Shown here piece by piece: positions 1 to 54,514 of a stretch of 54,514 bases of DNA. Each line of letters begins with the position of its first letter. Within the stretch, counting starts at the first letter, position 1. The notes below the pieces were generated by a model. That model was not told the DNA's origin. It made no database searches and saw only the letters and a list, made by a program, of their open reading frames with translations. This DNA comes from Girardia tigrina. Its lineage: Eukaryota. The stretch covers positions 33,854-88,367 of the forward strand of contig MQRK01227905.1 of assembly GCA_001938485.1 (NCBI GenBank), written 5' to 3'. Made by a program: the position numbers and the translations under genes.

Positions 1-699
1 TTATCTAATAAACTATTAAAACAAACAAATGTGTCAATGTATATTATAATACATCAATAGGTTGACTTTAGTTTAAAAAAGAACTAATTTACCTAAAACT
101 TTTAAAAATGCACGAAAATATAATTGCAANNNNNNNNNNNNNNNNNNNNNNNNNNNNNNNNNNNNNNNNNNNNNNNNNNNNNNNNNNNNNNNNNNNNNNN
201 NNNNNNNNNNNNNNNNNNNNNNNNNNNNNNNNNNNNNNNNNNNNNNNNNNNNNNNNNNNNNNNNNAATGTTTTTGCAAATGTTTTCAAAGGTTATTTCTT
301 GTTTCAAATTTAAACTTATTGAATATGTTAAGTAAAATAGATAAAGCTTCAGAAAGAATAGTAGGATTACTTCTAATAGTTAATCTTATATAATAATGAA
401 GCAAAAATATAATAACTGGTTAAAATTCCAATGACATTGGAAAGCGTTTGAGAATGAAAGATGAAATGCAGTAACAATAGCAAAAGTTAGAAAATTTTGA
501 CCAAAGATCTAATGGAACATGTTTCTACTACAATTATTTTATATAAATTCAGAAGGACAACAATAATTAATGATCATGGCCCCACACTGCTTCAGAAATC
601 AACAAAGTCATGTGTGTAGAAGATATTGAAGTAAAAGAATTCCTTTTAATCAAATATAAAATATGGCAGATTATTTTTCACAAAATGGTAGTGGAAATG

Positions 700-960
700 T
701 CTGGAAATTAGTAAACAAATCATGATAAGAACCAATTATGGGAAAATACTGTTTTAAGACGTCGTGACATCTAGAATTATTGTTCACTGTCAATACAAAA
801 AAATAAAGATGATTTATGCATCAAGCGGTAAAATATGGTTAATTTTTATAGTGACAATTTAGTAATCAGAAATTTTGATTCACACTATGAGCGGCAGTTC
901 TGTGAATCATTATTAATAAGACACTACAACCCATTAATACATATTCAAAATAGATAAAGT
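700..960 (+). mobile_element. degraded Penelope-like GIY-YIG endonuclease C-terminus
   Basis: translates to ..YERQFCESLLIRHYNPLIHIQNR*, resembling the R...E.l.I....P.iN.Q end of the clear Penelope copies in this window. Confidence 0.4.
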
Positions 961-1096
961 AAAGCCGTTTCAAATCTTAAAAAATTTTAATTAAAATTTT
1001 TAAAACTTTTTGCCATTATTATCCAATAATATCTTAAAGTAAATAAATAAATAAATATATGAGTTATATTTGAGAAAGCAATATTATTAGTTACAG

Positions 1097-1130
1097 TTAT
1101 TTCTCGCACCACGCGGACAATTGTTGAGAG
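1097..1130 (+). CDS. PIKFYVE: candidate exon, DEP-like domain 1 ([12 protein letters not shown])
   Basis: ttacag acceptor and gttgtc donor; phase 2 joins exon 1311. Confidence 0.45.
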
Positions 1131-4100
1131 GTTGTCATTATAAACTATTCAATTTTTAAAGGTTTTTTAAAATCAACGCAATTAGAAACTTTTTCGACGC
1201 AGTCTGAAATCTTAGTCCTAAAAAACTTAACCTAGCACAGAAACCCGCGCAGTGCGAGGAATTACTTGAAAATATTACTTTTATAAAATGAATAAATAAA
1301 TAATATTTAGATATCAAGCCACAATAATGTGCCAGTCGTACTTGGAAATGCAATTATTGTATCCATATTTTCCTGAAAAGGAAAATAAATTCAAATGTGA
1401 TAGTACTTTATATGTTATTCGTGAGGTATCTTTATTATATTTAGAATATAAAAATTAAAAAAATTTTTTTTCACTAAAATTGTTACATTTGTAGTGCACC
1501 AAACAAGTCCATAAACTATGCAGTGCGACACTATATTTTGTCTATTTTTAAATTATTATCACCACAGGATTAATGTTAGCAATAACTTGTACTTGGTTTT
1601 AATTTATTAGTTCTAATTTTATCCTTAAAGTCAATTAAAGTTTAATTTAAACTCTAAGTGATAAATTGCGTACATTTTGTCTGATGATAAATTAGCATAA
1701 TCTTTATATCTGATCTCCAACTTGAGTGATCGTCAGTTAAGTATCTTTATTTGTAAGATATACACTGATTGTAACCAGGTATTCTTGGAAACTACGTTCT
1801 CTTCACAAAGTTTTCATCATTAAACTCTCGATCTGTATAATCGTTTTTTATGAGCATAAATTATTATTGCAATGTAACTTCCGTTGACGGCTCTTAAATA
1901 TACAATAAACACCATCTCACTGCCATCTTGTTTCAGATTTCCTAGAACTCATGAAGGATATTTCCATAAATCTTTCTTACCTTGTATGATTTAGTTTGTA
2001 GGCACTTAACTTTGTTTCAAACACCATAAATTTTGAATAATTACAATTTGTGAAAGTGAACTTCTTTGAAAACTTCATTTTTAACCGTCGTTCCGTCTGC
2101 AAATATTCCATTTGTTTAGCAAAATAGCTTTTCATGTAAATTTGAGGTTCCTAAATATGTTTTCGTTCTCAAAGATTAAATTATATTTATACTTAAACAT
2201 TACTGTCAAATTTCTGGTATAATATAAAGATATAATACAGTGCGTTCAAAAAGTAACTGTGCACCTGCAATTTCAAAACAAGAACGATATCCTGTGTTCT
2301 AAAAATCAATAACAAAATATTTTGAATAGTCAATTTTATGTGAAGNNNNNNNNNNNNNNNNNNNNNNNNNNNNNNNNNNNNNNNNNNNNNNNNNNNNNNN
2401 NNNNNNNNNNNNNNNNNNNNNNNNNNNNNNNNNNNNNNNNNNNNNNNNNNNNNNNNNNNNNNNNNNNNNNNNNNNNNNNNNNNNNNNNNNNNNNNNNNNN
2501 NNNNNNNNNNNNNNNNNNNNNNNNNNNNNNNNNNNNNNNNNNNNNNNNNNNNNNNNNNNNNNNNNNNNNNNNNNNNNNNNNNNNNNNNNNNNNNNNNNNN
2601 NNNNNNNNNNNNNNNNNNNNNNNNNNNNNNNNNNNNNNNNNNNNNNNNNNNNNNNNNNNNNNNNNNNNNNNNNNNNNNNNNNNNNNNNNNNNNNNNNNNN
2701 NNNNNNNNNNNNNNNNNNNNNNNNNNNNNNNNNNNNNNNNNNNNNNNNNNNNNNNNNNNNNNNNNNNNNNNNNNNNNNNNNNNNNNNNNNNNNNNNNNNN
2801 NNNNNNNNNNNNNNNNNNNNNNNNNNNNNNNNNNNNNNNNNNNNNNNNNNNNNNNNNNNNNNNNNNNNNNNNNNNNNNNNNNNNNNNNNNNNNNNNNNNN
2901 NNNNNNNNNNNNNNNNNNNNNNNNNNNNNNNNNNNNNNNNNNNNNNNNNNNNNNNNNNNNNNNNNNNNNNNNNNNNNNNNNNNNNNNNNNNNNNNNNNNN
3001 NNNNNNNNNNNNNNNNNNNNNNNNNNNNNNNNNNNNNNNNNNNNNNNNNNNNNNNNNNNNNNNNNNNNNNNNNNNNNNNNNNNNNNNNNNNNNNNNNNNN
3101 NNNNNNNNNNNNNNNNNNNNNNNNNNNNNNNNNNNNNNNNNNNNNNNNNNNNNNNNNNNNNNNNNNNNNNNNNNNNNNNNNNNNNNNNNNNNNNNNNNNN
3201 NNNNNNNNNNNNNNNNNNNNNNNNNNNNNNNNNNNNNNNNNNNNNNNNNNNNNNNNNNNNNNNNNNNNNNNNNNNNNNNNNNNNNNNNNNNNNNNNNNNN
3301 NNNNNNNNNNNNNNNNNNNNNNNNNNNNNNNNNNNNNNNNNNTAACGCTCGAACTGCATTTCGATGAGGTATTGCTGTTGCGGGAAACTTTTCGGCAAAT
3401 TTTTCCTTCACTGCTTCTGTGTATTCATCATTCGCACGAAAGACATGTTCAATCAAAAATAGTCTCTCCTCCGTTGACAAAACCATTTTCAATTGGAATT
3501 AACTTCGCAATAAATTGACTTTCGTCAATGATTAGATTGAATATCAAAAGGATTTTTTTTTAAAATTTAAAACGCTCAGTGTCAAGGTCAAAGTGTGTAG
3601 GTATGTTTTTTGTTCACGAATCTATTTCATGGTTCGATTTCATAGAAATTTGCATTTAAAAAGTCTGCTACAACGCTGATTATCTAAAAATAAACCAGAC
3701 AATGAAAGGTGCACAGTGACTTTCTGAACGCACTGTATAAAGATAGATGTCTTTTGTATACACTTCTGGAGACCTTGTAGTTTTTTCATTTCTTTAGAAG
3801 TATATTTAGTTTCATAAAATGTTAATAAAAGAGATTTTTTCTTACTGATATGTAGCAGCTTAATGTTACCTTTCTTTAACAAAATGACATGACTCTGGAA
3901 ATCGTTTCCTTATAGAAAGAAAAATTATTATATCATTAATTATTTTACATTATTTATTTTCTAGTTCACGGCTGAATTTAGTCCTTTAACGAACTACGGA
4001 AATTTTTTTAACGAATCTGGTCAGTTTGGTGAGTTTGATGTCTTTATTATAATCTAGTACGACTGATAATAGATTATTATTATTATCATATATATAATTA

Positions 4101-7100
4101 TATAAATAAAAAACTGAATTAAAGAGGTGAATTATTAATACGAAAAATTATATTTTTCCATAACTTTAAAGTTATTTTAGTAATAATAAAAACTATTCCT
4201 CCAAGTAATAGAATTTATAAGTACCAATCATCTCAAACATCCGAATTTTTAAGTACCACTCAAACAGCTTCAAATCTAAAAATTGTTGATACACTTCCGC
4301 AATTTTATCAAATGATTTAAATCGAAAACCTTTCAAAAAGGGTTGCATCGTTCGATCGGCATTAGAGCTCAGGATCGATAGCACGACCATTCGGAAAAAG
4401 TTCAAAGTATACACATACGTCTTCTAAGTACTTCAAAACATAAACCTTGAACTTCTTGTTAAATCGCTCTTGACGCGGCACTGATGGCGTTGCTCTACCT
4501 CGTGGAACTCAATATTTGGTTCAATTTTGATTGACAAGATAAACCAATTGCTCTTCAGGAATCACAATGTGTTTTCTGAATTGGTCGTTTATTGGAATGT
4601 TGATCAGTTGTTTGTGGCTTCCATTTCAGTACACTCTTGGGGATCTTGGAATAGTATGTAAACAAAATCAAGTGGTTGCAAATAATGACGAATCATTGAT
4701 TTCCCAACTTAAGATAGATGTACAAAATGTTGAATATTGATGATCGTTTAGTGTCCAAAGCCTTTTGGAAGTTGTTATCTTCTAACTTTAACTACGAGAC
4801 TTATTTTAAAAACTTATATCACTAAATTAAAATCGTTTTGAACTCATTGATATGTTCTTGGGACTAACAGTTAATTCGCTTTTGTATCAAAAATCTCTTA
4901 ATGAGCATCTCTTACTGAACGAGTCCGTGTCCAATAGTAGCGGATCAAAATGCAAAGTTCGAATTTATCAATTTTAATTAGAGTTGAAATGATGATTTAA
5001 TAAAAATGATGTTCAACGAATTCTAAGAAAATTACCATATGTATACGAAATCATGAAGAATGAAAACTGAATTAACAAAAATGGAATAGTTCTAGAAAGT
5101 CACAGAACCTTCACGACAACTGAATATTGCAAATTTGTAATCTTAATTTACCAAAAACGTTTAATCATTTCCCATCTGATTTTAGCATCAATTGAAAAAT
5201 TATTATGTTGGTAACGCCATTGAAAATAGGAAAACTGGTGATCTGGTCGCCACTTCAGTGGGAATACTTTTATTTCTACACTTTAAAGCTTTAACTAATA
5301 AATTATTTCTTTAAAAAATAGTGTTGTTGTTTAATGTTTTGGTAATAACCAAATACATTTTAAAGTAAAAAAATTAAGCATTATATTTTTCTTTATTCTT
5401 CTAAAATTTTTTGAGAGCGTTAAAGATTTTCAAAGCCATTATTTCACTGGGCGAATATCGAATCTATTATATTTTTCCATAAATTTCCTGATTATTTAGT
5501 AATAATAAAACTATTCCTCCAAGTAAAAGAATTTATAAGTACCAAGCATCTCAAACAACCGAATTTTTAAGTACCACTTTTAAGAACAATGATAAATTGT
5601 TCTGTGTTTCATAAGAATATCAGCAGTTAAATTCATGAATTATTGGAGTCTACCTATCGGAAAGATGCTTCTTTATTAACTGGGTAGTTTTTGGGGGTAA
5701 ATAAGCGATTCGCCTAAATGAAGTTTTACCTAAATGGTTAGGGGTTAGGTTAGGGTGATTCATTCGTAATTAAATGAATCACAAAATAAAAATATAGTTT
5801 AATAACATTTTTTATTAAAAAACAATATTTTTTATTCATTAGATGACAGCTCATACGATTCAAACGTTTTTTTCCTTGTTGATCTGCCGAACGGAAGTTA
5901 ATTTGTGATTTTCGAAAGGACAATTTATTAATTATACCCTTTTATTATAAAAATGTGCATTTCATTAGGTAAAATAACAATTAGGTAAAACTTCATTTAG
6001 GCGAAACGTCAATTAGGTGAACCGCCTATGAATCGTTTTTGGGTACTAAAATACTGAATGTGTCTTGCATCATTCCTTAATGACACCGAATACCGTCTAT
6101 AAAAATTTAATACATAGGACATAAAGTTTCTGAAAATGGAAGATTAAAGTAACAACATTCGTATAAAATATTCATGTAGGACTAAAGGCTTTGCAAAATT
6201 ATGTTTACTATGCGTACTTTGTTTCCTCTTTGGTGAAATTATAAGATGTTGCATTGCATGTGAAAACAATATTGACATATAAAAGCAGTGCAGAGACAGG
6301 TTCTGTTGCTATATTCTCCCAGATGATGAAACTGAATAATTCAAATGACATTTTGCTGAGTAGAAAATACATTGTCAGAAGATTTCATTTTGGATGAGAT
6401 GAATCTAATTACACTACAGCCATTTTCGAGACAAAGATTGAACAGAACGACTATATGCTTCTTCGACAACCTGCTTATAGTCTTTTCCCCTTTTAAATTT
6501 ATGAAGGAAACATTCAGAATAAGAAAGGTTTACTGTGCGTAGCCCAAAAATTTTAAAACAATGTACCCAAAACTTCTTCAAAATTGTGTAGAACAATAAG
6601 GTTTATACGTAGAAATATTTTGATGTATATTTTTGGTTTAAAACATATTTCAACGACTAAAAAAATAAAATTTGCAACTAATTATGGCTTCTTTTAGCGA
6701 CAAATAAAATATCATTTGGCAACAAAATAAATAATTATTCAAAAAATTAAAAAATTATGGCAACTTATTTTTAAAAACAAAAATACGCCATTTGTTAAAT
6801 ATACATTTATTTTTCATGACAATTAATTTCGACGGTATAACCGTCATCGTCAGGTCTCAAGAAAAAAATGAATTTTAAATCTGTTTATATAGGCAAGCAG
6901 TGATTATGTCATCAATGGATTATTATGTCATCTAAACACGCTCAATAGGGTTTTTGAGATCGAGCGAGCAATCGACCTGGTGGGAATGGGATCGTTGAAA
7001 GAAACCATAGGACGATCAAAAGAATTGCGGCGAGATCAAACATTACAATTACAGAAGCAGTATGGTGGTACAACAATACACCGTCGGAGAACAAAGAACC

Positions 7101-10100
7101 ACCGAGTTGGATGATATATAGTTATAAATGTATGAAACCCATAAGCCATAAAAGTGACAATGAGATAGAGGACAGTACAAAGGGTACAATGTATTGTGAC
7201 TATCAATTAGTCTGGGTGAAAGCAATGGGAAGCACAAGGTGCACACAACAATGGTTAAAGGGTCAAATATTAAAAAAATTATCAAACTGTAAATATTTAG
7301 TGGATTGTAATGGGTTGAGGTTCCCTCGGCATGTTACCGATTTACGGCCGAGAAGAGTCGAATGCGAGAACGTGAAGAACATAGCTTTGTTTTGGGACAC
7401 AGAGTCAGAAATCGATGAACCAGTGATTACCCACATAAAGCGTGTGAGATGAGTCCGAAGAAGGCCTAAATACTTGGATGACTACGTGGTAGATGGAGAC
7501 TCGGGTACGGACGAATCTGGTGGGGATGTGGGATGAGATGATAATCGAAATTAATAATCATGTTAATTCGATTCTTATATTTTGTTTGAATATTTCGTTA
7601 TTGTGAAAAACCCTTTTTTTGTATTTAATACAATTTAGGAATTTTTTATTCATTGTCATTCTCTACAACACAAATAAATAATTCTTAGCAACAAAATAGA
7701 TAAAATTCAGCAGCAAATTTGTTTTATTATAGCGAAAGGTTAAATAAAAATGCGACAAAAAAAGAATATTAAGAGACAATTGCAATATTATATAAGAAAA
7801 ATAGCTTTAAAAAAGACAAATTGGCTAGCAAACGTTTTTTTAATTACTTAAATACCAGGATTATTAACCGAATGATCTGCAGTATGAGAATCATCGTCAG
7901 TTGTTTAATTAAAACTTTTTTCTTTGATATAATAAAGCATTTGCCGTTTTAGTGGGTCCCCTATTTTTACATCGTAGCACCTGATTTTTGGCTTCATTTG
8001 TGATTGTAATTAATTTAAATCTTAATCGATTTTAGTTTTGTATCTAAATTGCGAATTACATGGACACAACACACTATTCTTGTCTCATATTGATCAACTG
8101 CCTTAACAAATCCATTTGTAATAGATTTGGCGGCATCAGTAAGTAAAACTGATGATTTATATATAATTCCACATACTTTAAATACAACACTTTTTATGTG
8201 TTAAAAATAAACCGGAAATTATCGGATTGTTCATTAAGACCGCCAAGCCAAATGGATGATAGGAACAATCCTTATCGATGGTTCCCACCATAAAAACCGG
8301 ATAACCTTGATAGATAATTTTGTAAAACTTATATCATAACCAGTAACAAATGACTGATTATCATCATTTTTACGGTAACAAATAAATGCACTGTTTCATG
8401 AAAACAAGCTTTAGCTGACAAAACAGTTCGCAAGTGGTTTTATAAGTTCAGAGCTGCTGATTTTAAACTAAGAAATAAGTAGTTTAATTAATAATTTATT
8501 ATTTTGCAAACAAATTTTTTGCCGTTATCTAAAAATTTATATGTATTATATATGATATATGAATTATATCTTTATATTTTCTCATAAAATAACGATTTTC
8601 GATAATAAAAAAACTAGTCGCTATTTTCTAGCTAATTGTTGTAGCAATGAAATATTAATCGTTGAATTTATTTTATTAGTCGTTAATCTATTTTATTAGT
8701 TGCTGATTTACTTTTTTGATGCTAATTAATTTTTTGTCGCAACTTTTTTTACTTTGTTGCCTCTTGTTATCAATAGCCTTTATTTTGGTGTTTAACAAAT
8801 AAAAGTTTCACTATTTTATTTTTGATCCTAGCATGTATATTTTCAATAAATAATGTTATAATTATAAGAGATATCAAAAAACAATATGTATAACATTATA
8901 ATAAATTCGGTAAAATTTTATTTAGGAAACTTGTGTAGTCAAAGTTTTGGAAATTCGATTTTCTATTTGGATAATGGTTAGGTTATATTTAAAATTTTAT
9001 TATTTTTAAATGATATTCTCAAATAACTTTTTATTAATTAGGCAAAATTATCAATTGCTCAAGTATTAAATATAAATCTCCATTTTTAATGATATTAAAT
9101 GGTATTTTTATTTTCCATTAAAAGGAGATTTTCAAACAGTTTTGATAGATCTATGTACAAACATGATTTAGGGTTAAGTCACAGCGTTACCCGACAAAGG
9201 CCCGAAAAAAATATATAATACTTTAGGAGTAATCATATGAGTTATTATAGTAATTTTTAAAATTTAATATATTTGAACAAAAAAGAGAAATTATAAAATG
9301 CAAATTTATTTATATTAAAAATTTTTTATTTTAACAATTTTAAATTTAATTTATGTGAACAAAAAGACAAAAAATGTCCTCTTCTGGGTAAATTATCAAC
9401 CAAGATATAAATAGTAGGGTCAAGTGGTACATGCAAGATTTATCTCGGGAAGGGGGCTAAAATAAAGGACTTTTATTAAAAAATTAAAAAAAATAATATT
9501 TATTATTTGTTATTAATTTAATTTTTTATTAAATAATTTATTATACCACATTAAAACTTAAAAAAAGATATCAGAATATTTTATTTTTCTAAAAATATTT
9601 TTAAATTTCGGAATGTAATTCCCCACAACCTATTTATCTTAAATATTTTTTTAGATTTTACTATCCAATATCCTTATAGCATCCTATTATAATTTTCAAA
9701 TTTCTTAGTGTTATAACATTTTTCTTTATATTTTTAGTGATTGCTGCTTTCTCTCTTGCCCCAATCTTCGGACACCCATAATAGGATTAATTTCCTATTA
9801 TTAACTAATTAATTTTTTTTTAAAAAAATAACATATTTTCAATACATTTATGAAATTTATATTTTGTACTAAATTAGCAATTATTTTATTTAAATAATAT
9901 ATTAAATTGATTATTCACGATTTTCGTAATTACATAATTTGGTTTTTCTTGCATATGTCATGGAGCGTAATTCGGTTTTAACTTGGCGCATTTGTCCGGG
10001 TACCAAGTCACTGGTTTCAATTCCATAATCCATTGAAAAAACAGGAAAACTTAAATAAAATACTATTTTCATTGAAAAATATTGATGTATTAAAAAAATA

Positions 10101-13100
10101 TCAAATATCAATGAGGCATAATTTATGTAGGGTATTTATTTATGGATTTATTTTTATTTTCTTAGAAAAAATACTGATAGATGAAAATAACTTGATTAAA
10201 TATAAAAATTATTTTTATAAAAATAACACATATCTGATGAGTTTGTATTTTAACACGAATTCGAGTTATTATGATTTTGGCTTAAGTTTCTTTACTTATT
10301 GTCGATTTTTTTATTCCGTTTTTTTGTGCAATACAATGTACAATAATTTTTTAAGTTTTACAATGAATTAATCTTATATTTGTTTACTGTCTGTAATAAA
10401 TAAGATAGGAGATATGTACTATCACATTCTACGCCCATATAGGCGAATGATCTTATTTGTAGTTTCGTGGTGGATACGATTGAATTTTAAAGATAAATGT
10501 TCTTTTAACATAACAAATTCCAACTTATCGGTTATTGTATACTATGTGTCTCACATAAAACCTCATTTTAAATGTGCAATAAGTCAGAGAGAAGATATTT
10601 ATTCTCTTCTTATCCTCTCTGATCATAGGTGGTCACCCAACGGATGTTCTAGGATCATTTTGTTCAGAAACTGACAACCTTTTTTTCTTATTAAGTCCTG
10701 TATGAATATCTAAAACCCAATGTGTAATATGTAATAGAAAGATTCATTGAACAAATATTTTTGCTTTGTGATAGCTATATATTTGATTTTTATTCCATAT
10801 TTAAGTATCTAATGTTTTTGATTATTTTGATGATTCTGACACATTCTCTTAGATTCCTCGAATTCCAGACATCTGTCAAATAAAGATGAAGAATCTCGTA
10901 AGTTTGTTTTTATTTTAATTGATGGAATGTTTATGCATATGAATTTAATGTTAAGATTAAGAGGAAAAGATTTTTATAATGCCAGTATTTATATTAGGCT
11001 AATAATGTTTCAGTTTGGTTGTTAAGTAAGGATTTGCTTTTCAATTACTACAGCTCATTCCATACCAATCCATTTGTTATATTTCTTCGTTCAGTGTTAT
11101 AATTTTACTTGTTTTAAAAGAAAGATTCCAAAACATATTCAGCATTGGCTTTCAAACAATAAGCTAATCCTCAGATTGTTGTATTTAGGTATTTCACAAA
11201 TGTTATCATTAATTACATTAACTATACATATAATAAAGAGTGTTAGTCCGGTTGCTACAATTTTCATTAGTTTCAATAATTTCCCTAAATTAATTTGTTC
11301 ATATCTTCTAGACTCACTAGTTACTCTATCCATTGTAATGAATGTTTCCTCATTGGACTTTTGACGATTGATTATGAAATTTAAATAACATTTGTATGGT
11401 TCCAATTATTGAGTCTCCACTTGCTCTGTAAAACTTTATTAATGTTTCTTCTTACGTACAGTTCAACGAAGAGTCAGCATGCAAAGTTTAGTTAGGCTCG
11501 TTGTTCAATGATGAAAAATAATCAATTTGAATTAGCATGATTGCAACTGTTGGTCGGTTGATAATTTTCAATGCAGCACTCGAAAAATGATATTGATTGA
11601 AAAATATTTTGCCGTTTTAAAAATTTCTTACATTTGTACCGTTTAATTGGTTGCTATATTTTTTTTATGATTTACACGAATTTCACCAATTTTTTTCTGG
11701 GAATCACTTTCTTGTCATACTACTGCCCAGTATAGTATAACTGCAGTGTATTCACAAAAAAATTCCGCATAATTATGCGAACTGTAACTATCATGACTGT
11801 AACAGTTCAATACATATTTTCAAAAAATATTTTCAAGCATTTGTATGGTTTCGAAACGAATTTAGCCATTTTTATGATGCTATAATATTGTTGAATTAAA
11901 TTAATTTAATTTTTATATTTAATAATTACTTACAATTGTAAGTAAATAATAAAAGCGTTACGCAACAGACAAACAGACAAACACATGACCACTGGGTTAT
12001 ATATATATATATGTATACACTTTGAGAAATATTTTATTATGGGTTTGTTATTTGTTGTTCTGGGACTTTGTCTCTCCTACCTAGATGGAAGATGTATGTT
12101 TTTTAAGTTTTTTATATTTGGATCACTCGGACAAAATATCTTAAATTTTGAATGTAAATTATTACATTGAAAATTATTTCAAAATAAGGATGAATTTTTA
12201 ATGTCTTAAATATTTAATTTTAAAAATAATAATGCAAATATTGTTCAAATAATCAGTTTTTAGAAAGACATTCTTAATTTATCAATTTTAAACGATTCAT
12301 GCTTACGAAAGTTTTGTTGATGATTGTTCTGGGGATAATTCAAGTTGTAATATTAAAAAAATGTCGGAAAACATAATAATATACCTAATATTGCAAAAAG
12401 TAATAGAGTAAAAAAAGTAAATAAAAATAATTGAATAAAAAGTAAATATCCACAATCCAAGGGGTACTGCAAAGGAAAGACAGACATGTCTAAGAAAATG
12501 TAACATTTCATAGTATTTAAGCAATTAGATATCGAATAAAATGTAAATTACTATTTATCTTTCTTTATCGATTGGAATGACTTAATCCTTTGAAGAGATA
12601 ACAAGTGAACTGAAATCTTAAAGAATCAGTACTACAGTTTCATTTCTTAATCAGTTTTTTACGTATGCCGACAAATATCTATTTTAGTAATCTAATAATC
12701 ACAAGTTGTTTTGAGCATATAAATGATTGACCGAAAATCGTCCTTGTCATCCTTATATTACTTGGCAGAATAAAAGCATAAGGATTAAAAAATTAAAGCC
12801 TTTCGCAAATTATCAGAAGGATCTGCTTTCAAAATTTACCAAGATGTCTAAAACTGCTATTTAACAATATTTTTCACATGGACAACAAAAAAATCATTGA
12901 AGATAATATTGTAAAAGAGAAACTAATTCAAATTATGTCGACCATTCTGAAAGTCAAATTTACAAAAAGTGCCAACATTTCGGAAAAGTATTTGAAAGAA
13001 AAGCGATTAGTGATGGACAAACTTAAGAAAATGATTCTGCTAACTGTAGTCATCCAGTTCGAGTGAATCTGAATGTTTTCTGGTCAAAAGTTGTTGGGAG

Positions 13101-16100
13101 GCTAAAAATATTAAATTTGCTTTATATCATTAGTTAAATAGATATTTTCCTTTCAAATATTACAATAGAGGTTTTTTAATAAAATTGGACGAACTTTCCA
13201 TTCAACCGAATAGATATTAAAGATCTTGAGACATCTATATGGTATAGTGAGGATCATACGTGCATTCAGTATCAGGTAACGTGTTACGTGATTCCAGGAA
13301 TTATTTTTATTTTATGTTAAAGTACAAGTTATTTTATTTAGTGAAAAACAGATTGAGTGAACATTCAAAACACTTAAATGACACTTAAGAATAATTGTAC
13401 TTATTTAAGAACTCCATTTATTAGATGTTGCAATTACATTAACTGAAATAATAAATTTCAAGTAAAGGAAAACACTTTTTCTCAATTTAAGTTTTTTGAT
13501 AATTTCGAATTCAAATCTTGGATGTTGGACTTTAAGTAGATTATTTCGTAACATGTTTCGGTTCTCTATATCAAGAAATTTGTATTGTTTTTTCAGGAAT
13601 ACGGAATTGTTTTCTATGTGTTTATGTGCAATTTGATCGATAGATACAGATAAATTAAATAAAACTATGTGATGCAAACTTATCTTATAATTTTTATAAT
13701 AACTGATCCATAAATGTCAATAAATATACTGTAACATCGATACTAAAAGTAATAAAAGATCTTCAAAGATATAATCATTTTAAGGATATTACTAAAATAG
13801 TTTAGTGATATTCATGGTGAACTATAATTTCTTTATAAGCTATTCACAGATGATGGAATGGATCATTTTGTATACTCACTCTCATTACAGAATGCATCAG
13901 TAAAACTTGAAATTATTATGTATTAAGTCTTATAATAAGCCTCCCCCGACTGAATGGATAACTGTGTATTGTATAGACTACAGTACCAGCATTCGAGTAC
14001 AGGGTAGTGAGTCATAGACTCTGTATCGGGTAAAAACCATAAATAGACAATACAGAGCCTACTGACTTTATCGCATGGGTTTAGATGCAATAATGCGAAC
14101 CATTAGTGCACAGGCACGCTTCGGTTTCCCAGTAAGAAAGGACCAGTCGTGATCCCTCGTACGGTGTAGAGCTTTGGCTATGTAAACAAGTTTCGTACAA
14201 TAAGTAAAGGGACACTGAAATATCCCCACATCATTTGTATTACTTAACCGAAAGTCGAGAATCACCCTTGGAATCACTCCTGAGTCCGTCTCCGCGGTAC
14301 CGTCGTGGGGCACTGACTCATCATGCATCATGATCAGATTCGAAGATTTTGTATATCCTTCATCTACGTTATTTTGTGAAGCACTAGTACCACTGGTATT
14401 GCCCTGGGTTCGGTGATCGATCAATAAATGTCGCTTTAACCATCCATTCGTTTTATATGTCTTGTAACAATTTTCCATGGGACACTGGAAGGTTATGTCA
14501 CCATTCTGTTACTGCGGTGTGGTAACCGTATGCACGTTTTTGATATGTCTCCTTTTGATGTGTCAGACAAATGAAGGAATTTGTGTTCAATAACAAAAGT
14601 GTATTAAAACCTGTCCAATTGTTGTATTCAAAAAGGAATAAAAATAACTCTATTATTACAAAGTAAAAATTTGAGTTAAATTTAACAAGAAAAAACGATT
14701 TATTGATGAATCAAACGAACGAAGAAGAGAAAAAACAATGTTACTTTCGTTCTGCGAGTAAATTTCCCAATTTCAAAGCTCATGTCATAAATGAAGCGTT
14801 ACGATAAAACCGAGGAAAACCTTCAAATGTGTTCAGAAACTCCATCATCTGCTAAGAAAAATTTTTATGATAGCACATCTTTGGGTAAACTATTTTCTTT
14901 TGACTCGTTGGACAATGATTCTCACGAGTCCAATCCTAACAGTCCTTCTTCACTTAAAACTCCATACAGAAATTCGAGTGAAGTTCTTTCTGGTTCTCAG
15001 TTAACGTAAAGGCACGGTTTCCACAACAATAGTTTTAGGGAGGATAGTAAAAAAACCTTGAATCGTTTAGCTTCACTATATACATCATCATTAATTATTA
15101 ATAAATGAGCAAGACTTCCAATTATGTGGTTATTAAACCTACGATTGGCAGACATCTGCTACTTTTGTCAGATGTTAAGATTTATTCGGTTTTCAATATA
15201 TTTCCATAGACATTACTCCGATATTTTTATTTTCTTAAGTTCCAACTTTTTTTCGGTTAATAGTTAATGTAAAAAATATTTAATTTATTTAAGAGAATCA
15301 TATATGCCTACCAAATCATTGAAAGGTTTTGAAGTTCTTTAAAGTCAATAATAATTTGGTCCATCACATAATGGTAATCTTAAATTGAAGTGTTAAAACC
15401 GAAAAAAAATCATGTACAATATTAAAAATTTAATTAATTAATTAATAATCTTATTTTCTTTTAATATAAATTTGTTATTATTTATATTTTTATTGAAGAT
15501 ATCAGAACTGGAAATAACAATTTTATTAGTTAGTTTTGTCACACCTCCTATTATTTGATTTACACTTTCCTTTAATTACATTCCTAAATTAAATCAAAAA
15601 TTATAATGTTATTGATTATTTATTTATATTTGTATAATTATCATAAATTTTAACAAATAAAAAATGGTGTTTTAATTATTGAAAGAATAATGTTTGATTA
15701 GTAAATATTATCTTTTCTAAAGTGAATAGTGGAATATATTGGTAAAAAGGTTTTTTTTTCATTTAATTAAATTTTGCTTTGTTAATTTATTTTTACTTTG
15801 TCATTTTAAGTGTTAATTAAAATGATTCCTTTAAGAATTAGTTTTATCAACTAAAAGTTAAGGAATTTATGCTTTTTTATTGACTCATACTTTTGTAAGG
15901 AATGGTTTTTTGGTTTATGCACTATTTGAGACTGGTTCCTCTCTTACCCGGGTGGCTGATTAAAATTTTACTTTTTATTATTTAAAAATAATTTTCTTCA
16001 AAAATTCCCTAAAAATTGTCGAGTGCAATAGGAACTTCAATTAAGGATCCAGAGATCTTATATTTGTTACTCTTTTAATAACTCTTAAATTGAATGTACA

Positions 16101-18327
16101 GAATTTTAAATTTTAGGAAGTCTCATTTTACTTACCATGTTTTAATGCTCAGCAATATTAGTACCACCTTCACAACAACTGTCTTCAATATGTCTTCCTG
16201 AAGTATTCTTCAGACATGACGTTACATCTTTTGCATTTATATTACTAAAACATCCGAATGTAAGAATGTGGATAAATTTTTTTTTCAATATTATTGTTTT
16301 TTTTATATGTGGCATTATTTATTGTTTGAAAGTATTTAACCTTCAGGAGACTAAGTTTTTTTTAAGACTAAAGGGGTATTTTTTATTTCCCACTGAATTT
16401 TGATTTTTAATAAGAAATTCGAAATATTTTGTTGTTTATTATAAATATATTATACTAAACTAAGAAACGTTTGAGGTAAAGAATTTTTTGCCTAAAATAG
16501 TATAAAGTATATTATAAATAGAGTAAAGATTATATAAAACTATATTATAAAAATTATATAATCCCCCAGTACAGCTATTTTTTCTGATCAATTTTTTCCT
16601 CGAGAATAATCCCCTACTTCTAATAATTCACCACACTGAAAATGGGTTAATATTGCTTGGAATACTCTTTCAAAAGAAATGATTATAAAAACGTTATAAT
16701 CATGTTTCTTAGGTATCAAATTTAGAACAAAATATTGTGCTTGTATAAATCATCAAGTTCTTGATGGTGAGGACTTGTCGGAATCTAGCTATTCAGAAAT
16801 TGATGAATAAATTTGATTTTCTAAAATTCTTTTTTATATTTTTAAAAAATTCTAATAATTCCCCATATCCTTGTTTTTCTAACTTTTAAAAAAAAATAGA
16901 ATAATCTCTCATGGGAATTATTGGAAGTTTTAGAGTATAATGATATTACATAGTATAATATAAACGACGGTACCAAAATGGACTGGGACCAAAAAGGCCT
17001 GCTCCTTGAACAATTATTTTATTGCATTGGAAGACACCTTTAATTTATTTCATGTCCATGTTACCAATAAAATACTATTGTGAATTAATTTGCAAATACT
17101 TGAAAAAATAAAATAATATATGTGCTTGTGTTTTAAGTTTTAATGTATTAAGTACATAATTTTTTTGAAATATGTTATTATGTAAATTAATAATGGATTA
17201 ATTTATTTTTCATTCTTTTTTATATATTCTACTTTTCTCTTGGAAAATATATTTAATGACATTATTTTCTTTAACATTTTATTTATAGAAGAATTATATT
17301 TGATAAAAGTATAATAACAGAAATCCGATCCCCGAAACTTATTCGAACCGACGTCAAAAGCAATGATGGCGACAATGATGATATTTTGTCCGAAAGTATT
17401 TCTCAAAAAAACAACACAAATTTGTGGTTAGTTTTGATGAAATTAAAATAGAATGTATCCCTACGAAATTAATTCACAATTATTTACTGAAATAATACAT
17501 TTGTTATAATTATGATAAAAATTAAAATTAGTATTTGTATTTTATCTATTTACAACTAAACTAAGAAGATATGAATTCGAATGTTTACGAGTCATAAGGT
17601 GAAACAAAAGAATATTGAAATTATTAATATTATATTACTTTCGATGATATTTTAATTTCAAATTATTTTTTTTATTTTACTTTTTAAATTTTTTTTTAAA
17701 TTTACTTTTATTTAATATTTTACAAATAACGTATAAAAATGAATACACTCAAAAATAATTAAATTTTATTAAATATCTAACACAATGAATAAAATCAAAA
17801 ATAACTAGTAAATCAAAAAATTAAATTTTTTATATCCATTCTTTATGCATTCAGAACTCTACTTTCTAACAAAGTTTTAATTAAAAAATGATTTAAAAAA
17901 CACAAATATTAAAAAAATAATTTAATATTTATCTTAATAATATATATAATTTAACAAATGTATATAAAATAACAATTAAAACTAAATTTTATTCGTATAA
18001 ATAAAATTACAAAAAAAATAATTTTTTTATTATCATATTCTTTATATGTAATACAATTTTATATAATACAATTATTTAAATGAAAAATAAATAGTAAATT
18101 GATTAAAAAATTAATATAAACTGCTTATAATTTGTAAGTATATATTTTTGATTTAATATTGTTCTGGAACTACGAAATTTCCGTTTTTTCCCATTTTGGG
18201 ACCTTAAAAAGTTTTTTGATCAAATTTTTACATAATCATTTATTGTCATCGAGAATGTGTAAGTGTGCCAAGTTTGAAGAAAATTGATTTAGTAAAAGAC
18301 CTTCGAAAATAGGTTTCTAAATTCTAA

Positions 18328-18365
<38 letters not shown>

Positions 18366-21300
18366 AAAAACACGCCATTTGTTAAATTTATTTTTACGAC
18401 AATTAATTTCGACGGTATAACCGTCATCGTCAGGTCTCGAGAAAGAAATGAATTTTAAATCTGCTTATATGGGCAAGCAGTGATTATGTCATCAATTGAT
18501 TATTATGTCATCTAAACACGTTTAATAGGCTTTTCGAGAGACCCGTTTGCACATTAATCTTAGGATCTAAAGATCTGATATAAAGTGCTTCACAGGCCAC
18601 CCTCTCCCTATAGTTTTTAAAACGAGAACACAGAATTTTAAAATCATTTATGTTTATGTTTTCATTCAAATTACAACCCATGCAATATTACTCCCACCTA
18701 CATTCCGACCATGTTCTTGAATTCTCTTACTAAGATGACGGGACGTCTCTCCAATGTATGTGGCATTACACCCATTACATGTAAATTTATATAAGAGATC
18801 CGAACATAATCCAAATGAGGTTGGAGATTTATTACAAAACACATTTTGGATTTTATGTTTGTGATATTATTTTTAAATTAAAGGCATTATTTACGCATTT
18901 TAAAATTGAACGTTTAAATTGACCAAATCCCTTTGAATATGGAATGCTTAAAACATATTTTAAAGTTGTTGATATAAATTGTCGAAATTAATACAATCAA
19001 ATAAGTACTAATTTGGGATTTACGAATAAAGACGTTAGGACAAACGGAACATTAAGACGCATTTAAACTGTTTTGTCTTACAAGCACAACGTTTTATTAC
19101 ATTTAGTTGTATGGATAAATAGTAGAGGAATTTGACTGAGTATAAAATATATATATAAAGATATATATAGTCAATTTTGGCTTTTTACCGGTGAATTTCC
19201 ACTTTTTGCCAATCGATTTTGTCTCTAGAAAATTATATTTTAATTTAGTTAACTTTTGGATAGAAAATAAATATATTTTTAAATTTTCCTCTACTTTTTT
19301 AGAATTTAAAAAAAACAGCTCTTATGTCAAATCAAGAAGAGAAAAGAACTTCATCATCAAGGAATGTTTTGCAGGCCCCGAGGCTGAGAAGAAGAAATGT
19401 CTTCATATCAAATGAAAAAAGATTGAGTCTAATACGTCTTGTCAAGGACCAAGGACAGACTATCAAATCTGCAGCATTTGAGAATATGATGAAAGAAACG
19501 CTAGTCTATATCTTGTCTCATTAATCTTGTCACGAACTTCCCGTGTATTGTGGATTGCTAAGTTATCCCAAACGATGTTACTTTCAGCTATTTCTTGAAA
19601 TAATCTATTAAGAACTGATATCAAAAGAATCAATTTCATTGTTAAATTAGAAATTACTTGAAAATATATAATACCGTGCGAATTCATGTCATAAATTAGT
19701 GAAAATGTGTTCCTAGTACTGTTGGAACAATAGAGTTGACTGGATAATGTTGACTTGTGTTTGTGAAGCATTTTGTGGGAAATTAATTACGTGAAGACGT
19801 CAAAAAGTCCGTAGACTTACAGGTTAATTAATAATGTATAAACGTGAATCTATTATGCGAAAGAAGTACATTTAAATAGATAAAAAATTATAGTATTCGT
19901 TTTAACGTTTGATTATTTTGTCTGACATTTTCCACGATTATTCATTATATTTGATTTTGAAAAGTGCAATATAATTAAGTTTTTGCTTCCAAGGAAAATC
20001 TAACCTAAATAAATAATTCGACTACTAAATGAGATATATAGTGAAGAGGTCCCCTCTCGATCTACATCTTAAAAAATGGATTAAAGAATTTAACTGCGAC
20101 AGAATGAATATGCATAATGTGGAAAGGAGCGGGAGATCACGAGAAATATGTGGAGAAAATTGGAAAAACTGAAGAATATCGTTCGGAATGAACGGAAAGC
20201 GATGATGGAATAACTTGCATAGGCCTGAAACGCCAGCTATGGAATAGTGCATGACATGTTCCATTCACTGGGAGTAGGAAAGTTATGCTTGTGATTCGTG
20301 CCTTATTTTCTCATTGTGGATGTTAGATGTGGTGTGCACATCACTCGGATGATAATGAAACTCAGTCATTGACGATAAATTTCGATTTCACACAAATTAC
20401 AATTTTTATTTCTCTTTTTTTCACTGTGCAAATTACCGTATTGCAAATTACACGTACTTGTCAGTATTTAAATAATATCATATACTGAATAAATAATCTC
20501 ATATACTATAAATAATCTCATATACTTTAAATAATCTCATATACTATAAATAATCTCAAACATATTATTTTAAATACATTATTTTTGTAAATTTTTATCT
20601 TTCTTAAACCAGAAAAGAAAATTTATTATTAATATTGAATTTTAATTTCATTTTATAAATTTGCTTTCTATAAAACTTGTTCTAACTTAATTTTTAACTT
20701 TGATTAATAATTTAGAATGACCTTTAATTTCCCAATATACGAAAATTCAAATAATCTATATATACAAAAATTTTCAAACTGGCTCTTGAGTTCCTAACAT
20801 TCCTCTCTTTCTTTAAAATTTTTGAACTTTTCAACATTTCTCACTAGTTGTTTTTTATCTATATCCTCCAGTCTGTAACTCATCTCATGAATTCTCTCTA
20901 TGATGGTATATAACACCTCATATCGGTTGTTTCCTTTATTTCTTATCACTTTTTACCCACACTTTATCTTCGACTCTGAAATGCCTTCTTGTTTGTATCT
21001 CGATATACTTCCTGTTTTCATCTTACATACATGTATACCACTACTATATCACTTATATCTATATATTTTCCTAACTAATATAACTTCTACCTATCGTCTT
21101 CTGTCGAGTTGCATTTAATGTGAATTCCATCTGTGGTAGCATGTCTTCCAAACTTATTTCGTGTCTTTATTTTAGACTAACTTGAATATTTTCGCGTATT
21201 GTCCGGAACTGTCTTTCCACCATATCATTATTATGGTGGTAGGGGCACGAGAATTTCAACTGAATACCTTATTTTACATTAACTCTTGTATCTTCTGGGA

Positions 21301-24300
21301 TTAAAAATTCTCCCGACAGTCCACGTATATTTCTTTAGGTACGCTGAATTTTAATGTCCATTTCTTCAAAATAATTTGCATAATCGTCTGTTCATCTTGT
21401 CGTTTTATCTGTACTAAAATGATATATTTACTCTAATGATCAATCATGGTCATGACATATCTTTCTTTTCTGTATCTTTTCTTTCTTTTTCCATAGGCCA
21501 CAAATATCGATGCATACTTTCTCAAATGGTTCCAAAGATTACATAATCAACGGGCATTTTGTGCTCACCGCTTACATAATTATTGCGTTGTTTGATTGTA
21601 GATGTTCAACTTAATTAAAAATTCTTGCAACTTAACAATTATATTATATTTATGTTTTATAAAAGTTAATTTAAATTCAAAGGAACTTATATTTGAAATT
21701 AAAAAAAATTGATATTAAAAAAGCTTAGCTTTGAAATACAAACTTGTATCGGAATTGTATCACATTAAACTAATTTTTAATGTAGACATTGGTCGACGAA
21801 GGCGGGGATAATGAGCTCGGTGAAATTATAAATAACTATTTAGTAATTTATTTAAATTCTTTATCAAATCGAAAAGAACACGTGAAAATATCAAATTAAC
21901 AAAATAAAATAAATTATTTTCAATATTTACAAAGTTTTTTCATTTTACAATGTAAAGTTTAATTAATGGTGTTGCATTTTATTATTTTATTAATTAAACT
22001 ATTTTTTTTAATAATAAATGTGTATTCAGAAGAACAAATCCATTATGTTTTGATTATAACCGATGTTTCTTTCGAAAGACGTTTTGATATGGTAGGAAAG
22101 ATAATTAATACATTAAAATAGGGTCTCAGTTTTGTCTGTGTAAATTACAATATATAATAAAACCTTGATAAAAAATATTTTTCATCTTGAAAATTTGTCA
22201 GATAATTTATGACATAATTTATTTGAATAACTCTTATAAAATTTTACTTCTATCAGATTTCGATAATAATAGTTTTAAAATATTTCAAGTTTTTAAAATA
22301 ACATAGAATGATATAATTTAATGAGTCACTATATATTATCATACAATGGGACCAATTCCGATAGTTATTTAAGGATTCCATGATAGGGGGTCGTTTATTT
22401 TTTCGGATTCGGAGATCATCATCTTTGACTAATGTTTGACTTTGTTCATAAAAGTTTACTATATATTTTAACTTTAAAATCCATATTTTTATTCGGACTA
22501 AAAAGACTAAAATAAATTTTCTCCTATACAAAAAACAACAAGAAATTATTTGGTCATAAATAAAAACGTAGGGTGTTTTTCAAATATAAGGATCACTTTG
22601 GTCCATATAGATTGATGTGACTGAAAAATTACGCAACATGCTACCACATTCAAGTGTTGATGCTACTTTTGTTGTAGTAACAAAATTACTCGAAAATCGG
22701 GGATGTTCAGATCAAACGTGAACGCTTATACATAACACTGGATTGGCTTAGGAGCCGTCCGTTAATTACGTAATTCTTTAAGTGGCGTAGAGTTTTTGTT
22801 CCAATGCGTTACATGGGGAATGGAGGAGTCTCTATGTTGTTGCGAAACACAGATTCTGAAAAATATATTTTCAAAATTTTCAGATTCCATTTTCTTAAGA
22901 TGGACAAGTCAAATTAAATGTTGAGTTATATCTATCTTTGTATTTGGTATATTTCAAAGCAAACAAAAACAAATAAAAAACAATGTCAAATAGGGATAAA
23001 TTCAATTTGGAATTCTACAACAAATGACAAAATGTCGCTTTTCTTGTGTCTGAGCAACCTAAATAACTTGATCCAGAGTCATTAAAACAGAAAGGTAAAT
23101 TAATGTATTTTGGGGGTAAAACGACATCATAGCATTATCAGAACACATCAAGTTCACAGCCATCATCCAATATTTAAGTTCAATGTTATCGTCATCAAGT
23201 GTAAATGTTTAACCCTTTTACTACCATTGACAATACGTCCCAAGCAATTTCAAAAAAATCCATAGAGATAAATTAGTATGCGAAATCGGTTATTTGCATC
23301 CCAGTTGTATATAGTGGATGTACTCTTGCGCACCATCTACACACACTACCTGAAAACTTGTCAGTAATTGTCGGTTGCGAGTTTACTTTTGCTCTAGGAC
23401 CATCTTCTCATTTTTATTTAATATGAGTTTAAAAAATAGTTCGGTAGTCAAAGGGTTAAATGGTGCCAAATGCCGAAAAAAATACACGAACAATTAGTGA
23501 ACAATTCTACTGCATTAAATATTTCAACCTGGACAAATAGATCTCATTCAACTCCGGCTGAAAACAAACTTTTAGAAGAAATATCACTGCTGGATTCTGA
23601 AATTATTCTTATGTTGGATAAGAAGAGAAGTGGATTAGATAATAAGGATGATAATAAAAGGCTGTTTAAATTGAGAAAAAGAAAGAAAAGAAATTAAAAT
23701 CGGATTTAAAAATAAAACAATTAAGTCAAAAGCGGTAATAAATATTTCGAAATAACACTAAATTAAAAATTCAACAGTGATGAGGTATCGAAAATTTTTC
23801 AAGATCGGAATTGTGTTTTTCCTGGAAGAAAGCCAGCCAGAATTATTGAGGGTTATAATGAAGATCGTATTACATGGTTCAGCTGCTGATGAGCGAAGAC
23901 AATCAGATGTAATTCGAAGCGTAAAAACCAAAAGGATCAAATTCTAATGAATGCATATAACATATAGTCATAGTACCAGTCAAACTCTTGAGAAGTCAAA
24001 ATGATGCTCACGCAAAATATGTTGACGTAAAATTTTGTACCGCTGGTATTAGCATGGTAGAAGGGATATAGCTTTGTTATTGGGTTCAAATGATGTATTT
24101 TTTCTTAGCCAAGATGACAAAATCAAGGTTACTTTTAGTATTATAGTCAGGTATTACTCTTCCAGATCATGACTTAGTTATATCGGGAAAACATAAAAGT
24201 ATGTTGCTATTGAAATTAAGAAAGGATTATTGGGTACAAAAGAATCTGTTGGGTATTCTGGGCCTAGATACTTTGCAATTAAATCTGGAAAACATTCATC

Positions 24301-27300
24301 ATCAACAAAATTATCGCATGGTTTAGATTTTGAAAAATTATTGAATTTACCAGAATTTGATAATCTTCTTCGGTACTATGAAATAGTGAAGCCAGTAATT
24401 ATGGCAGTAGTCGATGGAGGACTGATGAAAACCCACAATAATAAAAGTGGCTGTACATCATTTCCTATCAAACTATATTGATGTTATTTTGGTTTCAACT
24501 AATTCTCCATGTCTAAGGGCTTTTAACCGGGTTGAAAGGAGAATGACTCCTGAGTATAGAACTTTTGGATTTAATTTAAGAATATGAATACGATAATTGA
24601 ACACGATTGAATACGATATAAGCAACTTTATAATAATGCCATTATAAGTAAATCTGTGAAATACATCCCACATTTTTTACTTCTGAGCAAATGAATTCTT
24701 GGTGTTTTCTTATATACGAGAAAAGTTATTTCAGTCTTTTAAGTCAAAAAAAACGTAGTTTTTTAAAAAAATGTATATTATTTATTTTTAAGTTGATTTT
24801 ATTTTAGTCTTTTTATGCAGTGGATTATTTATTGAATATCAGTCCCATTCGAATTGGGGTTTCATAATCAATACGACTATGCTGATTAATGAGTTCGACT
24901 CTGAATCGATCGCAATTTTTCAACAATTCAATTGATTCGGAGTCCATATATCGAGTCCACAACTCGAACTAGTTGTCCGTTCGAGCCAATTGAAGTGACA
25001 AAATGACCGGTTGGTTAAGAGGAGCATTTTAATATGTTTCGGTGTGGTGCGACTATGAGATAACGGATGAATCCCGACCTGCTCGATCGACTCAAAAATC
25101 TTTGACATTAATTTGGTGCCGATTGCTGAAATGGATAGCCTATTTATAGATAAACATGTAGGGTGTTTCAGTAGTTACCGGGCAGTCAAAAATCATTTCA
25201 TTAAATCCATTGTGCATGAAACAAAATTTATAACAGAGTATGTGTCAACCATTTGCTGCGTTCTCGACAATAGTCAGTTATTGTAGGTATTATTTTTGGG
25301 TACTCAAGTCGTATTTCTCAAGACAATTTCGATTGAATAGTAAACTGAAACCTACAGAAACTAAAAGCTACGTATAGGAAATTAAAAATGTATAATGCGT
25401 TTCAAGAAATTCTTATTCTCATCATCATGTTGAATTTAATAGGATTTTTCTAATTCATATATAAACTTTATAAAATTACCTTGTTGTTGAAGTTATTTTT
25501 TTTTAAAAAGTATCAAATCAAGGATTCAATTTAATTGTGATGCAGGAATAGGAGCTGTAAATATTTGGAGAAGTTGACAAAACAAGAGTTACATGATTAT
25601 AATCTGGATATAAGTTGGTGTAACATAATTCTTCCGATTTGCAAATTTGTGAGTGAAACGATCACTCCCATCAATATCATGGAAAAATCAATAAACGACA
25701 TCAGACAATTTGTACAAATAAAGAAGGTTAATATTAGTATTTGTTTATTTTCATAGAAAGGTCGACAATTTAATTTTCATTTTGTATAACGATAAAATTT
25801 TAAATTTCTGTAATGTTACGATTTTTAAAATAAATTCATCTAAAATTTATTATCTATTTTTTTAATAACTGCACATTCATATATTGGGATATATGGAACT
25901 ATCTTTTACCGACAATTATATTAACTTTATTGGCTTATTATATTTGAAAGTCGCTTTCCGTTAGTAAAATCTCTTAGACATACAATTGAAAATTTCATGT
26001 TAAAAACCAGAATATAAAATTAAATAACCAATAAAAATGTAGAAAATAAAATGAATGTGTAATTTAATAATGTGTGCTTACATTCAATTACAACTTAATA
26101 CAGGATGATTGAAAAAACTCCATATTTTTAAATACCTAGAATTTAATTCAAATACACAATATTTATAAACTTTTGTGTATATCTTATTTATTGTATGACA
26201 ATTTAATCTATGCTCTCGTTTTCTTTTTAGGTATGTTTTGTTCATTGGTTTTAATTAATTTATTTGAAATTTCAAAAGCCCTGCAAGAATGGTTGGATAT
26301 CTTACACCACTAGAAGGTATCCAGGTAACTGTAAGTTACGAAGTTTGGAGATAGATTTTTCAAGTGAAAAGATTGCGAAGAACCATTAGGAAAAACATGC
26401 TCAAACCAATCCAATAACAATAAAGAATTGTCATGAAATATCCATGACCATAGGATCTGGGGCTGATACTCCAAGAAGCGGTCGCTATTTCAATTATAGA
26501 GATCATAAGGTAGTGCATGTTGTCCAAGAAAATTTTCTAAGTAGCCAGCAAAACCCAATTCGACAAGCAACAATGGATAAAGATATCTTTCAATGTGTAC
26601 GTGTAGTGCTGAAAAAGTACTGAAAAAAAAGGCTGAATGGTCATTTTCTTGGAAGAGGAATGGATCGTCGTGGTTTACATGCATGGCCAGTCAGAAATCC
26701 TGACTTAATACCATGTGACTTTCTTCTACTACATTACTCTACTAAATTAAGAACTTGAAAGAGAATACATAAAATTTTGGATTTGATCCTGCAAGTGTTT
26801 CTTGTGTAATCAGTAGATGCTTTTCCTAATTGACTTGACATTGGTGGCTAATGATGAGGCCTATATTGAATTCAAAATTAAGTCCATGAAATATACTTTC
26901 ATCTCATATTTCCTAAACATAAATTATAAAAAAAACGTAAATTACTGTTATTTTATAATAAGAAGTTATTTTTCAATCACCCTGCATATTAAAAATAAGT
27001 TATAATCCTATATAATAACCAGGGCTCCAGAAAGTCAATAAAGTCAACTTTCTTTATGGAAACCAAACTTGCACAAGATATACGTTACTTTTATCAATTT
27101 TATAAAATCTAGCCAGGAAAAAAAATTTTAAGGTCAATAAAAGTCAATTTTTTTTGTTTTGTGTCAATAAAGTCAACTTTTTTTATATAAATAAATATAA
27201 ATATAAATAAATATAAATATAAATACCCTATAAAATTTTATAAGTCAATTTTATAGGTTAATTTTTTAAGTCAATTAAACCTAATATAATTGTTTTATTT

Positions 27301-30300
27301 AATACCTGAAATGTCAATAAAATTAATAAGTCAATTTTTTGTAGTTTTTAGGTCAATTTTTCAAAATTTTAGGTCAATAATCTGGGGCTCTGATAATAAC
27401 CGATGATACACAAAATATACGGATACACAAGGCGATACACGCCTAATTTTCTTGAATTTAATAGCAAATTTTAAGTTAATTAAAAATAAAAGAAAGTTTT
27501 TTAATATTGCCCAATTATCAGTTCCAATGACATGCTTCATCAAACCGAAGATGTCAGAACATGATGGTCATTGATCAAAGACAATGACAGTCCATTTTGC
27601 TATAAATAATTGACAAAAGAGTTGATTTTGTTTTTTTGGGTAAAAAGGTCTTTCCGTTGGAGCACAACATTACGGCTATGAAAAAGCTCTCGAGGCATCG
27701 CTTTAATTGTTCAATATTTCTAAAACCCCAAATCGGTGATGATATCGAGCGGAAATTTGCGCAAATGACTGACCTAAAAAAACATCGGAAAAACTCCACA
27801 AATGAAATTATTAAATTATCTAAATAAACATCACGAAAACATAAATAAAAATTATATATTTGAAAAAAATATTAAAACAAACAGCTCGAATTCTGATATA
27901 TATTCTTTTAAAATTGTTTCACGTATGACAAAATTTTCGTTGTGTGAATTTTTTTGTTGAACTTTACGACAAAATCACAATTTCTATAATGTTTTTTAGA
28001 TAATTTAATTTCGCAATGTTTTTTCCGTAAACCATATAAATACATTTTTTTCTAATTACACTTCTTTCTTATACAACAAAACCTTATTAAAAAGAATAAA
28101 CTTTACTTCATGTTTTAAAATATTTATTGTACTTAATGCCGTATTTTCACGCCTATAACCAGCACAATTATTTCCTAGCCAGGGGCATTGTAAGTAGGTA
28201 AAGTCACACATTACTCGTTGGTTATCATCATGAAATATTAGTTTTTAACATGTGAAATATCTTTAGGATACCCCACCAACTTTTATACCCTGCCAGAAGC
28301 GGGATGTGTAGATAAAGTTGCATATTACCTGCGAGCTATATGTGTGTAAATACGATATATTCTAATGTATTTTAACAATTACTAATTTATATACTAATTT
28401 TTATATTAATTAAGTTTCTATTATTTGATTTTATCATTTGCTTGAATTATTTTGATGGTCTCACTGTGGCTGTAGATTCCAGATTCATCGAAGAACGAAT
28501 GTAAAGTTGTCGAATCTGTGTCTATGTCGAAAAATATCGATTATCCTATGAAAACGGATATCAGAAATCCCAGTGTCATGCTCATCCGATCTTCACTCGA
28601 CTATTGGAGACACAAAAAACTAGTATCCTTTGATCCTTTATTATTGCAAGTCAGTATTGTTTTTTATCATAAATAAATCTTTAATATTTTGTATCACTTC
28701 ATTTTTACAATTTTATTAAATGAAACTTGAACTTTCAAAAAGTAACTTTAAAAATAGTATTTTGATGTTCTTTAGTTAGGGAAAAAAATATTACTATATG
28801 CGAGGAATGTTTTCATTGTGGGATATTTTGGTGCTGTTTATTTGTATGTTGTTTTGTATTGATGACTCTCCTGCCAAAATGGCTGATTGATATCTTTTAA
28901 TTAATTAATTAAAAAGTAATTCAATAAGGTCGAAGATTAAATTGGAATGAATTAAAATCTGGAATTTAGCAATTTTTGAATTTTAGTATTAATTTTATTT
29001 AATTACATAAAATTCAAATGTAAAATTAATAATTATTAAATGTCTTTTAAATTAAATTTTTATATTTGAAAACTTTAATTTAATTTTCTATTTAAGAAAT
29101 TTAAAAAATAATGGCAAGTTTTTATTCTCATTTTATTGAGAATGAAAATAGAAATTGGTTTAAAATGTGTGATAAAAGATTTACTTTTTATTATTGACAT
29201 AAAACACTTTTATTATACGTAAATATATAAACTTAAATATCACTGTTAAAATACAAAGCTACATTTAACCCATTAGCTGCCAAGCCTAAATTATATGAAG
29301 TCATTCCCATTGTCATTTATATTTTGAGGGTTATTGTTTACCAAAACCCGTAAATACACGATGAAGTTGAATTTTGCTTAATTGTAAAAGATCATTCTCT
29401 ATAAGAAATAAAGTATTATTTTTTCAAAAAAAAATTATTTGTATTGTTTCAAGTTTTTTAACATATTTATATTTATGTTTGTGGCCACAAAAAAATTTGC
29501 TAATTCAAAAGCCTACATGGTCTAATATATTTTAAGTAGGACGAGTATACTCGTCTTGGCAACTCTTGACACCCTTCCAAAGACGAGTGTACTCGTCCTT
29601 GGCAGCGAATAGGTTAACAAACTTCGGTAAGATTCTCTTAGTTATTATTTAAAGGTAATTTGCTAATCGTTTTTTTAAATTATTTCATTTATTTTCTTTC
29701 AAAAATTATGAATATTTTATGGTTATAAAGTAAATATCGTTTTTAGGAAGATGAATATTTGAAAAAAATGGTGCAGAAAATACAGAGTCTTCGTCCTGAT
29801 ATTGTCGTAGTTGAAGGTTCAGTTTCGTTGATTGCTAAAGAATATATGGAGAATTATAGAATCATTTTGATTTCAAATGTCAGAAAAGTAAATTAATACA
29901 TTCTTGAAATACATGACGGACATATAATGATAATTGTAACAAGGAACAAATGGAGCGACTGTCAAGAATGCTTGGAGCTGTCATTTTTGACTCTGTTGAC
30001 AGTATCGGAACTAATGTCCAATCCGCCTTAGGGAAATGTAGTCAATTTTCTGTACAGAATTATACTTTAACTAACGGTAATAAGTTCATTCAATACTCAT
30101 TCATTCTTGCGACCGCTACATAATAGTTATCATAATAATTAATAAATCATAGCCATTTTATGTCAATGAGATGATGTACATGGGAGTATTGTTAAGAAAA
30201 AAGTGATTATAAGTATTTTGTCAAAGTCAACTATTAACTGTATATCATTAAATCCTGTGTGATATGTGGTCTAGAACGTCTTATATGTTAATTTTTGAAC

Positions 30301-31784
30301 ACGTTTCTGTAACTATCAGCCACTCTTGCTGGGGATAACATTCTACTTTTGCTTTTTTAGAAGCGAATTACAAAGATAAGTGGTCTTATTGGCAGTATAA
30401 ATTACTTAGTATTTCTTTTTCGTCACATCAGCGTCTTCAAACACTTATAATGCTCAAAATGGAGTGTGTCTTAATAATATAAGTAACCTTAATAATATAA
30501 TGTATCTTTTGGGCTAGAAAACGTAGAGTGTGCTTTTTAATAATATCCGTTCCATATATTATATTGGGTTGTCACAAAATTTTTCTTCGAATTTTGGCGC
30601 GCCAATATTAATACATATTGGAGGGGAAATATTCAAGTGGAGGGAATATTTTGGTAACGTCATTTGTAATGTACACTTGTGTCTATATTTTAGTGTAATA
30701 TATATTTAATTTTCCTGCTTAGTTTATGGCCTCTTGTATAGTAAAAAGGAAGAATAAAATAAGCATTTTTGGAATATTATGTTGTATTATTTTCGAAAAA
30801 GGAAAAAGGCAGCCCAAGCAGCTAAAAAATATGCAATGTCTGCAATCACCGATCGCATCGTGCAAACGTGGTATGCCAGGTTCAGAAGCCCAGAATTCAG
30901 CCTTAAATATTGCGGGATCTCTGGATGGCCTGCAACAACTGACATGACGAAAATATTGCTATGGTGGACTAGATAGCAAACGTCGGTAATGTGTCGTACA
31001 TTTCAAAGACACCTCCACGCTTAAGATTATTTCAATCGTACTTATGTGTGGGTTCCGCATGATTTGAATGAGCGCCAGTTGAATCAACATAGGCTTGTTT
31101 CAGATCAGCTCTTTCAAAGTACCAGGAAGAACATTTCTTCAGAATATGATTTCTGGCGACGAAAAATGTAGATTATACAACACTGTTGTGCACCGTAGAT
31201 CTTGGTCTAAAAATATAGTGCTTCTCAGACATCTTAAAAGATTATTCTTCACCCGAAGAAAGTGATTTTGTGTATTTGGGGGACGTAGACAGCGTAGTCT
31301 ACTATGAGCTGCCACCGAATAATCAAACTATCAATTCGGTAAAATACTGTGAACAACTTGACAGCGCTTGCACAAAAACGGTCTTGTTTAATAGAATAAG
31401 AATATGTTTTAATATGACAATGTGTGACTACATACAACTGTGACAACCGTACAGAAATTGGTAGGGTTGGGTTGGGATTTTGTACCTCACTATCCATAAA
31501 GCCCGGATATCGCAACATCCGACTACCATTTATTCCGCTAACTACAAAACTATTTTCATGGAAAAAATTTCGTATCTTTGGACGATATAAATATTTTCTT
31601 AGGGGTAAAGACGAAGTCTTCTGCAATTGTCTGAGCGTTGGGCTAGATTGATACAAAATAAGGGATAATATAGTTAATAATGACAGTTTTTGTATTATAA
31701 TGTATTTTACATTGAATAAATATTTAAAAACCGAACGAACCTTCGTGACAACCCAATAACATTTTCAGAAAAAAAGGTTTATCT

Positions 31785-31826
<42 letters not shown>

Positions 31827-31876
31827 NNNNNNNNNNNNNNNNNNNNNNNNNNNNNNNNNNNNNNNNNNNNNNNNNN

Positions 31877-31931
<55 letters not shown>

Positions 31932-34900
31932 CTTTGAATTATTTATCATATCAATAAAAATAAAAAACACCATTTTCAGAAACTTTTGAGATTAAATATT
32001 TTTTGTGACAGTTTACTAACCGTAATCTTTACATATCTGATCCTAAGATTACCTTTGTCAATATATAAGATCAACTGATTCATCAGTTGCTATGAACAAC
32101 TTGACCTGTTAACTATTAAATTTCGGATTTCGTCTTCCATGTTCGATACTTCAAAGAATCTATTGCAGTCAGTAATGAAGTCATTAATATATGGTTGACC
32201 GTTTTTATGTTTCCGGGACAATGTGGTTTATGATATTCGCGTTGGTCGTCATGTTAGAAGATAAGAGGAATTGTAAATTATATTTCAACAACTGAAAACA
32301 TACGAATATGCGCACATATGTAGATACAAATGACGACAACAGAGAATTTGTAATGCAAAGTATGCATTGTATCGATTTATATTTTTGTATAAATCGAAAT
32401 CGTCACCCTTAGATCTAGACCAACGTTCAAAGAATAAAATCAGTGAAAACGTAATAAAAATTCTTAACAATAATAAACTTTTAAAGATAAAATTAGTTAC
32501 ATTTTAAAAGGGGTTTATGAAAAACTAAACTATTATAAATTATTTACTTTATTATTTACTTGGATTACCATATAATCATTTTCTTATTTATTTATTTATT
32601 TTTAATTTTTTTTCCTAGGAAGAAAAAAGACATTGTTATTTTTTAAACTGGTGAATCCGAAGCATGGCTGTACCTTTCTGTTGCATGGAAAATCTCTTAG
32701 TGAATTAGTGCGCGTCAAATACGTCACTAAATTTATCATCGTTGCATTTAAAAACGCTTATTTAGAATTAGCATTTATGAAAAACTTTCAAATACGTTCG
32801 TTGCCCTCAAATCAACACAGTCGGACAGAAGAATCAACTTTAGTTGGAAAGGATTTGGTTTGATATTATTATTATTTAGTATTATTGACGTTTTTATGTC
32901 TTATTTCTTTTATTCTTAAACACATGAAATATAATTTGTCTTTTAATTAATTCTAATTAATCTTGTTTGCTTGGCTTTAGGTTTCTGGGGATTCGTCCAA
33001 CCACTATCCCGAATGTCTTTGGTTATATTGCATTATTTGCTTTTTTACACAGGTCATGATTCGATTCACAAACGAGTCATTCTGGTGGCACAAAAGCAAA
33101 TAACAAATATGATAGACATGAAAATTTCTGCCGGTCGCTAAAATCATGTAACGGTCACATTTCCAGGTTTTTCACTTTTCCAATGCGTTTGAAACCATCC
33201 TCAACAGTAGTGTTACTGATGTCTAGTTCTTTTGCAATCCCATTCGTTTGGACTGTTTAGATTTTGCTATGGTCTTCAATTGTCATCATAGAATGCTTTC
33301 GGTCGACGATTTATTTTCAAGACTGAAAATTCTGGAACGAAATTTCTTGAACTATTGCTTTATTCCGCTTTTTGTAATACAATTACAGCCACCTACTTGG
33401 TTAATTCATCGAGCCATCTCAGCTGCAGCTTGTTACAATTTGATGTTAAAATAAAAGAAATCTTTAAATTACTTCTACATCTTTTAATAAGTTTAAAGCG
33501 CATGACACTCTTGTCGTAGAAATTATTTATGTAGAAATTAATTATAATTTAAGAGATTACATATTATAAACTTTTAGATGTTATCAATTAAGTGAATATT
33601 AAGATAGCAATAGTTCTATCGAGGAAGATATATTGTATCATTTTAGGGGATTCCAATGTACACCATATAAAATAATATGGAATCTCCTATTTCAACCAAC
33701 ACCATTTCCTATTTATTTATTTTAGATAATCGGTGATAATATTTATTATATTTTGTGATATTATCTATATATTTATGATTTACCATATTTCTATAGCATC
33801 TATGAAAAAATTACATTTTGGGTCAAATGAATCTTTTTTTTTATGTTAAGGTTAAAAGATGATCTCGAAGACTCAGTATACACATTTCGATTCCATCAGT
33901 ATACTGGACAGTCATGTACTGCAGCTGATTTGGATAATTTGAGCACATTGTAGCACATGGTATTATATACATGATGAATGGTTCGTTACGTGAACAATTT
34001 CTACAACAGTCTGAATTTGGCCAGATTATTATACCAACAGAAAACTCATGTTGTTGGCACATTAAGAATGAACCGGAAAAATGATCTAAAGGACTGTACA
34101 AAACTCAAACTGAAATCTGGTGATATTCAGTACAGAAGATGCGATCCACGCAAAATATTTGTCTAGCGTGACAAGTGTGGTGCCAATCTTATAACAGCAT
34201 CGCACGATTCGTCGAAGACAAATTAGGACACTGGGCAACCCATTATTAAATCTGTTGCAATTCTCGACTACAATCGACACATGGGTGCAATTGACAAATC
34301 TGATCAAATGGTTCATTCAATTTGTCTGTTTCCATGCATTGGTCAAAGACTATTCTAGCCCTGAACGAAAGCCAAAACAAGACGAAAACGCGTTGTTTGC
34401 AAATCTCACCGAGAAGGAATATGCAAGCGATGGGTAAAAGATGAATTTCACAAACGAATTGAAATACCCAGTACACCTGTGGGGGTTTTGAAGCAGAACC
34501 AATTTTGTGCATATCACCTTATAGTGACCAAACAATTAAATTATATTTATATTTATATTTCACAAGACTCAATAGTATTTATAAATATATGTATACATCA
34601 AACTCCCATATTTTTATTTATAAAAAAAAATTCCTAACAGTCCTCAAAAAAAATAAATATTTGTGAAAATCACATTTTTATAATAAATTACAATCTAAAA
34701 TCTCAATACGATTGGTAAAAAATCATTAATTGTCAACAACAACAAATGGCCTCCAATAACATGTACCGAGTTGGAGATCTCGTGTACTTTGAGACATCCG
34801 CCGAAGCATTGTATCAAATCAGGAAGATCGAGGAGTTGAATAAGACGACAATCGGAGTAGTTGAAGCGAAGGTCGGCGGAGAGATTTGACTAATTCTCTC

Positions 34901-37900
34901 TTGCAAATCGCTGATAAAGTTAATTACGACAATCAGGAGAATTTAGTGTCGGTGCTGATGAAGAACAGTTGGATTTGCTTAAACACCGGGAACTATTCAC
35001 CCGGCTGCTGGAGAACCGCAAGATGCTGCTTGGTACCGATCTCACGGAATTATCGCCTCGAGTTGCCACTGCCGATAAGACTTCCGAGAAAACTGATACA
35101 CCTTGTTTCGAACTTTACCATACGTGTAAAGATTATTATGGGGTTTTGTGCTAAAATTATAAAGTTTGCAAAAGTTTTCGTTTTATTTCCAAGTTAAAAG
35201 ATTTTCTAACGAAATCACTTTAAAAAGTATTTGGAGTTTGATGTGCAATAACCCCTTTGGTATGTGATGGTTTAAAGATTAAAGCAAAAACAATTTATTT
35301 AATTCAGTTAAATTGCAATTCAAAATACATCTAAAAATTTAATTCCATAATTTATTAAAAAATATCAAGTCATCCAAAACCGAAACCAATTTAACCTTTA
35401 ACTTTTATTTAAACAACATTCTCGAATCATTGTGCTTATATCTTTATAATTTAAATAATCTTTTGTTTATCCTTAAAAAATTCTAAAAAAATTACAGGAA
35501 ACATATTTATTTCACTCTTCATTTTTAAATTATATTTGTTGGGAGCGTTCATAAAATATAAATTTTTTGAAGCTTATCAAATTATTAAATAAACAATTAC
35601 ATTCCGTAAAATATTGTTATAAATATGTTAAAATAAGATTTTCAGAAATTTAATGTAAAAAATTAATTTATGTAAGAAATAGAATAAATTTTACGGTAGG
35701 GTTATTAAAAGATTTATGTTAAGATTTATTATAAAGTAAAAAAAGTTAATTTCAAATTTGATAAAAATATTTATTTGAAATAAAATAAAAAGTAATTTAA
35801 GTTTGATATTTATTTGCGAAATAAAAGTAAACTAAACTATTTTGGTAACTTTTAAATCAAAGTAAATTTAAAATGTGGTTATAATTTTTTTTGGAAAATG
35901 TAATTACAATTTTTTTGGAAATTAAAATTGGAATTAAAAATAATTATAAAACCATTAAATCGACTTAAATAAAAAATGCGATTTTATTTTTTTACGGAAA
36001 ATGTAATTTAGAAATAGGAAAATTTAAATGTACCATAAAATTGAAAAATTAATAAAAGACGTAACAAAATCTTTGTGACAAAATTTTAATTCACTATAAT
36101 TTTTTATTAAAGAAAAATAGAATTTTAATTTGTAAAAAAATATATATTAACCATATTTTTATTTAAAATCAAAACTTGAAAGCCAATTAAAAACGTTTAT
36201 TAATTTCGACGGTTTAACCGTCATCGTCAGAACAAATGATTTTTCGAACGAAATTTACTTATATAGTGCAGTTAATGATTATGCAATCAATACGTAATCA
36301 GTACATCATTTAAAAACTCTCAACAAAGTTGTAGAGAGTGCAGTTTGAACGTTAATTTTAGGATCNNNNNNNNNNNNNNNNNNNNNNNNNNNNNNNNNNN
36401 NNNNNNNNNNNNNNNNNNNNNNNNNNNNNNNNNNNNNNNNNNNNNNNNNNNNNNNNNNNNNNNNNNNNNNNNNNNNNNNNNNNNNNNNNNNNNNNNNNNN
36501 NNNNNNNNNNNNNNNNNNNNNNNNNNNNNNNNNNNNNNNNNNNNNNNNNNNNNNNNNNNNNNNNNNNNNNNNNNNNNNNNNNNNNNNNNNNNNNNNNNNN
36601 NNNNCATTATCTAACGCTTTCAAAATAGAATTTTTAAATATTTTAAACCCCTCTGAATATGGCACAGTTAACACATAACCAATTCCCAAACTTTTATCAT
36701 TAGTGTTGCAGGATTGCTCTTGAACTTGAACATCTAAAATTTTAGCATTACTTTTTTTGTCAATTAATTTATCAATAGTTTCCTTTGTTAATTTCTCTAC
36801 TATCGATTTTGAATATCCGTTATCATATAATAATTTGTTTAATNNATTAAGACTGTCATTACATCCTTTATATGTAGATGAAAGAGCCCATGAGCGAAAA
36901 ATAAGACCTTTAATCATATTTCGACGATATTTGGGTTCACAGAAACTGATCGGTGTTGTATACAACACCGTGTCAGTTTTCTTTCTGTAAATCTCAGTCA
37001 CATAATGTCCATTTTTTCTTTCAATTAATAAATCAAGAAAGGACAATTTCTTATCTTGTTCTTTCTCCATAGTAAACTATACATTTGAATGCAAAGAATT
37101 CATATAATTTAAAAATGGGTAAATATCTGTTTCATTTTGAAAAATCAAAAATATATCATCAACATAGCGTTTATACGCTAGAGGTTTCCGACCGACAAAA
37201 GAATCGATTTTATCTTCAATACTCGAAAGAAATATTGAAGCCAAAGTGGGGGCTAATGGTGAACCCATAGCTACTCTATCAACTTGTTTGTACCAGTCAT
37301 TATTGAACAAAAAATGCACATCTGACGTGGCAAAACATAACAATTCACGAAATGCAACTTTATCAAGTACACTGTGATTAGTAGTATTACTTCTCCAAAC
37401 ATTGCAGCACAAATCAATAGTCTCTTTCAATGGAACGTTTGTAAATAAACTTACAACATCAAAAGATGCCATATTTTTATTTATATCTATTTGTATTTAT
37501 ATTGGTTGTGCAAAAAAGAAAGTACAAAAGTTCCTCAAAAAAATTTGTTTAAAAAATTCAAATTGTTATAGAAATAAATTTTTGTGTTCATGATAATGTC
37601 TTTTGAGCAAGAACCCAATAATATTATAATTAATTAATTAATAATTATCCTAATTTAATTTAATAATATTAATATGTAATTAATATTTAATATATAATTA
37701 AGACTTAATATTTAATTCTGCTTTAATCTTAAATATTTCATATTTCGTAAAGCTATTTGAAGTTATTTAAGTCTCAATTAGCGAAATGAAAGTTAATTAA
37801 CTCCTCACAATGTTAAAAGAATTTAATATTTTGGAACATTTAGGTTTTTTAACTAACATTTCCAAATGAGAACAACCTTCATCTAACACGATATTGCGAG

Positions 37901-40900
37901 CTAGGTATTGTTATGTGACATTATTATATTAGAATTTTTACTTAATTATATTTTTATTTTAGACAACCAAAATTTTTTTTCGTATTCTTTTAATATTTTA
38001 TTTGGTTTCATGTTATTTGTGATTATTTTACCTCTAGACCTCTCCATTCATAGACATCATAAACAATCGCCATATTGCAATGTCTGTCAATGTACATTAC
38101 AAGTGTCCCGATGCTGTTTTGAGAAGTATATCAAATCCAGATTTGCAAAATCAATTGTTATCGTTAGATATTATCAATTTTTCGTGGAAAGAAAAATTAC
38201 ATGATGTTATGAAACGGAAACAGAGAGTTCATAATTTCTAACCGTAAAATACTATTTCATTTTTTTAACTTTTCAGCATATTTGCGCTGAACTGTACGAT
38301 GTTGTTCGCATGAATACCTGTAAACATCCTTTAATATTTGAACCGGCGCTCCATGCATTTACCAACAGTTTTGCTGATGAAAAACTTAATAATAGAGATC
38401 GATGCATTTTATATTCCGATTTTCGTGAAAAGGGTAGTCGATTTTATCTCGAGAATGACGATCTAGAGAATTCTATGATTTCCACTCTCAATTTCGCCAC
38501 CTCAGATCTGGCTTGTAGGGTAGGATTCCTTACTAAATCACAAGAGATCAAATGGCGAAGTATGGAGAAAAAAGTAAATTTCAATACGTGATGATAAATA
38601 ATAATTTTAAAGCTAAGTAATCAAGTACTGTTGAGAAACATTTTAAATATAAAAAATTAATAATTCTTCAAATAAAACTTACAGTTAAGTATCATAATGA
38701 TCTTATTCTAATAATTTCAAGAATCATTTACTGCGTCTAATTTCAAAATTATATTTATACGATATAAGCACTCTTAATGGTCTATCAATGCGAACAAGTA
38801 TACGTTTATGCAGTCTAAATTTATTTCAGAAGATCATGGACAGACTTAAAGCATTTGAAATGAAATGCTACGGGAGAATGCTGAAGATCACGGGGAAAAA
38901 AAAGAAGGCCAAAGACTTCTTCTGGAAGAGAGTGATAGAAATACTAGGTAAATGATCGGAATCAATAGAAGAGACCATCACGAGAAGGAAGCTGAAATTC
39001 TAGATATATCAGATAAGAAAACAACCACTAGCTACAGTTATGATTGAAGGAAGAGTGGAAGGAGAAAGACCAAGGGGAAGATCAAAAATACAATCGACAG
39101 ACGATTTAAAAGAATGGAGGGGATTGAACATGGAAAGTCTGAGAAAAGAGGCTACAAATAAAGAAATGTGGCGAAGGCTTGTATATAACTGGGTGCACCC
39201 ACGATCCAACGGCTAAAATCCAAGAAAAAGAAGAAAAAACTTTATTTCAAACAATTATTTGAATCAACATTAGTAACCATATAACTATGATTTGAATTAT
39301 TTTTTTTAATCACTCTCAGTGCTTCTGTGAACTTCTCTGAACGATCCTCATTAATACTTAGTTTGATCTGTCAGTTGTTTTCCTTTTCATATTACTTCTC
39401 TTCAATACCGAAAAGTTTCCATTATGATACTTTTCAGTCACATGTTTTAATTGCTCTCCGATAGAAAAGGTAAAGATAGCTGCAATTTTTGTAAGAGTTG
39501 TAAAGGCGGTATATATCCACAATCATCTTACGTTCAAAATCAGTTAGCTCTTGTCCTCTTAGCATCATTTCACAAAACTTAAAATATGATAAATGATATG
39601 CATAATTGGTAAAGCTTATTATTGATATGCAAAAAACTAACACTTTATAGTATTCATGGTTTGTTTGTGACTTAATAACCTGATTGTATAAATTAATAAA
39701 TTTTAGAATTTCATTTTCAGTTGCTGTATGATTGTTTCAGCATGTCTCAATTAAAAGTTGTGCAAAAACCATGAAGGGTTAAATTATTATGAGAGTAAAT
39801 TGCAAGTGTTTTTGTGTATAAATAATTAGCGTCAATCAGCTTTACAATGGTACCCACAATGCGTGATTGTGGAAGATAAATTCTAGTTTTGATTTTATCT
39901 TTAAGAAATTTTGTATAAGACTCATTTCTAAACCAGTAAATCAAAAAAATAATATACATTCTTTATGCAGACAGAACTCTATTTGCAAACAAAGTTTTTT
40001 AAATTTAAAAAATTTTAATTAAAAAAACACAATAAAAGTTAATATAAACTACTTATAATTTATAAGTAGATATCTTGCAATTAATATTGTTCGGGAACTC
40101 CGAATTTTCCGTTTTTTCCCATTTTGGGATCTTAAAAAGTTTTTTTCGATCAAATTTTTACATAATCATTTATTGTCATCGAGAATTAGCAAGAGTGCAA
40201 AGATTGGAGAAAATTGATTGAGTAAAAAGAGTTCAAAAATAGGTTTCTAAATTCCATGGATACATTTATATATATAAAAAGTGAGTTAATAAAAATTGGA
40301 AAAATTAGACTCATATATTAAGAAATTTGAAACCCGGGTTTATCGTTTTATAACATTCTTTCTTTAATTATGTAATTTTAATCCTATATGATCATTTTAC
40401 AATCTCAAACATTTTTAATATGTTTTCTGGTCGATGTCTCTTTAAATCATCGTTTCATTTTATGAACTGAAAATTTGTGCCAAGATATTCAGCGGAGCAA
40501 CGAGTCCAGGAGTGCATACCATGAAGAGAGTCAACAACATCGAAATCTAAGAAGTATAGGACACAATTTGTGTGATACACTTATAGCACTTGTCGTGCGA
40601 TAATCAAGATAATTGCTAGATTTGAGGAATGATTTTCGATTGACTGAATGCAAAATTGAATTTTTTTGGGACGCCGGGAAACGCTAAAAGAGTGAGAGAC
40701 ATCATTTAATAACAATAATTAAATTTCACAGACGAATTTTTGCTTGAAACTATGATATCAAGGCGTTTGATTCAACACGTCATGCAAAACAAACTCAGTC
40801 TCCATTAATATAAAATTAAAATGCATCAACAACATACTCCAGAGAATATTGAATGACGTTTAGATTTTGCAAATAGAATGCTAAATTTATTTGAGAATAA

Positions 40901-43900
40901 CAAAATCGACATTTGGTTTAGCGGTCGAGACTTATTTTGATCATATCAGCTATGTAAACAAATTATCGATATAGAGATACAGAAAATCAGTGCTCCACAG
41001 AACTACAAATTATAAGTCAAAAAAGGCTATCAGCTGATGGGATGGATTCATTGGTCCATATTTTTTTTCGATGTAATAATGATTAGTAACAAGTTTATGA
41101 AGCTTTTCGAATAAAGAAAAAAAAACAGAAAATTGTTGATTTATATAAAATACCACATCGTATTAGGCATGCGTTTGGTGCTATTGTGTTGCAGTTCGGT
41201 CAACGACAATCTTTTTATTAGAAAAACGATTTGTTTTACCAAACACTTTTTATGATATGTTTAAAAATTTTAATTAAATGAATAAATACATTTAAGACTG
41301 CATTATTTCAATTTCCTTTCGTTAAAAACAATGAAATCATCATTTCATTACGAATTGATTGCACCCTAACCCATTTCTGTGAATGGTCTCGACCAAATGC
41401 TTGATTTTCTATTTGAAGTCGAAGCAATTTCAAGCAACCAACAATATTCGACAGTCAATTCCTCCCCTGTATCAATCCCCAGTCCCACGGGAGACAGCAA
41501 AAATCATTTGAAAACCGATAGCGGTGCTTATACGAGTATTTTCCATCGGTTTTCGATTGCTATTTTAAATAGATTGAATCAAAACGATTCGCGTGGTGGT
41601 CAGAATGGTACTCGGTTAGCCCTATGAATACAAGCGTCCGCATACAGACCATAAACTCGAGCCTAAACAAGTAGATTTTAGTATTGTCTCAGTTGGTCAG
41701 CTATCTCAATAATGGATCCACACATATTATGGAGTGTTTCAAACAGAAGCCCCTCCGTAATAGGTACCTGCATCATTTCAGATAACGTATTATTACAAAC
41801 GGCGGTATAGAGTGATCCCCGTATTCATTTGACCTGAACTTTTGCAATTTCTATCTATGTAGTATTCTCATTAATAATCTATTAAAATTCACAAAGGTTT
41901 TCATCAATTTTAAGTCTTGATTGATTGAGCCTGAGTATGTCCACTTCGAAAACTGTATATAATAAACGACATGTATTGTAATATATTTAAAAAAGAACTA
42001 TATATTCTTAATTGAATTTTCTAGAAAAATATGCTAATAAAAAATTAACTTGTAAATGAAGAACCTTGTAGGTAATAAACACGTTGACTGCCATGAGAAT
42101 CATACCCTGATGCTCAGTACTATTGCTCTTACTATTGCGGCAGTCAGCGTGTTAATTAAGTTGAGTTTAGTAGTTGGTATTCTAATAAAATCATTATAAG
42201 GAAAATATTTTTTTATTTTATCATTTGTTTCGAATAGTTATCTAATTATTTGTTAAGAAATGTTTTATTTTTAGAAGTTTGAATCGATAACTGATACTTT
42301 TAATCCGAGGAATTATCAGCGCATTCTTCTACTTTATTCCATTCAGACTTCACAAGGAATATGTGAAAAACCTCGAAAGATTTCATTAAATTATTATGAG
42401 AGTACCGATCGAACTCTTGGGAACTTTGTTACGTCAATGCTCAAGTTGTTTTATTAGACACTTTAATTTTTTATGTTGTAAAACAGTGATGTGACCAGCT
42501 GCCCCATAAAATGTGAGATACCAATCTTCGAACACGTTTATAAATTTGTCAGCAATGGAGGCTGCGTTCAAGTGTCGTTGCATTTTATGAAGAGTGAACC
42601 AGTTAATAGAGCTACAGAATTTCTACCAGACTCTGACAATACATCCAAAGTTAAATTGTGGAATTGGTGTTCACGTTGTGACAAGGTTTGTCTCTCATTT
42701 ATAATAAAATATTGGAAATGTACCTTTTGCACTCTCATACAAGTCAAGGCATTAAACTAGAAAAATCAATCATAAAATCAGAGTCCGACTTATATGACCG
42801 TTCAAAAAGACGGCACTTTAATTTTTAACGAGTGTAGCTATAAGTTAGTTAAGTGTTTATTCGTATTATATGTATAAGTATGTCAATAAGTCGATCTTGT
42901 AGCCAATTTTGGTCGATCGCGAAGACAATCTGACAAGGACCATTCTTCTACAAGGGAAATATGGTTATAATTTTAAAGTATTTATGTTATTTGTGTTTTT
43001 TGTTTCAAATTCTTCTAATGTGGATTGGTATAGGCTCCCAAGGGCATTGTTGAGAATAATAATAATTTCAGCTTGATTTAAAGTATTTTACTTGTAATTA
43101 TGTACGATACTGAACACGTAAAATGCTATGGTCAATTCCAATAAAACATGAGATTATGTTTTCTGTTACAGCTACGAAACATTTAAATTTGTTTCTAAAA
43201 ATCACTTCTTAAAACAACAATTTTTTAAAATAAATATTTATTACTAATAAAAACAAACTAATCCCTAAAGTACAGTCCCTTATGTTCCACCACTTTCTGC
43301 AATCTATCTACAAGCATCCACATTTGTTTAAAGTATCTCTCTGTCGCCTTAAAATCAAAAAAAACATTTGACAATGCTTCTGTAACTTCACTGAATGGTT
43401 CAAATCGGCAACGTTTCAAAAAGTGCTGAATCAATCGAAAAAGAATGTTGTCAATTGGTGCGATATCTTAACTTTAACCTGCGTACAGCAAAATTTCAAC
43501 ATCGTCGAACTTATCAAACTTCTCCTTAGTCATTTTGCCATTTCGTAGTTTGGCATTGAATGAACAAATTTTTGTGAATGTTGTATAATGGTTGGCAGTA
43601 GAGTTCGATATTGATAGCATGACTATTCGGAAAGAGTTCAAAATATACACATACACCTTCAATGTTCTCCCAAATACAAATCATGAAGTTCTTTTCAAAT
43701 CTATTACCACGTACAATTTACAGCTTTGCTTAACCTCGTGGAACCCATTGTTTTCTGCGAATTTGATTGATCAAATACATCAATTTCTCCTCATAAAGCA
43801 CAATGTTTCTCGAATTTGTCATGCAATGGAATGTTGATCAGTTCATGGAAAAGTTTAACTAATTTTGCGTCTTTGGTTTCGGGGAGCTAGTGTGGATAGA

Positions 43901-46900
43901 TACAAGTACTCTTATTGTAATGGCTTATTGTAAGCAAAATCAAGTGGTTTATGATAGCGATGAATTATTCAGGTGCCAAATCTCGAGTACTTGATGATTT
44001 TTAGCGTCCAAGGCAGCTTACAAGTATTCATTGTCTTACTTTGATGGTAGGCTAGAAGGAAGCATTTTCTAGATCTTAAATGCTTTAATTAGAAAATATT
44101 TTATTAATTATGTTGATATTCGAAATTTTGTAACAAGTATTTTCATATAAAAATCAGCAGAACTCTATTCTAAGGATCACTGTAATTTCATCGCGGTAAG
44201 TGTTATTTAATTAAGTAAAATAAGAATTATTTTTTAAATTGATTATGAATTATTAATTAAATAATAAAAAAAATCGTGGTAAATTTCTTTTTAAAATAAA
44301 GACACCATTTAAATAAGAAATTACCGCTATGAAATTACCGGACTCGCTATTCGAAAGGAACTTGTTAATGTCATAAAGGGATTTCTTTTAATGGATATTA
44401 TAGCATAATTTATTATGTTATTTAGTCTACTATTTCGATATAAAGTTTACATTTAAAAATAGAAATTAAATATCTTTTAATTTATTTAAGATTATTTATT
44501 TCAGAAATCTTATTAATTAAATACATAATATTAATATATTATTAATTATATACATAAAAGTATACATAAAGTATAATAAAGTAAAGTATTTTTGTATTTT
44601 AGTAAAAAATAAATAAGACATTTATTTTACAAAAAGGCATTTTAAAAGTAAGAGCTGTGATTTTGTAATTAAATTTTTAAAAAATAGATCGAATGAAAAA
44701 ATTATAAACTTAAATAAAATGTATAATTTTTAAAATAATTAAGAGTATAGATAAAATAAACGTTATGGAAAGTTTTAAGAAATATTAAAAATCTCATTAT
44801 TAAGAATTTTTACGAAATTGAAGTTGTTATCTGTCTTCGGAACGGCCGAATAATCCATAATAGAGTAACAAAATACTTTTTGTTAAAAATTTATTTTTAA
44901 TCACATTTTTTAAATTTTCAAATTCTCTCCCCAAAAAACTGAATATTCAAACAAAATCTTTTTTAATAGAATTCATATTTATTTTGGAGAAACCAATTTA
45001 TTTAAATTACCAACCATATATAGTATAAATATTTATATACAGACATACCTCGATTAACGCTACCTCTTTTAGCGCTGTTTCGTTATAGCGCTCTTTTGAT
45101 TTTATGAAAAAAAAATAATTTTAACTTCAATGTTCCATCAAAGAATTTTGGAAGAAATTTAATATCATGAATACCATAGAAAATATCGGTTCATCATGGA
45201 ATGAAGTGCAACAAAGTTGCCTCAAAGGATGTTGGAACTGCTTGCTTATTAAAACGGTTGAAGAAGAAATAATTAATGAACTACCACAAGTTATTACAGA
45301 AATAACGGAAATAGCAAATGATATTGGATTTGAGGAAGTTGATGAGGGAAACATTCAAGAACTAATTGAAAGTGATGACCATGATATCTCCAATGAAGAT
45401 CTGATAGCTAGTTTATCACAAATTCAGCCAGAAATTGCGGAGCCTACGCTAGAAACAGAAGATTTCACAGAAAATATTTTTACGAAAAAATGTTTGGAAC
45501 ATAATCTAGGGATAATCCAAAATGCCTTAGAAGATTTAAGTGAAAATGATCCCAATTTTGAAAGGTCATGCGCTATAAAACGAGGAGTACTGAACAATTT
45601 ATCACCCTACATGGAAATTTTAAAAAAAAGAAAACTGTTTAAGCAAACAAGCTTACCCACATTTTAAAAAAAAATAGTTAAATATGAATTTACGCCTTTA
45701 TTTTGTGATTTGTATTAATATATTTTTTTGTTTTTATTGAAATTGTTTTGTTATATTGAATTCTAATTTATTTTCTAATTTTTAAATGAAGTATAAATGA
45801 AATAAAAATTTTATTTCAAAATAAAAATACCATCTTTTTTTATTTTTCACTTCAAAGTACCAAAAAAAAATTGGTTGGGAACGTAACCTCATATTTTAGT
45901 GTAAATAGCACCTCTTTTAACGCTGTTTCTGTAAACGCTCAATTTTCAGGAACGCAATATGAGCGCTAAACGAGGTATGCCTGTACATAGAAATAGTATA
46001 ATTATTTAATTATTTAACGTAATTATAATGATAAAATTAATTTAATACATCAAAAATTTTCAATTAAATTTTAATCCCTAACAGAAATAAATTTGATTTA
46101 TTTGAAACATCGAGATTTGGTTTGTTTTTGACTTGTAATTAATATTTGAATTGTTAGATAAAGATAAATAAAACGGCAACAAGAATATGCTTTATTGAAT
46201 TCAAATACAAATACAATAATATCTGAATATTAAAACAAATATACAACAAATTATTTTTATAATATTTTCTCAATTTCATCATAATATCGTTACATGAATG
46301 AATGCAGATATTGACGCAACTAACATTGCATAAAGTTACATGTATTCTTTTCGATTCAAAACAAATTTCCCTAGTCTTTTTTTAATTATAATTGGTAATA
46401 ATAACGAGGTAATTTATTTTTATTTGATAAAGTTAGTTTAATTTTTAACATTATAATAGTCATCGTCATTTTTTTTCATATTACATACATTTTATTCTGA
46501 ATAAATTTTAAAAATATTATTTTTTCAGCAACCTTCTCTTCAATCTATGACAAGCGAGACGTGGAATTTATCCCTTGGAAGATTTTTCGACTTGTTATTC
46601 AACCTTAATTGTTCTGATGTTTCTCTTTTCCCTCCACATTGTTTTCATTCTTTACAAACGGATATTCATTATTATTTTACCCTTGGATCTGTTAACAAGG
46701 CACTTGAATTCAAGTAATTATATGCTACTATTATTGTTTTTGTTAAATATGTCACAATCGTTTCAGAAATTTAAGTTAATTCATAACCTAAGATCTTTAA
46801 TAATCCCATCTTCCGATTTGTCTTTAAAAAAATAATCCCTCTAATAAAGTGAATTTGTGAAATCTTTAGCTAGTTATGAAATAGCATTTCTAGGAAAATT

Positions 46901-49900
46901 CCCACTTCATGCTTCAATTCAACTAGACTTTGCAGTACTTTGCCATTTGATAGCCATCTTAATACAATGAGTAAAATAAATACGGTGTGTAACTTCCTTA
47001 ATTTTAACTTTTAATCCTTTCTTATCTCCTATGATAGGGTCAGTACCATCCTTCCAAACTCCAATGCAATTGCTCCCTTTTAGATCCTGTGTCTCTAGAA
47101 AGTTATTTAACATATTAAACATGTCGCTTCCTGTAGTTGTTCGAGTAAGTGTTAGAAAAGTATGGCCTTCAGAAACTTATCTCCAAAACAATATCTCATG
47201 TAAACAAGTAGCTCAGCCATGCCAGCTACATCGGTAGACTCGTCAATTTGCACGGAAAATTTCTCATTACTGAAATCGGCACTTACCCAATACAGAAAAG
47301 GAAATCATTCGTTCTTGAATAAATATTTTTTCAAGTTTGTGTCGTATTGAGTTATTTAAATAATACAATTAATTGGTACATTGAAACGAATTGAATTTCC
47401 TCACAGTAATTGATAAACTTTTATTCAGATATATACCCATTAAAATGTTTGAATTTCGAAGTCCCAGCTTGTTTATTCCCTTCAAGCAAAGCCATCGTTC
47501 AGAAGAGAGCTTGTTATCCGCATTTAGGAACTTACAGACTGAAGTTAATAATGTTGTTGAAGTCAAGTAAATCAGCAAGATTTTTTGAATAATTATTTGG
47601 TTTCATATTTTATGTGCTCGTGATTAATCTTTATTTTTAATTTGTATCAATGTAAATATATAAGTTTCATAAAAAATTCCATTATCAAGTTTCTTTTTTG
47701 AAAACTGTAAAAATCTAAAATTCGACGTAGGGAATTTGAGACTTTTATCCAAATAAAAACAAATAATACAACGAACTAGATTTGACTATATTATAAAGTT
47801 AAATTACACAACAAACAAAAGAACAAAATAATTACAATAATCATTGAAACCAAAATAATCGGATAAATTGACGCTTTCTCTAATAATACATATGATTCCA
47901 AAAATGTGTCTTCAGTAATTCATTATCATAATCCAAATTCAAAATTCCAATTTTTTATCAATAGATTTATGACTATATATATACAGGGTCATCATAAAGT
48001 AACTACCGGATTTTAAACTGCAATAACTTTTGAATTATATTGTATTTCTTTTTAATTATAAAAGCATCTTGAAGCTTATTCTTTAAAATTTAATTAAAAG
48101 TACATTTTCTTTTAAGCGTAAGATTCAAAATGGATGTAAATCAGCGTGTAAAATTTGTTATTTTATTTGCGAAGCATGAGTCAATGACTTTAGTAAGAAG
48201 AGAACTTCAACGACTTAAATGGAAAAATATTCCAACCGAAAAAAGTATTAGAAGCATCTTCAAAAGGTTTGAAGAAACAGGAAGCGTTCTAAATGCCATA
48301 AAATCTGGAAAACCACCAATTGATGATGAAAATAAAAATGAGATAGCAGAATATTTTAAGCAAGAACCCCAGTCTTCTATCAGGAAATCGTTGTCAACTC
48401 TGAATTGCTCTTATGGAACTGTTCAAAAAGTATTACGAAACGACTTAAAAATGTTCCCCTACAGTATTCAAGCCACGCAACTTTTGTATGAAGAAGATTG
48501 CGCTTTTAGTTACTTTATGATCGCCCTGTATATATTATTTATATAAAAATCATACTGGGGAATGAAAAATATTCATTATGGAAATTATCATCATTTTAAT
48601 ATTGTGATTTATTTACAAATTACAGGGTTTTACCTCTCATTTCGTAATAGAGGAAACGTTATGTTGTAATAAAAAAACTAAAAATAAAGTTAAATTATTC
48701 ATTTATAAACTGCATTTGTCTTTGATCAACAACCTCCGGATTATTTCTTTGCCCAGGTATAAGTGTCACTCTTTTTAATGTGTATGAGAAATCTTTAATA
48801 TATTGACCGATAGTTTTTTCACTTACAGTTTTTTTTATATTTTTCAGTAATTTTTCGCTTTAATTCTTTTAAGGTGATGCCACAGTCATCATCAGTACAT
48901 GTCTTAATAAATGCTGCTTGCTCTGAATTTAATGATTTTTTCCTTTATCCACCTTTTAAATTTTTCTCATAACAGCCTTCTTTATATACCATAATGATCG
49001 ATGCTGCGGTAGTGTATGGCTTATTAAAAATATCTGTAATCGATTTAATAGATTTGCCTGATTCTTAAACATCCACTATTAATTTTCTAATTTCGTTTGA
49101 AATTGCGATTAAAGATGTCTAAACTGTAATAAAAAACTTTACTTTAATTTTGTAAAATAATTTTTATGCATATAAAATCGCTTTTATAATCTTTATTTTA
49201 GAAATTTTATAATTTTTTTTATTTCCTTTTTTGACATTTCCTCAATTTTGAAAAGACGTTTCCTCTATTACGAAATGAGAGGTAAAACACTATAATGGAG
49301 TTAAGAGATTTCCGGAATGACAGGGATGATCATTAATCAAGAATTAGAGAGAGGATTAAAAATGACATATGAAAAAGACACACACATATGAAAAATATTG
49401 TCCAAGTATGTAACTCTACAAAAACAAATGGTAGACTTAATTGCATGAACGAGTTTCTATCTTCAATCATTTAGAAGTACGTAAACATTTTTTCTATTTA
49501 CCCTGTTTCATAAATCGAATATAAATCAATCCTATACTTTGGATATTTGCATTACTGATAATTCTCAACAAAAGATCTCTTGAAATTAAAATTGTAATTC
49601 CTGTTGTTAGAAGACTTTGAGACTGTCATGGTAATATTTATTTAAAACAATATGATCTTCGCAAGACGCGCGAATGAGGAATATCATCAGTATATATGTT
49701 GATTAATGCATACATCATACACACTATTTCGGTCGTGACCTATTACATTACAATACAGAGATCACACCTAGAACATTCCATGCATTCATTACACAACATA
49801 CATTTATTGGTTTGATTATAATTCTTCTCATACCAGTATTCAGTTTTACTACTTCTGTTTCATCATACATGCGTAATTCTCAAAGATTAATGTATCTTTA

Positions 49901-52900
49901 CACCATGGACAGCCTGAGGTAATAAGATAGATTGTGAAATCTATTAATTAAAAAAACCCAATATTCTAGTCTAAGTTATTGTGTCCCCTTGAAGAAGATC
50001 CAATCAAATTATGAAGTAGCACACATTTTATAGATCAGTCAGCATCTCGATGCTTTGTAAAAACGTTTTTATACCGGTAAAATAAATAATAGTCTATTTA
50101 ACTAAATGCACTCATTAATTTATTATAAACCTTAAAATAAAGCAAAAACATTCCAAAAAGAGGGGAAAAATAATCTTTCAATGTGAAAAACACGATAAGG
50201 ATTAAAACTCAACAAAAATAACAATGAATCTGATGATTAACCGAAAAACGGTTACTTCAGTGATAAAAAACACGTAGAGTTTTTAGAAAAAAATTAAGTT
50301 ATCGAAAGAATGTATCCTTGATAAATACTATTACAGGACCCAAATCGACAGATTACATTCGAAACTACATAAATCTAAAGTACAAGAAACTCGATCATCC
50401 GAACCTGTCATATGTCCAAAGCTATATAGTTCTGAGCTTCGCATGCCAGGTAGAAGACAGTTCGAGCAATTGTACTTTGATGTCTCTGGAGCAAAATCCC
50501 TATCAGTTTATCTCTCTTATCCGGGATATTTAAAATTACAAATTGCAAAAAGATTATTCTTATAAATTTATTTATTCACATGATTTAGGAACTATTAATT
50601 AACTGAAATTTAAATTTAAAATTATTAAATAAATAAATGTTATTCGAAGTATTAATACGAAACTAAAAAAGCCATTAAAAATGTAATATATTTTTTCTGA
50701 TTTTTTATTTGATCGAAATTTTTTTTAACATTTCTTTTCTAATCATTTTTTATTATTTTAGAAACAAATATAATTTACGAATCAAAGAGAAGTTGTTAGA
50801 ACTAAAGGCAATTTCAAAAGAAAAAGAAAATGAACTTTGTGATTTCTTAACGGTAATTTTAGCTAATTTGTTTTTTATATTTGGTAGTTAGGGTTATTTA
50901 TTTTATAAGACATGTATAAAGAATCTTGAGTCATCATAGATTATACATTTTTATATCTTTACTATGATCATCATGTAGATGTATTGACATTTTTGTTTAG
51001 AGAAGTAGATTTTCCTTTGGCGATACATCTGTAAGTTGTGATATTTTATAATAATAACAATAATAATAACAATGATAATAATAGTTATAATAATAACTAT
51101 AAAAACCATACATGTTGTTAGTGAAATAGCGCAGTTACGTGGCTGCGACGCCATGGCGTTGTTATGCGGTCATTTTGTGTCAGATAAATGGAAACATGTG
51201 TCTTACCGTCTGAGAGATGGCGTTATCAAAAGCTTCATTATATAAATGCTTCAGTCATTACCAGATATCTCAATCTAAATTTGTGTTGAATTCTCAGTTT
51301 CTAGGAACTCTACTGTTTAATTTGAATAAAGGCCAGCTTTAGCAAAGCCATTCTAGATGATAGAAAATACGATATCATTCTAAATAATTCTGGTTGCTTA
51401 CAATATAACCATAAAAATTCCATAAGAAAATTTTGGTCTATACCTGTGCACATTATTATCATTACTTATTATTACTTCCAATATGAAGACTTTCCTGGAA
51501 TTAGCTTGCTTTTCTGTATCGAATATACAATTCCAAGAACTTACTGTTCACTGGTAACATATTCCAGAAAAGGTTGTTTATTCAAAACTATAGATATCCT
51601 GATGAGAAAATTGTTAAAGAATCTTGGAAAAAAATTACTTCTTTCAAGTATTACCTGATTCGGTAACTTTTCCAATAATGCGGCGTTTTTTAAAGCACTC
51701 AATATCATTCGTGATGTTACTTAATCTATTTTTTGAATGAAACGTTTAAGGAATTCGTTTATTTTGATATTTTTTGTTTTTTCGGCAATACATTTTTCCA
51801 TTTGTCATAAGCCATTCAACAACAAGACCAAGATTGGGGCTTCTTTTACTGACAATACGTACGTCTCGATGGTACACTCATATTTGTCGATCCAGCCTCT
51901 TTTTCAACGTAGAATTTCATGCAATTTATTAATATTGGTAGTTTGTTACAATTGATATTAAATCTCAAAATTTATACAATTCATACATTAAATAATATTA
52001 AAACTGTGACACATATTTTGAATGTTGTACTAATTTTTGTGCTTTGTACATAGTTTTAGACTGGTGACTTTTCCATCCAGATAGTAGATTGATATCGTTT
52101 GTTTAATTATTTAAAGTAATTCAATAAGTTTAACGTTTAAATGGGAATGAATATAAAATATATTAAATTTTTTGTTGCAATTTTTATTTAATTAAAGTAT
52201 AATATAATTTTAAATTTAATTACTTATTTTGAAAAATTGTTAATTAATTTAACCAATAAAGATTTTACAAATATAATATAATTTATTCTCCATTTAATTT
52301 TTGAAGCTAAAATAATTATTAAAAATGTATCAATTAATAGAGAGAAATAATCCAGATCTAAGAACTGATAATCATTGTAACGACAATTCTATTTGTGTTG
52401 TTAATAAATGTTTTCCCGCAAATATTGATGTTAATAAAAACAATCGATTTAATTCAACTAAAATAGATAACAAAATATTTTTCAATGATAATGTAGTAAT
52501 GTATCATATAATACGTTAGTAGTTGGACAGGAAACCGTGTCTCTACGTTGTTTTGGACAGATAACGGTAGTAATCACCTTTCATTTTTAAGAACACAACA
52601 ATGAGCGGAATTCCATCTCGTTTACGCAATTCAAATTTACAAGAGTCTTCACTAACACATACAGTCTTAGTATCACTGGAAATTGTTAAATCAGTTTTTA
52701 CGGAATTATTTTGGTCATTAGAATCTTTTGTATTCTCAGAATCTTCACAACATGCAATAATATCGATATTTGGTAGATTATTTTGTTTACGATAATTACA
52801 GTTTTCAAAATCATCGTCACTGATACTGGATGCCATTTTATTATTCAAGTTTTCCATTTTGGTAAATTCATTTTTTACAAAGTTTTCACAATATAAAGAA

Positions 52901-53984
52901 TTCATTAAATCAATTATAATTTGAACTCGCATAAGAAACAACTTTTTTGTTTTCAATTCCTTTATTTATTTCTCAACTTACAAAATCTCTTTTCAAACTG
53001 ACAAACTTTTTTTTTAAAAATTGGTAATGAAAAAATTGTGTTTATAATTCACAATTAAAAATGATAACACACACACAATATACAGACCAATCGCATTCAC
53101 ATTTTCATTAACACACAAACACGCTAACACATTTAAACCAATCCCAATTTCATTTATACACACACACATGCATTACACAACAACAAACATACACTAAGAA
53201 AGAAATTACCAGTGAAAGAAATTACTATTGTGAAAACAATGAGGCTCACAATTTGCTTCAATCAACGAAATTCAAAACGTTGATTGATTGATTGCATAAC
53301 TCAACCGCCTGTCACCGCCGGACGACAATCAATCCTCCAATCTCTTTGTTTAAACTGTTTAATTAGTCAAACTTTCCAATCAGTCAGAATATACGAAACT
53401 TTTTAACGAATTTTTCTATTTAAACTCAGTGCCATGACTATGATTCACCGTGAACATTTTTCTTTTCTTTTATTTTCCTTTTAATTAATTAATTTATTCA
53501 ATTCTATTCAACCATATTTCATTTATCTAATTTAATTTATTTATTTAATTTAATCCACTATTTTCATTTAATCATTTTAATCACTCTATACTCAGTTATT
53601 TATTTATTTAATTTACCAATTCTAATTAATTTACCCAATTTTCTGAAACTGGCAAAAATGTTCGGTCAAAATTGGCAATTCTCCGCTCCAGTAGTATTAG
53701 GTTTATTTGGTTTAGTATGTATAAATATTTGTTAAGGTAATCATATATTTTCCCCTGTAAAATTGTTTCATTGTAGAAAAATAAATCTTGTTGTAATTTG
53801 CACATTTATAACTTATATTCGTATGCTTATTAAATGTTTGTATTAAAATTATTACTAATTTAAAACTATAATCTTCAGCAAGAGAGCAACAGTACTCAGT
53901 ATACCCAAAAGATGCAGAATATCTTCAATTTATTAGACGAAATATACTGCAGTACCTCTGGAAAATTCAATGTTGAATTATTTG
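1097..53984 (+). CDS. PIKFYVE: PIKfyve/Fab1 1-phosphatidylinositol-3-phosphate 5-kinase, partial multi-exon gene (span of the exons found; incomplete at both ends)
   Basis: Phase-compatible GT-AG exons translate to segments collinear with PIKfyve: [10 protein letters not shown]|[29 protein letters not shown]|[33 protein letters not shown]...[46 protein letters not shown]. Exons from 25546 onward are well anchored; exons 1097-22091 are less certain. Confidence 0.9.
1311..1425 (+). CDS. PIKFYVE: exon, C-terminal half of DEP-like domain 1 ([38 protein letters not shown])
   Basis: tttag/gtatct boundaries; resembles the DEP pattern A..lgq.Ll..g.i........F.D...lY.F. Confidence 0.65.
2238..3735 (-). 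mobile_element. Tc1/mariner DNA transposon (rosa/maT-like), full-length size, interior in assembly gap
   Basis: TA-flanked TIRs cagtgcgttcaaaaagtaactgtgcacct / aggtgcacagtgactttctgaacgcactg; transposase N-terminus [26 protein letters not shown] from 3492. Confidence 0.9.
3965..4028 (+). CDS. PIKFYVE: candidate linker exon ([21 protein letters not shown])
   Basis: ttttctag acceptor, consensus gtgagt donor, phase 0->1 fits neighbours. Confidence 0.6.
4200..4900 (-). mobile_element. degenerate mariner transposase remnant
   Basis: collinear patches shared with 43260-44100 (cctcgtggaac = WVPxE motif, aaaatcaagtggtt, ttcggaaa.agttcaaa.tatacacatac). Confidence 0.65.
5706..6035. mobile_element. MITE / foldback element
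   Basis: perfect 25-bp inverted repeat 5709-5733 vs 5981-6005; internal ggttaggggttaggttaggg. Confidence 0.7.
6776..6959 (-). mobile_element. solo Penelope 3' repeat (pLTR fragment)
   Basis: near-identical to 18363-18539, which abuts a GIY-YIG ORF end. Confidence 0.85.
6815..6860 (-). ncRNA. minimal type I hammerhead ribozyme
   Basis: minus strand: GAC CUGACGA U GACGG-uuaua-CCGUC GAAA UUAAU U GUC. Confidence 0.8.
6961..7670 (+). mobile_element. Gypsy LTR retrotransposon 3' fragment (integrase C-terminus, PPT, probable short LTR 7527-7670)
   Basis: [54 protein letters not shown]; purine run ggtgggga then tgt...aca. Confidence 0.85.
10853..10897 (+). CDS. PIKFYVE: candidate linker exon ([15 protein letters not shown])
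   Basis: ttctcttag acceptor, consensus gtaagt donor, phase 1->1. Confidence 0.6.
11100..11450 (-). mobile_element. possible degraded LTR-retrotransposon gag remnant
   Basis: [13 protein letters not shown]...[18 protein letters not shown] loosely resembles Gypsy gag F..R.Q...E.......L......FG; weak. Confidence 0.3.
13214..13275 (+). CDS. PIKFYVE: candidate exon, start of DEP-like domain 2 ([20 protein letters not shown])
   Basis: tag acceptor, cag|gtaacg donor, phase 1->0; IKD...C resembles a DEP N-terminus. Confidence 0.55.
13850..13899 (+). CDS. PIKFYVE: candidate exon, DEP-like domain 2 ([17 protein letters not shown])
   Basis: ttcacag/gtaaaa, phase 0->2; MMEWI aligns with DEP LVDWL. Confidence 0.55.
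13935..14550 (-). mobile_element. GC-rich insertion with two C2H2 zinc-finger-like segments; probable retroelement derivative
   Basis: [26 protein letters not shown] and a decayed [16 protein letters not shown] in or just before ORF 14068-14478. Confidence 0.55.
15900..15934 (+). CDS. PIKFYVE: candidate exon, DEP-like domain 2 ([11 protein letters not shown])
   Basis: taag acceptor, weak gttcct donor, phase 2->1 bridges neighbours. Confidence 0.4.
16153..16259 (+). CDS. PIKFYVE: candidate exon, end of DEP-like domain 2 ([35 protein letters not shown])
   Basis: ctcag/gtaaga; [10 protein letters not shown] resembles DEP F.Dd..lY.F. Confidence 0.55.
18156..18362 (+). repeat. dispersed ~170-bp repeat ending in a (TA)n tract; second copy at 40083-40276
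   Basis: direct similarity between the two copies (aatattgttc.ggaact..atttattgtcatcgagaat..aaaataggtttctaaattc). Confidence 0.8.
18363..18975 (-). mobile_element. Penelope-like element 3' fragment (GIY-YIG endonuclease + pLTR)
   Basis: [61 protein letters not shown], with frameshifts. Confidence 0.92.
18395..18440 (-). ncRNA. minimal type I hammerhead ribozyme
   Basis: same core as 6815-6860, about 70 nt downstream of the Penelope stop codon. Confidence 0.8.
19168..19800. mobile_element. rearranged IS630/Tc1-type transposon remnant
   Basis: plus-strand HTH-like [24 protein letters not shown] abuts minus-strand DDE motifs [20 protein letters not shown]. Confidence 0.7.
20025..20290 (+). mobile_element. 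mariner transposase N-terminal fragment
   Basis: [28 protein letters not shown] matches the mariner HTH W..EF..GR....D..RSGRP. Confidence 0.65.
20321..21560 (-). mobile_element. Gypsy LTR retrotransposon 3' portion: integrase remnant, PPT (20800-20813) and 479-bp LTR (20321-20799)
   Basis: minus strand [38 protein letters not shown]; aagaaagagaggaa followed by TG; LTR bounded by tgttag...ctaaca; ~19-bp tandem unit at 20471-20558. Confidence 0.88.
21786..21819 (+). CDS. PIKFYVE: candidate linker exon ([11 protein letters not shown])
   Basis: tgtag/gtgaaa, GC-rich patch in AT DNA, phase 0->1. Confidence 0.45.
22030..22091 (+). CDS. PIKFYVE: candidate linker exon ([21 protein letters not shown])
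   Basis: ttcag/gtagga, phase 1->0; a further phase 0->2 exon before 25546 was not found. Confidence 0.35.
22751..24550 (+). mobile_element. Zator-like DNA transposon remnant
   Basis: TTA|GGAGCCGTCC..aattacgt end; decayed motifs [53 protein letters not shown]. Confidence 0.75.
23213..23455. mobile_element. piggyBac-type MITE nested in the Zator remnant
   Basis: TTAA|cccttttactacc ... ggtagtcaaaggg|TTAA. Confidence 0.85.
25546..25726 (+). CDS. PIKFYVE: exon, start of CCT-like domain (..[21 protein letters not shown])
   Basis: matches PIKfyve W.DII...V...DIRQFVHIKK; tgcag/gttaat. Confidence 0.9.
26101..26984 (+). mobile_element. degenerate Tc1/mariner (rosa-like) element
   Basis: TIR caggatgattgaaaaa / tttttcaatcaccctg; [13 protein letters not shown] resembles WPPRSPDLTPCDF. 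Confidence 0.8.
27020..27392. mobile_element. hAT-type MITE
   Basis: 8-bp TSD ataataac on both sides; TIR cagggctccaga / tctggggctctg; many internal gtcaa motifs. Confidence 0.88.
28139..28355. mobile_element. pogo/Tc2-type MITE
   Basis: imperfect TIR ccgtattttcacgcctata / tatatgtgtgtaaatacga. Confidence 0.55.
28476..28649 (+). CDS. PIKFYVE: exon, CCT-like domain ([33 protein letters not shown])
   Basis: matches IPGG...KN....M...I.NP.ILL....EY...DP.VLQ; tgtag/gtcagt; 58 codons. Confidence 0.92.
28860..29150 (+). repeat. diverged dispersed repeat; second copy at about 52060-52310
   Basis: shared gattgatatc..aaagtaattcaataag..ggaatgaat..tttattctc. Confidence 0.6.
29269..29613. mobile_element. 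piggyBac-type MITE
   Basis: TTAA|cccattagctgccaag ... cttggcagcgaatagg|TTAA; subterminal palindromes gacgagtatactcgtc and gacgagtgtactcgtc. Confidence 0.88.
29747..29887 (+). CDS. PIKFYVE: exon, CCT-like domain ([33 protein letters not shown])
   Basis: matches EREFLKNYVQRI...RP.LVLVEKTVS...NVK; ttttag/gtaaat. Confidence 0.93.
29944..30076 (+). CDS. PIKFYVE: exon, CCT-like domain ([19 protein letters not shown])
   Basis: matches LERISRMT...LGTCHKF; follows a 56-bp intron. Confidence 0.92.
30564..31756 (+). mobile_element. full-length but mutated mariner (DD34D) element
   Basis: TA-flanked TIR ttgggttgtcac / gtgacaacccaa; [46 protein letters not shown] with stops and frameshifts. Confidence 0.93.
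31788..31928. repeat. (TA)n microsatellite spanning a gap
   Basis: direct observation. Confidence 0.95.
32619..32857 (+). CDS. PIKFYVE: exon, end of CCT-like domain ([30 protein letters not shown])
   Basis: matches KTLMFF...GCTI.LRG...EL.RVK...LE.SF; the 3' boundary (gtttga) is inferred from phase. Confidence 0.9.
32980..33440 (-). mobile_element. degenerate mariner transposase fragment
   Basis: minus-strand decayed HTH and FVNRIMTC segment preceding the first catalytic Asp region. Confidence 0.5.
33850..34530 (+). mobile_element. piggyBac transposase remnant
   Basis: [25 protein letters not shown] and [16 protein letters not shown]. Confidence 0.88.
34746..35010 (+). pseudogene. MTA1: intronless decayed fragment of a metastasis-associated protein (MTA1/2/3 family) BAH domain
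   Basis: [43 protein letters not shown] / [15 protein letters not shown] / LKHRELF versus MTA MAANMYRVGDYVYFE..YLIRRIEELNKT..NVEAKV..RRRDI..L..LADK..LRHRELF; two frameshifts. Confidence 0.88.
36185..37472 (-). mobile_element. 5'-truncated Penelope-like retroelement (RT; GIY-YIG region in gap; pLTR)
   Basis: [44 protein letters not shown]; one in-frame stop at 37077-37079; ends [19 protein letters not shown]. Confidence 0.95.
36192..36236 (-). ncRNA. minimal type I hammerhead ribozyme
   Basis: minus strand: GUU CUGACGA U GACGG-uuaaa-CCGUC GAAA UUAAU A AAC. Confidence 0.82.
38038..38226 (+). CDS. PIKFYVE: exon ([24 protein letters not shown]..)
   Basis: cctctag/gttcat, 63 open codons, weak similarity to the PIKfyve F...L...IL.ISP.I....P segment. 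Confidence 0.7.
38277..38573 (+). CDS. PIKFYVE: exon ([19 protein letters not shown])
   Basis: tttcag/gtaaat, 99 open codons; SDFREKG resembles PIKfyve ADYRARG. Confidence 0.8.
38831..39239 (+). mobile_element. RTE-clade LINE 3' end
   Basis: [47 protein letters not shown], followed by an (aag/A)-rich tail. Confidence 0.88.
39340..39570 (-). mobile_element. Tc1 transposase N-terminal fragment
   Basis: [16 protein letters not shown] resembles Tc1 M.R.KEL...ER..IV. Confidence 0.6.
40083..40276 (+). repeat. second copy of the 18156-18362 repeat
   Basis: direct similarity. Confidence 0.8.
40440..41110 (+). mobile_element. heavily degraded rosa-like Tc1/mariner transposase
   Basis: [29 protein letters not shown]. 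Confidence 0.65.
42080..42151. mobile_element. 72-bp piggyBac-type mini-MITE
   Basis: cacgttgactgcc ... ggcagtcagcgtg|TTAA; left TSD degenerate. Confidence 0.6.
42275..42444 (+). CDS. PIKFYVE: exon, conserved Cys/His-rich region ([32 protein letters not shown])
   Basis: matches DCLNP.NHQRL.VLFS...C..P.....FY...D.TLG.F. Confidence 0.92.
42487..42685 (+). CDS. PIKFYVE: exon ([35 protein letters not shown])
   Basis: matches CP...C..P...H...FVH..GCVQI...SWC..C; follows a 42-bp intron. Confidence 0.93.
43260..44100 (-). mobile_element. degenerate mariner transposase
   Basis: [42 protein letters not shown]. Confidence 0.8.
44186..44338. repeat. small inverted-repeat element (MITE-like)
   Basis: gtaatttcatcgcggtaa vs ttaccgctatgaaattac (17/18 complementary). 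Confidence 0.6.
45040..45983 (+). mobile_element. internally deleted pogo/Tigger element retaining the transposase C-terminus (ORF 45167-45667)
   Basis: TA-flanked TIR cagacatacctcg / cgaggtatgcctg; [32 protein letters not shown]. Confidence 0.92.
46529..46713 (+). CDS. PIKFYVE: exon ([31 protein letters not shown])
   Basis: matches LS.ESW.MSFAKYLEL.F...C.HS.H.D...YF; tttttcag/gtaatt. Confidence 0.92.
46850..47285 (-). mobile_element. hAT (Buster/Charlie-type) transposase remnant
   Basis: [44 protein letters not shown]. Confidence 0.88.
47429..47566 (+). CDS. PIKFYVE: exon ([16 protein letters not shown]..)
   Basis: matches Y.PI.L.E...P...I; ttattcag/gtaaat, phase 2->2. Confidence 0.85.
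47984..48528 (+). mobile_element. internally deleted Tc1/mariner (rosa-like) element keeping only the DNA-binding N-terminus (ORF from 48130)
   Basis: TA-flanked TIR cagggtcatcataaagtaacta / tagttactttatgatcgccctg; [27 protein letters not shown]. Confidence 0.92.
48623..49292. mobile_element. Tc1/IS630-type non-autonomous element
   Basis: ~37-bp TIR cagggttttacctctcatttcgtaatagaggaaacgt and its complement at 49256-49292, TA-flanked. Confidence 0.85.
50762..50852 (+). CDS. PIKFYVE: exon ([20 protein letters not shown])
   Basis: tttag/gtaatt, phase 2->0; resembles Y..I.ERL..LK. Confidence 0.75.
51047..51101. repeat. degenerate (AAT/AAC)n microsatellite
   Basis: direct observation. Confidence 0.8.
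53879..53984 (+). CDS. PIKFYVE: exon ([23 protein letters not shown]..)
   Basis: cttcag/gtatgt, open frame, phase 0 start fits the previous exon. Confidence 0.7.
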
Positions 53985-54108
53985 GTATGTTTTATAACAA
54001 AATTTGTCATTTAAAAATGTAACTCTATATTTTACGGTTTATATTTTTAGTTTACTGTGTGCTTTTATTACTGTTCATACAAAATTATTTTTCATGTATA
54101 TATATATA

Positions 54109-54390
54109 CAGGGTGGGCCAAAAGTAGGGTTACAGTTAACACTTAAACATTTTATCTTTATTAGAAATTTAGACATTTATTTACATACATTATATTTACA
54201 TAATAAACACTTTACATTGAACATTTAATCTCTCAAGTGCTCAAAATGTCCACCTTCAACCTTGCAACAATCTCTATATCTGTCCAAAACACTCTGACAC
54301 ACAGTACGACACAAATTCCGATCTCCATCAATTTCAGTGAATGCATCTGAAATGTAATCTTTCAATTCATTCACTGTGTGGGGATTCCTC
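54109..54390 (-). mobile_element. 3' end of rosa-like Tc1/mariner element
   Basis: TA|cagggtgggccaaaagtagg TIR; NPHTVNELKDYI..CQSVLDRYRDCCKVEGGHFEHL*. Confidence 0.88.
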
Positions 54391-54514
54391 TGGGTGGAGG
54401 AGTTTGAAAGGCTTTTTGCCAAGCTGTGCGAACATGCTCGGCATTTTCCAATTTCCAATACTGCTTTAATATCCACTTTCTTTGCTCTGTATTGTAATTA
54501 TTTGCCATTGTTCA

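Follow-up and report, generated by a model that had tools for sequence, protein, structure and literature searches.

The locus raises the question of what three short hammerhead ribozyme motifs, all on the minus strand of a 54,514-nt stretch of Girardia tigrina DNA (contig MQRK01227905.1, from now on referred to as the window), belong to and what their cleavage would be for. All three are present as originally predicted, with core and stems located and with C3 at 6853, 18433 and 36230. The first (6818..6856, minus strand) consists of stem I GAC/GUC, the core CUGACGA-U, a 6-bp stem II, GAAA and the palindrome AUUAAU; its predicted cut lies between 6821 and 6820, and A9, the extra U and G10.1 together build an AUG at 6845..6847. 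The second (18398..18436, minus strand) has the same make-up, a predicted cut between 18401 and 18400 and its AUG at 18427-18425. The third (36194..36234, minus strand) has stem I UGUU/AACG, the loop UAA and the triplet AUA, with a predicted cut between 36198 and 36197 and the AUG at 36224-36222. H17 is U at 6821 and 18401 and A at 36198, in agreement with the proposed cleavage triplets AUU and AUA, and stem III is AUUAAU throughout. Stem II, first drawn as 5 bp with a 5-nt loop, folds as 6 bp with a 3-nt loop (UAU or UAA, differing by one base), and the stem I of about 3 bp holds for the first two motifs (family A) but not for the third (family B), where an additional U-G pair makes it 4 bp. 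The motifs are ~40 nt long, with helix III reduced. An Rfam covariance-model scan gave no match to a hammerhead family up to an E-value of 5.

When analysing the surrounding sequence, all three motifs were found behind the stop codon of a Penelope-like element (PLE) ORF, at a distance of 74, 74 and 75 nt, and not only two of them at about 70 nt as had been claimed. Copy 1 (6729..6959, minus strand) is a family A stub containing the last ORF codons, the stop (6930-6928), the pseudo-LTR, the hammerhead and a long tail reaching ~92 nt beyond the cut site, the end being uncertain by a few AT-rich bases; it shows 90% identity over 247 nt (blastn) to another family A copy, L070. Copy 2 (18353..18972, minus strand), a family A 3' fragment with 93.5% identity to L070 over 633 nt, starts in a decayed GIY-YIG endonuclease region with several stops and continues, after the stop codon at 18510-18508, with a pseudo-LTR with a damaged TATA box, the hammerhead and a short tail ending in (TA)n. 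Copy 3 (36151..37483, minus strand) belongs to family B and is 5'-truncated within the reverse transcriptase (RVT_1 match, E 6.9e-9); it has an in-frame stop at 37079-37077, its endonuclease is covered by a masked gap, it is 97% identical to copy L060, and its flanks carry a ~15-bp direct repeat (37469-37483 and 36151-36165) that is likely a target-site duplication. With 89% identity over 194 nt, copies 1 and 2 represent a single family, so that the three motif copies, although all real, provide two independent examples and not three. The two Penelope subfamilies of the original prediction are borne out by a protein identity of 65% between families A and B over 534 aligned residues.

EN+ PLEs are defined by a reverse transcriptase (RT) and a GIY-YIG endonuclease with CCHH (PMC8557442). 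The families found here have a single ORF with the RT (RVT_1) followed by a C-terminal GIY-YIG endonuclease bearing CCHH, where in families A and B a CxxC separates the GIY-like from the YIG-like motif and two His come further on; the match of family members to PF01541 (E 1.7e-4, 22.2 bits) is slightly below the curated cut-off of 22.6. The layout is likewise that of EN+ PLEs, with pseudo-LTRs from partial tandems, inverted 5' copies and an optional tail, the tails ending in two clusters near +30-50 and +70-90. By inspection, families A, B, C and F carry the Penelope/Poseidon clade signature FDKGNG and a linker without CxxC; Neptune and Nematis have an extra Zn-finger in the RT-EN linker, and Hydra elements have DKT and no CCHH. 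A non-LTR retrozyme, which consists of short non-coding tandem repeats with a hammerhead in each (10.64898/2026.07.22.740005), was considered and rejected since each copy stands singly and is attached to an ORF end. It is practically certain that two PLE families are represented here by dead, 5'-truncated elements whose 3' ends carry the motifs as minimal type I hammerheads.

As an observation this is ordinary, the motifs being of a hammerhead type already known from Penelope-type elements. PLE hammerheads have been described from 40 animal species, and PMC8557442 calls their role unclear. The minimal hammerheads (min-HHR) of Cervera and De la Pena 2014 (PMC4209133) share with ours the type I topology, CUGANGA with one extra nucleotide, G10.1-C11.1, a helix II of 5-6 bp, a helix I of 2-4 bp, the 6-nt palindrome, the position behind an ORF stop, thousands of single truncated copies and inverted 5' copies, the closest rows being D. 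elegans, D. rhopaloa, D. virilis and Adineta vaga 1. In Fig. S3 of that study the D. elegans motif has GUC/GAC, the palindrome AUAUAU and U17, a 2-bp stem I occurs in Drosophila virilis, Culex and Oikopleura, and the 56 metazoan motifs have a 3-bp stem I consensus. As the extra nucleotide after A9, a stem I of 2-3 bp and a 6-nt palindrome were all published already, the idea of a lineage-specific variant is unsupported. The palindrome AUUAAU and stem II GACGG/CCGUC differ from the 56 rows, as given in the PDF text.

In the genome a hammerhead pattern matched 37,599 times, as compared with 17 times in a control and with the 9,000 given for Xenopus (PMC4209133), and the exact core CTGACGATGACGG-N3-8-CCGTCGAAA occurs 4,039 times as against 0 for the reversed pattern, so the motif is not due to chance. 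Conservation among genomic copies is a weak refutation test because dead copies decay neutrally, and the informative comparison is the one between families. Across seven families, which share ancestry and whose counts are not independent, 11 of 11 core positions are invariant in all seven while on each side 0 of 21 flanking positions are, which confirms the predicted contrast between diverging flanks and a constant core; the constancy claimed for stem II is restricted to the two families of the window, with double-sided changes elsewhere. Stems I, II and the palindrome covary, with pairing in 96% of 77 cells, double-sided changes in 5 of 11 pairs and a covariation score reached by none of 500 shuffles (slid controls were 26-58% paired). 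The covarying stem I first proposed from the window is hence real: its first two pairs are kept, with double-sided changes, in 7/7 families and the third in 4/7, and each of the first two positions is paired in 99 of 107 sampled motifs. The palindromic stem III likewise holds outside the window, a perfect 6-nt palindrome being found in 96 of the 107 motifs (the forms observed are AUUAAU, AUAUAU, ACAUGU, ACGCGU and ACUAGU), and its two central bases switch jointly between UA (4 families) and AU (3 families). Such a switch fits intermolecular pairing, and complete closure of this stem III requires two molecules. Helix I flanks the cut site and is open at its ends, G10.1-C11.1 closes helix II, and one extra nucleotide follows A9, which is U in 20,696 motifs versus A, C or G in 757 (both patterns fix U17); among the 56 published rows it is U in just 12 (hand count).

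The AUG formed by A9, this U and G10.1 is in frame with the PLE ORF in six families (A-F) with spacers of differing length, as seen in the junction copies L082, L088, L090 and L094 of family A and L124 of family B. A conserved F-L-x-x-C motif lies 60-66 residues from the AUG, compared with a median of 57 in 41 of 45 long homologues, and the examined junction copies of families A, B and E have no further Met before residue 98. Judged from the sequence, the core AUG very probably serves as start codon of the PLE ORF wherever the motif is followed by a full element, and the predicted cut falls after codon 9 of this ORF. In family G (palindrome ACAUGU) the frame of A9-U-G closes within ~13-16 codons in most copies, so that the extra U is kept there without being a start; no 5' junction was found among 14 family G matches, and none of 50 long homologues from other organisms shows a hammerhead-like peptide signature at its N-terminus. 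A comparable case is PAc, the Poseidon element of Anolis carolinensis (Frangieh et al. 2024, PMC11167929), in which the ORF begins at stem II and the cut lies 26 nt downstream. The overlap of ribozyme and ORF start is described there for Anolis only, as compared with six families here, and in the available parts of that report no translational switch is proposed; PAc was tested biochemically.

A predicted TATA box precedes C3 by 33 to 38 nt in 8 of 8 families (A-F, I and J; shuffle p 0.02-0.07 each), with no match in families G and H. In copy 1 this putative promoter element (TATATAA) is located at 6885..6891 (minus strand), 38 nt upstream of C3, and in copy 3 at 36259..36265 (minus strand), 35 nt upstream. 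Copy 3 also has an initiator-like TCATT 7 nt upstream of C3, and in family A the TCATT sits just 22 nt from the TATA box, a distance that is normally longer. Further upstream, at -55 to -59, six of the eight TATA-bearing families contain a conserved ATGACATAAT motif, presumably resembling a bZIP site; in copy 1 it is found at 6903..6912 (minus strand), ~20 nt upstream of the TATA box, and a second one at 6922-6931. The original prediction mentioned neither the in-frame core AUG nor the TATA box at a fixed distance. The 5' ends of copies gave no peak at the predicted start site, the 66 usable boundaries being spread from -19 to -227. In Pen2a_Av from the rotifer Adineta vaga (Arkhipova et al. 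2013, PMC3846280), too, the pseudo-LTR includes the first 12 codons of the ORF together with a putative TATA box and, 20 bp after it, an initiator-like sequence; in the available parts of that paper the promoter is not related to a ribozyme. Start-codon overlap and upstream TATA both have precedents (PMC11167929, PMC3846280). The Penelope of D. virilis differs in having an internal promoter that lacks a TATA box, together with a 5' intron (PMC2377424). AG precedes C3 by 1-4 nt in families A, C, D, E, F and I, not in B. A D. virilis-like intron with its 3' end in stem I was looked for, and no GT-AG joint was seen in eight contig comparisons from seven runs; the absence of an intron is not established by this since the runs gave contigs only.

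According to the processing model of Cervera and De la Pena, tandem hammerheads excise a unit-length RNA, perhaps circularised, that serves as template for insertion. In accordance with this, hammerheads can flank whole elements (in copy L120 they stand at both ends of the ORF region, 2,764 nt apart), the motifs have a dimer design, for which a Schistosoma motif shows low but real cleavage in vitro (PMC4209133), and circularisation would bring AUG and ORF together again and also yield copies crossing the cut site. Linear products, however, predict ends at the cut, and the 3' ends of just 3 of 162 classified copies lie within 2 nt of it (159 do not), which suggests that the RNA that was copied was likely uncut. 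None of 27 family A 5' junctions starts exactly at the cut and a few do so within 9 nt, in AT-rich sequence; 5' junctions cluster instead at +30 to +33, the boundary of the short tail, and inverted 5' copies show no clear enrichment at the cut site. Two candidate cut-site ends, L077 and L017, were discarded as both continue into the tail. Moreover, catalytic mutants of PAc show normal insertion in vitro, cleavage being dispensable for it (PMC11167929), and we consider the processing model unlikely.

One 988-nt contig (X9) spans the ORF end, pseudo-LTR, hammerhead and ORF start with no gap; it extends upstream of the TATA box and so reflects read-through RNA (or DNA) and not the predicted start, the RNA runs consisting of contigs without ends or strand, most of them merely guessed to be RNA. 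Such an uncut contig, together with the copies that cross the cut site and the lack of PAc RNA-seq reads ending at the cut (PMC11167929), would agree with a fold maintained at the RNA start chiefly to bind protein or to dimerise the RNA, with negligible cleavage in the cell. Predicted folding is weak as well: the lowest-energy fold contains the hammerhead in neither monomer nor dimer, the pairing probability of stem I is 0.01-0.16, and the dimer hammerhead fold reaches -14.8 to -18.4 kcal/mol, the best two-strand fold -23.8 to -35.7 kcal/mol. The overlap with coding sequence and promoter could also explain part of the conservation, but CUGA and G8 are non-coding, upstream of the AUG, and still invariant in 7/7 families, N7 (C/A/U) and H17 (U/A/C) vary within the limits of catalysis, one G17 being seen in 107 motifs, and the stem I pairs beside the cut covary. 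A mainly structural role is for us quite unlikely. Two other features, a putative inhibitory fold pairing the core GACGAU with AUUGUC and an upstream palindrome UCUYGAGA, were dismissed, both being limited to family A and not conserved.

The reading that we find somewhat probable is that in an active tandem element the motif stands at the very start of the mRNA together with the start codon, the cut being a translation off-switch and not a copying step; an off-switch role of hammerhead cleavage, judged on its own, falls just short of an even chance. The observed support consists of the element identity, the in-frame AUG at ORF junctions, the fixed TATA spacing, the covariation and the copies extending past the cut; the gap-free X9 contig and the PAc precedent also speak for it. 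Against it count the weak predicted folding, the missing start-site peak among 5' ends, the extension of X9 upstream of the TATA box, the short TATA-TCATT distance in family A, the closing frame of family G, the lack of a TATA match in families G and H and the absence of PAc reads ending at the cut. Transcription would start 3-16 nt upstream of C3 and translation would use the core AUG, while cleavage would proceed via a dimer, with stem III (AUUAAU) paired between two RNAs and stem I in trans, assisted by the element's own protein by analogy with the anole PAc, which cleaves only with protein (PMC11167929). The predicted cut after codon 9 would then leave a capped piece of ~36-50 nt and an RNA lacking its start codon, and uncut RNA would be the likely template of new insertions, with copying initiated in the tail at 30-90 nt beyond the cut. 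A more far-reaching version, to which we give a rather low probability, regards promoter, ribozyme and gene start as one 70-nt device in this PLE clade, where a dimer- and protein-dependent cut would decapitate the mRNA. Here the TATA box would direct transcription to begin in the 5' strand of stem I, and this would be the reason for a stem I of just 2-4 bp; the core would spell the start codon, and stems II and III would encode the first nine residues. If true, this would be a negative feedback sensing the level of the element's own RNA and protein, common to families with an identical palindrome, and would answer what PLE hammerheads are for. The value of the observation is that of a test system, with six related families keeping the in-frame core AUG and eight the TATA box at fixed distance, and with the sharp prediction that the RNA begins at stem I and that cutting silences translation.

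The three window copies are themselves likely inert, because each hammerhead is single and not followed by an ORF, and the distances between them are 11.6 and 17.8 kb. Three intact motifs on one strand, and a short 14-3-3-like motif on the same strand near 52,590, might point to host regulatory ribozymes acting in place, but the copies are 3 among tens of thousands, single, far apart and young, with 90-98% identity to other copies. Screening of the window gave no further 14-3-3 motif, and a search for host genes by a Pfam scan of 103 short frames gave transposases only; we regard a host function as highly improbable. Adjoining the 5' break of copy 2, a 12-nt inverted hammerhead remnant (GTCGAAATTAAT, 18981..18992, plus strand) may be what is left of an inverted 5' copy, its length being too short for certainty.

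Three hammerhead motifs lie on the minus strand of the window, as the original prediction had stated, with C3 of the core at 6853 (copy 1), 18433 (copy 2) and 36230 (copy 3). The loose pattern CUGANGA...GAAA has nine matches in the window when both strands are counted, and stem II together with the palindrome is common to just these three; an Rfam scan of the window left all three undetected. In the G. tigrina genome (1.43 Gb) the exact core gave 4,039 matches versus 0 for the reversed pattern, and a general pattern defined by U after A9, U16.1 and H17 gave 37,599 versus 17 for the control. The three hammerheads are real, conserved and of a known kind.

All three motifs, and not two as first proposed, follow the stop codon of a Penelope-like element (PLE) ORF, at a distance of 74–75 nt instead of about 70. 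The two predicted Penelope subfamilies are indeed present, copies 1 and 2 belonging to family A and copy 3 to family B, whose proteins are 65% identical. Copy 3, a 1.3-kb element, breaks off within its reverse transcriptase (RVT_1, E 6.9e-9); it contains an in-frame stop and is flanked on both sides by a ~15-bp direct repeat. Copy 2 has 620 nt left of its endonuclease region, which is decayed, and terminates in (TA)n, and copy 1 is a stub of 230 nt; all three are likely inert relics. In family members a GIY-YIG-like domain with CCHH comes after the RT, and among the copies are tandem junctions and inverted 5' copies, with tails of two lengths. By the criteria of PMC8557442, the presence of DKG and the lack of a zinc finger in the linker suggest that they belong to the Penelope/Poseidon clade. 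A fourth, much older PLE endonuclease fragment (15997–16186, minus strand), 68–70% identical to family B, has no hammerhead behind it.

Since the window holds only two independent examples, the comparison was extended to seven families, each represented by one natural copy with a 33-nt core. Conservation of core and pairing was compared with that of the flanks: the catalytic positions were invariant (11/11), N7 and H17 varied, and neither flank contained an invariant position (0/21 per side; mean ungapped identity 0.32 and 0.42). Five of the 11 named pairs are altered on both sides with 96% of 77 cells paired, compared to 26–58% in slid controls, and the covariation score was reached by none of 500 shuffles, a control that ignores relatedness. 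This supports the proposed covariation of stem I, in which pairs one and two are kept in all seven families and pair three in four. The two central bases of the palindrome alternate between UA and AU among families, a pairing that requires two molecules, and the 6-nt palindrome is perfect in 96 of 107 sampled motifs, those of 132 distinct matches whose stem II has at least 4 bp, a sample weighted to families A and B.

The idea of a lineage-specific variant is not supported, as the same architecture, with an extra nucleotide, a stem I of 2–3 bp and 6-nt palindromes, is already described in PMC4209133, where dimer activity is low. Energy calculations gave a stable stem II alone, a stem I pairing probability of 0.01–0.16 and a double hammerhead 9–18 kcal/mol above the best two-strand fold, suggesting that efficient cleavage would need help.

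A feature overlooked in the original prediction is that A9, the extra U and G10.1 form an AUG within the core. In junction copies, where the hammerhead is followed by the 5' end of an element, this AUG opens the ORF in families A (L082, L088, L090, L094), B (L124), C (L113, L120), D (L118), E (L119, L122) and F (L121, L127, L128), over spacers of differing length that are all multiples of three; it is out of frame in L092 and L099, both damaged. In-frame stops lie 4–20 codons upstream, and only in family E is there a directly upstream in-frame AUG, adjacent to that of the core. The motif F-L-x-x-C is found 60–66 residues from the core AUG, whereas among homologues of at least 790 residues (41 of 45) the median is 57. 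In the genome the extra nucleotide is U in 20,696 motifs and another base in 757, counted with patterns that demand U17 and therefore do not cover family B; in a hand count of published hammerheads (PMC4209133) it is U in 12 of 56 rows. A second in-frame AUG, 3 nt past the cut (6817–6815, minus strand, in copy 1), occurs in a single subtype of family A (copy 1, L006, L012, L088) and is absent in the others.

Against the generality of the core start codon, the A9-U-G frame closes early in family G. An open, conserved tail frame there begins at an AUG within the palindrome ACAUGU, upstream of the cut; judged from this frame, the start codon has likely shifted inside the ribozyme, although no family G junction copy was found when looked for. 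Motifs with C15.2 number 12,719 in the genome (families G, H and J, e.g. L130–L158 and L200–L207), with palindromes ACAUGU, ACGCGU and ACUAGU, and (TA)n is the terminus in families G and H. The family C ORF start in L111, L114 and L116 runs in frame into a coding piece that is GC-rich, in contrast to the AT-rich host DNA, and may represent a capture or an assembly chimera.

When analysing the region upstream of the hammerhead, a TATA box starting 33–38 nt before C3 was found in all eight of families A–F, I and J (shuffle p 0.02–0.07 each), damaged in window copy 2; families G and H gave no match. Six families share a conserved motif ~20 nt upstream of the TATA box, which we take to be bZIP-site-like, and six of the eight TATA-bearing families have a presumably initiator-like TCAKT/TTAGT 3–16 nt before C3. 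The usual TATA-to-start spacing is ~30 nt, and at that distance transcription would begin in the 5' strand of stem I and the shortness of this stem would be explained. The 5' ends of copies leave this predicted start unconfirmed, 66 usable boundaries being scattered from -19 to -227 with no peak. A TATA box, an initiator and the ORF's first 12 codons are reported together in a rotifer pseudo-LTR (PMC3846280) and the D. virilis promoter is TATA-less (PMC2377424); promoter, ribozyme and start codon united as a translational switch were not found in the literature searched, whose coverage takes in few subscription papers.

To address whether the RNA is cut, copy ends were compared with the predicted site after H17. 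Of the copies that were classified and had sufficient sequence downstream (n = 162), only three stop no more than 2 nt from it, the others continuing into the tail or having indels, and none of 27 family A 5' junctions begins exactly there; six (L070, L081, L083, L085, L107, L196) lie at +30 to +33, where short tails end. A 988-nt contig from a leaf-litter RNA run (X9), which may contain DNA and does not demonstrate a single transcript, is gapless across ORF end, pseudo-LTR, hammerhead and ORF start. Together these argue that the RNA copied at insertion is mostly uncut, or recircularised, or antisense, the last as proposed in PMC3846280. In PAc (PMC11167929) the ORF likewise starts at stem II with the cut 26 nt downstream, and cleavage is protein-dependent and dispensable for insertion. 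For an active element, an off-switch of translation acting through the predicted cleavage would be the best mechanism. Viral hammerheads show the opposite geometry, cutting upstream of the start codon and promoting translation (PMC13725137).

Directly abutting copy 1, which no target-site duplication spans, an LTR retrotransposon end (6960–7530, plus strand) was recognised by inspection from an integrase-like C-terminal frame (6958–7452) without Pfam match, a purine-rich tract near 7522–7530 and the start of a likely LTR. A 14-3-3-like motif (Pfam E 0.0025), the only one found in the window, ends an open frame at 52550–52600 (minus strand). The window also contains a C2H2 finger frame (14068–14508) and DNA transposon fragments (Tc1/mariner, piggyBac-like DDE_Tnp_1_7, DDE_1, DUF4817) at 19466–19786, 30758–31440, 33978–34163, 43529–43717, 45125–45667 and 48094–48546.
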